Shown piece by piece: positions 1 to 64,000 of a stretch of DNA of 64,000 nt. The stretch's first letter is position 1; every line of letters starts with the position of its first letter. The notes below the pieces were generated by a model. That model was not told where the DNA came from, made no database searches, and was given only the letters and a program-made list of their open reading frames with translations. The stretch lies in the NCBI RefSeq assembly GCF_026571515.1, contig NW_026861498.1, positions 62,001 to 126,000 of the forward strand. Reading direction: 5' to 3'. Made by a program: the position numbers and the translations under genes. The stretch comes from Ruditapes philippinarum (taxonomy: Eukaryota).

Positions 1-406
1 TAAATTTGAAATAAAATAGAAAAAAACAGTGTTTATGATTGATACATTATATTAATCAATATTATTTTATATATTTTACAATAATGAGAAACATTAGACC
101 CGGCTTTAGTTATTTTGTTTTTCTCCATTTTATGCAACAGGTTCTTTACGAGTAAAAATATTTTTAGTTAGAGTTAAATATTGGTACAAATGTATACTTT
201 TTTTATATATTTGCGTGTTATTATTGTCTCTCAATGATTTTACCTGAATTTGCTAGATTTTATAATAACATATTTTAAGTTTAACTTATTGTTATTTAGT
301 TATTATGTCATTGATTTAAATGTGTTTAGTATTATTTTGTTTGTTAGTTTATTTCATCATAATTTCCTAAGTATATGAACTTTCAATATTGTCCTTTTTG
401 CAACAG

Positions 407-3400
407 ATTGTGGAAATCCTTCACCGGCTTTTGGTTCTACAAATGACACAGACTTTATATATGGTACTGTGCTGGGAATTACATGCGCCACTGGATATGT
501 CATAACCGGAAGTCCATCTATTTCTTGCACGGCTAATGGAAGCTGGAGTGATAATGCCAATTGCGTACCTTTTGGTAAATACTTCGTGCTATTTACTTTT
601 TGTGAATACTTTTATACAAATAGACACATAAATGTTGGCATTCGAGATGGGAAGAAAGGGAGATCCCTCAAGTGCAATGAAATAAAAGAAGAAGTTGAAA
701 ACTGCAAAACTTTAAAATTTGATAACAAAGAAAGTGTAACATGCAGACTTTCCCATGCAGTGGCTAGAGCTGTTTTCAAACCATTGCACCTGAAATATTT
801 ATGTGTTGATCACGAATGACTCTATACACATATAACAAACCGGAGACGAAGTACAGGGCAATTTGTACGCCGAACTAAAGTAAATTCTTTATTAAGAATA
901 AGTTGTAAGCAACTTTGCATACAAAAACAACTACGATATTGTCATATGTTATATTACAATTTTGTTTTTAAGTAAAACGTTTTTGGTGATACGGTATAAA
1001 GTCTGAAAAAAATCATAACATGTGTCGTACGCATGTAGAAAAATGTTATCACACTCATTGGCATGTTTTCAGATTGTGGAAATCTTACTATTGTAAACGG
1101 CCAGTTTACTGCTTTGTCGGGGACAACATTTGGTCAAACAGCCAACCAGTCATGTGACGCTGGTTATGTCATTTCTGGTCAAGATGTAGCCATATGTACA
1201 ATGACCGGGTGGAATGCACCCGCTGTAGTATGTACTGTTGTCGGTATGCATAATGAATTCTCTAATTATAATGCAAAACGAAAAAAAAGAAATTCTGAAA
1301 GACGTGCTTAAAGGATTAGTTAGCCATTAGACAGAAACTAGGAAATATGAAAGCGATAAGCAACAGGCTTGTATCTAACATCTTAACAAATTAATATACT
1401 TTTGAATACTGATAATTGGAAGCTTGCTTGGTTTGTATTTGTTAGTTAGCTTTACTGCCGATTTTAGCACATGTTTGGTTTTATTTCTGCGGCGTCCGGT
1501 CCAACTTATCGACTATCTTGGACAACTTACTGGTAGTTACCAATTTCTCTACAAGCGACTGACTACATATCTCACGCAGTCTGGTCAGGATCCATGTATC
1601 AGTTTCTTTACTTGTTATGGAGTATGTACGCGAAAAACATGGATCCTGACATCCTGAACAGCATCTGAATCCATGCTGGTCGCAAACCCATTATGTTTGT
1701 TTCGTCATGGCGCGGCTCAATGTCATGACTGTTAGACTCAATGACCGAGTAGAATTCGCCTTGCCCGAAGATTAAACCAGCAACCTCTAGAATTCAAATA
1801 CCATGCTTTCCCTTTTGAGTTTCGTACGCAATCGTGTTCCCGAATGCAGTCTTCCAAATACTTTAAGCTTAGTTGAAATAATTAACTTCAGTAGGTATAT
1901 GTTGCATTTCGATTTATGCAAATTAGAGATATTCATTAAATACAATTATCATTCCTCTTCATGGTCGAAATCAAGTCAATCATATCATTTTGAAATATAC
2001 AACTATATGCGTGCATTATCTTTTTTTATTCAAGACTGTTTAATGCCCACTGTTGCAAATGGGACAATCGCCGACACACCAAATGGCACAACATTCAATG
2101 AAACGGCTATTATATCCTGCATTGATGGGTTTAAACTCAATGGAAGTTCAACTGTAACATGTGAGGATGACGGAAACTGGTCAACACTTCCAACATGCGG
2201 TATCAGAGGTACAAAAGATTCTGTGACATGATTTATTTTTCATTACTATTTAATTGATGATACATGACAAATTTTTAAGTAATCGCACTGTCTGGATCAT
2301 GTGATTTAGTGCATGCATCATGTAGTTTGCAAGGGTATTGATATAACTCATTACAGAATTGGAGCAGTTCCTCTAACCGCTTGCGGAAATCATGAATCGT
2401 TTTTATTCGCCGATTCTTATATTTTTCATTCATTATTCTATATAAATTGTCGTGAACAGACTGATTAGACATGTAAGGGTGCATTTTTGCGGGTGAAAAG
2501 GGGGAGATTATAGCATTTATTAATTCAAGCGCCTTGTCCGGTATATACCGGAGTTCGGTATTAAGCTAGGTACTCCATCACCAGTAAAGCTGGAACGTCG
2601 CGATACGACCTATACTGTGTCGATGTGACGTAAAACCCAAAACAAGACAAAACAAATTAAGTGAGGTGCTTCATCACCTTTTAGTCTCACTCGTTTGCAA
2701 ATGATAATTAATTGTTGTTGTTGTTTTTTGTTGTTGTTCTTTAGCTTTTTGTGTTTTTGTTTCTTTTTTGTTTTAATAATTTAAATCTTTTGTTAATTCG
2801 TCCTTTTAAACATGTGTAGGTTACGGAAAATATTTTCTATTGACTTCTATTGACTTCTCAGTTCAGTATTGTCTCCTTTGTTCGTAATAAGTTAACTCAT
2901 GGACTGTGTTTTTTGTTTTATTATATGTGACTTTTTCCCGGCACTTGTTTTCATTTTTTGTATATATAAAGATATTCTAGTCATTTTACTTATTTCCCAG
3001 TATCAGTCATAGTGTTATTACTTGACCTTTACTTATTATAACGCAAAAATATTATAATTATAAATACATACTGTCATTAAATGATAGATTGTGGTCCAAT
3101 CACTGTTGAAAATGGAAATGCAACAACTTCACATATCGGTGCAACACTAGTTGGAGATACGGCTGTGGTGTCGTGTAGTGTGGGATACATTGCTTCCAGG
3201 ATCTCAATATCGTGCCTTCCATCTGGACAGTGGGAAAACGTGACATGCAGGATAATAGGTTACTGTATTTTGTAACTGACATACTGTTTGTAAATGTCTA
3301 ATTAAACATATATAGCTTGATACATAATATTAAATATTGAAATTAAGAGTTATGCGTGTATGAAATTGCGAAATTAAGAATTGAAAACTTAAATGGTAAA

Positions 3401-6400
3401 ATTTTAAGTATTTTTAACAAAATTGACTGTTTAGATAAATAGCTTGAAAAGTTATATCTCTGCTGTTGCTAGCTATTGTACTCTGGAGTACTATCGCAAA
3501 AAGGGAAAAGTAACAGGATATTTACCTAATTGTTGAAATTATAGTTCTACATAATTGGCCGCGACCCGAATTAATACACATACATTTAACTCAGATCTTC
3601 GGCACGAAGTTGAGCTTGAGATATCAGATAAAGTTAACACTAAAAAAAAGTATACCTTGATGCCTAGTGTAAATGTAAGCACAATTAGGCAATCTGAGAC
3701 AACTTCGGCTCGACAACAAGAGTTGTCACTTTGGACTTCTCAGCTTGGCATCGCTACGACTTCCTATACAAAAGTTATCGGATTAAAATTGTACTGCTAC
3801 TACTAGTGGTATAGAGATTGCTAAAAATCAGTCGAGAATCCTCGTATTGTGTAAAATACAATCGGGTAGATATAAAGAAATCATCTTGGAGCTTGGTTAT
3901 ATAGTTGTTTAATTTGTTTTGGTATTTCTGTTAATTGGCTTGTCGCATATAATCGGATCATCTTTGGAAAAACTGCTTCCAAAACGACATAAGTTCCATA
4001 AGCATTAGAATTAATGTTTACTTTCAGATTGCGGAAATCCCCAAATTATTCTTCATGGATTTTTCTTACTTTTGACTGATACGGTTACAACATACGGTTC
4101 ATCAGCCAAAGTTGTTTGTGATGAAGGATATGGAAGTAAAAAACAGAATATATTATGTCAATCAAACGGGATGTGGGAGACAGTATCTTGTATTAAAACA
4201 GGTATTACATTTTTATTACGAACAAAAATTAATGTTGTTTGATACATGTACCTTGATAAGTGAAATATTTACGACATGGAATATTTCATTACATTACATG
4301 TTCAATGAATTATTTTGAAGATTTCCACAAAATAAAGAACCTTCTTTTTTGTGTTTGTATTGTAGGTATTTCTCTCAATTGATCGTGTGCAAATGAAAGA
4401 TGAAATAAATTATGGTATTTTAAGTATGAAATCTCTTACAAAATGGTTTAAGCATCATAATTGATATAGTATATAGATATAATTCAGAAGATATGTTTAC
4501 GCCATTTATTGTAGATGACCAAGGTGTCTCTACGACCATTCTTGTCTCCGTCTTAGTGAGTGCAGTGATCGCCGTCACAGCTGCCGTTGGTTTGGTAGCT
4601 TTATGGAACGTAATTCCTAAGAATCAAGTACCAAAGCCAACTTTTGAGGTACAAACTTGTTTTTATTATACACCAGATATACAAGGATATAATATGATTT
4701 TTTAGTGTTTATTTGCAAGTTTTATTGCAGCTGTTTAAAACATTGAAATTGTTGTTTTTTTCATATTATTAAAAAATGATGCAGAATCAAAGTTAAATTT
4801 AGGCACGTGAACATAATTGTTAAGGAAAGAGCATAGTTTTTCTTTTATTTCTGCCTGATGTATAAAGAATAATGATTAATGATATAAGTTTATGTTTTCG
4901 CGCTTATTAAAAGATACATCAATTAATAAAATTTACATACTTGTACTTATTGACGATAGTATTTAAAAATATCATATTGAAGGCCTTAACCATATGTTAC
5001 TAAGTCTTCATGAAACAGTGACCAATGACCTTCATGAGAAAAAACGATCCAATTATCTTTTATTATAAGAATAATGTAAATTAATAAAACTAGAAATGTG
5101 TCCATAGGACACGGGTGCCCCCACGGCGCCACTGTTATGTCAATCTTTTCACCAAGTCAAGGGAAATAACTCTACAAATACTGGATAAATCCACAAGCGA
5201 AACCCCAGGTGCAAATCTAAATATAATGAGCAACCTGCCCATAAGGTTTAATGACTATGTCAAATCCTTTTTGAGTAACTTGGGACACAAGTTGAAAATT
5301 GCAAAAAAAATCTTAGTGAAGGGCAATAACTCTAAAAATAGTAAATAAATCCAGACGAAAATACCTGGTGCACAACTGCATTTGCTGATCAATATTCCTG
5401 TAAAGTAACATGATTCTAGGTCAAATACTTTTTAGTTACGTGTGATACATGTTGAAAATTGCAAAATTTTACTAAGTCAAGGGCAATAACTCTAAAAATA
5501 CTAAAAATATCCACACGAAAATACACAGGTGCACAACTACACATTCTGAGCAACATTCCTGAAAAGTTTCATGACTCTAGGTCAAATACTTTTTGAGTTG
5601 CGTGTGACACAAGTTGAAAATTGCAAAATTTTACTAGGTCAAGGGCAATAACTCTGAAAATACTAAAAATATCCACACGAAAATACCAAGGTGCACAACT
5701 ACACATGCTGATCAACATTCCTGTAAAGTTTCATGACTGTAGGTCAAATACTTTTTGAGTAACATGCGACACAAGTTGAAAATTGCAAAATTTTACTAAG
5801 TCAAGGGCAATAACTCTGAAAATACTAAAATTATCCAGACAAAAATACCCAGGTGCACAACTACACATGCTGATCAACATTTCTGTAAAGTTTCATGACT
5901 CTAGGTCAAATACTTTTTGAGTTACGTGCGACACAAAAGTGAACGGACGGACGGAAGGACGGATAGACAGACGGACGGACAAGGGTAAATCTAAATGTAC
6001 GCCACTAACGTGGGGGCACAAAAAATAGATAACAGAACTTTATAACGGTATCTCAAATTGATAAGAAGCTCAAAATGACAATAAGCTTGCTTGATTTGTC
6101 ATTTATGACCCTCCCCACTCCTCAAATACCCGATTAATATTTATTTGTACAGTTATTTACAACGTCTGTGCAAGTACGTATGACATGGAACGTGTGTCCG
6201 CCCGGTATGACATTAAACACGTCCGCCCGTTATGTCATAGAACATGTTCAACCGCTTAGCTCAGTAGAGAGAGCACGGATTCGATCCCAGGGAAAAGAAT
6301 CAGATACGGAAATCATGAGGAAAAATAGTCGGTCAGTTGCAGATTAACTGGTAATTGCCAGTTAGTTATCCAGGAAGGCTGGTTCGATAGAATGCCCGTC

Positions 6401-6738
6401 TGGATATGAATATATAAAAACTTAGCGATAAAAAAAAGAAAACGTAATTACATTGTAAAATTGAGTAGAGAGAAAAGTTGATCTTCGTTGCCATACTGTT
6501 AGAAACGAAAACAAAATTGTCTGACATAGAAATATCTATTTTAGCATTTTTTATTTCTATATCACTTAAAGACTGAAACCACACTATATGAAATCTGTTT
6601 TCACAAACTATTTTTGTATTTCAGAAATCTGTTGAATCAGGGGTATCGCTGGTTTGGAACAGTAAAATTAATGCAATGAAAGAGGAAAACACTTATGATT
6701 TGAACTTCGATGGATATCATTACAATGGAAAACTTTGA
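407..6738 (+). CDS. Gene 1 (5'-partial): multi-Sushi/CCP type I membrane protein
   Basis: Exons read from AG/GT boundaries: CCP 407-574, 1073-1243, 2035-2208, 3088-3258, 4028-4201; TM 4515-4648; last exon 6625-6738 (KSVESGVSLVWNSKINAMKEENTYDLNFDGYHYNGKL*). Each CCP exon is phase 1-1 and has the DC..NG..C..G[YF]..C..G.W..C pattern. The spliced frame is open. Confidence 0.9.
1425..1815 (-). mobile_element. Degenerate tRNA-derived SINE with nested MITE fragment (1577-1720)
   Basis: TTGG/TTTG-type tail at the left and a tRNA-like head on the minus strand at about 1755-1815; the body is interrupted by a piece of the 7602 MITE family. Confidence 0.5.
2530..2656 (+). mobile_element. SINE 3' fragment
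   Basis: CACCAGTAAAGCTGGAACGTCGC..GACCTATACTGTGTCGATGTGACGTAAAACCC plus (CAAAA)n tail; related fragment at about 40690-40750. Confidence 0.55.
4515..4648 (+). CDS. Gene 1 transmembrane exon
   Basis: gtag|ATGACC...TTTGAG|gtacaa; encodes DDQGVSTTILVSVLVSAVIAVTAAVGLVALWNVIPKNQVPKPTFE, about 22 hydrophobic residues; phase 1-0. Confidence 0.88.
5088..6025 (-). mobile_element. Non-autonomous Helentron-associated (HINE-like) element with internal ~161-bp tandem array
   Basis: Terminal hairpin GTGTCC-ATA-GGACAC, subterminal IR GTGCCCCCACG/CGTGGGGGCAC, (GGAC/AGAC)n microsatellite 5944-5980, and about 5 repeats (AAGGGCAATAACTCT-type marker at about 5158, 5318, 5478, 5640, 5802). Confidence 0.8.
6250..6420 (+). 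mobile_element. tRNA-derived SINE remnant
   Basis: Pol III A-box-like TAGCTCAGTAG and B-box-like GATTCGATCC; the body resembles the reverse complement of 1500-1570. Confidence 0.5.
6625..6738 (+). CDS. Gene 1 terminal cytoplasmic exon
   Basis: tttgtatttcag| acceptor, 37 codons then TGA. Phase 0 matches the TM exon. Contains ENTYD, echoed by ENPYD in gene 2. Confidence 0.75.
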   Translation, partial: KSVESGVSLVWNSKINAMKEENTYDLNFDGYHYNGKL

Positions 6739-7601
6739 ATACATGCTTTAATGCAGAATTCGGAAGAAAATCAACACGACGTTTATCTTCACACTGCCGC
6801 CATGTGGACACACGGTTGCTTCCCGTTATGATTAAAATCAGCATGGTACCTGAAAGAAAAAAATATGTTTTAAAAGCTTATGCATGATTAAATGAGAGAA
6901 CATATATACGTTCTCATATATGAACGTTATTATATAGATTGCGGACATCAGACATTATTTTCAACTATTTACGAATTCTAATATTTTTTTTTTGTTAAAG
7001 TTCATAAAATTTTTTTCTTTTACCAAATAAATATGTAACATTATGCTTAAAGTGAATTATGTTTTCGTTCATATGTATGTAACAATTTTTTTACAATGAT
7101 CGGTATTTTATTTGATAACAGATTATAGCACGAGGAAAGAGTGCTGTTACATTTTTTCTTACCTCGTAAAACTTGCACTTTAAGACATTAAAAATCTTAT
7201 ATCTATTATTTTTTTATGTACACTTTCTACTTTGAAACGTGCTTGTGTTTTTTTGTTTGTTTTTGTTTTTGTTTATTTTTTCATAAATGAAAACATATTT
7301 ATAAATGTTTTAAGCAAATTTATCAATCTCTAGACGTTTACGTATACTCTATAAAGTTTTTTTTCCAACGTGTATCCTTTGTTTATTCTGATAATCAATA
7401 CAATATGAGTTATGTTTGTTAGTTTGTAAAATGTATATCTGTTTATACGAAATGGAAAATAAAAAGGTAAATAAAACAACAACAAAATCTTTAAAAATAA
7501 TCTTAAATTTTATAAAATTGCCTTAAGTTTTATATATTGTGGAGTATAATAAACATGCTGTGTTATCTGTTACTACGATCAAGTACGATGATATCAAGAT
7601 A

Positions 7602-7832
7602 TACGAGCCGCGTCACGACAAAACTAACGTAATGCGTTTGCGACCAGCATGGATCCAGACCAGCCTGCGCATCCGCGTAGTCTGATCAGGATCAATGATG
7701 TTCGCTATCAGTTTATCTACTTGTAATATAGTTGTAAGCGATCCTGATCAGACTGCGCGGATGCGCAGGCTGGTCTGGATCCATGCTGGCCGAAAACGCA
7801 TTATGTTGATTTTGTCGTGACGCGGTTCATAT
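7602..7832. mobile_element. Palindromic foldback MITE
   Basis: About 90-bp arms GAGCCGCGTCACGACAAAA..GGATCCAGACCAGCCTGCGCATCCGCG..GATCAGGATC mirrored on the right; shorter copies at 1577-1720 and 8551-8678. Confidence 0.82.
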
Positions 7833-8219
7833 ACTTGTTTAACGTATTTACTATCCTAAGTTATCATAAACCGACTAAAACATATAATACATATGAAAAA
7901 CATTTTGCAACGTTTGTGGTGGGTTTATTCCTTGTCTACTTCAAGTTAAAATTAATTCTTTTATACACTAACAAATGCACAGTAGCCACAATTATAAAGG
8001 AAATAAAAGGATTACATACTTGTGTACGAATATGATATCTATACTATGTATGTAAATTTTCCCCATTAGTTTTTGAGAGGTTTCAAAACAAGTTATGGAG
8101 AACAATTAACCGGAAATTATTGCAGGCTTAATACTTTGCATCTCAACATGTTGTTCAAGGGTAATAATATGTTCCTTGAATGAAATTTGTTTCAATCATG
8201 AATAGTTGATCAAACAATC

Positions 8220-8280
8220 ATGGTTGTAAGAAAATGTCTTTTCGGAGTTTTAATTTGTTTGTGTTTCTATTTTGGAAAAG
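8220..8280 (+). CDS. Gene 2 signal-peptide exon
   Basis: ATG..MVVRKCLFGVLICLCFYFGK G|gtattc; basic n-region plus hydrophobic core; phase 1 joins the lectin-like exon. Confidence 0.8.
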
Positions 8281-11200
8281 GTATTCAGTAACAATTTATT
8301 TCCAGTATTTTTTAAATAATGATAAATTAATAAATATATATTTTGTAAGAAAATAGTTTCTGTTGTTATAAGTTTTTTTTTTAAAAAGAAAAAATGCCAA
8401 TATTGTATTCACTAAATATTAAAACTAGCACCAATTTTAATGTTGGAAATTAAGTACAATATTCTCAAACAAAAAAGAATTATGTTTTATAAAGTGTATT
8501 CGGAGATCGATTTTCTAATTTAAAATAAACTTAACAGGTTATATATATATTTGAGCCGCGTCACGACAAAACCAACATAATGGGTTTGCGATCAGCATGG
8601 ATCAGCGGATGCGCAGGCTGGTCAGAATTCATGCTGGTCGCAAACGCACTATGTTGGTTTTGTGATGTCTCTGCTAATTTATTTCTTATAATTATCTAAA
8701 TGTTGTTCCAGGACAAGTCGTCGTTTCATTCGAAATGTTACAGAATGAGACTTTTTGTGACCTCAAGAACGTGAATATTACTTGCGATAATAATGAGATG
8801 ATTGCCATCGAATCTCTGAACTTCTATTATCATCCAGATTGTAACAATACGTGTTGTAGCTTTAATTACAGTCATCATAATGTCGGAGCAAACAACAACG
8901 ATTTCCAGAATATTCGTCGTAATTGTTCAGGAAAATCTAGCTGTGCTGAAGACCTAAATGGAACTCGACAGTTTGGATCGATTGGTGAAGAATTACCTTC
9001 CTACGTGGTGCTGAAATATTACTGTATACCTAGTAAGACTAAGCAACTTTCTAGTAGTACTATAACATAATGATATATTTGACACTTATATTTTCAGGTT
9101 GAATTTTATGTAAATATTTTAAGCGTATCTTATACATACAGCCATAAATCAAAAGATTTATTTTCATTCTTATTGTGTATTTGTTTGAAACAAACATCTG
9201 CAATAAGGAGAGTGTGGTGTTTACTTCCTGTTATCGTCAGAAAAAAAACCTATTTTGAATTTTCCACCTCATTCTCCATAACATCCATAAGTAGTTTGTC
9301 ATTTTTTTTATTTAACATGTAGATAAAGAAGTAAAAAATTGTGCTGAAATATTACTGTATACCTAGTAAGACTAAGCAATTTTCTAGTAATAATATGATA
9401 TGATATCATTAACACTTATATTTTCAGGTTTAATTTCATGTAAATATTTTAAGCGTACCTTACATATACCTCAGGAAATCAAAATATTTTTTTATTCTTA
9501 TTGTGTATTTGTTTGAAACAAACATCTGAAATATAAAGAGTGTGATGTTAACTTTCTGTTATCGTCAGAAAATTTTGAATTATAAGTTTCTACCACATTC
9601 TCCATAACATCCATAAGTAGTTTGGTAAGAAATTCAGTCATTTTTTCACTCAACATGTATATAAAGATGTAAAACATTTTTTTTAAATTTCATTCCCCCA
9701 TCCCTAATGACAATTGAGAAGTAATTTCCGCGTCTATTATGTTTTATGAGCTTTTTGATTTTATGAAACCACAAAAAAATGTGTTTGCATGGTGAAATGC
9801 TTATGCTCAGTTAAGATAGCTAAGATCGGATAACAACCATGATTAAGGAAGATGTATTCATAGAATAACCGTTTTATTCTGAAGACCTAGACCACATGCT
9901 GAACGCTATAAAATTTCGTGCCACTGTTGATAACTGTATTACTGCATCAATGTTCCCACAATGCATAAATTGTAGTGACAGCGAGCTGTTATGAGAATGA
10001 TCATAATACCAACCCATTCCTTACACCGTTTCTAGGAATATGTTTCAAAAATGAAATTCCTTTATTTGTTTAGAAAACAGGACATCAACAATTTGCTCTG
10101 ATGGAGTGCTGGAGTCAACTGGACATCCGCTGTACTTAACAAACGAAAATTATCCATCGCTTGCTACTGGCAATAGCACTTGCTCATGTTCCATAGAAGT
10201 CAACTCTTGCGCATCGAATATAACTTTGTCCATGTTTGATGTAGACTTTAACAACCATCCAGCGACCTGTGAACAAAGTATTGAGCTTAAAAATGGAGCG
10301 GATGATGTGTTGAAACAGATTCTTTGCAATAGTTACAATAAGAACAACAGTATAATGGTCGAACAGATCACGTCACATTATCTGAAGATAGATTTTATTG
10401 ACAATTCCTTACAAGACCAAGGTCACTTTTTTGTTGGATTTGCAGGTACCATTACGGAATGATAATAACAATTTCAGCACTGATTCCATTTAAAGATATT
10501 TATAAGTTTAACAATATTTTATTACAATTTTGTAACATATAAAATGTGTATTATAATAGAAAACAAATGTTCATTAGTATAGTGCAAATGGATTGGCCTA
10601 AAGTTAGTACAACATTATCTTTATCCTTCCCCACTTAGTTCATAATATATAATGTCCGGATGCTTTTGTGAGAAAAACTTCAAATAACTAACTGAAAATG
10701 GAAGTGACAATGAAAAAATAAATATTATAATTTCGAAAAATTATATAGATTAAACTAATAGTTGAAGCACACACACGCGCACGCACGTGCTTACACACAA
10801 ACGCACACACAAAACTCTTGAGGAAAAGGATAAAAACACACAGTCAAATGTAATTTTAATTCACGAGAATTGTCGATATTATGACTTTGTGTTTAAAATT
10901 TCGTGTCGATAGACAATCTCCTTCAAATCCAGACACTTTACTTACAGCTTCAGCGTTTCAAAACATTGTTGTCTGCTTATTGCTATTTACAAACAAGTTT
11001 CATGAAAAACAAGCATACTATAATATTTACCGTGATTAAAATATGTGTACATGTATATGTTTATATTGTAAATAACACAATTTCATGTCATTTTAAAAAA
11101 CACTTAACTTATTTATTTCAGCATCTGAGGAAAATGTATCATTCAGTCTAAGATGTCCTTACCAGCGGGAAACAATCTGCCTTCGTAAGTACTTATCTTC

Positions 11201-14200
11201 AGGATAAATTTCCTCTGAAGTAGATAATAAGAAGTTTTCATATCTTGATGAAGCTATTAAGTTTTGAGTCTTGGTTAGAAGCTGTAAATTCGCGAGTGTA
11301 TGTTAAATATGAAATATTAATTCATTTACACATACAAAACTACAATTATGAACGCACTGTAAAAAGGTAAAAGGTTTAAAATAATATTATTGATTGTAAC
11401 AGTCATTTTTATATGCCGGAAAGAATTTCGGGCATATTATGATATATACCCCCTGAAGTCCGTCTGTCTGTCCGTCCGCACTCACAGGAGAGTAATTATG
11501 TGGCTAGAGGGACAATAGGTAACTGTTCTTTCTCTTTGATGTCATTCATTCCGTAATGCTTTTATGTGGCTATTTTCTTTTGTGTGGCTAAAAAGAACAA
11601 TAGAGAGAACAATAGAATAGCCACATAATTACTGTCCTGTGAGAACTTCCGTCCGTCCGTCCCTCCGTTAGCAATTTGGTTTCCGGAGCATAACTTAAGT
11701 TCCATTTGGCCCACATTATTCAAACTTCATAGGATGATTGTCCATATTGGGTAGAAGACCCCTATTGCTTTTGGGATCACAAAGTCAAAGGTCAAGGTCA
11801 CTATAAATTAATACTGAAATCAGTTTCCGGAGCATAACTTGAGTTCCATTTATCCCACAATATTCAAACTTCATAGGATGATTGTCCATATTGGGTGGAA
11901 GACCTCTATTTGTTTTGGAATTACAAGGTCAAGGTCACTATTACCTTTAAACTGAAAACAATTTCCGGAGCATAACTTAAGTTCCATTTGGCCCACAATA
12001 TTCAAACTTCATAGGATGATTGTCAATATTGGGTAGAAGACCCCTATTGATTTTGGTGTCACAAGGTGAAAGGTCAAGGTCACTATTACCTTACAACTGA
12101 AAACAGTTTCCGGAGCATAATTTAAGTTCCTTTTGTCTCAAAATATTCAAACTTTATAGGATGATTGTCCTTATTAGATATAAGACTCCTATTAATTTGG
12201 GGGTCACAAGGTCAAAGGTCAAGGTCAGTATTACCTTGAAACTGAAAACAGTTTCCGCTGAATAACTTAAGTATTAATCAACCTACAGCTGTAAAATTTT
12301 AAAGGATGAACAGTCCAATACATGACCTCTATTGATTTTAGGGTCATAAGGTCAAAGGTCAGGGTCACAATGATCTTTACATTGAAAATTTGTGGTTGCT
12401 GGAGAATAACTTAAGTTCCATTTGGCTCACAGTGTTCGAACTTCATAGGATGATTTTCAATATTTGGTATAAGACCCCTATAGATTTTGGGGTCACAATG
12501 CCAAAGGTCACTATTGCCTTAAAACTGAAAACAGTTTCCGCTGTAAATTTTAAAGGATGAACAACCATGTCCAATATTTCCATCCGTCGTAGCATTTTGA
12601 CTTACAAGATAACAACTTGATGGTGGTGCTTTAGAAACAGCAACTGTATTTATATGAAGGTTCTTCAGCTATAAAGGAGGATTGCTTTTTGAAGGAGGTA
12701 ATACTTAATTTAATTTTCCCATGTCTTACAAATGCTTCATCCTTACTAAAAAAACACTTTCAGGCATATAATGCTCCGCCTAGCGGTGCTCTTGTTAGAC
12801 TTGTTTGGCTTGACCTTATAGGGTGATACGTTCCGTGAACAGTGATCTCCATTTTGAACTTTTCTTTTTATTTATATTCTATTCTTGTATTTGTAAATTT
12901 CATGGAACGAAATTAATAGTTACTAAAACAGATATGACTCATACTTCAATCAAATCGAGCCTGCAACATTTACCACTTTGCCGTGTTTGGGCGTTCTAGA
13001 AGGATACTTTATTTTCCTTTTTTATACCTTGATTAGGTATTATTCATAAAGCATCGACTTATGAATTCCTTTAGTGAATATCATACCTTGACAATTACCT
13101 ATTACACTGATAAATATTTATATATATCGCAGAATGTGAAAACATGGTTGTCATTCCCCATGGAGATATGGTACTTCATGACGATGAGAACACAAGCGAA
13201 GGTGCCCTTGCTAATATAACTTGTGACGATGGATATGATTCAGACAAACCCACCATTGAATGCTTGAACAATGGAAAATGGGAAAATGCTACATGTCATC
13301 CAAAAGGTTTTTGTCATTTTACCTTGATAATTGTTATAGACCTTTAAACAATGCCTTTATTATTATCACAATCAAGCTTCTTTTTTGTTACACATATCTG
13401 AATGACTGCCCGCTGCCCTTGATTAGAATGATAAAAACCTACTGGTCTGTTCTTACACTATTAACATACTACGGCATTTGTGCCGTATTTAATTTCTAGT
13501 TAACATGGACGGTATCGTAAATATTTATTAATGTAATTACGTATTAAATATCGGGAAATATCATTGGTGCCATCCATGGATACGTCTATGAATTCTGGTA
13601 TGAAGTGTTTACCTTAGGACTGTCACTATTTAGTTTTTCCCTCCTATAGCAACATAATAGTTGGAGTTTAATCGGTCATCAAACGTGCTTATTACGCTTA
13701 TGCTTAACGTCATTCAAATTAAAGCGATGCTGCTGCTTTCGAATTGTAAAAATCTACAGTTATATATACGTTCCAGATTGTGGAAATGTATCAGCCATAT
13801 CAAATGGCAAGTATGAACTGAAAGACGAGGCCAATACAACATTTGGTGCTATGGCGACTGTAACATGTGTTAAAGGATATGAGTCGGACACTAATATAAT
13901 CACATGTTTAGATAATGGACAGTGGTCCGATTCCACGTGCACTGCTAAAGGTTAGTGGTTATTTGCTAAATTAAATAATAAATGTTCGACTACGTTACAA
14001 TTTATTGCAATGTGCTTTCTGTTACTTTGTTCTTGTGACCTTTGTTTTATTAAGTTAAAATGAATTGAACGATCGTGCACTGGTTAACAAATATATGTTT
14101 TACATTATAAAGTTTACAGTTACCTTTGCATGAAGATACCGATAGAGTGACCCATTTTAAAAGACGGTAGAAGATTTCTAACAAAAATCATATATTTCTT

Positions 14201-17200
14201 AATTTTAAGTTTCGGATTTAAAAATGAATTGCGGCATTTATAATTATAAAGTGTAAATCACCACACACGATGACAAACATGTCATACTCATTTGAAATAG
14301 ATGATTTTTTTTTAATTTCAAACATTAAGGAGTATAAAGGAAAACAATAATGACTTCTATCTGATTAGTTGATATAAAGTTGTGTATATTCAAGATTGTG
14401 GCAATGTCTCTGCGTTATCAAATGGCATATATGTGCTAGACGACGAAGGCAATACAACATTTGGCGCTGTTGCGATTGTGATATGTGACAAAGGATATGA
14501 ATCTGATAGTAATATCATCATGTGTTTAGATGTAGGTCAGTGGTCAAACTCGTCATGCACAGTCAATGGTAAGCAATTATTACGATCATTTTTGGAATTG
14601 CTGATAATATTATTATTCATATATAATTCAATATAACCTTTTACTTGCGATGACAGAATAAAACACGGCTACAATAAATTTGATCGTTCAACATTGATTA
14701 ATGCAAATATGCATGAAACTTTACAAACAAATGGTGATATGCCTTTAAAACGCAGTTGCTTGCGATGCTATTAGAAATGGCAAGCATGAGTGAAAAGTAA
14801 TAACTAAGAAAATCGTAAAGTTTTATTGCTTTTAAATGTTTATAACGCTTTATGCACCCGGCGATGGTGGCAATGAGAGCAATGTTACATTAAGAAGCAG
14901 TATAACAAAATTTTGGTTTAGGTTATATCACTTAAGTGATATGAAAACAACAAAAAAGTACAAACTTTATCGCCGCAGTTTGATCGTGTCTGTTCATAAA
15001 ATACTGCTTGTCTCGACCTATGCATGAATCAACAGACAATGGTATGCACATTTCTGTTTAAATGAACAAATCTGTGTTTGCATTTTCAAGATTGTGGAAA
15101 CATCTCTACTATATTACACGGCAAAATTGTACTGAAAGACAAGGCCAATACAACGTTCGGTGCCATGGCAACTGTGATATGTGACAAAGGATACGAATCC
15201 GTCAGAAACAATATCACATGTTTAGATAACGGACAGTGGTCTAGTGCATTATGTTCTGCCAAAGGTGAATACATTGACGAAAATGAAATGAATGTTTTCT
15301 AAATCAGAGACAAATATAATATTTCTTAAGAGGTTATAAAAAAATAGCGATAGCATCTAGTGTTTTCAAGTTATGGAACCGGAATTTATATACGTGACTT
15401 GGAAATGACATTAACAAATTAGATCTCCTTAATTTGTACTTAAAAAAGAACTAATGTCTGGCTTAAGTACAAGAAACATAGCTAAATTATATAGAAATAT
15501 TGATCAATAAACCATTCAGAGATTGTTCATACATTAAGTAGAATGATTGATTAAGTTAAAACCATTTTTTATCAAAATATTTACACAGCAACGCTTGATT
15601 TCATAAATGGATCATTTCTAAACGCTACAATATTTAATTTAACACTATTTTGCATGTCCTTATTATCATTCTACCGGAAATCAAGTTAAAACCTATTGTC
15701 ACATGTTTTCAAGATTGTGGTAGTGTCTCAGCTATATCGAATGGCAAGTATGTCTTGGAAAACGAGGACAATACAACTTTTGGTGCTATGGCAACTGTGA
15801 TATGTGACGAAGGATATGAGTCCGACAGTAACGCTATAACGTGTTTAGAAAATGGTCAGTGGTCGAGGGCATTATGCTCTGCCAAAGGTAAATAAAATGA
15901 CGAAAATGTAATGAATATTTTACTAAAACTATGACAGTGACAATTTCATCATGTCTTAATAAGCTATAATAAATCGCGCTTTAAGAGATAACATCTTTTA
16001 AGTTTATGAACCGGAATTTATATACGTGGCTTGGAAATGACGTGAACACACTAGATATCCTTGATTTGAATTAGGAAAAAATACTATTAGGTAAATTATT
16101 CGGAACTGTTTATATAGTAAATGAAATAATTGATTACGTTTAAACCATTTTGTAGCAAAATGTATACACATCAACAATATGTTTTCATAAATGGATAATT
16201 TCTAAACGCTAAAATATAAATACTATTTTGCATGTCCTTATAATCAATCTACCGGAAATCATGTTCAAAACTATTGGATTATTTATAATGTCACATGTTT
16301 TCAAGATTGTGGCAGTGTCTCAATTATATCAAATGGTAAGTATGTCTTGGAAAACGAGGACAATACAAGTGTATTCATACTATAAGCAGGTCAATAAACT
16401 ATTGTGAATTATTACAACGTTATATGTTTTCAAGATTGTGGCATTGTCCCAACTATATCAAATGGCCGATATACTCTGGAAGACGAGGGTGTAACAACAT
16501 TTGGTGCCATGGCAACTGTGATATGTGATGAGGGATATGAGTCCGACAGTAACGCTATCACGTGTTTAGAAAATGGTCAATGGTCGAGTGTAATATGTAC
16601 TGTCAAAGGTAAACACTATGTTTTATTTTCATTCGATATAGATTTCTTAATAAATGCTGTTTAAAGTTGAGAAAATATGTGCAAATGTTTGACTTGATGA
16701 ATGTCACAGACATAATTGCAGTTTTCTTTTCATATGAAATCAAACATACTTAATGGAACAAAAGTAAGTTTAAATTTATTATTCGGTCATTTATACATGA
16801 AATATACATGCACCACGTTTAACAAATTAATGTATAAAGTAAGGCAAATGTTATATATTATTGATATTATTAAATTCACTTGCAGTATTATTTACACTAT
16901 GTCGTCAATATGTTAATAAATGAATATCATAAAAATGATTATGTATACAAATATGTATATTACCGTAGTTCTTTTGATAAATGCATAAGAAAACGCAAAT
17001 ACTATCCGGAATCTGCTTCAAAATAGTTTGATTTGTTCACCATAAAAAAAACAACTGATAAAAGATTACGCAGCATAGGTTATTTTTCATATAATTTTAA
17101 TTCACATACTAGTGTATTAGCACGTCAATAAACTATTGTGAATTATTACAACGTTATATGTTTTCAAGATTGTGGCATTGTCCCAACTATATCAAATGGC

Positions 17201-20200
17201 CGATATATTCTGGAAGACGAGGGTGTAACAACATTTGGTGCCATGGCAACTGTGACTTGTGACGAGGGATATGACCCCGACAATAACACTATCACGTGTT
17301 TAGGAAATGGTCAGTGGTCGAGTACATTATGTACGATCAAAGGTAAACGATATTGACTTTTAAATTAGATTTATATAAAATTAGTGTTAGATATCTTAAC
17401 AATTAAAGTTATACTATTGTCATATTAAATAAATGAATTAAATTAAACATAATAACATTCTTATTATGTTTTCATTTATAAGCAATTGGCAAATATTTAC
17501 CTTACAATACAAAACCTTTATAGATTAAGACAAAATAACAAAAACAAAACACTTTTGGACATCTTTTAATGTTATAGATTGTGGAAATGTACACCAAATT
17601 GGTTTTGGTACAGTAACACTTTCATCTAGTGTTACAACCTTTGGAGCTGTCGCTACTGTAGCTTGTGAAACTGGTTATACCGCATCTCTTTCCACTGTAG
17701 AATGTCTTAGTACAGGAAAATGGGAGGCGGCTACATGCAATATTATAGGTGTGTTTTGATTACTGTTTATATTTTAAATTCCACTGATTTACCTTTGTAT
17801 GTCTAATTGAATGTAAGTTAACGGGGGACTTACAAACGTTTCAATTGTGTTCTGTTGGGTGAACCATACGGTTTAGACTTTGACTATTTAATATCAAAAT
17901 TGAAAGGTAAAGAAAAGGGTATTTATAAAGAGATTCCACTATACATTCATGCCGATAAGTGTTCACATTATGCTAACATATTTTTATAATGATCTTCTTA
18001 ATGACTAATCTTTGCACTATATGTATATAAAAATAGTAAGTGTATATTTAATGAAATTATATTATTAAGCCAAAATCTTAAACGCTGGTCACAGTTACAT
18101 GTATATACACATACTTGTAATCTACATCAAGCATATTTGCACAGTCACATTTTTTTAGCCATTCTTTAAACGTTTGAAGAATATTATTTGTATATGAATT
18201 GCTTCAGATTGTGGAAGTTTATACCAAATTGATAATGGTACAGTGTCCCTTTCATCGATTTCATCGACTGTAACAACGTATGGGACTGTCGCTACTGTAA
18301 CGTGTGATGCTGGTTTTAATGCGTCCCAATTAGCTATACAATGTCTAAGCACAGGGAAGTGGCAAGTTGCAACATGCAATAAAAAAGGTTGGTTGCTGAG
18401 ATTTTTGGGAATACACAATACCATAGTTTATCTGCGTTTAGATAAAAAAAAATCTTGTTTTGGGGGATGATCATGCCTTTATACCTCAGTGAAGGTCCTT
18501 TTACGTTGTTTTTTTATGATTTTGGTCTACATCACATAAACCAATACGATAAAGGTAATCGTGACCGCCTTCATCTTCTCTATTACGATAAGAACATTTA
18601 GTTTACATTGTGTTCACTTGTGTTACATTCGAACTGCTGTTACATAAGTTAAGAACTCTGTTCGTTTGATTTATATATTTAATACACAATTTCTTTTATT
18701 TTGTTGAAGTATTTAATCTCTAGCAGTTGTTACTTACTATCAGTGCTGGAGTGGATTTCTGTTCCTTACGTTGTAAAGACAGTTTGAGTTTTGTTTGCCT
18801 TGACATTTTTTAATTGTTTAATTTCAATTTCAATATTTGGAATAATATCAAAAATCATCTGTACATATGATTAAATATTTTTTTTTAAAATTCTATTAAG
18901 ACATGTTTCAAAGAAGATCGAATATGCGATATGATTGCTAAATGTCTAGATATTTATGTTAATTTTTGGAACCATAATATCTCATGCTACACAATGTAAT
19001 GTATAGACTTGAAGCACTGTTTGAGTAGAGATTACACTTTCAGCAAGATGCCAAAATAGCTCTCATGATCTGGTACACTAAATGTTTTATCAATAGCATG
19101 AATTATACAACTGATGTATATCCTATTAAAGATTGCGGAGAGCCAGTGATTCAGTATGGCAGTGCTACATTAAAAGAAGTTTCAATATCAACTTTTGGTT
19201 CCGCGGCAGAAATCAAATGTCAAGAGGGATATCAACCGAAGAAAACGACAATAAAATGTGAAGAAACAGGCTTATGGGAAAGCAGTGCTTGCGAATATAT
19301 TTCAGGTTATTTTTGAACATTATTTGTTTAGTATTGTTTTTGAGAAAAAATATTTCAAAAGAAGCATTTTAATATTATGTATTAATCTGAGAACACATCT
19401 TGTATCATTGCTAATGCTGCAGAAAGAGAACAAATATTTAAAGTATAATTATATTGTTATTATATTTCAGACAAGGGGAACGGCAGTACTATCGCAATAG
19501 CAATAATTGTATCGGCGTTGTTGATTGTAAGCATTGTAATTGTTGGTCTTGTCTACAAGAAACGGCAAAATCGGGGAAATATGTTTATAGATGGACAAAA
19601 TACTAATAACATTAGGGTATGCATTTGAATCAGCAGGAATACAAGCTAATAGCTAAGTCATATTAAATGTACAGAGTCAAATATATTCAGCAAATTTCAT
19701 TGTTTAGGATGTAAGTCTATATGACCGTAATCACTAGGCAAAAGTTATAAGACAAAATATCGTTAACATAAGGAGAGATACCGGTACATAGATATCCGAA
19801 ATGCTTTTTTATGACGAAATATAAAAACTTCGAAAAAGGTTTCATAAACATGCAGCAATAGCTGTGTAAATACATTAATGACGGTTGTCACAATAATCGT
19901 CCTTACATTCTGCATTTCCTATACTATACTATACTATACTATAATGCCTTAAGCCTAAAAGAAACTTAGTTTGCCTTAATACTCAAGTAATGCTTATTAA
20001 ACGAGTACTTGCACCAGTCATTAGATTTACAGTTTATATCTAGATATACTCGTATCTATCTTTATATGAATTGACACAAATATGAGTAAAGAAATAAGAA
20101 ACTCTTATCAATATTACTTTCCAACTTTGTATCAATATTTTACAGAATGACCGTGTGTATTTCAAACCTACAGATGCTCTAGAAGATGAAGAAAGACATT

Positions 20201-20859
20201 ATACAAATCTAAGTTTTAAAAACAAAACAGAAAATCCTTATGACGAATCTCTGGTAAAAGACGAAGGTGTCATCGACATGAAAAGCTTTCAAAATACGGT
20301 AATACCTCTCAAAGATTTAGATATAAATTTTTGTGTTACGGATGAGGTAGAGGAACAACGTCAAGACGCGAATATATCAAATGATGTTTGGAAGGATGGT
20401 GATCCTAAAGAGGACGAAAAGGTTCAAGAGCCTTGTGAAACAACTGAGGTTAATAAGGATGATCCAAATGGAGAGGTAAAGAATCTGGAATCCAGTGATA
20501 AAACAAGCAAGGAAGAGAATGATGTGAAAGGCGATATGTCTAAAGGAGCAAATGAATCTAGTGAGATAAGTGAACATAAACAGGAAGAACAAAATCAAGA
20601 GTCGAAGAATGAAACTTGCAGTTTAAACAGAAAAATCGATCTAGGGGATGATGTGAAAGGCGATTTGTCTAAAGGAGCAAATGAATCTAGTGAGATAAGT
20701 GTAAAGAAACAGGAAGAACATGAACAGAAACAGGACGAACAAAATCAAGAGTCGAAGAATGAAACTTGCAGTTTAGACAGGAAAAGCGATCTAGGGGATG
20801 ATGACGACGGTGAAGAGTATTGCCCCACAAGTGATGAAGGTGAAATTGACGATCCATAA
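8220..20859 (+). CDS. Gene 2 (complete): signal peptide, SUEL-type lectin-like, CUB-like, 10x Sushi/CCP, TM, acidic cytoplasmic tail (about 1139 aa)
   Basis: Exons 8220-8280 (SP), 8712-9032 (lectin-like), 10074-10445 (CUB-like), 11122-11184 (linker), CCP 13133-13306, 13777-13950, 14395-14568, 15091-15264, 15714-15887, 16435-16608, 17169-17342, 17578-17748, 18208-18387, 19132-19305, TM 19471-19616, tail 20146-20859. All introns GT-AG; summed length 3420 nt including the stop. Confidence 0.9.
8551..8678. mobile_element. Internally deleted copy of the 7602-7832 MITE (gene 2 intron 1)
   Basis: TTGAGCCGCGTCACGACAAAACCAACATAATGGGTTTGCG..CGCAAACGCACTATGTTGGTTTTGTGATG. Confidence 0.75.
8712..9032 (+). 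CDS. Gene 2 SUEL/rhamnose-binding-lectin-like domain exon (divergent)
   Basis: C..ITC..IAIES..Y..C..CC..IRRNCSGKSSC..FG..PSYVVLKYYC resembles the SUEL cysteine and hydrophobic scaffold; donor A|gtaaga. Confidence 0.75.
9008..9678 (+). repeat. ~333-bp tandem duplication of the lectin-exon 3' end plus intron start
   Basis: GTGCTGAAATATTACTGTATACCTAGTAAGACTAAGCAA at 9008 and 9341, with colinear downstream sequence. Confidence 0.9.
10074..10445 (+). CDS. Gene 2 CUB-like domain exon
   Basis: C..LYLTNENYP..CSCSIEV..ITLSMFDVDF..C..IEL..LC..TSHYLKIDF..GHFFVGF matches the CUB layout (SPNYP, CxWxI, IxLxF, C..L.I, C, L.I.F, GF). Confidence 0.72.
11122..11184 (+). CDS. Gene 2 63-nt Cys linker exon
   Basis: ttcag|CATCTG..CTTC|gtaagt; SEENVSFSLRCPYQRETICL; homologous to gene 3 exon 33839-33898. 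Confidence 0.82.
11405..12797 (+). mobile_element. Second HINE-like element with ~140-148-bp tandem array
   Basis: 5' T-tract with TATATGCC/GGCATAT IR, (GTCC/GTCT)n, about 6 units carrying TTTCCGGAGCATAACTT..GGTCAAAGGTCAAGGTCA, and a 3' end GGCATATA plus hairpin GCTCCGCCTAGCGGTGC plus TCTTGTT. Confidence 0.8.
11481..11643. mobile_element. 163-bp MITE nested in the HINE microsatellite
   Basis: 26-bp near-perfect TIR CTCACAGGAGAGTAATTATGTGGCTA / TAGCCACATAATTACTGTCCTGTGAG. Confidence 0.75.
13133..19305 (+). CDS. Gene 2 array of 10 single-exon Sushi/CCP modules
   Basis: Ten exons of 171-180 nt, all phase 1-1, with the four-Cys plus Trp CCP signature. Confidence 0.92.
16306..16368 (+). pseudogene. 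Truncated CCP exon copy (possible 30-nt micro-exon 16306-16335)
   Basis: Copy of the 5' third of exon 15714-15887 with an intact acceptor (catgttttcaag|ATTGTGGCAGTG). Homology stops after NEDNT. Contains an internal G|GTAAGT. Confidence 0.8.
19471..19616 (+). CDS. Gene 2 transmembrane exon
   Basis: DKGNGSTIAIAIIVSALLIVSIVIVGLVYKKRQNRG...; hydrophobic helix followed by a KKR stop-transfer signal; phase 1-0. Confidence 0.9.
20146..20859 (+). CDS. Gene 2 terminal exon: acidic, low-complexity cytoplasmic tail with internal duplication
   Basis: ttacag|AATGAC; in frame with the 234-aa ORF 20155-20859. Tyr motifs YTNL and ENPYDE. DVKGD[ML]SKGANESSEIS..EQNQESKNETCSL.RK.DLGDD occurs twice. Confidence 0.88.
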   Translation, partial: NDRVYFKPTDALEDEERHYTNLSFKNKTENPYDESLVKDEGVIDMKSFQNTVIPLKDLDINFCVTDEVEEQRQDANISNDVWKDGDPKEDEKVQEPCETTEVNKDDPNGEVKNLESSDKTSKEENDVKGDMSKGANESSEISEHKQEEQNQESKNETCSLNRKIDLGDDVKGDLSKGANESSEISVKKQEEHEQKQDEQNQESKNETCSLDRKSDLGDDDDGEEYCPTSDEGEIDDP

Positions 20860-21659
20860 GTCAGCAGTTGGGTTAAACTCAATAATAAATTAGCAATACA
20901 GGTAACCAGATATTAGACAAACAAAATAAAAATCTGGTTAGAGGCGGGAGCAGAATGTGCTGGGTACAAACAGAAAACAGTTGGTTATCATGTATTCCGT
21001 TGAAATGTCAAAAATTAAGATTTAGGAAAGACCTTAACAAATTTATGAAGAAATTTGTACAAAAAGCATGGAAAACAATTTTAGTACCCTTTTTGATTCA
21101 TAACTGTTACATATAATTGTTTATCTTATTTTATATTTTCATGAACTAATTTAAATGCTTCATTATTCATGTATGTTATGTGAAGAATGTTTTTAATTCG
21201 ACATGACAGTTCCTTCTCTTATATGCAATTTCTTAAACTTCTGATGTCTGTATAAATGATGTATGAATGGTAAAAATGAAACAATGTTTAAAGATTTAAT
21301 CGCAATTTCTAACTTTTCAACTTTGTAAAACTTTCCAACTTTATATTTCTTTCAGCTTACTGATCCAATATAAATTATCTTTATTCATGACAAAATGCTT
21401 TTGTTAACGCATTCCATGAAAACACCTCAAAATGTAGGCTTCCGAAAGAATTTTTGAGGAACCTAACAATAAATTATTAAAGTGTTACATACTATATCAT
21501 ATTAAATTTGATCCTCTACTGCTGTATTTCCTTCTTATTATACAAATACATAGTGTGTTTCGTCATGATGTTTTAAAAGGAGCTCCACTTTGGTTAAAAA
21601 TCTCCCCTACGAAGCATGAATTACAACAAAATGGAAATTTTGGACTTGATTCAATTGAG

Positions 21660-22330
21660 TGTGTACATGAGGGGTTATGACAAAGTACATCACCCTCACG
21701 CCCCCTAGCACCGGCTTGATAAATTTTCAATACTTAAAAGTGTTGGAATCAATAATCCCGAAGGAACAGAAAAATGTAGCATCACTGAAGTGATGTAAGG
21801 GGCAACATTTTACACCTGCCACACAGCGATTGACACTGCTGTTGTGAAGCATAAAAATCTGGACAAAGTGTGATTCCTCGGAAGCATTTATCACAACAAA
21901 TGACATCTTTGCATCGCATCTTTACATGAGGGATAATGACAAAGTACAACATCCCTTACGCCCCCTATTACTTGCTTAAGCGGTACTAAATTTTCAACAT
22001 TTTAAAGTGTTGGACTCAATGATCCCTAAATACCAGGATAAAATAACATCACTAAAGAGAAGTACGGGGTAACTTTTTACAGCTGCCATACAGCAATTGG
22101 CACTTCTGTTGTGAAGTATAAAAATCTGGACAAAGTGTGACTCCTCAGAAGCATTTATCACAATAAAATACCATGAAAAATGCAAGTTTACATTAGGGTC
22201 AATGACAAAGTGCAACATCGCTCAAGCCCCCCCCCCCATTAGCACCGGCTTGAGCGGTACCCAATTTTCAAAACTTAAAAGTGTTGGTATCAATAATGCC
22301 GAAGGACAAAAAATATAACAACACTGAGCC
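21660..22330 (+). repeat. ~260-bp tandem repeats of a dispersed family
   Basis: TACATGAGGG..TGACAAAGT..CCCCCTAGCACCGGCTTGA..AAAAGTGTTGG at about 21664, 21923 and 22189; another copy at 32527-32700; reverse-strand relatives at about 46330-46435, 54140-54330 and 62935-63060. Confidence 0.8.
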
Positions 22331-24369
22331 GAATATCGGTAAAATTTGAATCCTCATATAAAGGTCACCTAGGACATTTAAATCGGCAAAAAGAAGCGAT
22401 TGATTTTATGTTAATATACTAAGTATTAAGTTAGAAATCGTTTTATGTGATATTAAACCTGATATGATTTAAAAGCGTTAGAATACTTAATACCTGAGTT
22501 AATGTGCACATTTAAATGGTTTTCAACAAACAAACGGACAGAACGATTGTTCTGAAATTGTGCATACAAGTTATTGGTCCTGACCTACGTCTAATGGTAT
22601 AGACCTCTTGAAAAGGTGAATCAAGTCTCTGTATACTCAATTATGAAAAAGCTTGCCACGTATTTTTACATCATACGAGAGTCCACCTCATGAAACAGAT
22701 CAGTACTGGTGTCAAATTAGGAAGCATGGTCATGACCGCATTAACATGACCACTCTAATATAAGCAGCATACATTTCAAGGCCCGTTCAGCCTAAAAATG
22801 CATTTTCTATTTCTCAAAAGCTTTTTATTTTTGTTGTCCTGTTATATTTTTCAAAAGAATACTAACTGACCAAGTGCCTGAACAATGGCACATTTTGGCA
22901 ATTAGTACAAATAAAGTGATTAATTATTTTGTATAGAAGTCAAAATAATTCTTTGTTTATATTTAGCTACTTTTATGACAATTGTTTTGCAAGTCAGCAA
23001 TACTTTCTTCAGGTTGAAAACATCTTAAATGTTGTGAAGCCATTAATTTAACGTTATGAAACTCATCTTTGCCCTTTCTAAAGAAAAAAATGTTTACTGG
23101 TTTATGAGGCATAATGTGCGTTTCATCTGGAACTGAAAACAAAACAAAAGTGTCTTTGTCAATAAGGAAACAAAAAACGAAGGTAAACAGACGTAAATCG
23201 CTCAGAAATGATCAACGTTTTAAATGCTACAGTGTACTGAAAGAGCAGATTAAAGGTCACGTCATTTTTTGGTCTAAACGTGACTTCACGTAACGATTTA
23301 TCTCGGAACTGTGAGTCGGGGTTCATCTCACTTTGAAAGGCACCGGAAAATTTGCAGATTTTATCATACACCGTGAATGATAATTCATATCTATATTAAA
23401 TATATCAGAATTATATCATTTCTCTAGGTTTATCTCATCTAAATAATTGACAGACCAATTATTTCAGTTTTATTATAATAACAATAACAAATATAAAAGA
23501 AATTAATTAAGGACAATCTATGCGATGTTCCTTAGTCAATCTTAAAATCTCGTCTCTATGGTATGAGGCTTTGAAGAAATTTTCTAACCTCAAACTCACA
23601 TCTCAAGTACTTGAGTGGTCAGAAATTGTCACAGAATATACATTGACCAATGAAGTCACTGCGAATTGAGAGAGAACTCATAAGATAGTTTTATAACCTC
23701 GAGGGCTGGTCTCCGTGACTTGTACTGTTCAAAAATGTTTTTCAAATAATGGGAGATAAAACAGTTTAGCAGGTTAACGGTTAATTAATCCTTTTTCAGT
23801 TTTTGTCTTAGTTTATTAAACTGGTTTCTTCATGTGAACGCAAGCGCATAGCCAATATTTTCTTTATGTTTCTGTTCTGCCAAAAGAACAATGTAATTAT
23901 ATTACTACACCTGCAGTTGCCAAATCAAATTTTATGTTTTAAAATTAGATAAAATTAAAGTTACTTAAGATATAAATTTTCCCATGGATAATATTAATCA
24001 GTTTGAAATTTGGGAAATGAGAGGAAAGAGATGAAAATACTTTGTCAGCTTCTATAATGTAATTAATCAAAATTACATCTATCGGTATACTTTTTCAAGC
24101 GTATACCGTACATAAATGTTGTAATAAAACACCAGATACATTACTATACAAAGGAAAGTACATGTATTACAAACAAATTTAAAGTAACTGTATCTTCCTT
24201 GATTCACTGAAGCTTGACACCTCAAAATAATTGTATGTCACTTATTTGAAATTATGAAAGCGTCTGTGAAATCAAGGTAAATGTTCAATGTGTATTTAAC
24301 TGCAATGTTATAATAATTTTTCGCATGTCATATTGAGAAAAAAGAAACGCATTTTTATAACTAATTATA

Positions 24370-24940
24370 GTAACACATATGCAATAACAAACTTTATTGC
24401 ATATGTTACTATAATTAGTAATAAAAATGCGTTTCTTTTTTCTCAAAATGACATGCCAAAGTCCCGTATTTGAGCAAGTGTGCCAATAAGCCATATTGGC
24501 GCACTTGCAAAGTGTGCCCAAATCCCATATTGAGGCTATTTCCGGTCGTCACGCACCTGTTATCTAGAAACGGCAGAAAGTCCGCGCGTATTCACGTTAC
24601 GTAACTGACAACCGCATCGAAAAAAATGGCCGTCGAGAGGACATTGAAATCTTTGGCGAAACGCTTGATGGATTTAGATAATCTATCGAACAACAATATC
24701 TATTTTCAAGCAATTAATGAATACATTAGAACAATTACGTTATTGCTTTATTTTATTCAAGTCTGAAAAATTCCTGCGGAACATATGCAATAAACAGGTC
24801 ATTACATGGAGCAAGTGTGCCTTTAGTCGATATTGGCACACTTGGTTCAAATTTGCCCTCGGGCTAAAACTCTCGGGCAAATAAGTCGCCAAGTGTGCCA
24901 ATATGGATTAAAGGCACACTTGCCCCATGTAGTAACCTTT
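24370..24940. mobile_element. Non-autonomous hairpin element (Crypton-like layout)
   Basis: Long imperfect palindrome 24797-24938 (AGGTCATTACATGGAGCAAGTGTGCC..GGCACACTTGCCCCATGTAGTAACCT), with a repeat of its arm at 24472-24520 and ACATATGCAATAA at 24375 and 24781. Family assignment is inference. Confidence 0.6.
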
Positions 24941-26899
24941 ACTTATATCCTCGTTAACTACGTACTATATAGCATAATATGACGTCACATGGTGTTATTT
25001 CATCTATCATCCTGATAACGAATATTAAATACCCGGTCAATATTTTCCCCAGGGGCAAATAATCTTTATGGACTTTACGTAATGTTTGGTTCTCTCTCCT
25101 GATAAAAAAACACCAAAATACAATGACGAATGTGTTAAAAATGCATAATTGTTAAAAAGTACATTTAAATGTTGGTTCAGCTCATCATTGGGTGTTATTT
25201 CAGTTCTCCGGTTGCTAATGTGCACTTTTACATTTGGAGACATTGTGTTATTTTTATAATATTAATAAAAGGTGCAGAAACTTACAAAGATGGTCTATAT
25301 TAATATGCATCATTCGCCCCAGACTCTTCTTATCACTTGAATGAAACCGAATCCTATCTATGCTCTCTTTCAGTCGCATAACCCATAAAGTAAACATAAA
25401 AATGTATTCTACTATAAATGTATTATACAAAAAGTTATGTTCAACAGTCTGTGCAAATTTACTATAATTTCAAACTTCCTCTTTCGAAATTGTTTAAACG
25501 TGAAAACCACAAATTAAAGTATAAAATGTCATACGGTTTCAAATGTTTTTAACGTTTTTAAACTATTTTATCTCGCATAGGTGAACCAGGTTATAACAAC
25601 TTATTAGTTTACCGACTTGGTATTTATATTATCATTTTATCACGTAACTCGTCATAGCACAAAATCCCAATCTGACTTAAGTTCAGATCTATTTATTTCT
25701 ACCATGACGGCCGTATATGTTTCGCCTTCTTTGTAATTCGGATTTCCCGAGAAAGTTATTTTTAGCCATGCAATCAAACCGGTGTTTACAGATAGGCATC
25801 AGAAGAAGTATCAAAATACCTTTATCCGTGGATTTTTTTTATTGTTTTTGTTAGAAAAAAATGTTTGAAGTTTCAACTTGGAAAAATAGATTCAATTTCA
25901 GTTTCTGTACCTTAAGTTAAATATGGAGTGATACCTTAAATATTTTATTTTAACGGTGCACGTGTATTTCGTGGGTTAGTGAGGTATTAAATATAGTGTT
26001 TTCGCGGGTTTTCTACACTCGACGCTTGCATTTGGTAGTACTTCAAGAACTTGTTTAAATACGAAATTATGAGTGTTGAAGAAAATCGGTATTCTCAGCC
26101 ACGTGGAGAATCGTCACAAAGAACAGAAATTGTTGACGAATTGAGGAATAATTTTGAATCTAAATTCAACGACTTCAAGAGGAGCGTTCAGACTGATACA
26201 GAGTGGATTGCAGAAGCTACAAGAAAAAGGTTAGAAAAGATTCATCTGTTACTCTAATAGGTTTATCTAACAATAAACAGTATCAATTCAATTGTGAACT
26301 TGATGATGTGCTTGACAGTATTGATAAGGCTTTTTAGCTAAGACATGCAGGCAAAACTCATGAGTATATTTCTGAAGCAAAACATCTTATCAAACGTAGA
26401 AATAAACCGATCAGAATTTCGCTGACAATTCTCCTTCCGGTTTGGGCACCATTCAAGAGTATGAGAAATTAGATGTGGCTAGCAATTCTGATGACGATAA
26501 AATAATTCGTAAAGCTGAAGACCAGGCCAAAGGTCGTTTCGAAAAGGCCTAACTGTCTACTAATTTTAACCAAAGCTCTCAGTTTAATTTTCGTAGCTTT
26601 CGCCGAACACCGTAATCAAGATATGCCATGGCTGGCGGATCCTCCTACCAACAACAACTTCCCTCAACAGTCGTTTGCTTCAAATGTGGACAGTTGGGAC
26701 ACATCGCATCTGGATGTACACGGGTCAGGACAGGTCCATATACAAAGCCCATCGGTTCCTCAACAGAGTCAAGAGCACCTGAATGTGACAAGCAGGAAGT
26801 CAAGATTAATAAACAATTAATCACAAGATTTTCTTTTGAAGATGATAAGTATTGTTTTTTGGATGACTTGCAATTTTTGTCATCATGAGATATTTTGTG

Positions 26900-28800
26900 A
26901 ATATACAGAAAGAAATATCAAAATTTCTGATTTATCAGTTAAAGGTCGATTTAAACAAGCTTTAGATTTTTGGGAAACTTCGATACAACCTATCGATGAT
27001 ATTCTATCTTGCATAAAGAACGGCTATGTTATTCTATTCTTATCTCAGCCACCAATTTTTTTTTTATGAGAAACAATTAGTCGGCACAAGAGAATAGTGA
27101 TTTTGTAGGCAAAGCAATTGAAAATTTGTTACAAAAACAATATGTTTATGAGCTGCCTTTTTTTACCTCATAATATCCATCCGTTGTCCGTCGCTACAGA
27201 TTCTTCAGGGAAAAAACGTTTGATTCTCTATTTAAGTGTTTTGCATAACTATGTTAAGAAAGGTCGTAATAAATTTGAAGATTACAAGGTTGCCACGGAA
27301 TTACTTTTTCATTGTGGTTTTATATATAAATTTGACCTTTCAAGTGGTTATCATCATATTTCAATCAAACCAATACATCATTCTTACCTTGGTTTTTTAT
27401 GGATTTTTCATGGAAAAAATCATTACTTTGTTTTCTCCGTATTGCCTTTCGGTTTGTCGTCCGCTCCATTCGTCTTTACTAAATTGTTTAGACTTTTAGT
27501 TAAGTTTTAGCGACAAAAAGGGTTAAGAATTGTTCTGTTTCTGCATGATGAGTGAGGTCAATTTGAACATGCATTGTGTGATGCAAATTTTGTGAGTTCT
27601 ACATTACTTAAAGCTGGGTTTTTAACTAACAAGGAAAAATCAGTGTTTGTCCCTGTTCAAAGATTAGAGGGGTTAGGCTTCATTTGGGACCTTCAACATG
27701 GGACTTTGAAAATACCCTATCGTCGTATTTAAAACATTTTATCTTGTATTAGGGTTATGAAGAGTTTTTTGTCCGAGGGTTACTGCTAGGAAGTTGGCAC
27801 AACTGGTAAAATAATTTCTATGATGCCTTTTCTAGGAAACGTGGCTTTATTACAAACAAAATCTTTTTATCAGTTAATAGAAAGAAGGGTTTCCTGGGAT
27901 AACGAAATGAATATTTCAGAATGTTATTTAACTGTTCAGTTCTTGGAAAGTCAATTGTCTTAGCCATTCAATAAGAAGCTGTTCCAAGACTTTTTACCTT
28001 CAGTTATTGCATACTTTGATGCTATTAATGTTGCGGAAGCAGCATTTTTAGTAGAATGTGACAAGGTTAAAGCTCATCGAGCGTGGACAGAGTTTGAGCA
28101 AAATCAGAGTTCTACTTACAGGGAATTATTAGCCATTCATTATGGTCTTAACAGTTTTGTTAGTAAACTGGCAGGAAAATAGTTATTTGGTACACTGACA
28201 GTATAAATTGTGTCAGTATTATAGAAAAGGGCAGTTCAAAATCTAATTTGCAAGAGTTATCTTTACATATATTTCGGCTTTGTGTGCAAAATATAGTATT
28301 TATTTGGATATTAATTGGATACAGAGGGATAATAATAAAGAGGCAGACATGTACAGCAAATTGATAGATTATGATGATTATGGGATATCACAGGATTTCT
28401 TTAGTTTCATAGATCATTTATACGGTCCACAAACAGTGGACAGATTTGCTAATGATTATAATAACAAACTACCTCGTTTTAATTCTTTATATTTCACTCC
28501 TTCATCTGAGAATGTGGATGCTTTTACAGTAAATTAGGGATCGAAAAATAACTTAACTGTTCCTCCAGTCTATTTGATACCAAAGGCTTTAAACTATTTA
28601 TTATATTCTAAAGCTAATGGTACATTAGTCGCCCCTTACTGGCCTTCGAGCCCTTTTCCCCGATGATTTTTGGGGAAACATCAAATCTTAAGCGATTTGT
28701 TTGTGAAACACCTTTGTTTAATGATCAAAAGGATATATATGTTCAAGGCAGAAACAAAGAAACTATTTTTGGTCTACGTACTTTACTAGCAAGGTAATTG
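26900..28800 (+). pseudogene. Disrupted RT-RNaseH-methyltransferase ORF of the YR retrotransposon
   Basis: ORF fragments 26836-27069, 27118-27510, 28280-28537; the catalytic YLDD position reads FLHDE* at about 27538-27555. Confidence 0.85.
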
Positions 28801-28944
28801 TTGCTAGAATAGAATGTTGTTAGTTTTGACTCATATATTTTATGTTTTATGATTGGTTAAAAGGTCATTTTTTGTGAAAAGCAATGCTATAATAATTAAG
28901 CATAATGAAATATTTTGTTTTATTATTGTTTGTCAATTTAACAG

Positions 28945-29944
28945 GCATTTTAACCAGTCAGCGTTGGTTAGATGTACAAGAAATGTGTACATTTTTGCCT
29001 AACAACCAGGAGCTTTTCTCAGAAGTGAGAGACGCCGTGATGTCTTGCAAAGAACAATCTACGATGCGTATTATATAAATATTCTTTTGACAAAGTTTTA
29101 AAATGGTGTACGCAATTACAGTTTTCTTTTTTTTGCCTGCCTCACTGTATTTAGTGTCTTTAATGCAGTACGAGAATGAGTGTTGTGGGAAATCAAAATT
29201 AAATACAGCGTTTTATGCTATTAACTGTGCTCACGAGTTAGCTTCTTAAGAAAATCCATGTAAAGACAATTGGTTAAAATTATGTTTGGAAGGTTGTGTC
29301 AGGAAAGTATGTCGACCAGAGCAGAAAAAACAACCTATTTCTCCTGATATTTTGAAAATATTATTATATACTTTTGCTTCTAAGAATTGTTATCTGGGAA
29401 ATTTGAGAATAGTTACCTTGTGTATTTTGTGTTAAGCTGGGTTTTTTACGAATTAGTGAAGCCTTAGATCTAAAATGGCCCGATGTTGAATTTTTTTATT
29501 CTTATTGTTCTTTACACATAGAAAAGTCTAAAACTGACGTTTATAGAGATGGTCAGAATGTACTCATTGCTAAAACAGGAAACACATCATGGCCTGTAAC
29601 TCTTTTACAAAGATATTTACACGCTGCGAGGAAATCTGATGAATCTACTGACCTATTCTCTCTGGAAAAAAATCTTATATATTGAGAAATCCACCAAATA
29701 AACCTTTATCATATATAGAACTAGAGAAATATTTAAAGACATGTTAACTAGATTAGGATTAGATTCGTCTAAGTATGGCTTACATTCTTTTTGATCTGGT
29801 GCCGAAACTGTAAGTGCTTACTTTAAAACTAGTGAAAGACTGTGGAAAAGACATGGTCGGTCGGAAAGTACATTGGCCAAAGACGTCTATGTGGAAGATT
29901 CTTTGAAGGACCGTTTGTCTGTGTCATTAAATCTACATTTATAA
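28945..29944 (+). pseudogene. Disrupted tyrosine recombinase ORF
   Basis: R..H..R..H..Y-type motifs: RISEAL, HIEKSKTDVYRDG, YGLHSF*SG, WKRHGR, KDVYVEDSLKDRLSVSLNLHL*. Confidence 0.85.
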
Positions 29945-30189
29945 TTGACACTGTTATTAATCAAAAGCCATGTGTTTTGAAACTATTACATTATTTTGCG
30001 ACTTACAATTATCACATCAAATTGTTGTTTGAAAACTATTTCATCCAATAGTGATTTGAAACTATTACTTTATATATCAGTGATAATGTTTATAACCATA
30101 TATGAATCATTTGTAAATTAAGGAAGATTATATTCTTTTCATTCTGTTTGCATATCTTTTTACATCGAATGGTTGCCTTGAATCGAAGT

Positions 30190-30448
30190 GTGCCCCTCGT
30201 TGGGCGGAAGAATTGCCCCTCAATAGGCGGAATTATTGTCCCTCGTTGGGCAAAAGTGATGCCCCTCGTTGGGCGGAAATGTTGCCCCTCGTTGGACGGA
30301 AATGTTGCCCCTACGTGGGCGGAAATGTTGCCCCTCGTTGTGCGGAAGTGTTGCCCCTCGTTGGGCGCAAGTGTTGCCCTCGTTGGGCGGAAGAGTTGCC
30401 CCTCGTTGGGCGGAAGTGTTGCCTTCTGTTGGGCGGAAGTGGTGCCCT
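30190..30448 (+). repeat. GC-rich ~22-bp minisatellite (TGTTGCCCCTCGTTGGGCGGAA), about 12 copies
   Basis: Head-to-tail units seen directly; no unique spacers. Confidence 0.93.
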
Positions 30449-31165
30449 GTTAGATTTTTATATAACCGAGTTATATAGTTTTACATTTTTTCGCTAGAAA
30501 CTACGAAGCAAATTTTAATATTTTTAATCTTTTAATATTTATAAAAATATTTATACTATTTATGTTGTTTTGGACATATTATAAACTATCGGTTTTTGGC
30601 GAAAATTTTAATAAGATTTTCAAAAAAACAGATGAAACTGACATGGTCACGTCTTGCATTGAGTCTCTGGTGTACTACAGTTTATACAGGCCTAGCTAAG
30701 AGATGGAAATACTCTGAATGGATATGTTTCTGGTATATATATGTATCTGGGTTACATCATTCTTTTACTGATAATTTGTTTAAAAGATTTGATTATTTTA
30801 TTTTCCAGACGTGATACCCTCTTTGTTTTACTCGATATGTTCTACCAAATATTAAGCGTTATTCCTATGTATTTGTTGTTGTTTCTTGCTATAGTAGATT
30901 AGAGAATAATTGATTACCTCTCGACATAAGAAAGGGTAAATGAAATTATTCTTGTATCGAATATAGCTTAAATGAGCGTTTATGTATGTTTTTTGTACCT
31001 TAAGTTTAATATGGAGTGATACCTTAAATAATTTCTTTTAACGGTGCGCATGTATTTCGTGGGCAAGTGGGGTATATACATAAAAGCAATATCCTCATTC
31101 GGGAAGTAATTGGTAACGTTTAACAATAGTTTCATCAGTTGAAGTTTTAAACAAATAAGGAAACA

Positions 31166-31229
31166 ATGGGGATTCGTGTATTTATCATTTGCTTTGTGAA
31201 TTTGGTTTATCTCCTTAGTTTTAACAGAG
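31166..31229 (+). CDS. Gene 3 signal-peptide exon
   Basis: MGIRVFIICFVNLVYLLSFNR then G|gtgagg; phase 1. Confidence 0.82.
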
Positions 31230-34200
31230 GTGAGGAAATGTTGATTTTTTATTATAATAACAGAATGTGTGTTAATATCATTGATGATAGTAAAGTGAGT
31301 GTGCATACATATTATTGTAAGGTTGGATTGCGAAATGATATTACAATAATTGCACTATTATACACTGCATTCTACGATCATACCGAAGAGAACTGACTAA
31401 AATATATGTTCTTAATTTTGATCAAATATGCAATCTAAGAAGTTAAAAGTTGAACATTAATCATTGGTAATTTGATAATTTTTGTATGCGTTTATATATT
31501 TACGTAAAATATGTTAGTAAGGTTATATTAAAATAAAGATAATGATTCGTCAAGAGACAAAATTCGTTCCACTGTTTATGAAAATGTAGCCTATAAAACA
31601 AACACACATCACATTCAAACCATGTCCGCCTGTCAGTATCTGCAATGTTTAAGTAATGAATACTTATTAACAGACAACATCACATGAAAAGGATCATGTA
31701 TTCTCTATTTGTTATGCCTCTTCACAAGGGTAAAACTTACAAATATTTCAAGTCTGACACAAACCCTATGAGCAACGACCACCTCTCAATTACAGCCAAT
31801 GTTGGACTATCCGGCTGCTGGCTGTTAAACTGTGCATTGTTGGCTGTCTAACTTCAATTTTTCATTTTGCTATTCCAATTATTGAAAATGTTCAGTTTTG
31901 TCAATCACAGTCGGGCAGAAAAAAACTTTCCTTGTTCACTTCATAATACTTTACTTTAAAACAGATTTTCAGAATTTTTATGAAAATAAGCATGACTCTA
32001 AAGGCATGCTGCTTTAACGTGTACGTGAAAAACCATAAAATGATATTTCATGTTAACTTATCTATCTAAAAATTATCTATAAAATAATCATTCTTTTACA
32101 TGTATTCTTGTAGTGCTAGGTCAATACATTCCAAAAGAGGAACTACGAAACAAGACCACTTGTGACTTAAAAATTAATTTGGATATAACCTGTGGCAGTG
32201 ATGGTGTTATTGTCATACAATCGTTCTATTTTTACTATCATCCGACTTGTGAAGCAACATGCTGTGACTTCGATAGTGCTCATTACAAAATAGGGGCAGA
32301 CAGCGATGACATCACAACTGTAAGGCGTTTGTGCTCCGGAAGGACTGATTGCAGTCTCGAACCGCTTGAAGGTATTCGAGATTTTGGCGTAGAAGCAAAA
32401 CCTCAGGAGCCGTCATACGTTGTCATTTATCACTATTGTGTACCTGGTAAGTAGAATGGTAACTTACAATACCTGGGAAAGGTGTATTCATTAAAACACC
32501 GAAATAACATAAAAATTGCAGACACGGTACATGAGGAATCATAAAAAATGCAACATCCCTCACGCTCCCTAGCACCGGCTTGAGCAGTACTTAATTATTT
32601 AAACTAAAAGTGCTGCAATCAATAACCCCGAAAGACCAGAAAAATATAACAACACTGAAGTGAAGTACGAGGCAACTTTTTGCAGCTGCCAAACGGCAAG
32701 TTGGTGGCAATCAAATCGACACATCAGTGCAGACCAAGATCAGCCTTGTATACGGTGTAGACTGATCATGATATGCACTGTTCGCTATTTATAGTCAGTA
32801 ATTATTTTGAAATGTTCACTAAAAATGATGAATATTTTTGTCAAGATTAGATAATGTGCAAGTCTATTGTTGGATATCATTCAAGGACGTCAAAATATAA
32901 AGAATATTCGTCTAAAAATAAATAAATAAATAAAATAGATTGTTTATTATGAATGTATCTTAATGCCATAAGCTTAATTATAGAAATTTCCGATAATTAT
33001 GACGTTGTCAGCTTTTTTTCTTTTTGCAATCGAAAATAAATATGATTTCATTTAAAATTAAAAATAAATGACGTTATCGTTTACAGATGAAATTTAATGT
33101 CATTTAAAACGTTATTATTTTCTTTTGCTCTCGTTTAGAGTCGAGAATAACAAGCTGCTCAGGAACCAGCCTTGTATCTGCGGGAGAACCGATATATCTC
33201 ACAAGCAACGATTACCCACGTGTGGCGACAGAGGACAGCTCGTGCACTTGTTCAGTAGAAGTTTTCTCGTGCACGTCACGCGTTAACAGTTATATTATCG
33301 ACGCTGACATGTATTTAGATCAAGTCAATTGTGAACAGAATATTGACTTTCTTGATGGGAGAAGCACATCTTTGGACAAAATTGATTGTAGAAGTTACTC
33401 TGTTAACGAAATAGTTACGAAAAGTTTTGCAACAAATTATATAAAGATTGATTTTAATGATAACTCTGATCAGAATCAAGAAGGGTTCTTCTTTCTCGGA
33501 TTTGGAGGTAATGTGGATTTTTTATGTAATTTCAATGACATTGCTATAAATTATACATTTCATTTTGTGATACAAAACATAGTCGTTACCTGATAAAGGC
33601 TCAAACCTATGGCACCTGTGTTAAGAAGCAGTCATGTTTTTGTCCCCTTTTTTAAAATTGCAATATGGCTAAACATTATTACTTTACAGCAGCAACATTG
33701 AAACACTCACTGGAAAACGTATTGAGACATATACGAACAAACCTGTAAAATATTTTCAGCCCTTTTTACAATTTACTAGATTACTGTATATAGGTAAATT
33801 CGTTCTATGTGTAAAAATTGTTTTTATCTTAACTTCAGTGACTGAAGAAACTGCTTTTAAACTAAGCTGTTCATTTGAGGAGCAGACAGTATGTATGGGT
33901 AAGTATTAAATATTCTTATAAATTAAAGTAGCAATAACAGTAACGTGGAGAATTGTTATGTCATGATAGTATTTACACAACTCTTTATTCCGCATTTACT
34001 GATACATTGTTTTACTGATACAGCTTAATGCTTCGTGCAATTACCAATCAAATGTATTTTTCTTCTTAAAAAAAAATAGATGAAATGGGAGACAGTATGT
34101 TTCATGTTTAGTTAATAAGCAATCTTTATTTGTCTTTTGAAAATCAAGCCAGTGAATCTTGAGCACAATTTTCGTAGCAATATTCCTCATATCTTCTTAC

Positions 34201-37200
34201 CGTTCTATTCTTGAGAACGCATCACATGAGTTATGAAAATTGCATTTGCTATTTGTAAAATTCGATACAAGTAAAAATAGTAGCAATTTTTGCATGGCAA
34301 AGACAAATGTCTTGTAGCTAAGAAAAAATCCATTTTATAAACACGGAAAATTATAGTAATGTCATATTAGATTTAAAGAGAATAACGTAAACAACCAAAG
34401 TTTGATAAAAACGAAATTTAAAAAAGGATGTTTCTAAATAAGAACGTTGGTGCAAAAAAGAGTGAGACTAAAAAAGGATTGGAGCAGTACACTCAATATC
34501 GTATTCCGGTACATACCAGACAAGAGGTAACCGAGCCTGCAACATATTCAATTTTGACATGTTGGGCCTTCTTTAGGGATTCTTATTTTCTCTATTCTAT
34601 TTGAATGTTTAAATGCTAAAATTTCGCCTTTTCACCTTAAGAATGAACTTTAAAATGTCTGATTCATCTTTTCACACCGATTAATGTATGATAATTAATG
34701 AAAAATGTAATAATCGGCAAAAAAACGATATTTGTTTATTTTGTGATCATGATTTCTGCAAGCGTCAAGAGGTACTGCTCCAATCCTGTATTGAGTTAAA
34801 TCCATAAAAAATGCACGGATTCGAAACAAGTACAGAGGGAAATAATGAAATAATGTAGTACACTGAAAATCCTTAAAAAAGGTAATGAACCTTTATATGT
34901 AAAAATACTTGTGTTACATTTGACAAAATGACCAACGATAAGATTTAACAATGGTTATTAATCTTGAAAAATAGGACACTGTAAGATGCATGTGTTCCTA
35001 AATGAACTTGTCGTGTTTCTGTAAGGGAACTCAATTTCTAGCACCAACATCTACGTAGTACGTAGGCATTATATACATGTATCTATCAATGCATGATTGA
35101 TATGCAAAAATATATGAAAATTATAAACATTATATATCAACTGAACACATCAATGATCGTATATTCACTATAATATACAGGACACTTTTGAATATCATTA
35201 TCTGAGGGTACCTGATAAGTTTTAATTTTTGGTGTGTTTTTCAATATTTAAAAGTGAATGGATAAACTGATAGGATCATAAATATTATTGGCGGTCTCGT
35301 TACTTTAAACAAACTTTTAAAACTCGGCAAGTTCTTGTGTAAAATAAAATGTTTACTAGAAAAATGTAATGAGAACTGGACGCAATGTAATATTTTAATA
35401 ATAAATTGCCTTATGGAGAACAAAAAAAACCTTTTATTATTCAAACAAAACATTAAGTAGAGAACAAAAGCTGATAAACTACGTGCGTAAAACTGTAATA
35501 ACGTACAGGGGACCCATATTTCATCAATCCAATATGATATGTAAATTAAAAGTTGTTATTTTAATCCAGTGTTGAAATGCTATTTCTGATATAAAATAAG
35601 TTATTTTAGGTCTCCTCTTCATCAAAATTGTGTATTTTATCGTTTCAGATTGCGGCACACCAAACAACATTCATCATGGGACTATTTCGCTTGTCGAAGA
35701 TGGAAACAGCGGTTATGGCGCGTTAGCCAATGTCGTCTGCGACAAAGGTTATGAGTCCGCAGATAAAACAGTAAGCTGTTTAGATACGGGTTTGTGGAAT
35801 ACAACCGAATGCAACCTTAAAGGTAGTCAATTGTTTACATGTTCATGCCTCTTTTTATGATTGATTTCAAGGATGTTTATTATATCTTCATTATGTATAC
35901 AAATTATCGAAGACCTTGTCCACTTATATCTTGTCAAGAAACACTACTCAAGAAGGTATTCATTTCTTATCTGTCTTAAATTCTGTACGACGTTGTGGTG
36001 TAACTGGGTTGAATACCTATAATTTACAAATTTCAAATTAAATTTGCTATGTAAATGGACCAGCGATTATTTGTTTTCAGTTATATAATCACAATTTTAC
36101 CGACATTTTTCTGAAATATAATATCTGAACTATAATACAAAGGTTAATATATAATAAATATTCTAAGTGATTTATTTTTATTTCAACAGACTGCGGATCA
36201 CCCTTCAACATATCCAATGGTATAATCACGCTTGTCACCGATGGAAACACTACTTATGGCGCAAAAGCAAATGTTATATGCGACGAAGGATTTCAAGTGA
36301 AAGGTAAGGCAACAACAATTTGATACATGTATTGCAATATGTAATCATGACAAACCATATTAATGATTATTGATTACCCAATCAACATTCTTCGCTACGC
36401 GATCAGCATTAGTCATCATCATTTGTAGGTTTGTTTACGTCTTCCGTCGCTATACGATCATAACTTTTACAACGCAATCGTAATTCAATTCATTAAGTTA
36501 CCATCGTACATCGCTATACGATAACTACTTTGATTACTACGCGATCATTACTGTTGCTACTTTATCACCATTCGTCACAATGTGATCATCACTTTTACAA
36601 CGCGATTATTGTTCATCACTACGTTATCATCATTCACGCGATCATCATTTTACAATACAATAATCCTTTGTCTTTACGATATCATCATTTGTCTTTACGC
36701 CATCATAATTAGTCTAAACGCCATTATTATTTGTCACTATATTGTCATAATTTGTTTTACGCTATCATCATTTGTCTGTAAGATATAATCATTTGTATTT
36801 ACACAATCTTCAATTGTTTCTACGCTCCCTTTTTTGTCTTTACGCTTTCATCATGTGTATCTACGCTATCATCATTTTCCTCTTCATAATCTTCTTTGTT
36901 TCTACGCAATTATCATTTGCCTCTACAAGATCTTTATTTGTTTGTACGCTATCATCATTTGCCTCTACATGATCTTTACTTGCTAGTACGCTATCACCAT
37001 TTGCCTCTATATAATCTTTATTTGTTTCTACGCTATCATAAATTTGTCTTTATAATCAACCTGTTTGTTTGCATATCTAATAAGATACTTTCTCTTAAAT
37101 AGGAAATTGCAGTAGTAATGAATTTCAATGTGGCGACGGTTCATGTCTCCCAAACAGTAAGAGATGCGACAGCTTTCCTGATTGTCCTGACGAACTTGAT

Positions 37201-40200
37201 GAATTACTATGTTGTAAGATAGCTGACATTTTATATTATGCCATCAATAGTGAATTTTTTAGGGTTTAATAAAATAGATTATTTTTAGAGAGAAAACTTA
37301 TTTAGAACAATGTTTGAAAGATTTTTCACAGTTCGTCTGACAAATAATTTCTTCAAATGCAAAATGATAAACCTTTAAACAAATTTTGATAATGAAGTAT
37401 ATTTAACATGTGTTATATTATCGTTTTGTTCTCTTGATTTCAGCGGATCAAACAAATTGTGCCGAAGGTCAGAAATTATGTGGCAAGTCATGTGTAGACT
37501 CAAACTACACTTGTACAGGTATGTAAAATTGTCAGAAATAGAAAATTTAGTTAAAGCCGATTTTGACCTGGACTTATTTTTTTAGGCATCTCGATGATCG
37601 AAATTTAAAATTTGCAAAAGGTCGAATTTCGAGCAGGAGTTGAATAACGAGCTAGCTTGCAGATCGAAATTCAAAAGTACAAATGGCCAAACCATATAAT
37701 TATGTCATGGTCAGGAATTAACTCTCTTGTTTTGATTAACTAGCATTCTAAACGATAGATGTAACATAATTAAATATTTTAATTCAGTGTTTGTGGCATT
37801 TCAGATAGTGGAACTGATGAGGAAGAAACAGAATTTAGTAATGGTATTATTAGTTGCTTAGTGATAGGAAGATGGGAGATTGTCCAGTGTGTACCAAAAG
37901 GTTTTTAGCTAAAGTTTCTAGCTTATGTAAAATTACACTTCTATGCCATCCTTTTTAACATTTGGGAAACATTTAAAGGTTTTTCATTTAGATACACATA
38001 CATTGATATTAATCAAACATGCTTTAAATATCAACAATACGTGACACACTGCACGATGAACGACATTTTGAATATTAGGACATAATTCTACTTTCAATTG
38101 ATCTTTGTTTCTGTCAATATGTGTTTCATTGTGTACACTTACAAAATGTAAAGTACTATTCCGGTGCAAAGCTATCATTTCTTCAGTATTTTAAATTTAA
38201 TATGATATATTTTCTGAACAAAATCAAATGTATCAATTTTAAGAATACCTATTCCAAAACGTGTATAATACATGCCATATTAGAAATCTGACTCGTCAGC
38301 GCTATCGAAGACGCCAATTCACTGTTATACATATATTGCAGTTATATGCATATTTACATTAAAACATGCAATTGAATGGGAAGGCACATATTGTAGTTGA
38401 CTCCAAAGTGTTAGGTGATCAATGTGGTCAGTAAGTTAGACCAAACATTATCAAATTTATTCTGTTTTCTATTCTTTAATAAAATCCATCACAATTATTA
38501 TCATTGTAAAGTCAAGTGAAATAAATGGTATTGAATAGTTTCTTTTATTATTTAGACTGTGGTACGCCGGCAGGTCTTCAGTATGGTTCCTTTTCCCTGA
38601 TAGAACCAGGAAAGACTATTTATAGATCTATGGCTCACGTCACGTGTGATAACGGTTTTATAGCATCAGTCGATCAAATTTCATGCCTGGCAAATGGATC
38701 ATGGGCGTTTGTTAGTTGCTTTGTTGGTAAGTATTTGCTATGTAATTCTAACTGATCATGGGAGTTTGTCAGTTACATTCATTATAACTGAATTCTAATT
38801 AGTGGGGGCCTATATTATATTGAAGATTTATGGTGAAACAGTGTGATTTCATTTTTTTTATTATTACACTTCTATAGATTGTGGAGCTCCATATACGATT
38901 AAAAATGGTACCATCAATTTAGAACGTTCTGGTTTCACAACGCTGCAATCTACCGCTAACGTGTCATGTGACACTGGATTTGATAGGTCTACGGACTCGA
39001 TAAGTTGCCTGGCAAATGGTACTTGGGAACAAGCGTCCTGCATCATCAAGGGTAATAAATTTCATATACATTTCACATGTGATGTAATAGATAACTTAAA
39101 AAATACACATTATTTCGATTTTAAAACTCCTTTTCGATTAGAACATAATGTCAGCCTAATTATTCCTTGTGAAGTTAAGAAGTTGTTATAAACATACGTT
39201 GAAAATATACAAGCAGAAATCACAGTTAGCAAAATCGGTCTGAAATATTTGTATTCTAGATTTTTTACACGTTTCTTCTATAGCACTTTCATTTTAAATT
39301 TCCGGATACTTAATGGTGAAGTTTGTCATGAGTGGTATCATAATGTTGATTTGTCAAGGGAGAAAGCTACTATGTACACATTTATCATAAATCAGTTCTG
39401 TTCATCAACTTTGACAATACTTATGTATATCATATATCTTAAGATTGTGGCGAGCTGGCATCAATTGATAATGGATCATTAACTCTGACAATCCCTGAAA
39501 AGACAACTTACCAATCAAAGGCAAATGTTACGTGCAGCGACGGATTCGACGAGTCTCTTGAGTTTATACAATGCAAAGCGGATGGAACATGGCAAGATGC
39601 TTCTTGTATTATAAAAGGTAAACTCAAAGCTAGTTAAAGCCCGTGTTCAACTGCTAATAAAATGGATCTTGAACATCCTTATCTTTTTATTATTTTATGT
39701 TTGCTCTTATTCTTTGACTTCCTTTGTCTTTATTTGTTGTTTATTGTAACACTTTTATTATTCCAATATAGATTAATGTCGTTTGTAAAATTTCATTTGA
39801 TACTAGTTAATAGTCCAAAATACGTCAAAACTTTCATTTCAATTTATGGCGGAAAAAAAGTTTACATTTTGTGTTGGAAGAACCATTATTGAATCATTTC
39901 ATGCAATTAAAATTCTGTGAGATTGACTAATGCCATTGACTATTTTCTGATGTTCTGTTTTTGAAATTAACTGCTTTGTTATTGAAGCAGGGAATTTAGC
40001 TAAATGTTATTTATCTTTGCGATGACATTATACAAGAACATTTTCAATAAAAGTATAAAACATTTTAGATGATGTCAAATTATAGTGTTTCGTATCCTGG
40101 AGGTATTAAAACATTGACAATAATAGTCAGGTTTTTTTTTAATTTCTTCTCAGATAATTTACTTTTTGAAAATAGTCCCATAAATGTTGTCTCAACCATT

Positions 40201-43200
40201 AATTTGTAGTTTGCTTTAAATACAATAACAATATCAAGAATTTATGATCAAAGGAAGATAACTCAAATACAATACTAGTGTATATTATTTAGTGAAAACT
40301 TGAGTTGTGAACCAGATAAGATTATTTTTCAAATCAATATTGTATATTCTAATGTTTTTATAGACTGCGGAGCACTTCCGGAAATAAACAATGGAACGCT
40401 TACAGCGGAAGAAACAGGACAAAGCACTTATCTGTCTAAAGCAACAGTAACATGTGACACTGGATTTGACAGTTCAAACGATTCAATTGTGTGCCAGGCA
40501 AGTGGTGTCTGGGAAGATGTATCGTGTATAATAAAAGGTAAAACAGAATGAGCAGAATCGCTGTAAAACTCTGTCTGTCTCCGGTTAGTTCCGTATGCGT
40601 CTTTTCTGTGAAAAATATTTGAATTTATAACTATATGATTTATACATATTGTTGCCTATCCAGGTAAGTGACGAAACTCGTTGACTCTACTCATGGAGGT
40701 GCTCTCCACCAGTAAAGCTGAAAAGTCGTCGCATGAGTGTAGATTGATATAAGGGACTATATTTTTTTGTGGCAATATACTTTTATTTAGCAATTTTGCA
40801 TTGCTTGATTGTAATATCAATAGTAAAAGACACATTATTCATTTTTCAAACTATATTTTATTGATTACATCAATAGCGTAAATAACTTTGGTTTGTACAG
40901 GTTCTTGCAGAAATTGAACACTGCACATGTTAAAATATTCACAAATGTAGCACTGTAATATTGTTTCTATCCTTATATTGTCATATTTCAGACTGTGGAG
41001 CGCTTAAAACAATTAAAAACGGAACTTTAGACGAGGACTCACCTGGTCAAACAAAATATCTTTCAACAGCAACAGTGTCATGTGATACGGGCTTTGATAG
41101 CTCAAACAATTCTATATCATGTCAATCGAATGGCGAATGGCAAAATGCGTCTTGCATAATAAAAGGTTCACGCACTTACTATCATATTATGGTAGTATGA
41201 TTAAATGTAACTTTTCATTTTAAATTATATCGCTAATGCGAACGAAAATGATATAAGTAAATCAGTTTCTATATAGAACAATATAGATAAATGAATATTT
41301 ACTACGTATTACATGTAAGTTTGAAATGATGTGTTATTCTTCATTCACAAATAATTCAAACAACTATGTATTCTAGACTGTGGCGACCCTGGCCGTGTCA
41401 ACAATGGGAATATATCTTTGACGAGGGCCGGCAAAACAATATACCTGTCCGAAGCAAGTGTCACGTGTGATCCTGGATACACTGAGTCAACTGACGTTAT
41501 ATCCTGTCAGGCGGATGGAAAATGGCAAGACGCCACCTGTAAAATTAAAGGTACATAGTACTGGTTTTCCTTAAATTAAAATGTTGTTATATTAGACTAT
41601 CTATGATTGTTATTTTTAACCGATGCTCGAAAGTGGATTTCTTTCCATTAAAATGTGAACTGAATTGTGTGAACATCGTTTCATTGTTGATCATGGTTCT
41701 CATATTTTCTTTTGGCTGTCACTTAACTTGACATCTTCTTTGAAATCCATATTAATTTTTTGAAACAACTTTTTGAACAATTGAAGAAATAGCGCTGAAC
41801 ATGCAGTATTGTGTCGTAACGGAAGTAAAATGTAAACCAAGTTGCATTTTGATTTCCATAGAATATACTATTTCACTATAATAATACCAGTTGCCAACAT
41901 AACACAATCAGCGAAAGATTGTTTATGTATTTAGCAAATTAGTATGTTTGGATACTGTAACGAGATACCAAAACTTAAGAAGTTTTCGAGAAATAAAAAA
42001 TGATAGCACTTCAACAGTATACAATGTAATTGGTCTTCAAGAAACATTCATGTTACTTACCTTTGAATTCTATAACAATTTGTAGATTGTGGCATACCAA
42101 ATCAAATCCAAAATGGTAAAATCGAAGCAGACTCAGAACAAACAACATATTTGTCTTCTGCAACAGTTAGTTGTGACACTGGCTTCGACAGCACAACAGA
42201 CTCAGTAATATGTCAAACGGATGGTTCATGGCAAGACGCATCATGTGTTATAAAGGGTAATGGCCATGTTAACATAAGCGGCGAAGCTTCTTCATCAATC
42301 AATTTAATCTCAACGTGATTTTTGTCTTCTTTGTTGTTCCTAAAGTATCCAGATATCTAATTGTAAATAGTTTTAACGCGCAGTTTTGTATGATTTCGTT
42401 ATTGAATTTTAATTAATAAATATTCAAATGCTATTTTCACCATTATTATGCATTTAGTTCTTTAAACAATTACATGTAATAAGTACCATATAACAACTAT
42501 CATAATGGGTATTTAAATGTATATATTTCGATTCTGATGTTTTAATATGTTACATATATACCTATCTTTTTCTGGCGTTAAAAAGCTCCAAACATTTCAA
42601 TTTTCAGATTGTGGGGATGTACAAACAATTAATAACGGAAGCATTACTTTAGATCAGCCTGGCGCAACAAAATACCTTGCTACTGCAACAGTAGCATGTG
42701 ACCCTGGATTTAACAAGACAATAGCGTCGATAAAATGCCAAGCGAATGGCAAATGGATGGACGCCTTTTGTGTCATTGAAGGTAGAAAACAAAATGTTAT
42801 CTTTTATTTATGACTTAACGATTTACTGATATATAATGATTTTGCTTTTCGTTCAACTTTGATACACTAAAATGTAAGGGTTCTGGGACTTTAAAACACA
42901 TTAAAATTATTTGAAAGGAATTTAATCTACAAAATAAATTTACTAACATATGCTGATTTCGAGATTAATGGAAATGTTAGTTTATGAAACATATATACAT
43001 AAACAACATAGTTACAAGTGGTTTACTTTTCCTTTCTTATCTAAAGTAAAAATGTATGAAATGCAATATAGACTGGTTTGATTTTGGGAAAATGTTCATC
43101 CTAACGGCATTTTTTAGTACAAGCAGGTAGTTGGGCTTACTTACCTATTTTGAGTACGCTGAGTTCATTTTTTGTTCTACCACGGCTGTATTTTTAGTCC

Positions 43201-46200
43201 TTGACCTTTAAAAATCAATTTCAAAATGGCCGCCATTGAATTTTTTAATTTTACTTTAATTTTCCCATGGGCGAGATATATACACATTTTTTGGCATTTT
43301 AATTTAATGCTTTGTTAATTTTTCTCTGCTGAAGTGTGGACGAGAAGAATAGATGCAAAAATAATAAAATTTATTGCGGCAGCCATCTTGGATTTCAAAA
43401 TGGCTGACAATTTCCTATGTTTTATACACTGTATTATAATTAAAGTAAACAAGCACAAGAAGACATTTCACCACGCATGATTTCTTTTATAAGAAGTTCA
43501 GTGATACTAATTAAGACTTCCAAGCGCAGATTTTGAAAGACATCCATTAAAACTACAACTTTATGGTGCAAAAAGGTCACAATTTATACCCTAATACAAC
43601 GTAAATGAGAGTCATATTTGCGTTCACTTTGTCATTGAGATGTTATTTTTATACTTCTAAGAATACAATGCATGTTCGTTAAATTGAATTTGTATCGCTC
43701 TGAGAGGGGACCTGCTCAATTGTCTGTTCGTCTGTCTATCTGTCCGAGCGTCCTCTTGTGTCTGTTAGGGGTATTTGCGATCACAATTTGGCGTTTAGAT
43801 TAATTCCGTATACCCCCAACCTATAGGATGAATCATTGGTTATGGGAGGCAAAAGGCTGCTTTTGGAGTAAGAAACAAACATGAAGATAACAGACATCTT
43901 CACAAATCTCTCAGTAAGAGCTTGTCCCTGTCTATCCGTTTTTAATCCCGTCCATATCTGTCATTTTTGGATAGATTTTGAAATAAGTTGCATTAATGTG
44001 TGGCACATTGATACAATGTCATAAGAAAGACCCAGGTTTGAAGCTCAACTCCACAAGTTAGACTTGAAAGTGCTTGAAAAAAGATGTGCGTTTAGTATTC
44101 TGTCATTAAGAGATGGATTTTGAAAAAAGTTGAGCATAAATATACGGCCTATAACGGATTTGGGAAATTGTGTACCTTATATTATTACTTAATCTTCAAA
44201 CAGGGATACCATGAAAATTGTTTACTTATTTCTTATGTCAATTGCGCAAGAACATGTACTGGGACATGTAGTGATTGAGAGCCAATTCAACAGTCCAAAG
44301 ATCAGGGTCATGTCTATCAAGAAAGACAACAATTTTTCTCGCACGACATGATATTTAAAAAAAGTCTTAGTATTCCCAAAAGTAATATAGGAATCGCCAT
44401 CCAGGCTGTCATTCGAAAAAATGTTTTTTCATGAAATGGACTACATTCCTTAATAATAGAGTTAATGTTTCTTCTTGTAAGAGAAATATTCCATATGGTG
44501 TTTATCCCATGGAAGCCCCTACATACTAGTGCCGAGCTTCGTGCATGAGGATAGTATTTCATTTGCTTATATAGGTAACCCGACAAGAACATGGTGGTTG
44601 AGGCCCCTGTGTTAGGACTTTTGTCGTCTATTTTGTTATCATGTGGTATTAAATTATCTGTTTTGATTGACCTAGAGCAGGCGGTGTACGGGTAAAAATA
44701 TTTAAATCTTGTTAATTGTATATGCCGCCGTCCTGGAACGACAATAACTGCGTAAATGTGTAATTTGAAAAGGTCGTGTCATGCACAAGCAGGGTTATGT
44801 CTACAGTTAAACTTCTATATCATAAATCATGATATAAACGTAACAAGATGGTTGTGTCCGATCTATAACTTTCTCATTAATTGATGCCTTTTGAAATAAT
44901 AATTCTGCATAAATATATGGCACATTGGGACAATGAGTCACATGTAAACCCATATGATGATGTAAATCAAAGATCAAAATCATACTTTCACTTCGAACAA
45001 AATATTTTCCTTAAAGTGTCTGGTTAACGATTTTGTCATTCATGGATGAATTGAAAATCATTTGGGATAAATATGGTGCCTCTTTGTAAGTAGACATGTA
45101 ACGGACAAATGTTTCAAGGTCACACTTGTATTTCAAAAGTCATTGTATGAGAGTGCATATGTGGCCATGTATAGTCCATATATGTGTTATTCAGCGAGAG
45201 CTAAGAATAAATACGTGGTACTTTGAAACAATTTGTCTTGAGTGAGAAAAGAATTGTCGCATAAAGTAAGATTTCAGACATTAAAGGTCATATTTTGAAG
45301 GTCATGTCCGGTCATGAATTCTGTCATTCATTAGATGGATATTGGCATAACTGGGCATACATTTGTGGCACATTAGGACTACTTGTAATGCTTAAACACT
45401 AGGTTGACAGCTGGATAGGTCAATTTAAAACATTGATGGTTGTGTCTATATCTTTGTCATTTATTAATGAATGCTTTTTAAAATAATAAGGTTTACCGAA
45501 GATATAAATAAATGCTTCTTAATATTTCTAATGTTTGTAAAACTTGTAAGACTACAGTAACCATGCCTTCAATGTAAAGAATGGAAAACAAAATTAACAA
45601 GGAAAGTGGCACACCCTTGTTTATCTTTGTTTTACATAATTGTCAGGATAGTGCAAAATTGGTGGTACACATTTTAGTGACTAAAATTACACTAAGAAAT
45701 ACCAAAGTAATTTAATGGAGTGATCGTAGAAAAAAATATGAGATTAAATATTTATATTGTGGCAAATGACATCAAAATACATGTATGTTATATCATAATG
45801 GAATAAGATACTCATCAATTTCTTGAAAGATAGCCAATACAAGAACATAATAAGTATGAAGATTTGAATTATAGTCACTTGAATGATTTTAAAACATGAG
45901 ATAGAATAAGGCGCAGCGTCCTTGGCAAGGTGACATAATATAATGAAGACATTGATATTAATTAAGACAATAAATTGTCAATATATTAACTGCAGAATTG
46001 GTATCAATTATCTGTCTAATCTTCTATGCATGTACCATCATCAAATACCCGCGGTAGACCTATAATGTTTTACTCTATATTATTCATTAACCGTAAGACA
46101 GTGCAAGCTCGTAGACTATTCATGGTTCATGTTTGCGAGACTTTTTTGTTCAAAGTGAAAGATAATAAAGATTATAACGACCTTACCATTTATTTGAGTT

Positions 46201-49200
46201 TATTTCAATTAATAAATAGATGATCTGTTTTTAACCATGTCTATGCATGTTTAAAGTTTGATTGATAAATACGACCCTTTATAAAGTAGCTATATCAATA
46301 CAACAATAAAAATATATCGTATAAACACATATGCGGATGTTTCTAATTTCCAAATTTCGAAATTCCCCCTTTTATATATGAATTTTGCGTAGGCAGGTGC
46401 TAGGGTGCTTGAACGGTACCTTGCAATTTCAAGTAGCTGTTTTTTTTTTTCTATTTTAAATCGGGTCGTACAATAGATATTGTTGCAAAGACATGCGGGC
46501 CCGGAGACATAGTCGCTGACCTGTGAAGATGACAGGCAATATTTAAAATATTTACATACTGACCTTGACTCTTGGCATTCAAATTATAAAATGACCTAGT
46601 GTCCATAAAGGTTTACACAAATGCTATTCTATCAAAATAAAAAACAACCTTAAACATCTAATGGAAAATTAAAATTTGTAAGACATTTGGGATCTCAGAT
46701 ACCTGATATAGATTAATTGTCCAAAAGGAATGACCTGTGATAGTTTGAAGTTATGATGTAAATTGAAGTGTGCAGTATACCTACACAGTGTGTACAATTC
46801 GATATGACATGTTGCTTATATCATTTTACAATTTTTGATACTCATTCCTACAGAAGGATCCATTTGTTTAAAAACACTTTACTTATATTTGTTAAAAAAG
46901 GTGTCCATTTTGAAATCAAAGATGTCCAGCATAGCAGTCAATGTGTAAAGCATGTATAATTATTAGCCAATTATTCCTAAAAGTAATTGAAACTTTATTC
47001 CATGTAGATTAAAGGACATATGATACGATATGTACCAGAAATAATAATGTTTTACGTAGATGGTAAAGGACAATGGCGGCCATTTTGATTTGACCTTTAG
47101 AAGGTCAAGGACTTTTCGAGTACAGCCGTGGTAGAGCAAAAAATGGATTCAGCGTACCCGAATTATCTAAAAACGATTGACTACCTGCTTGCACTAAAAA
47201 TGCCGTTAGACTCTTAACGGAGGGTCTTTTCTGAAAATCAAACCCGTCTAAGGGTCTTTTCTGAAAATCAAACCCGTCTAATAATTTTGTATTCGTGTTC
47301 ATGTATTTCAGATTGTGGAGAGCCTAATCAAATAGATAATGGTGAAATAATTGCGGACATGGACAAAACATCATATCTTTATACTGCAAATGTTTCCTGT
47401 AACATTGGTTTTGACAAGTCTGCTGAATTTATTTCTTGTCAACAAAATGGTGAATGGCAGAATGCTTCTTGTACCATTAAAGGTAATTTAATTGTTGAGA
47501 TTTTTTGTTTAAGAATACAGCGTTGCTTGCATACGCCATCATCAGCTATGGATCAACAAATCAATTTTATAAGTTCTCTGCAAAAATATTTTGTTAATTC
47601 TGTCTAAAATTTACGAAACTACCTACTATAAGAATTACTTTGATATTTGATGACCAAGGTCCTCAAGTTTTTTCACTCCGTTTAGCAAGTGCCCCTGATA
47701 GCTAAAATGTGTGTTTTGACTTAAGTTGTAATCGCATGGGCCATCAACACGAGCATAAATTATTTCAGGATAACATGTCTTTGATTATAATTCTAAAGAA
47801 TATGTCCATTTTTGCTAGTGGTCCTCTTAGAATGATTATTATTCTTCATGATTATACGTAAATTGTAACCTTTGACACATTTTCAGACTGTGGAACACTT
47901 AAAACAATTTCAAACGGAAAGTTGACGGAGGATACACCTGGTATAACAACATATCAATCCACTGCAACAGTGTCGTGTGAGACTGGCTTTGATAACTCCA
48001 CCGATTCTATATCATGTCTAGCGAACGGCGAATGGCAGGATGCCTCATGTATTATTAAAAGTAAATGTTCTTAATAAAAAGTACTTTTTAGATATTAAAA
48101 AACTTGAACAAGTTTATAAAGAAGAATTATAGTTTATTAAAACATACCATTATAGAAGTATCGTATTATTCAAATTGAAGAAATTAAAGTATTTTGAATT
48201 TGGCTCGATAGAAGTAAAGTATCATAAAAGAGTAAATTGATGATATAAGGAAAAAGCTCAATGAAAAAAAAACAAAGAAAGAAATTTAACGGTAATTCGA
48301 ATTGATTTTCAAAGTAAGCGTACATCCGTTACAGATTTATCTTATTTCTCTTCAGTTAAATAATTCAAACTTATCTTATATTTGCTTTGATTACATTTTG
48401 ATATCTATAAGTGTTACTATATAAGATCTGTTTCATGACTAAACGAAATAAATATATCTATGATCTGAATTGTAGATTGCGGTGACCTTTCGGAAATTAA
48501 CAATGGCTCTTTAACTTTAACGGACAGCAATAAATCTACATATCTCTCTAATGCGACAGTTGATTGTGATCCTGGATTTAGAGAATCAATTAAAGTCATA
48601 TCATGTCAGGATAATGGACAGTGGCAAGACGCATCTTGTATTATCAGAGGTAACAAAGTTTATTACTTCTTTGTCTACAAGGCATTATAGGTATATTAAT
48701 GTTTTAGTATAAATGATCTTAGATCTCAATGGCATTGAAACATATCAATAAACAACCAATGGTCTCTTGCTTATAAAACCTTATAGAAACATGGTTATTA
48801 TTCATATTTTGACAATATGAGCAACACCAGATGTATTTTTATTTGTGGTTTTGTTTCTATTGTTTTCATGTAGACTGTGGCGCTCCGGGACAAATTCAGA
48901 ACGGTTCAATAGTAGCGAATTCAGGGCAAACAACGTATTTGTCCTCTGCAGCAGTTAGTTGTAACATTGGCTTCGACAGCACAACAGACTCGGTAATATG
49001 TCAAGCGAATGGTTCATGGCAAGACGCATCCTGCATAATAAAAAGTAATGATTAATTTTATTGAGATTACCATGTTAAAAATATATATATACTTAAAACA
49101 CCAAGTGTTAAATTTATTGTTACAGTAGTGACTATATTATTTTACATTTTTATAATACCGCATATCACAAATATTTTTTCATATGAAACAATTGATATCT

Positions 49201-52200
49201 GAAGATTTGCTATTTATTTCTTTGGTTGTATCACAGTTTAAAGTATCGCTCAAAATTGATATGTACAAACGTCCTATTTCCTTTATTTCGACAACCATCT
49301 TTATTACCCCAATAAAATATAGCTCACTCTCCTGCGCATTGGTCCAATGTTCCACTTTTGTTCACTTTCTTACTATAAAATAACGGCAGTGCATTCAATT
49401 AAGTGCTAAGGGAGCGTAGTTTAAGCACATGATTAAGGATAAAATTTGCAAAATTGTTTATGGTTACACAGGAGATGTATTGCAGATACCAAGTTTGTGT
49501 TCAATAATTATTGATAATATTATATCTGATCACAATATGCTTGAACAAGTTTGATGTTAATCCTGGCGACTGTGCAAACCAAAGAAAAATAAAGTTTACT
49601 ATGTAAAGACTTTGATAAACAGGTACAAATATTTAGCGGTAGTGTCAAAGTTTCATTTAATGAATAAGAAGACTTATATGCTAAACATGTTGCATAGTAT
49701 TATAAGAATTCAAATATAATGCTGAAAATATTGAATTTCAGATTGCGGAGAAGTGAAAGTAATAAACAACGGAACAATTCTTTTAGATACCCCTGGTGTA
49801 ACGACGTACGATGCTTCTGCCTCAGTATCATGCGATCCTGGCTTCGAAGCTAGTTTAGAATCAATTAAATGCCAGTCAAATGGTGAATGGCAGGATACCA
49901 TTTGTACTCTCAAAGGTTGGAACCTTATTCATTTCTAATCTGAATCATCAAGTTATACAATATATATATTTATTGTCATTAACTACCGTGTTAGTAGATA
50001 TTGAGATCGTATTATTGACTGACAAGTAATGCATACTTGCAGTTTTTGAGGAAAAGTAACTACTAGAGATAAAATGATGGCAAATGCGATACCTTTTTTT
50101 ACATATTTTAAATTTATTTAAGTTCATAGTACATTTTTTCTGAATATAATGATTATATATTTTAGATTGCGGAGAACCAAATGCAATAGATAATGGTACT
50201 ATAACTGTAGTGGACAAAACAACCTATCAATCTACTGCATCCGTTACATGTGACCCTGGCTTTGACAGATCTGTGGAATCTATTTCATGCCAACAAGATA
50301 GAAAATGGGAATATGTTTCATGTGATATTAAAGGTATTGAACTCGATTTAATGTTCTTGATTTGTTTGCAATTTGTGTAGGCGGGATTTTCTATGGTTTT
50401 TATTAAATAAGGACAGTTGTGCATTGTTCTTGTTTTGTTTGTTGATCTAATATATTGTCTGAAAAATGTAACATTTCATATTTAGTTCAATAATGCTTTG
50501 GTATATTAGTAAGTTATAAATATCGTTATCTAAAAAAAATTGTGTTTTTTTTCAACCAGATGATTTTTTTTCTCTTTTTTTTTTCAAATACAAACTTTTC
50601 CAAAGTATAGATGCATATCATTCCGCTTATGCAAATCCCAAGCATAACTAGCATCAATGTCAAACAGACTTAGATGGAAAGGATAGGGTACCAAATATAC
50701 ACTAAGAGAAACGTAAAACTATAAATAATTTTCACTTTCAGACTGCGGAATACCTAATACAATTTCGAATGGTACCATCACTGCTAATGAAACAACGTAT
50801 AGTTCTTCAGCAATGGTTTCATGTGACGCTGGGTTTGATAAATCAAACGATGCTGTTACATGTCAGGCAAACGGTGAATGGGAAAGTGCTTCGTGTATAA
50901 TTAAAGGTATGTTTAGAATGCACAATTATAATAATTGTATTGTGTATAACTCACTTATATAAATACTTTGGTACAGAAGATATTTCAGTTTCATTTCTTT
51001 AATTTTAAATATGTAAATAAATATAATATTTCCCTTACTTTTCCGTAGGATAAGATCTCTTTACATATGCTCCATTTAATTTGTAAAAAAGGATTTTAGA
51101 CGATAAACTTAACTGATTTATTATGTGATCTAGTATCATATTCATTCAATTTTGCTGAGTTTGATATTCCCGATCTTAAATTAGAATGAGACTCATATTC
51201 AATGACCATACATCGTAGAATTTTAATTTCGAGCGCGCATAAAAATATAAGTGATACCTTTTGTTCTTTGTGACATATTTCTCGATTAAAATATCATTAC
51301 TTAAATAAGATAGTTAAATGTTACACAGCAATGTGAGTATAAACTTTTGATAGTCGTTAAACGCTTGAAGTCATCTTGTTTATATGCATCTTTTTTTCCT
51401 CGATTCTTTAAAAGTAGGTTTGTTTTGTTTTTCCCTCTTAGGCTTTTCTATGTGATTTTTTGTCTTTCTAAATTCTTACCTAATTATATACTTAAACAGT
51501 AATTGACTAGAGAGTAATAGATTATGATGTGATATTCACCGGCAGAACATCATATTGGCATCGGCTATCGCCTTTGTCATTATGTCATTTTGCCGGTTAA
51601 TATCACAATGTCATAACATTTTATGGCTCATTAGTCAGTAATTGTACAATATGGGACTGTAAATGTTTGTTTGTATATCATTTTTTAAAAGTTCTTTAAA
51701 TGTTCCTAAAATACATTTCAGATTGCAGGCAGCCACGAACAATAGATAATGGAAACATCCAAGTTATCGGTAAAACTACGTATCTTTCTAAGGCAACCGT
51801 GTCATGTGACATTGGATATGACTTGACACCTGTTTCAGCGTCCATAATGTGTAAGGCAGACGGTGAATGGGAGGATACATCTTGCACGATAAAAGGTGTG
51901 CCATTATATGAATTTAAAATTAGTCCAATCATGGAGGAAAATATAAAAAAATGATAAATGACTGTTTTCATAAAATTCCATAATCTCAACCCTAACTTCA
52001 CATCATTTGATGGGAAATAAAGATTAATAATTAAAGTTTTTCAGGTAAAATTTAAGAGTCAGGCTGTCCGTATGCTTAGGCTCCAGTAAGGTAATAGTTA
52101 AATTATGTTATCCAATTAAATGATTACTCAACAAGTATTGTTATGAAGTAAAACTCTGGGGTAAATAGATTTTTTTTTTTTTTCAAATTTAAAACCATTT

Positions 52201-55200
52201 TCAACTCATTTTCGTTCATGTACAACACTGATTGAATTTTTTTGTAAAAGGAATAAACTAAAGTTTAAGGTTTATAATTTAATTTGTATATGTAAGTATT
52301 TTTTTCTTCGTTTGTAAAGTATTGTATGTATCATTTGCGCAAGTATTTTGAAAAAAGCAATGTATAACTGCCTATGCGTTAGTAGGTAATACGGTACGTG
52401 GTAGTGCTTAGTGTTCTTAAAAATGACTGTCTGCACAATTTCGATTTTAGAATGACATTTGGTCAAACGCACTTTGATATAATGTGTGTCCTTATACAGT
52501 ATATCTTAAGACTCGGTAGGAGATACGTTTATCACAAAATTCAACTTCAGATTGTGGAAGTTTGAGTACAATAGACTATGGCAAGATTACTCTAGATGTT
52601 TCTGGAAACACTACATACCTTTCAACAGCGTCAGTTACATGTAACGTGGGATATGTTGAGTCAGTTGCCACCATTTTATGTCAGGCAAACGGTCAATGGC
52701 AAGTCGCTTCTTGTAAAATCAAAGGTAAATGTATATTAACGTTGTAGAATTACATATATTATAATTATGAATACTTGAGATGTTTCATTTATATCATTTG
52801 TACTATGTTCAATATTATATGTTGATTTCAGATAGTGTTAGGTAAATACGATTTTTATTGAAGCCGTCGTAAAATTCATTAGAAATTCATTGAGACAGGA
52901 ACTTTTCAAATACGCAGTTGGAAGTAAACATAATTCTTGCTTTTCAATGTATGCGGATGCAATTTATTCGAATGCCAAACATTATCATATATTATAAAGT
53001 AATTTCAGTAAACAGATGTAACATTTCAAAAAAGTAAAACGTAAACTCAAACGTCAAACGTGAAAATGTTAAATGAGTTTGTTGGAAAATGTAAGCTACC
53101 GTCCATGTTCCCGTAGCTCTTACTTAAGCATAATTCAACATTTAACATGAAATTGTAAAATACTGAATTTAGAGAAAGCCGCAAAAGTGTTTATTCGGCG
53201 GTCATCAAACTAAAGATAGTGCACATTTTTTACCTTTTATGATAGCCCCACATTTTACGAAGTATATTTTCATGTACTTTGGTGAATAAAAGATCTGTTC
53301 TAAAACACTCACTTACTTATATTTAGAAACAGTTACTATATGAACAAAGGCTCATACTCATACTAAAAATGTACATGTAATGGACCCTACTTACAATTGT
53401 TATAGGTGACAGTTATTAGCAGTGTCTAAACTGATATTAAACAATTTGCAAAATTATTTTGATTTAGATTGTAATACACCCAACACAATAAACAACGGAA
53501 GCATACAATTAGATGTGTCTGACTCGACAACATATGGTTCTACAGCAAGTGTTTCGTGTGATACTGGATTTGACAGATCAAGAGCATCCATATCTTGCCT
53601 TGCAAGTGGAGAATGGCAAAATGCAACATGTACTATAAGAGGTAAGAACACATAATGTATTTCATTGACATATTGTTGTGTATAACTCTGTTACACATTA
53701 GTCAAGATGTACTAGTAATAAGCCCCGCCTACTAACCTTATCTAAACACGCCACGCTCTGTATCAAATCAGTTAATAAATGATAATTCAGCAATATAGAC
53801 TGTTACTGCTTTATAGAAAACACAATAACTATATTTTGCACGTAGATGTTAAATTAAATAACCATTTATGAGACTTTATTTGAAATGGGAAAACAAGTTC
53901 ATTTATGTTTTTGCATGGTTGATTTTTTGTTAAGATATATTCAACAATTAATATGCTTACGGATAATGTGTGACTTCATAACCTCTGATCCCCTTTCAAA
54001 ATTCCATTTTATTTAGTTCCGCCCATGGTTTCTCGTTTAGGGCACACGCTTTTTATTACTTGGGGACCATATGCCGCTTTTCATGGAATGGCATGGAAGT
54101 GTCACATTGAAGGTTCCATGATAACCGCCGTATGACTACATCTGCGGATGTTTCTAAATTCAAAATTTTACCATTTCATGTTTAAATGTTGAATTCTGCT
54201 TAAGCCAGTGCTAGGGGGCGTGGACGGTAACTTGCATTTTCCAATACCGTCCATGAACAGGCTCAATCAAACCGAGCCTGCAACATTTTCAATTTTGCCG
54301 TGTTGGGCTTTCTTTAGGGATTCTATTTTTATCTATTTTAAGTGATCCTGTAATATGTACTAATATTCGTGTAAAAAACGTGTCATTATTCTCTTTTTCA
54401 TTTGAAGACTGTGGTGATCTTTATCAAATACGCAATGGTAGTATTAAACTGGATATTTCTGGTAAAAGTATTTACCTATCGAAAGCGTCTGTGACATGTG
54501 ACCTTGGTTTTGATCCTTCAAATGAGTCCATATCCTGTCAGGCCGATGGTACATGGCAAAATGCAACATGTGTTATCAAAGGTACAAATGTTAACAATAA
54601 TATACAATAAAAAAGTATTCAGAGTACATTTCTATATGACTTTCCAGCTTTAAATATGTAAGAACGTAACTGACCATAATAAGTAATGCTTATTGTATGA
54701 ATTAGGCTAGTACAAACTGTTTGATATAAGATACATGATGTATAGTGTATAATGTTGAACCATTAAAACATAAAAATGCTTAACCACTTAAACATAATTT
54801 TATCATTTCCGTATGAATCATGTTTTAATTAATGCTTTTTCGTCATCTAAATGTCTACTCTTCTTTTACTATCCAACAACTTTGAGGGTAACACAGTCAT
54901 GATATATAATTCATGTTTTTTTCTTAACACTGAAGATTGCGGTGCACCTGGACCAATAGACAACGGGAATATAACTGAAGCAGTTATAGGTGAAACAACG
55001 TTATTTTCAAAAGCAATAGTATCATGTGACACTGGATATAACAAAACTTCAAGTTCAGTTACATGTCAACCAGATGGATTGTGGTCAGAAGTGTTTTGTA
55101 ATATTACAGGTAAAACGAGCGAGTTAATACATTATAATATTTTAGAGAAAAAGCAAAACATTGAATCTAATTGATAACGTTTTTTTGTGTGCGTGTGTCC

Positions 55201-58200
55201 ATAAGCAAGTTTGCACACTGCTGCATGCAACGCATCATTTTACATTATATTTAAAGGGATTAAATATAATATGTTCTTTCTTGTTAGGATATGACTGTAG
55301 TACATTCAGTTATTCATGTACAATTTATTCTGAATTAAAATAACATATTCAAAATTCACAACTTGTTAAATAATACTACACTAACATATATCTTTTATTT
55401 AAGATTGTGGGGACACAGGGTCGATTTTAAATGGGAGCATAACCTTAGATGTGCCTGGCAAAACAATATATCAATCTACAGCATCTATATCATGTGAAAC
55501 TGGTTTCAACCGGTCAACAGCAACAATTTCTTGTCAGTCAAATGGCGACTGGCAAGAAGCTTTTTGCATAATCAAAGGTGATAAACAAAAATTTCTTTTG
55601 TCAAAGTAAATTATTTTATTGTAGAGTCCATTGATGAAATTGTAATGTATGTGCTATATCATTTCGGTTTGCGGTAAATTTAATTAACACTCCTTATTGA
55701 AAACTGAAATAGTAAATGAGAACTAACTTTGAGTTTTTGATAATGAGTATATGATGCATTCGTTTGTTAGCTGATTTATTTACGATTGTTAAGCATCTTT
55801 TACGCATTTACGCAAAAGTTTTGCATTTTTTCCATGAAAATTAATAACACAATTCATTAGATGTACATTAATATATAACTTTTGTCCTTGAATAAATGTT
55901 ATGATGAATGCATAGCTGACAATACTATAATTAATCTTACACAAGCACATGACGAGAGTGTGATTCTTGTCAAAGTAAATTTTGTATGAACAAAAATCAT
56001 TGATTCATTTACAAGAATTGTTTTAACAATATATAGATTGTGGTGTCCCAAATAAAATAAACAACGGCTCCGTTACTGAAGATGTCGCCGGTAAAACATT
56101 TTATCTTTCCACTGCAAAAGTGTCATGTGACACGGGGTTTGACTCGTCAACAGATTCAATAATGTGTCAGGCAGACGGTACCTGGCAAGAAGCTTCTTGT
56201 AAAATTAGAGGTGTGTTCCCAACTGTATTAGTTTATCTTTAAATGGATAAGTAGTATACGGAAATCGTTTATAATAAAAAAAACAAGTTCAATTAATGTA
56301 CAACATTACTGACTGATATATGATAGAAAATGTACAAAAATTAACTTGAAATAAAAGAAAATTTTAAAAAACGCATTTCACACGTTTGATACAGTAAGAG
56401 AAAATATATACACTAAAATGTAACAACAGATGTGCTGCCTGAATAAACATACCAGTTAGTTATATGTATTTGAATCACTTCGTATTAAATCCATTCATAT
56501 ATGTTTCCAATTAGACTGTGGGGAATTAAATACCACTATAGAACATGGGACAATTACTATCAACGAGGATGGAAAGACAACATTTCGTTCTACTGCATCA
56601 GTAACTTGTGATATTGGTTTCTATCCAACGATTGATACAATAAAATGTCAATCAGATGGCTCGTGGGAAATTGTTAACTGTGTCAAAACAGGTATTTGTC
56701 ATTATTGTGATAAAATTTATACTTTTATTTATGGTCATATTAAATTAAAAATGCTGAATTTCAATTCCAAAATACCGAAATTGAAATACTAACAATAAAC
56801 AAGGGGTGAGCGGTGACCAAGTGGTCAATGTGTCTGATTCTAAACCCTGGGACCATGAGTTCGAGCAAAATTCGGGTCACGGACATGTTTTTTCATAGGA
56901 CACCAACAGTTAGTTCTAGACAGCTGACCCGACAGTGATTAGTATAAATTGCAATTAGTTGCAAAAATACTAGTTTCGAAACCGAGCTCAAGTAAATATG
57001 TTTCAGCTAAAAGTAAAGAACTTTGTCAGACTGCAAACTGACATGGTTCTATACTGGTGGTAATATTCAAGAGAAAGAGTGATCCCTCTTTCATTTTCGG
57101 TTCCAACAGCTTTAGTGTTAAAACAATTGGATAAGGAGTCCTGTAAATAATTCATCGTGCAACACTGTCTAAGGTTAGGAGAAAATAAAATCGTCTAAAG
57201 TTACATAATAACTAGGATTTGTTTATGAAACGTACAATGTATACCTACTAGGTAGATATACAAACGCATGTCGACATACAATGCATTTATTATCACTTGT
57301 TGGATTAAAGCTGAGAACGAACGTAGTATATGAAGTTGATTTGCATATTACATTTCTGTTTAAATTCATGAAAATGAATAAAGAATTTGATTCATGTATC
57401 ACTAAATGTAACATGCTTTCTATAGATATTAAAGTATATTGTCATTTTTACAAGTATCCGTAATCGACCACCTTTTAAAAGTTAAATAATTTTATGATTC
57501 TTAAAATAGTATTTGTTAAAATATATCTTGTTGCTGATGCCTTTATATAGAGACAAAGATAACAAAGATAGGTAATTTCCTAGCCAGTTATGATATAAAG
57601 ATGCTTGCTAAGCTAAAACCTATGGCAAGTAGAAATTACTAACTAGATATCAAATCATCCCCCATAATACGTTTCCTGAAAGCTTATACATTCATTCTTT
57701 ACCTAAGATAAAAATATTTTTAGGTCCCATTTAAATAAATGATACATCTTTTTTTCTGAATGGAACTACTTAATTATTAACTTTTGTTACATTACTACGA
57801 ATATGATGAAAAACTGGCTCAGTGGGTATTTTCTGCTACGATATTTTAGGTGAAAGGCATACTGGCATGCGAGCAGTTCCCGTACAAAAATCGTAGTTAC
57901 TTAAACATTATTTTTTATTACGCGCACTCACCAAAATTTGAATGTTACACATCAATATTCGGCTCGTCACACAAATCATGGAAATTCCATCATGTTCAAA
58001 ACATAGAATAACCCTTAGTTATGAGGCCTCATATGGGGTACCGAAATTATCAATTATTTTGTATGAAGAGAAGTAGTTCCCGTACATAAAATTTAATCCA
58101 TTATAATTATACAATTTTATCATATCGGACCTATTTTTCATTTATAATTGTTGAACAGACCATTTACTAAGAGATAAATAGATGTTATTCAGGAAATAGA

Positions 58201-61200
58201 AAGTAGACTAAACGCGTGTATCTATTACCCGGTACCGTTACCCCCAACGCATTCACATGCAATTGCATGCTTGTATGCATGATATTTTACGCATCAAAGC
58301 CATACAATTACTTTATATAGTAATATTAGTCAAAATTTTGATAATTAAACAAGTTTTCATCACATTGCCTTCTTATCTGTAAACAGGTGGTATTAGTGGA
58401 AAACCCTTTAACATGCCTCACGTGTAAGTATGTTTGCGCATGCGCGCAAGGACGGAATTCCCCAGATAAAACAAGGTCACGTTTTGACAACGCACAGGTG
58501 AAAGTGATTTAAAATGAGACTTTTTATACGTACTGCCGAACTGAGGCTTAGATTTCGTCTCGTTTATGTATCTGCTTGATTCGAAATGAATTTTTGAAAA
58601 ATGCATGTAAAAATCAAGCGTTTAAATGAAAAATACGGGTACTGCTTCTGTACGGGAACTGCTCGCATGCCAGTAGAAATAGTTTAACATGCAGCAATAG
58701 ATCAAAGTTATAACTTTCATATGATGTATACAGTTAATATAAATGAATTAAATCTACTCCCATTAAGTTTTAATCGCTACAACATGCTTACTCTTTCACT
58801 TATGGATATGAGTGATATTTATATGGATTATAGAGGAGCTGCTTATCTCTTTAATCTTCAGCTCTGCTTTACATAAACATGGGTGCATTTGGAATTGACA
58901 TTGCTTGAATTTTATTAATATAGAAAATGTCCTGTTATGGACTGAAAATTGTTATTCAACATTGTTTGTTCACACAATTTGCTGCAAATTTATTTCTTAT
59001 TTGTTCTTAGATTGCGGAACACCACCGTCGATAGAAAATGGAAGAATTGTTCTTGAAAAGGAAGCCGGCACGGTATTTGTATCCAAAGCGAACGTAGAAT
59101 GTGATATTGGCTTTACTCCGAAACCCTCCGTAATATCTTGCCAAGCAGATGGTTTATGGGAAAATTCATCCTGTGAAATTAATGGTATCCCTTTATTTCT
59201 AATTCATTAAAACAATAATGTGACGGAAAGTACGGAAAAATATCCATTAGAGCTATTATATAGAAAATATGTATATAGTTGGAATTTATGTTTCAAATTA
59301 GCACTAACTAATTATCGCCCACAAGTTTAATGATATGAAATTTATTTCAATAAGCTTTTTTGTAGATTGCGGGATGCCTAGTCAAATTGCAAATGGAAGT
59401 ATTAAGTTGGATTCTTCTGGAGAAACAACATATCGTTCTACTGCAACAATAACTTGTGATACTGGTTTCGAAACATCCGATGATTCGATATCTTGCCAAG
59501 CTGACGGTTCATGGGAAGAAGAATCATGCAAAATAAAAGGTATTTCATTATGAAATTCCATTTCTTGTTTAAATATTATTTTGCTTTCTTAAAAAATAAT
59601 GTATCCTTTTGTCTCCTTTTTGTTTTCTCAATTCACATGGTTTCTAGCTAAAACCAATAATTTACCCAACTCATTTACCATTATCTATACTGTCTTGGTG
59701 TATTATTTTATATACCGGTAGTTTAGCCTTAGTGTGTAGATGAATCGCACTTGGCACATGTGGCTGTGCCGATCTTAGAAAAAAAAACACTACAAATAAT
59801 AATTCAAAATTTTGTAATGAAAAACGCATGTCATTACATAGTATATATCTTTAAAATTAAATAATGTTTACAATAAGCTAACTTATGGATTTCTTTTTTT
59901 TATGTCAACGATGAATATGAATTATTTATAACTAGTTTAATTTTATGTAATTTATACAGATTGCGGAGCTCCCAAGCTAATAAACAATGGTGAAGTTAAT
60001 CTTGATATTCCTGAAAAATCGACCTATCTTTCCAAGGCCACAGTAACTTGTGACCACGGTTTTAATACATCAACCGACACTCTAATATGTCAAGCTAACG
60101 GTTTGTGGCAAGATACCGCTTGCATTATAATTGGTAACTTTTTACAGAAATTCATATTTTAATAGTAAATTAATCTTTGAATACTTGGCTGAAGGATTTA
60201 TTAATTTTGTTTCACATTTGGATGTACTTTGAGTATAAAATCATGATTTTACAATGAATACTTTTCATATAGCAATTGTTACCTCCCCTGGCCGCCAATT
60301 TTGGAATCATCTCCAATATGTATCATATGCTTAACATAATTATAGCATCTTCATGAAAACTGATATTATATTATATTATATTATATATAATTATAAGGAA
60401 TTTAGTTTTTAAATAAACACGTACTGATTACCGCCAAAAAGTATACACGAGGTTTATTTCAATAACCATTTTGTAGATTGCGGGATGCCTAGTAAAATTG
60501 CAAATGGAAGTATTAAGTTGGATTCTTCTGGAGAAACAACATATCGTTCTACTGCAACAATAACTTGTGATACTGGTTTCGAAACATCCGATGATTCGAT
60601 ATCTTGCCAAGCTGACGGTTCATGGGAAGAAGCATCATGTAAAATAAAAGGTATTTCATTATGAAATTCCATTTCTTGTTTAAATATTATTTTGCTTTCT
60701 TAAAAAATACGGTATCCTTTCCCACACAATAAATTAAAGTTTTCCTTTTCTTCACTCCTTTTTCTTCACTCAATTCACATGGTTTCCAGCTGAATTTAAT
60801 AATTCACTAAAATAACTCTATATATATTTACAATAATCTTTACTGTCTTTGTGAATTATTTCATATAGTTTAGCCTAAGAGTGTAGATGACCCGCACGTA
60901 ATACCTGTGGATCTGTCGATATAAAAAGAATCAACTGATAACAATTCAAAACGCAGTGCAACATTTTGTAATCAGATAGTATATGAAAACCATAAGACAT
61001 TTATTTCTTTAACTAAATGTTTTAATTCAGAATGTGGAATTCCTGAACAAATACACAATGGTATCATTTTATTGGACAATCCAGCTGAAAGTCACTATCT
61101 TTCCATGGCAACAGTATCATGTAATACAGGATTCAAGGTGACCTCGGCTTCAATAACATGCCAAGCTAATGGTCAGTGGCAAGACGCGTCTTGTATGATT

Positions 61201-64000
61201 AAAGGTAACTAGCAATGAAAAGTAACGGGTATCACAAAAGTTTTGTTCCATTTTTTAAAGATACTTATAAGCTTATTTGGTAAGCTGATGCAAGTTATGT
61301 GTTTGAATTAGGCGTATCCGGCAACCTAATAGAAACTAATTGTTTGAACAAAGTAGATTGATTATAATTAAGACTACTACCGGGTAAAATAATTCTCCAT
61401 ACCGATTCCTTACAGAGTATATTCATTAAGTGATATGAACGCTAGTTTCGAATGTATACAGGTATAATTAATATATATGTACAGCGAAATACATTTAGAC
61501 CAATCACAATAAGCTAAGCATTTATTTCGTTCCAAAATCGACGATGAATATGAATTATTTATAATAATTTGTAATTGTATGTAAATTAATATACAGATTG
61601 CGGAGCTCCCAACGTAATAAACAATGGTGAAGTTAAGCTTGATATTCCTGGAAAATCGACTTATCTTTCCAATGCCACAGTAACTTGTGACCCCGGTTTC
61701 AATACATCGACCGACAGTGTAATATGTCAAGCTAACGGTTTGTGGCAAGATACCGCTTGCATTATTATTGGTAACTATTTACTGAAACTCATGTTTAAAG
61801 AGTAATGCTTTATTTTTCTTTGAATAACTGGCTGGCGGATTTCTATTTCTATTGTTTTGTTTGTTATTTAGATATATTATGAGTATAAAATTGTAGCTTT
61901 GAAACATGTTTTGTAATACATACATAGATGCTTATTACCATCCCTGGCCGCCATTTTGGGAGTCATTCCCAATAATAATATTCTTAAGATACGATAAAAA
62001 TCTCTCATTATAATGCTATCATCTTCATGAAAAATGACAAAGATTCTTTACATATTGGTGCTATAATAATATTTGGATACATATGTATAAAAGATTATGA
62101 CAATTCATGTAAAGTAGCTTTTTTCATCTTAATGTCAATTATATTAATGTATAGAATATTGACCCTAAAACAAAGGCTGTCACTTTGGGCAAGGAAGTTA
62201 AATATTGCAGAAATGATATCCTTAAATTTTAAATATCCTTTCTCTGCAACTTTTGACAATTGGATTAAAATGTAACTGAGCATGATTATGTATTATTAAT
62301 AGTATCCAAAATTGTTACGAATGCTAATAAAGAAAACATGACATTTTTGTAACATCTTATTGTTACAGTAGGTTTTTCTTATGAAACATTTATGTAAACG
62401 TGGTACCTATATTTTAGAGTGCGGGCTACCTGAAACATTGGCAAATGGAACAATATCTTTAAATGACCCAGGTAAATCATCCTACTCCTCTAATGCAACA
62501 GTAACATGTGACATAGGATTCGATGCATCTACAAATGAAATATCATGCGAAGCTAGTGGTAAATGGCAAGAAGCTATTTGCATAATCAAAGGTAACACGC
62601 ATTGGAAAATGTTTCACTTTAAAAAACATAACGATTTAAATATAAGTAATATCAAATACAACACATTATAAATATAATCATCAAGAAATACTAAGAATAA
62701 CGTTCTATGACCGTTACAATTGTCAAAAGTAGTATTTATATCAACATATATCGCTACTATAAATCAATTGTAAAACGCCTTTAAAGTTAACATTTGAAAA
62801 CGCCTAAATGGTGGGTAAGAATTACTCATGTTGTGATTACAGTTGTAAGATTCAGATTCAGATTGGAGGTTCTTGAAGTGTCCATTATAAGCGCTATTTG
62901 AAATAATATGCCTATGTTTCTATACTCATCTATAAGTGTTAAATTCTGCTTAAGCAGGTGCTAGCGTTCATGAATATTAACTTGCATTCACAATACCTGT
63001 TCATGACTACACTACGCTCAATCAAACCGAGACTGCAACCTTTCCATATTTGTCACATTTGTGGTAATGTGCCTACCTCTTAAGAATTTCATTTTTTATC
63101 TAAATTATCAGACATTTGTTGAAGTAATAAAACTATATATTATGATATCATACATATTTTAATTACATGATAACTAAGGGAAAGTTAATTTGAGTGTCTA
63201 ATTGATTTAGACTGTGGAAATCTGCCTGAACTTGAGAATGGCGACTTTGTGTTGAGTGATGAAAACAAAACGACTTATGGTTCGGGCGCGGTTGTTGAAT
63301 GTCTCACGGGTTTTGTGCCATCTGCCGCGTCGATATCTTGCCAGTCGAATGGTAAATGGGAAGATGCCTCGTGTACAAAGGAAGGTAAAATGCTTTTAAA
63401 TTGTTTATCACAAATGTATCCTCATATTCTTGTGGGTTGTTTTAAGAAATAACCTTAACAATGACAATCCCATTATGTATTGGAATTCTATAGTTTATCT
63501 GACAAAAACGAAAGTGACCAAACGTTTTTAGCAGGCTTAGAACCAAAGACGCACGTACATTTGTTGTAAATAAAAAAAGTTTATTTCAAACTGTTTCTTC
63601 TTTTTGCAGCCTTAAAAAAATATTTTGGTTATATCTGTACACTATAAATAAACATTTTTCACTTCTTAAAAGTATATATGCTATGATAAAATTGCACGTG
63701 GCAATGCCTACGTGCATAAACAGAACCTAATAGTAATACAAAATTGCTTTATGTTTGCTGAGTAATTAACTGAATATATCTTGGAGCTGATGTATCACAG
63801 TAACAAATGTATTTGACCGGGTAATATTCATGTTCATACTGAGTAATACATTATTGATGATAGTCTTAGACTGTGGATCTCTCCCAAATCTCGATAACGG
63901 AAAACTCACATTGACAACAGCTGGCAAGACGCAAAAAGGAGCAACCGCAAGGGTGTCGTGCAACAATGGATATACCAAAACAGATGATATAATTACTTGT
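31166..64000 (+). CDS. Gene 3 (3'-partial): SP, SUEL-like, CUB-like, CCP, split CCP with nested LDLa, then at least 32 more CCPs
   Basis: Exons 31166-31229, 32114-32446, 33139-33507, 33839-33898, 35649-35822, 36190-36303, 37103-37213, 37444-37518, 37805-37900, then CCP exons starting at 38556, 38878, 39444, 40364, 40992, 41377, 42086, 42608, 47312, 47887, 48476, 48874, 49742, 50166, 50742, 51722, 52551, 53468, 54408, 54936, 55404, 56037, 56515, 59011, 59366, 59960, 60477, 61031, 61597, 62418, 63211, 63870 (runs off the window). About 6897 coding nt, all introns phase 1. Confidence 0.9.
32114..32446 (+). CDS. Gene 3 SUEL-type lectin-like domain exon
   Basis: CDLK..ITC..IVIQSFYFYYHPTCEATCC..VRRLCSGRTDC..FG..PSYVVIYHYCVP; clear paralogue of 8712-9032. 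Confidence 0.78.
33139..33507 (+). CDS. Gene 3 CUB-like domain exon
   Basis: PIYLTSNDYP..CTCSVEV..CEQNIDF..IDC..TNYIKIDF..GFFFLGF; paralogue of 10074-10445. Confidence 0.75.
33839..33898 (+). CDS. Gene 3 Cys linker exon
   Basis: ttcag|TGACTG..ATGG|gtaagt; TEETAFKLSCSFEEQTVCM. Confidence 0.82.
34475..34787. mobile_element. Small TIR element (MITE)
   Basis: Perfect 16-bp IR AGGATTGGAGCAGTAC / GTACTGCTCCAATCCT. Confidence 0.65.
36190..36303 (+). CDS. Gene 3 N-terminal half of CCP2 (Cys1, Cys2)
   Basis: caacag|ACTGCG..AAAG|gtaagg; DCGSPFNISNGIITLVTDGNTTYGAKANVICDEGFQVK. Confidence 0.88.
36385..37065 (+). repeat. Degenerate ~21/42-bp minisatellite (CTACGCTATCATCATTTG..)
   Basis: Many TACGC(T/G)ATCATCATTTG units fill the intron that splits CCP2. 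Confidence 0.85.
37103..37213 (+). CDS. Gene 3 LDL-receptor class A (LDLa) module exon
   Basis: aatag|GAAATTGC..TGTT|gtaaga; [36 protein letters not shown] has six Cys and the acidic D..DC.D..DE Ca-binding cluster. Confidence 0.92.
37444..37518 (+). CDS. Gene 3 four-Cys truncated LDLa-like exon
   Basis: tttcag|CGGATC..ACAG|gtatgt; DQTNCAEGQKLCGKSCVDSNYTCT; 75 nt, phase 1-1. Confidence 0.8.
37805..37900 (+). CDS. Gene 3 acidic spacer plus C-terminal half of CCP2 (Cys3, Trp, Cys4)
   Basis: tttcag|ATAGTG..AAAG|gttttt; DSGTDEEETEFSNGIISCLVIGRWEIVQCVPK. Confidence 0.85.
38556..64000 (+). CDS. Gene 3 uninterrupted array of at least 32 single-exon CCP modules
   Basis: Exons of 165-177 nt with consensus DCG.P..I.NG.I.L...G.TTYLS.ATVSCD.GFD.S.DSISCQA.G.WQ.ASC.IK. 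Confidence 0.92.
43101..47213. mobile_element. ~4.1-kb non-coding DNA-transposon remnant with ~140-bp imperfect TIRs and nested repeats
   Basis: Left arm CTAACGGCATTTTTTAGTACAAGCAGGTAG..CTACCACGGCTGTA..AGTCCTTGACCT..AAAATGGCCGCCATTG is mirrored at 47071-47210. The right end reads ..TAGACTC|TTAA (GAG/CTC terminus plus TTAA, Sola-like). No transposase ORF visible. Confidence 0.8.
47221..47280 (+). repeat. Perfect 30-bp tandem duplication
   Basis: AGGGTCTTTTCTGAAAATCAAACCCGTCTA x2. Confidence 0.95.
51500..51645. repeat. Imperfect palindrome (hairpin element remnant)
   Basis: TGACTA..TTATGATGTGATATTCACCGGCAGAA..TTTTGCCGGTTAATATCACA..TCATAA..TAGTCA. Confidence 0.6.
56803..57005 (+). mobile_element. 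tRNA-derived SINE remnant
   Basis: GGTGACCAAGTGG (A box) and GAGTTCGAGC (B box) followed by a non-tRNA body; no complete cloverleaf. Confidence 0.55.
57862..58673. mobile_element. 812-bp Tc1/mariner-type MITE
   Basis: Perfect 25-bp TIR CTGGCATGCGAGCAGTTCCCGTACA / TGTACGGGAACTGCTCGCATGCCAG, flanked by TA on both sides (57860-61, 58674-75). Confidence 0.88.
59330..62030 (+). repeat. Intragenic segmental duplication of CCP exons and introns
   Basis: 59330-60420 aligns with 60440-62030: exon 59366 with 60477, exon 59960 with 61597; exon 61031 has no counterpart in the first copy. Confidence 0.9.

Follow-up and report, generated by a model that had tools for sequence, protein, structure and literature searches.

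The window (the whole stretch of 64,000 nucleotides from Ruditapes philippinarum that was analysed here) covers most of a cluster of three tandem genes on the plus strand of contig C9985, whose features are collected in Table 1. The three genes have a common plan: a signal peptide, a divergent SUEL/rhamnose-lectin fold, a divergent CUB fold and a two-Cys linker of 20–21 residues are followed by an array of CCP (Sushi) modules, a TM helix and a tail. Genes 1, 2 and 3 contain 32, 10 and 35 CCPs, respectively. According to the sequence, each gene is predicted to encode a type I membrane protein with a paralogue-specific cytoplasmic tail. A preliminary description of the locus had proposed a tandem family, and this is borne out by the three neighbouring plus-strand genes with their common head, unequal arrays and different tails. 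Exons were searched individually and spliced totals are summed exon lengths; the models of genes 1 and 3 were built on homology and splice signals, and read support refers to gene 2. tRNA and Rfam scans across the window gave no match.

Table 1. Features of the three-gene cluster (positions are those of the window, except those marked contig)
Gene	Feature	Position	Strand	Remarks
1	Signal-peptide ATG	contig 19353	+	upstream of window
1	SUEL-like exon	contig 21393-21740	+	upstream of window
1	CUB-like exon	contig 22231-22617	+	upstream of window
1	27 more full CCP exons	contig 26155-61702	+	upstream of window
1	Last five CCP exons	407-574, 1073-1243, 2035-2199, 3088-3258, 4028-4201	+	CCP HMM, phase-1 AG/GT
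1	TM exon	4488-4648	+	entered in phase 1; ~23-residue hydrophobic stretch
1	Candidate last exon	6625-6738	+	37 codons + stop, Tyr-rich; polypyrimidine tract, AG acceptor, phase 0
2	Exon 1, start codon and signal peptide	8220-8280	+	20 codons + 1 nt, phase-1 donor
2	Exon 2, divergent SUEL/rhamnose-binding-lectin fold (predicted)	8712-9032	+	8 Cys
2	Exon 3, divergent CUB fold (predicted)	10074-10445	+	acceptor 10074 and donor 10445 supported by RNA contigs
2	Exon 4, linker	11122-11184	+	21 residues including two Cys; phase 1 at either end
2	Exons 5-14, one CCP/Sushi module each (ten in all)	13133-19305	+	HMM, Pfam Sushi, splice sites
2	CCP1-5 exons	13133-13306, 13777-13950, 14395-14568, 15091-15264, 15714-15887	+
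2	CCP6-10 exons	16435-16608, 17169-17342, 17578-17748, 18208-18387, 19132-19305	+
2	Exon 15, TM helix and basic residues	19471-19616	+	phase-1 acceptor, phase-0 donor
2	Exon 16, acidic cytoplasmic tail	20146-20859	+	~237 residues; stop 20857-20859
3	Exon 1, start codon and signal peptide	31166-31229	+	phase-1 donor
3	SUEL-like exon	32114-32446	+	acceptor 32114 or 32120
3	CUB-like exon	33139-33507	+	splice candidates
3	Two-Cys linker exon	33839-33898	+
3	CCP array	35649-64000	+	33 modules whole in window, one of them split
3	CCP2, split	N-half ~36190-36308, C-half 37795-37899	+
3	Between the CCP2 halves	LDLa exon 37102-37212; small Cys module 37431-37502	+
3	34th CCP	63870-64043	+	cut by window end
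3	35th CCP	contig 126709-126882	+	past window
3	TM exon	contig 127704-127850	+	past window
3	Tail exon	contig 128542-128871	+	past window

The exons of gene 2 sum to 3420 nt, in frame, and give a protein of 1139 aa. Exon 1 encodes a hydrophobic N-terminus and ends at a GT donor, and joining it yields a 'G-Q' junction that is the same in Ruditapes and Mercenaria proteins of the family; on the contig covering the SUEL exon (record 9), 14 letters upstream of 8710 have no match, which is what a splice at this point would produce. Further joints come from assembled contigs of two studies (X1 and X2, whose runs are, at a guess, RNA). Contig X2 record 13 joins the CUB exon, the linker, CCP1, CCP2 and CCP3 over four GT..AG introns, with joints at 10442(+3)->11119(+3) and 11184->13133, and spliced contigs confirm the first three CCP exons through joints at 13306/13777 and 13950/14395. 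Contig X1, from the separate study, contains two of the X2 joints, and two raw RNA-seq runs cover the gene 2 exons at 3x or less; the tissue label of the RNA runs is a code. The preliminary description had considered that the head and the CCP array might belong to separate mRNAs; in gene 2 the head is spliced to the CCP array in one transcript. At the other end of the gene, the TM exon encodes a 23-residue hydrophobic stretch followed by a K-K-R-Q-N-R run, and the tail exon, which has no Pfam match, stays open between its AG acceptor and the stop and contains an internal repeat as well as Tyr motifs.

Genes 2 and 3 had been described as sharing a four-exon head, and they do: their SUEL-like exons are 48% identical (E 3e-36) and their CUB-like exons 40% (40–44%, E 3e-19), the linker exons are homologous, the signal-peptide exons correspond too, and all borders are in phase 1. 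A public fragment, P0003, is near-identical to the SUEL-like exon of gene 3. The earlier count of 10 CCPs in gene 2 against at least 34 in gene 3 becomes exactly 10 against 35, and the TM exon and tail of gene 3, left as a question before, were found just past the window end. A second such question, whether gene 1 has the same head, is answered 40 kb upstream of the window, where that head was found. The five gene 1 CCP exons inside the window have lengths that are multiples of 3, and the HMM matches agree with the earlier start of the first of them at 407.

The homology that had been proposed for the last two exons of genes 1 and 2 holds in part. Their TM exons are similar, if weakly (37% identity across 32 aa; E 1e-4, from a small search), and the proposal of equal intron phases stands in that each has a phase-1 acceptor and an available phase-0 donor; the gene 1 donor is uncertain (4609, 4627 or 4648, each phase 0). 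The gene 1 TM exon is 35% identical to Mercenaria TM regions. Tyr motifs occur in both tails, as had been noted, but significant BLAST similarity between them is absent. When the tails of the three genes were compared with each other and with Mercenaria, Mactra and Ruditapes tails, two matches were obtained: the gene 3 tail with Mercenaria P0007 (41% identity over 118 aa, E 4e-23), and the candidate last exon of gene 1 with the C-terminus of the same gene-3-type protein (weak, E 0.03). Since the searches gave just these two, they do not confirm that genes 1 and 2 have homologous Tyr tails, and we infer from the sequence only a candidate for the last exon of gene 1.

The CCP modules are highly regular. 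An HMM built from the window's own CCPs gave 79 matches on the 189-kb contig, all on the plus strand and none on the minus strand, and Pfam Sushi (PF00084) scored 34.7, 31.3 and 29.4 bits in three exons (cut-off 20.7). All 76 complete CCPs are single exons with phase-1 introns on both sides. In each of them an AG lies two nt ahead of the codon for the first Cys, the GT donor is in phase 1 and the exon length is divisible by 3 (exactly 174 nt in 59); all 76 are open, with four Cys and the Trp kept. Scattered pseudo-exons were rejected as the source of the CCP matches: frames and splice sites are intact, selection is purifying and spliced contigs exist. CCPs are more similar within a gene (identity 0.48–0.57) than between genes (0.34–0.37), and for 71 out of 76 the nearest neighbour lies in the same gene. 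Duplication has involved multi-exon blocks, with pairs 3.1–4.8 kb apart; in the duplicated units the exons are 88–98% identical, compared with 61–89% for the flanking introns, and dN/dS among duplicated CCP exons is 0.25–0.55, never above 1. Judged from these comparisons, the array of each gene evidently grew independently, by duplication of exon-intron units, under purifying selection. N-glycosylation sequons are about twice as frequent as expected from shuffling. We note that the within-gene divergence of CCPs together with purifying selection fits module-specific binding as well as a mere spacer.

The first head domain is divergent at the level of Pfam. SUEL_Lectin (PF02140) covers its full profile in the gene 2 exon at 19 bits, below the cut-off of 31.4, gives no match in the gene 3 exon, and matches weakly in 11 of 20 family members (best E 2e-4). 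A family profile run against PDB sequences found SUL-I (2e-12) and the latrophilin lectin domain (2e-6); 10 of the 11 matches are SUEL-type, the remaining one (E 0.2) being the C-terminal domain, of lectin type, in rice beta-galactosidase. With phmmer, genuine SUEL lectins were reached at 4e-6. The AF2 model of the gene 2 SUEL exon (pLDDT 87), compared with 48,161 chains, has eight top matches that are all SUEL-type (Z 7.1–8.9, the next chain being at 4.9), and Foldseek gave a probability of 1.0. As modelled, the first head domain is a SUEL fold. Sugar-binding SUEL lectins have YGR, DPC and KYL motifs and a canonical pattern of eight Cys. In the HMMER alignment to SUL-I and latrophilin these motif positions are taken by different residues, with Ser in place of the KYL Lys in most family members. 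The SUEL-like domains of the cluster do have eight Cys, two of them forming a CC doublet; all three genes lack the Cys of the DPC position, which other paralogues have. Because the motif positions are replaced, 'lectin' is here a label for the fold rather than a demonstrated activity.

The second head domain is even harder to recognize by sequence: Pfam CUB (PF00431) just passes its cut-off in the gene 2 exon (22.3 vs 21.4 bits) and has no match in the gene 3 CUB-like exon, and the family profile of this domain found no solved CUB among PDB sequences. The fold was reached through P0009, a natural minimal member of the family in which the same head is followed by a single CCP and a TM helix. 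In its AF2 model (pLDDT 81), residues 130–253 align to CUB domains with Z 10–12 (rmsd 2.3–3.2 A over 107–115 residues for the CUBs of Kremen, C1s, PCPE-1, MASP and neuropilin), and the top 50 structure entries are all CUB-domain proteins. The CUB-like exons of the window are 37–46% identical to those of the paralogues. Via this homologous paralogue, the second head domain is modelled as a CUB beta-sandwich.

The head was seen only in a few genera of venerid and mactrid clams, in line with the earlier suggestion of a lineage-specific family. About 13 copies of it are found in this genome, where each SUEL-like copy, except the one on C14294, is followed by a CUB-like exon at a distance of a few hundred to a few thousand bases. 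Besides the cluster, paralogues lie on C4585, C1607, C10342, C10417, C6119 and C14294, some of which may be haplotigs. A length-limited protein search with P0009 returned Ruditapes proteins only. Stalk lengths outside contig C9985 were taken from public Ruditapes and Mercenaria proteins. The Mercenaria orthologue of gene 3 is a 2594-aa model with 34 Sushi matches and the same nested LDLa and tail; it has 13 RefSeq isoform models that mostly differ by whole CCPs (11 out of 13 by 59, 118, 177 or 295 aa, i.e. 1, 2, 3 or 5 CCPs). The preliminary description recognised no protein of the order SUEL-CUB-CCPn-TM, and we likewise found no named, characterised orthologue: RefSeq labels the relatives "SVEP1-like" or "uncharacterized", and a full-text literature search found no description of the family. 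The family is real, clam-restricted and previously undescribed.

The label "SVEP1-like" is misleading. SVEP1/polydom shares with the clam family its many Sushi repeats, but Pfam found only Sushi and one LDLa in Mercenaria P0007 and P0008 (no VWA, EGF, pentraxin or HYR) and only Sushi in P0001. SVEP1 orthology is rejected, as neither the so-named proteins nor the scanned window exons contain VWA, EGF, pentraxin or HYR domains, and the name was assigned automatically from a best hit. A gene named "SVEP1-like" is also among the candidates of a 2026 QTL study on resistance to Perkinsus olseni in the Manila clam (PMC13504780); the link to the present family is the name only.

Among the closest known designs is that of the selectins (E-, P- and L-), type I membrane proteins in which a lectin-type head at the N-terminus is followed by a small Cys-rich module, a CCP stalk, a single TM helix and a cytoplasmic tail, and whose genes also form a tandem cluster of paralogues differing in stalk length. 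Stalk, helix and tail of this type are all present in the clam genes. Selectin stalks have 2–9 CCPs, however, compared with up to 35 in the clam, and the selectin head is a C-type lectin followed by EGF, not a SUEL/RBL fold followed by a CUB fold. Membership among the selectins was rejected: the head exons match SUEL and CUB only and the sequences are unrelated outside the CCPs, so that the likeness is an analogy. CR1/CD35 and other RCA proteins are likewise long membrane-anchored CCP rods (30 modules in CR1), mostly with one module per exon, and their arrays expand by unequal crossing-over of multi-module blocks, giving length variants; they have no non-CCP head and bind C3b/C4b through their CCPs, whereas the clam rod is capped by SUEL-CUB. 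A CUB adjoins CCPs in CSMD1-3, SEZ6 and C1r/C1s/MASP as it does in the clam proteins. Foldseek with the whole model had MAP-1 and the CUB2-CCP1-CCP2 part of C1s as best matches, and the nearest named clusters in a protein atlas include SEZ6 and CUB/Sushi proteins. Those proteins have alternating CUB-Sushi units or a protease, in contrast to one very divergent CUB with a SUEL in front and no protease domain. For the first head domain, the best structure and profile matches are the lectin domain of latrophilin (ADGRL), SUL-I and CSL3, from which it differs in scoring below the Pfam cut-off, in its replaced motifs and in its altered Cys pattern. Latrophilin, a surface receptor, has its lectin domain at the outermost end, and the ligand of that domain is a protein, teneurin.

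We propose that the cluster encodes membrane receptors in which a SUEL-CUB head, as the ligand-binding tip, is carried on a CCP rod that sets its reach, and we put the probability of this reading at roughly 0.55. A recognition or adhesion role is plausible. A CCP is about 4 nm long, so that a glycosylated rod of 1 to 35 modules would hold the head at a few nm to more than 100 nm from the cell. Since the canonical motifs for sugar contact are replaced, the ligand may well be a protein instead of a sugar, as it is for the lectin domain of latrophilin. Different tails would couple the receptors to different intracellular partners, and in-frame skipping of CCP exons, suggested by the Mercenaria isoform models, could further tune rod length.

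The roles of head and rod may also be reversed, which we regard as possible though distinctly less probable: the CCP array would be the working part, in the manner of a complement regulator or a multi-ligand scaffold (CR1/CD35, CSMD, SVEP1), and SUEL-CUB an accessory or assembly module. The multi-exon block duplications resemble the long homologous repeats of CR1, divergence of the modules (~50% identity) under purifying selection suggests module-specific constraints, and the genome holds at least 2235 Sushi candidates. However, the head is the part kept in all paralogues, from 1 to 35 CCPs, and single-CCP members such as P0009 would lose most of their function if the array did the work.

A bolder version of the receptor reading makes stalk length itself a regulated, diversifying variable, through skipping of phase-1 CCP exons and copy-number polymorphism by unequal crossing-over. 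We hold this to be speculative and rather doubtful. If true, each cell or clam would have its own set of receptor reaches with the same head, a length-based diversification of innate receptors in which length alleles as in CR1 would be joined by a choice of cassettes as in Dscam.

SUEL lectins, CUB spermadhesins and sushi proteins recur on egg and sperm surfaces, and the family is lineage-restricted and often duplicated, so the receptors might serve cell-cell recognition of gametes or larvae instead of immunity, with array length and tails evolving fast as in other reproductive proteins; we find this unlikely, because the dN/dS of the CCPs is below 1, unlike that of rapidly diversifying gamete proteins. 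It is very improbable that the arrays are graveyards of decaying or mis-joined exons and the long models artefactual: long tandem arrays are error-prone in assembly and annotation, gene 1 has two degenerate partial CCP matches by HMM and introns of 5–9 kb, and gene 3 has one intron of ~4.5 kb, but the 76 intact modules with correct splice sites, the purifying selection, the spliced gene 2 transcripts and the Mercenaria orthologue model with its 34 Sushi matches, nested LDLa and tail all argue against it.

In bivalves, recognition depends on molecules encoded in the germline, and mosaic receptors are known to have expanded in individual lineages. The present family corrects the misleading "SVEP1-like" name in two commercially important clams and offers a textbook case of array growth via symmetric phase-1 exons. 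Since the same two-domain head is found on 1, 10, 32 or 35 CCPs with different tails, receptor reach could be studied with the head held constant, and the family is a clean natural series for the effect of receptor reach.

A search of the 189-kb contig C9985, of which the window is positions 62001-126000, with a regular expression, followed by an HMM trained on the window's own modules, gave 79 CCP-like matches by HMM in three blocks, all on the plus strand (zero HMM matches on the minus strand), and the CCP exons score well over the Pfam Sushi cut-off. The preliminary description had counted ten modules in gene 2 and at least 34 in gene 3, and both counts were borne out (ten exons and a total of 35, respectively), as was the start of the in-window gene 1 modules at position 407. 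All 76 full modules have an AG exactly two bases 5' of the first Cys codon and a phase 1 GT a few codons past the fourth Cys; the CCP exon lengths are all divisible by three, and 59 of the 76 are exactly 174 nt. The degenerate matches in gene 1 are probably relic exons from array turnover.

Features of the three genes and of the repeats around them (window positions unless marked contig)
Feature	Position	Strand	Remarks
Element related to gene 2 intron repeats	contig 15038-15515		upstream of gene 1
Gene 1 degenerate partial CCP matches	contig 33479-33568, 55837-55938	+	upstream of window
Gene 1 CCPs		+	32 full, 2 degenerate; last five alone in window
Tandem repeat	5147-5936		162-bp unit, 4.9 copies; 3' part of gene 1
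Gene 1 candidate last exon	6625-6738	+	Tyr-rich
Very high-copy repeat	8546-8663		gene 2 first intron, just upstream of SUEL exon
Very high-copy repeats	11300-12900		gene 2 fourth intron
Tandem array within these	11679-12540		145-bp unit, 6 copies
Gene 2 CCP exons		+	n=10; gene entirely within window
Gene 2 TM exon	19471-19616	+	after last CCP exon; phase 1 in, phase 0 out
Gene 2 tail exon	20146-20859	+	acidic tail, ~237 residues
Degraded retrotransposon	26051-28537		between genes 2 and 3; frames broken
CCHC zinc-knuckle ORF in it	26628-26888
Weak RVT_1 match in it	27118-27510		E 5e-4
Minisatellite	30185-30447		23-bp unit, 11.5 copies; upstream of gene 3
Gene 3 CCPs		+	n=35: 33 whole in window, 1 cut at window end, 1 beyond
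Gene 3 CCP2, N-half	~36190-36308	+
21/42-bp repeats	36663-37049		inside intron splitting gene 3 CCP2
LDLa exon	37102-37212		between CCP2 halves
Small Cys module	37431-37502		between CCP2 halves
Gene 3 CCP2, C-half	37795-37899	+

Genes 2 and 3 do share the four-exon head reported earlier (signal peptide, SUEL-like, CUB-like and linker exons), and gene 1 has the same head, located 40 kb upstream of the window. In genes 2 and 3 the signal-peptide exon stops after the first base of a Gly codon, identity is 48% between the SUEL-like exons and 40% between the CUB-like exons, and the linker exon has 20-21 codons with two Cys. Homology and fold searches were done exon by exon. A SUEL fold for the first head domain, which scores 19 bits against a Pfam SUEL_Lectin cut-off of 31.4, is supported by sequence profiles and predicted structure: a phmmer scan against 1.84 billion representatives picks up true SUEL lectins with several domains, and a profile of 20 family members finds the solved rhamnose lectin SUL-I (2e-12) and latrophilin lectin domains (2e-6). 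For the AF2 model of the window's SUEL-like exon (pLDDT 87), the best eight of 48,161 chains are all SUEL-type (Z 7.1-8.9; next chain 4.9), and a Foldseek run on this model likewise points to the SUEL fold. According to the alignment to SUL-I and latrophilin, the YGR, DPC and KYL motifs are replaced and the arrangement of Cys differs; the domain is SUEL-type in fold, not a proven lectin. In other subfamilies (contigs C10417, C6119, C1607 and C4585; head alignment A3) the SUEL-like domain has an extra Cys pair, one Cys of which adjoins the DPC position of canonical SUEL lectins; this pair is lost in genes 1, 2 and 3 and their closest relatives.

The second head domain of gene 2 marginally passes the Pfam CUB cut-off (22.3 vs 21.4 bits), that of gene 3 has no Pfam CUB match, and the CUB-like profile found no solved CUB among solved-structure sequences. 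In the AF2 model (pLDDT 81) of P0009, a natural minimal family member (head, one CCP and TM helix), the homologous region superposes on CUB domains with Z 10-12, and the top 50 entries are all CUB proteins.

We aligned assembled contigs of X1 and X2, sequencing runs from two studies that are only presumed to be RNA, to window 8500-14499 in gene 2. An 851-nt contig of X2 (depth 93; run presumed RNA) joins the CUB exon, linker, CCP1, CCP2 and CCP3 over four GT..AG introns, and two of these joints recur in X1, from an independent study and likewise presumed RNA. Head and array, as had been proposed, are thus joined in one presumed mRNA of gene 2, and the observed joints lie exactly at the positions predicted by the phase-1 rule. 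Two runs with raw RNA reads give exon coverage of at most 3x in this region. At window 10265 the X2 contig lacks 3 bases (depth 93/93), and it differs at several other exon positions; the former marks an allele of the CUB-like exon that is shorter by one codon, in frame, and the head is therefore polymorphic between individuals. Over the very high-copy repeats in the first and fourth introns, contig depth reaches up to 1e4-1e5 in every run.

The 16 exon lengths of gene 2 total 3420 nt and keep the frame, for a protein of 1139 aa. Genes 1 and 2 had been described as ending in homologous TM and Tyr-tail exons, which holds for TM (homologous, same entry phase) and is not confirmed for the tails; the tails of genes 1, 2 and 3 show no significant similarity when compared with one another. 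Gene 3 also has a TM, with TM and tail exons 1.7-4.9 kb past the window end, and its tail shares 41% identity with the tail of the Mercenaria RefSeq protein P0007. The P0007 model (2594 aa, 34 Sushi matches) supports the gene 3 model, since it has the same head, the LDLa nested in CCP2, and the same tail. The nested order recurs in P0007 and in a second Mercenaria protein, P0008 (LDLa exon identity 68%), which shows that it is conserved and forms part of mRNA models.

Mean CCP identity is 0.57, 0.51 and 0.48 within genes and 0.34-0.37 between them, and the nearest neighbour of 71 of the 76 modules lies in the same gene. Recent duplicates have 96-98% protein identity at a spacing of 1.1-4.8 kb, which indicates ongoing copying in units of one to several exons. 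Duplicates have dN/dS values of 0.25-0.55, none above 1, and exons are more conserved than flanking introns. N-glycosylation sequons are about twice the shuffled expectation. In the Mercenaria orthologue, 11 of 13 RefSeq isoform models (predicted models of a repetitive gene) mutually differ, at various positions, by 59, 118, 177 or 295 residues, i.e., 1, 2, 3 or 5 whole CCPs; the remaining two differ at an end.

Exons at paralogous loci of the 1.41-Gb assembly match Ruditapes philippinarum RefSeq proteins letter for letter over stretches of 101-123 residues, so the genome is that of the Manila clam or one that cannot be told apart from it. Across this assembly, where Sushi candidates number at least 2235, there are 13 matches to the SUEL-like head and 14 to the CUB-like exon, some of which may be haplotigs. 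Every SUEL copy except that of contig C14294 has a CUB-like exon 0.3-3.6 kb downstream on the same contig and strand. Only 21 proteins in the 1.84-billion-protein library match; the family members among them belong to Mercenaria, Ruditapes and Mactra, apart from some unnamed fragments. The head tree has three subfamilies, and genes 1, 2 and 3 group with a Mercenaria cluster on one chromosome (support 87/88), so this subfamily is older than the split of the two venerids. No named protein had been recognised for the order SUEL-CUB-CCPn-TM, and none emerged here: RefSeq labels family proteins "SVEP1-like" or "uncharacterized", Pfam reports Sushi and LDLa alone on them, and no description of the family was found in searchable papers. 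Mercenaria P0001 (XP_045195609.2, 852 aa) carries one SUEL-like domain at residues 11-144 and another at 238-368, each with CCPs after it, and lacks a CUB; the model represents either a genuine two-headed variant or a pair of adjacent genes fused by annotation.

The main rival reading, in which binding lies in the CCPs themselves, as it does in CR1, seems less likely to us. These proteins have the layout of a surface receptor in which a conserved tip of two domains stands off from the membrane by very different lengths. A putative role in recognition or adhesion is most likely (probability of about 0.55), and the ligand is possibly a protein.

Follow-up and report, generated by a model that had tools for sequence, protein, structure and literature searches.

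A putative Sushi domain nested around a displaced LDLa cassette in a predicted clam cell-surface receptor

Exon shuffling, as it is usually taught, adds class 1-1 modules between domains. In laminins, a standard eight-Cys LE domain has the L4 domain inserted between its third and fourth cysteines (PMC5338690). The second SCR/CCP domain of vertebrate C4BP alpha and CR1 is encoded on two exons, its neighbours being single-exon domains (PMC2118859, PMC2189269). According to a passage of PMC3894449 that cites Rickert et al. 2005, the sushi domains of the IL-2 receptor alpha chain exchange β-strands, so a sushi fold can assemble from non-contiguous stretches.

We analysed a 64,000-nucleotide stretch of the Ruditapes philippinarum genome (hereafter the window), in which the second Sushi/CCP domain (CCP2) of one gene is interrupted by foreign modules. 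It is a rare natural case of a domain inside a small domain, in a clam cell-surface receptor, and belongs to kinds already known, namely nested domains and split CCP exons. The nested architecture comprises complementary host parts, a Pfam-significant LDLa guest, one spliced transcript and the same order at four loci of two genera. As with laminin L4, an extracellular rod stays unbroken although a globular module has entered one of its small disulfide-held modules; however, the clam host is a CCP β-sandwich and its guest a 37-residue LDLa followed by a 4-Cys module, whereas laminin combines an LE host with a β-sandwich guest of ~200 residues, and the clam case is restricted to the venerid lineage and built from separate, individually skippable exons. 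As in C4BP alpha and CR1, the split CCP is the second one and its intra-module intron is the kind of site that could receive shuffled exons, but nothing lies between the half exons of the vertebrate genes. In the vertebrate genes the split falls after the fourth strand, inside a Gly codon (phase 2); in the clam it is phase 1, with no evidence for intron homology. Two sushi domains swap strands in the IL-2 receptor alpha chain, whereas a single sushi domain is interrupted in the clam.

The explanation that we favour, to which we assign as a whole a probability of roughly 75%, is that this venerid clam gene specifies a type I membrane protein, built from a signal peptide, a lectin-like Cys-rich domain, a CUB domain, ~35 CCPs, a TM helix and a short tail, and that its CCP2 is a true nested domain closed around a displaced cassette. 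All exons described below lie on the forward strand. The first coding exon (31166-31229) supplies the start codon and a signal peptide of 21 residues, followed by a phase-1 donor, and its open frame matches the N-terminus of the public models P0044 and P0080. The Cys-rich exon that follows (32114-32448) is a candidate SUEL/rhamnose-lectin-like domain; it has no Pfam match to SUEL_Lectin (PF02140), and the corresponding exon of a tandem paralogue (8678-9067) scores E 0.0027 and 18.5 bits, under the 31.4 cut-off. A CUB-like exon (33139-33507), tied to the next exon by the RNA junction 33507/33839, gives a weak match to Pfam CUB_M02D8_5_2nd (E 0.012). The tandem paralogue passes the CUB profile (PF00431; E 1.5e-4, 22.4 bits vs a cut-off of 21.4), and the Mercenaria orthologue model aligns to the CUB domains of C1s, MASP and Kremen over ~110 residues (Z 11-12, r.m.s.d. 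2.3-2.9 Å), which places the domain among CUB domains. A short two-Cys linker exon (33839-33898), with RNA junctions on both sides, connects CUB to CCP1. Past CCP3, model P0080 continues beyond the window end with ~32 further CCPs, the TM helix and a 115-residue tail. Foldseek and VIA searches with a 785-residue model confirmed the multi-CCP and CUB folds and have no bearing on the pairing of the CCP2 halves.

The NCBI pipeline names these models SVEP1 or CSMD. Long CCP runs are common to both, and CSMD proteins also have CUB domains and a TM helix; by contrast, the clam CUB is single rather than alternating, and SVEP1 has vWA, EGF/Ca-EGF and pentraxin domains, whereas the precomputed Pfam annotation of the clam models P0001 and P0044 lists only PF00057 and PF00084. 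The labels are name transfers, not orthology, and by domain content the protein does not belong to SVEP1.

The exons from CCP1 to CCP3 were read from the sequence and their limits fixed by RNA junctions; all are phase 1-1, have lengths that are multiples of 3 and are bounded by AG/GT sites. CCP1 (35649-35822) is an ordinary single-exon Sushi domain (Pfam Sushi E 3.8e-7, positions 1-56), delimited by junctions 33898/35649 and 35822/36190. The N-terminal half of CCP2 (half-N, 36190-36303), identified by Pfam Sushi, a local CCP profile and RNA, carries Cys1 and Cys2 only, corresponding to strands 1-3. It is followed by a complete six-Cys LDLa module (37103-37213; Pfam Ldl_recept_a, junctions 36303/37103 and 37213/37444) and by a 4-Cys mini-module of the pattern C-x-E-G-x3-C-x3-C-V-x6-C (37444-37518; junctions 37213/37444 and 37518/37805). 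The next exon (37805-37900), supported by the local CCP profile and RNA, encodes 11 acidic/Ser/Thr residues and then the C-terminal half (half-C) with Cys3-Trp-Cys4, corresponding to strands 4-5. CCP3 (38556-38726; Pfam Sushi E 2.9e-5, RNA junctions) is again an ordinary single-exon domain. The initial annotation had described this distribution of the cysteines and Trp over two half exons, and the in-frame, phase-1 LDLa and 4-Cys exons between them, correctly; the ~75 residues that would be looped out if the halves join are close to the roughly 70 it had claimed.

The intron between half-N and LDLa contains a 21-bp minisatellite of ~18 copies (36663-37049; Tandem Repeats Finder). A satellite-like repeat copy, of a dispersed and tandem type, occupies 37535-37683 in the intron preceding half-C, and has >500 matches at ~80% identity, arranged in arrays on further Ruditapes contigs; the half-C exon itself is single copy in the genome. 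We also looked for a relic of a lost C-terminal half in the intron 3' of half-N: read-through gives G-K-A-T-T-I-stop near the place of Cys3 and then nothing CCP-like, and was set aside as a likely chance resemblance.

Transcript contigs chain these pieces in one molecule. The GT..AG junctions 35822/36190, 36303/37103, 37213/37444, 37518/37805 and 37900/38556 were recovered in contigs from two to three runs, which belong to separate studies; 36303/37103 and 37518/37805 were found in three runs and 37900/38556 in two, and one contig of 505 nt runs from CCP1 through half-N and LDLa into the beginning of the 4-Cys exon. The runs behind the contigs were presumed to be RNA, which the spliced junctions argue for; in the one run certain to be RNA, X24 with raw reads, none mapped to the gene. 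Every inclusion junction was recovered, with depths similar to those of neighbouring exons. Constitutive skipping of all four exons, set beforehand as the observation that would count against the nested arrangement, is contradicted by the junctions that link these exons in series between CCP1 and CCP3. Exons were searched singly, and the six public models of the gene (P0044 and P0080-P0084) stood in for the spliced product; five of them carry all four pieces; the sixth, P0044, omits half-C and would leave half-N without a partner.

The two halves are complementary at the sequence level. Half-N matches positions 1-35 of 56 of Pfam Sushi (PF00084; E 7.5e-5, 23.5 bits vs a cut-off of 20.7). A local profile, derived from 47 CCP exons in the window, places half-N on positions 1-35 (48.9 bits) and residues 11-31 of half-C on positions 37-57, and the split CCP2 therefore appears to follow the Sushi/CCP profile end to end across its two parts. 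Searched alone, the half-C and 4-Cys exons each gave no significant Pfam match. The full 2517-residue model P0080 yields 36 CCP profile matches, the only partial ones being half-N and half-C. In a nearest-CCP comparison aimed at distinguishing an insertion from two deletions, half-N reaches at most 57% identity to other CCPs and half-C at most 47%, and no parent domain was singled out.

Structure predictions are consistent with this complementarity. An AlphaFold2 model of Mercenaria isoform X2, which lacks the 4-Cys module, made with a 15-row alignment, gives pLDDT values of 81-84 for half-N and 71-81 for half-C, vs 80-88 for the neighbouring CCPs, and 39-64 for the poorly modelled LDLa. Its strands show the 3+2 arrangement of whole CCPs, and the insert falls at the hairpin turn that links strand 3 to strand 4. 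The AlphaFold check suggested in the initial annotation returned CCP-like confidence and strand order. Two-chain ESMFold2 runs with the halves from the window, performed without alignments on a domain type well represented among solved structures, gave ipSAE values of 0.35, 0.34 and 0.35 vs 0.05 for the best control, which we rate as weak support; the partner pLDDT was at least 66 vs 39-45 in controls, at least 91% of the contacts were common between runs, and each half gained ~25 pLDDT points only when the other was present. There is good, if indirect, support for a single CCP2 that closes around the looped-out LDLa cassette. The rejoining of the halves, claimed at the outset, agrees with spliced RNA, complementarity, conservation in Mercenaria, the AlphaFold2 confidence and the weak two-chain pass; closure itself we infer, since contacts, PAE and disulfides were absent from the outputs.

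The proposed search of related species for the same split recovered it in Mercenaria mercenaria, where the nested order occurs at three loci of a chromosome-scale assembly. All four pieces are carried by 13 of 13 isoforms of one gene, by P0047 and by two of the three isoforms of LOC123551041; isoform X2 lacks the 4-Cys exon. The LDLa exon is present in every public isoform of the four loci (the Ruditapes gene and the three of Mercenaria). Between the genera, identity is 68% for half-N, 68% for LDLa and 70% for half-C, and 60%, 49% and 42% for CCP1, CCP3 and the linker, respectively: the CCP2 halves and LDLa are better conserved than the flanking whole CCPs. Literature searches, with terms that included the Mercenaria locus and protein identifiers but not the Ruditapes accessions, found no LDLa inside a Sushi domain and nothing on those identifiers; as far as could be found, the nested layout is already in automatic annotation but undescribed.

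The guest belongs to the LDLa family (PF00057; Pfam Ldl_recept_a E 1.8e-11, 44.5 bits, positions 2-37 of 37). The positions of its Ca2+ cage, which we take to be those of LDLR repeat 5, all read as acidic in the sequence (Asp at Cys4+1, Asp at Cys5-1, Asp-Glu at Cys5+5/+6), and the module may bind Ca2+; the Mercenaria orthologue copies have His or Ser at the Cys5-1 ligand position. The "Ca-dependent side arm" put forward initially likewise comes from the primary sequence and is best treated as a candidate function. The reading of the 4-Cys exon as a remodelled LDLa, related through the N-terminal lobe, lacked statistical support: the exon has no Pfam match at E <= 1, and when it was scored on a profile of 22 LDLa modules, the 1.0-5.5 bits obtained were equalled by 13-72 of 200 shuffles. 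We call it a family-specific 4-Cys module.

The family offers a source for the insert. The LDLa of this gene has the unusual signature C-D-x-F-P-x-C, in common with family paralogues, and the order CCP-LDLa-4-Cys-CCP is found in Mercenaria P0065 (XP_045162631.2), P0006 and P0015 and in contigs C4585 and C15770 of the Ruditapes genome. The cassette paralogues (P0065, C4585, C15770) have the same lectin-like/CUB/linker head and the 4-Cys module right after LDLa, but their cassette has a complete CCP1 before it and a complete CCP2 after it; a position inside CCP2 is confined to this gene and the orthologues in Mercenaria. The general expectation that modules sit between domains thus holds within the same family, and because related genes of both clams have the cassette between whole CCPs, we read the copy in CCP2 as the displaced one. 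Half-N ends in V-K/G like normal CCP exons, and half-C starts with D-S-G-T, to be compared with the normal D-C-G-T with Cys replaced by Ser. These ends were considered as proof of a cassette transplanted with flanking exon ends and kept as a weak hint only, since the consensus of a phase-1 donor likewise reads K/G. The tandem paralogue in the window (head at 8678-10459, TM at 19449-19625) has the ordinary unsplit CCP2 attributed to it earlier, a complete four-Cys CCP in one open frame at approximately 13777-13947; it has no LDLa exon, and no LDLa-like frame was found elsewhere among the open frames of the 64-kb window.

We propose that the two-exon LDLa and 4-Cys cassette of the family landed inside CCP2; with every piece in phase 1-1, the frame would have been kept and each exon would be skippable singly. 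Strands 1-3 (Cys1, Cys2) and strands 4-5 (Cys3, Trp, Cys4), encoded by separate exons, would fold back into one CCP closed by Cys1-3 and Cys2-4 disulfides, and the LDLa, the 4-Cys mini-module and the acidic linker would bulge from the strand 3-4 hairpin turn. The LDLa would hold Ca2+ and present a lateral acidic Lys/Arg-binding site adjoining the lectin/CUB head, and exon skipping may tune this arm.

The halves could instead never refold, being relics of two once-complete CCPs that flanked a between-domain cassette and were each half-deleted, leaving a composite Cys-rich segment with other disulfides. We consider this unlikely, although the paralogues show exactly the required CCP-LDLa-4-Cys-CCP order, the half exons may keep the ends of old whole exons (V-K/G and D-S-G-T), P0044 does without half-C and the two-chain test is weak. 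The splice-site reading of K/G reduces the weight of the exon ends, and it would take two independent deletions whose remnants complement each other exactly (profile positions 1-35 and 37-57). Moreover, the halves rank as the best conserved parts of this region across the two genera, reach whole-CCP confidence in AlphaFold2 and gain confidence only from each other. The split CCP2 could serve as a splice-controlled complementation device, in which half-C, on its ~75-residue tether, closes on the half-N of its own or a neighbouring chain to give a domain-swapped dimer like that of IL-2R alpha, a P0044-type half-N captures the half-C of a partner and splicing sets the oligomeric state by the lectin/CUB head; this analogy is speculative and we hold it improbable.

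It is very improbable that the cassette exons are mostly skipped and that the main protein has a contiguous CCP2 with a short acidic loop, the nested form being minor or noisy. Any of the four exons can be skipped in frame, a 36303/37805 junction would give Asp, public forms without the 4-Cys exon (X2) or half-C (P0044) exist, and contigs lose rare variants and give no isoform proportions; yet no junction skipping the four exons, such as 36303/37805 or 35822/38556, is among the 15 junctions listed, out of 21, from three runs, inclusion junctions have neighbour-like depth, LDLa is in all public isoforms of the four loci and its interspecific identity indicates clear constraint. An error of the gene model or assembly, joining exons of different genes or a pseudogene fragment in an intron, could be suspected from the repeats in the introns and a decayed retroelement upstream, but spliced contigs, the same order in another genus on a chromosome-scale assembly and the single-copy status of the unit in the Ruditapes genome make it scarcely credible.

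One gene family shows both outcomes: paralogues have the cassette between CCPs, and this gene has it within one. Two clam genera have retained the nested form, in which the halves of the interrupted domain are more constrained than its intact neighbours. For annotation, strings of the type "Sushi-LDLa-Sushi" can hide one Sushi domain, and P0044 drops its second half. The locus is a compact natural test case: it lets one ask in what way small disulfide-rich modules accommodate an insertion at a hairpin turn, how such an insertion arises, and whether a side arm of the rigid CCP stalk is open to switching by splicing.

The gene of the finding, a clam surface-receptor gene, belongs to a tandem cluster of paralogous genes on the plus strand of an AT-rich window (GC ~0.32). 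The first of these genes is represented by its CCP tail and TM exon (379–4702), beyond which lie intergenic, ~160-bp repeated units (5400–6040) that are open on both strands with recurring 'KLQNFTKSRAITLKILK' frames. A complete paralogue follows, comprising a lectin-like exon (8678–9067), a CUB exon (10055–10459), CCPs (13114–19313), a TM exon (19449–19625) and a subsequent tail exon. A decayed retroelement (~26000–29900), with a zinc knuckle (E 9.7e-6) and RT and RNase H-like fragments in differing, stop-broken frames, separates it from the gene of the finding. A 23-bp tandem repeat of 11.5 copies (30185–30447) is free of stops in several frames of both strands and produces spurious long ORFs whose translations are rich in Cys and Pro. 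The gene of the finding starts with exons for a signal peptide (31166–31229), a lectin-like domain (32114–32448), a CUB domain (33139–33507), a two-Cys linker (33839–33898) and CCP1 (35649–35822). The family forms tandem clusters, with at least three lectin–CUB–CCP heads on this contig (one upstream of the window) and four on contig C4585 of the same genome.

The second CCP (Sushi) domain of this gene is encoded as two halves. The exon at 36190–36303 (half-N) carries Cys1 and Cys2 and matches positions 1–35 of the 56 in the Pfam Sushi profile (E 7.5e-5, over the family cut-off), and the exon at 37805–37900 (half-C) carries Cys3-Trp-Cys4. Between them lie an exon encoding a full Ldl_recept_a domain (37103–37213; Pfam, E 1.8e-11) and a four-Cys exon (37444–37518); the latter and half-C, each searched alone against Pfam, returned no match. 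A reading of the four-Cys module as a remodelled LDLa lacks statistical support, since its scores against an LDLa profile do not exceed those of shuffled sequences. On a local CCP profile made from 47 CCP exons of the window, half-N aligned to positions 1–35 (48.9 bits) and residues 11–31 of half-C to positions 37–57, so that a single profile position is lost at the break. The 2517-residue public model of the gene yields 36 CCP hits, among which the two halves are the sole partial ones, and they are complementary. The four exons each have a length divisible by three, phase 1-1 and normal AG/GT sites, and are followed by a CCP3 exon (38556–38726) and further CCPs up to the window end. The looped-out insert amounts to ~75 residues, made up of Val-Lys-Gly, the LDLa module, the four-Cys module and an 11-residue linker of Asp, Glu, Ser and Thr that opens the half-C exon. 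The in-window paralogue carries an unsplit CCP at the corresponding position and has no LDLa. The initial annotation, which had described two half-CCP exons, an in-frame insertion of a six-Cys LDLa exon and a four-Cys exon, all in phase 1, an ordinary CCP in the second gene and roughly 70 looped-out residues, is correct in every particular of the split domain.

Two introns of this region contain repeats. A large part of the intron that separates half-N from the LDLa exon consists of a 21-bp minisatellite of ~18 copies (36663–37049), which also shows higher-order periods of 42 and 83 bp. The intron preceding half-C harbors one copy (37535–37683) of a satellite-like repeat with more than 500 genomic occurrences at ~80% identity, many of them in long tandem arrays with ~65/130-bp spacing (for example on contigs C5322, C15013, C6203 and C701).

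Transcript contigs from three runs of three studies, labeled only 'RNA?', were compared with 33100–39099. They define eight consecutive GT..AG junctions (33507|33839, 33898|35649, 35822|36190, 36303|37103, 37213|37444, 37518|37805, 37900|38556 and 38726|38878), with high depth on exons and low depth on introns, and a 505-nt contig runs from CCP1 through half-N and LDLa into the start of the four-Cys exon. Across 35649–38726, the interval proposed initially for a transcript check, the contigs join all four exons, and no exon-skipping junction across them occurs among the 15 junctions listed, of 21 in total, for the three runs; isoform proportions cannot be derived from contigs. One certain RNA run, searched as raw reads, had zero reads on the gene. 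All four exons are present in five of the six annotated isoform models (P0044 and P0080–P0084). P0044 joins the four-Cys exon straight to CCP3, leaving half-N without Cys3 and Cys4; the half-C exon that it omits is included in RNA contigs of two to three runs. Annotated isoforms without the four-Cys exon or without half-C show that these exons can be skipped.

In one sequencing run (X1), the first 20 bases of the LDLa exon (37103–37122) encode G-N-C-E-S-N-Q in place of G-N-C-S-S-N-E (Ser to Glu, Glu to Gln), most likely an allele, and ~5% of CUB exon bases differ; together, these differences point to high allelic diversity or a mislabeled close relative. Within the intron that separates the linker exon from CCP1, a stretch (34500–34900) reaches depths in the thousands in all RNA-type runs, compared with tens to hundreds on exons. 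It is also covered in the raw RNA run, where loose ends are numerous on both strands, and probably represents a transcribed dispersed repeat, for instance a SINE.

Public models from Mercenaria mercenaria, located by a search with the CUB exon and two region searches, answer the proposal to look for the same split in related species, as the nested order is common to three loci. It is present in 13 of 13 isoforms of a 'SVEP1-like' gene, in protein P0047 and in LOC123551041, whose isoforms X1 and X3 contain the full set of four pieces, the four-Cys module being absent from X2. In P0047 (3059 aa), the lectin–CUB–nested-CCP2 head begins only near residue 2230, behind a long CCP run, and this model is probably a fusion of two adjacent cluster genes. 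Identity between the window protein and its Mercenaria orthologue is 68% for half-N, 68% for LDLa and 70% for half-C, compared with 60% for CCP1, 49% for CCP3, 48% for the four-Cys module and 42% for the acidic linker. Judged by these identities, constraint within the region is strongest on the interrupted CCP2 and its guest. In the Ruditapes genome searched, the nested unit occurs once. A named Ruditapes philippinarum protein is 93–97% identical to this genome across individual exons, which suggests that species or a very close relative as the source.

An AlphaFold2 model of Mercenaria isoform X2, the form without the four-Cys module (785 residues, 15-row family alignment), has a mean pLDDT of 65.6, with values of 81–84 for half-N, 71–81 for the CCP part of half-C, 80–88 for neighboring whole CCPs and 39–64 for LDLa. 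DSSP assigns three strands to half-N and two to half-C, adding up to the five found in CCP3 and CCP4, and the insert sits at the hairpin linking strands 3 and 4. Such a turn suits domain insertion because its ends are adjacent. Half-N and half-C from the window's own sequence, submitted to ESMFold2 as two chains, gave ipSAE values of 0.35, 0.34 and 0.35 (best control 0.05), which the tool rates as weak support and which fall in the range (up to 0.60) that its calibration treats as reliable only where pairing was already likely a priori. The partner chain had a pLDDT of 66 or more (39–45 in controls), and the runs share at least 91% of contacts; in the calibration set, 51 of 78 solved complexes attained the mark, as did 2 of 108 mismatched pairs. 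The exact complementarity and conservation of the halves make the prior for their pairing high. The AlphaFold2 model, the kind of check suggested initially, provides CCP-like confidence and the 3+2 strand count; closure itself is inferred: we estimate a probability of roughly 0.75–0.8 that the two halves would close into one CCP.

The guest has relatives in the family. The order CCP, LDLa, four-Cys, CCP occurs in Mercenaria proteins P0065, P0006 and P0015 and on Ruditapes contigs C4585 (behind a complete CCP at two places, L016 and L019) and C15770. These between-CCP copies and the nested copy have in common an unusual C-D-x-F-P-x-C LDLa signature and a C-x-E-G four-Cys motif, which identifies the LDLa/four-Cys pair as a family cassette. 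The expectation that modules settle between domains is borne out by these paralogues, where the cassette stands between whole CCPs; on sequence comparison, this is its normal position, the location inside CCP2 being confined to the gene of the finding and its orthologues. The cassette may have been inserted, together with flanking splice sites, into a CCP2 exon in one step, a route faintly favored by the resemblance of the half-N end (V-K|G) and the half-C start (D-S-G-T) to ordinary CCP exon ends. Alternatively, the two CCPs formerly flanking a cassette may each have lost part by internal deletion. Comparison with other CCPs, which bears on both routes, yielded no parent that stands out for half-N or half-C.

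The gene product, with a signal peptide, a lectin-like domain, a CUB domain, ~35 CCPs, a TM helix (2382–2402) and a 115-residue tail, is a predicted type I membrane protein. The CUB assignment is confirmed by the fold of the Mercenaria orthologue model, which matches the CUB domains of C1s, MASP and Kremen (Z 11–12); the lectin assignment of the first head domain is no more than suggestive. 'SVEP1-like' and 'CSMD-like', the labels that these models carry at the source, are transferred names. Precomputed Pfam assignments include none of the defining vWA, EGF and pentraxin domains. LDLa modules bind basic side chains of ligands. At the four acidic Ca-cage positions, mapped from LDLR repeat 5, the Ruditapes module has Asp, Asp and Asp-Glu, and it plausibly holds Ca2+ and binds basic ligand side chains; its location inside CCP2 would place it laterally, adjoining the head. 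The initially proposed 'Ca-dependent side arm' retains its cage residues here, but one of these positions is His or Ser in the Mercenaria copies, indicating that Ca dependence may not be universal.

Laminin L4, a guest between Cys3 and Cys4 of an LE domain (PMC5338690), is a similar case of a guest domain within a small disulfide-rich module. In IL-2R alpha, strand exchange assembles Sushi folds from non-contiguous sequence (PMC3894449). The second SCR of C4BP alpha and of CR1 is split over two exons (PMC2118859, PMC2189269), resembling the clam gene in that a CCP, and the second one, spans two exons. The literature searched contained neither an account of an LDLa within a CCP nor a paper naming the Mercenaria loci. 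The nested architecture, already present but unremarked in the automatic annotation, is real, transcribed and conserved. It offers a testable exception to the rule that exon shuffling adds modules between domains, and the paralogues supply a control from within the family.
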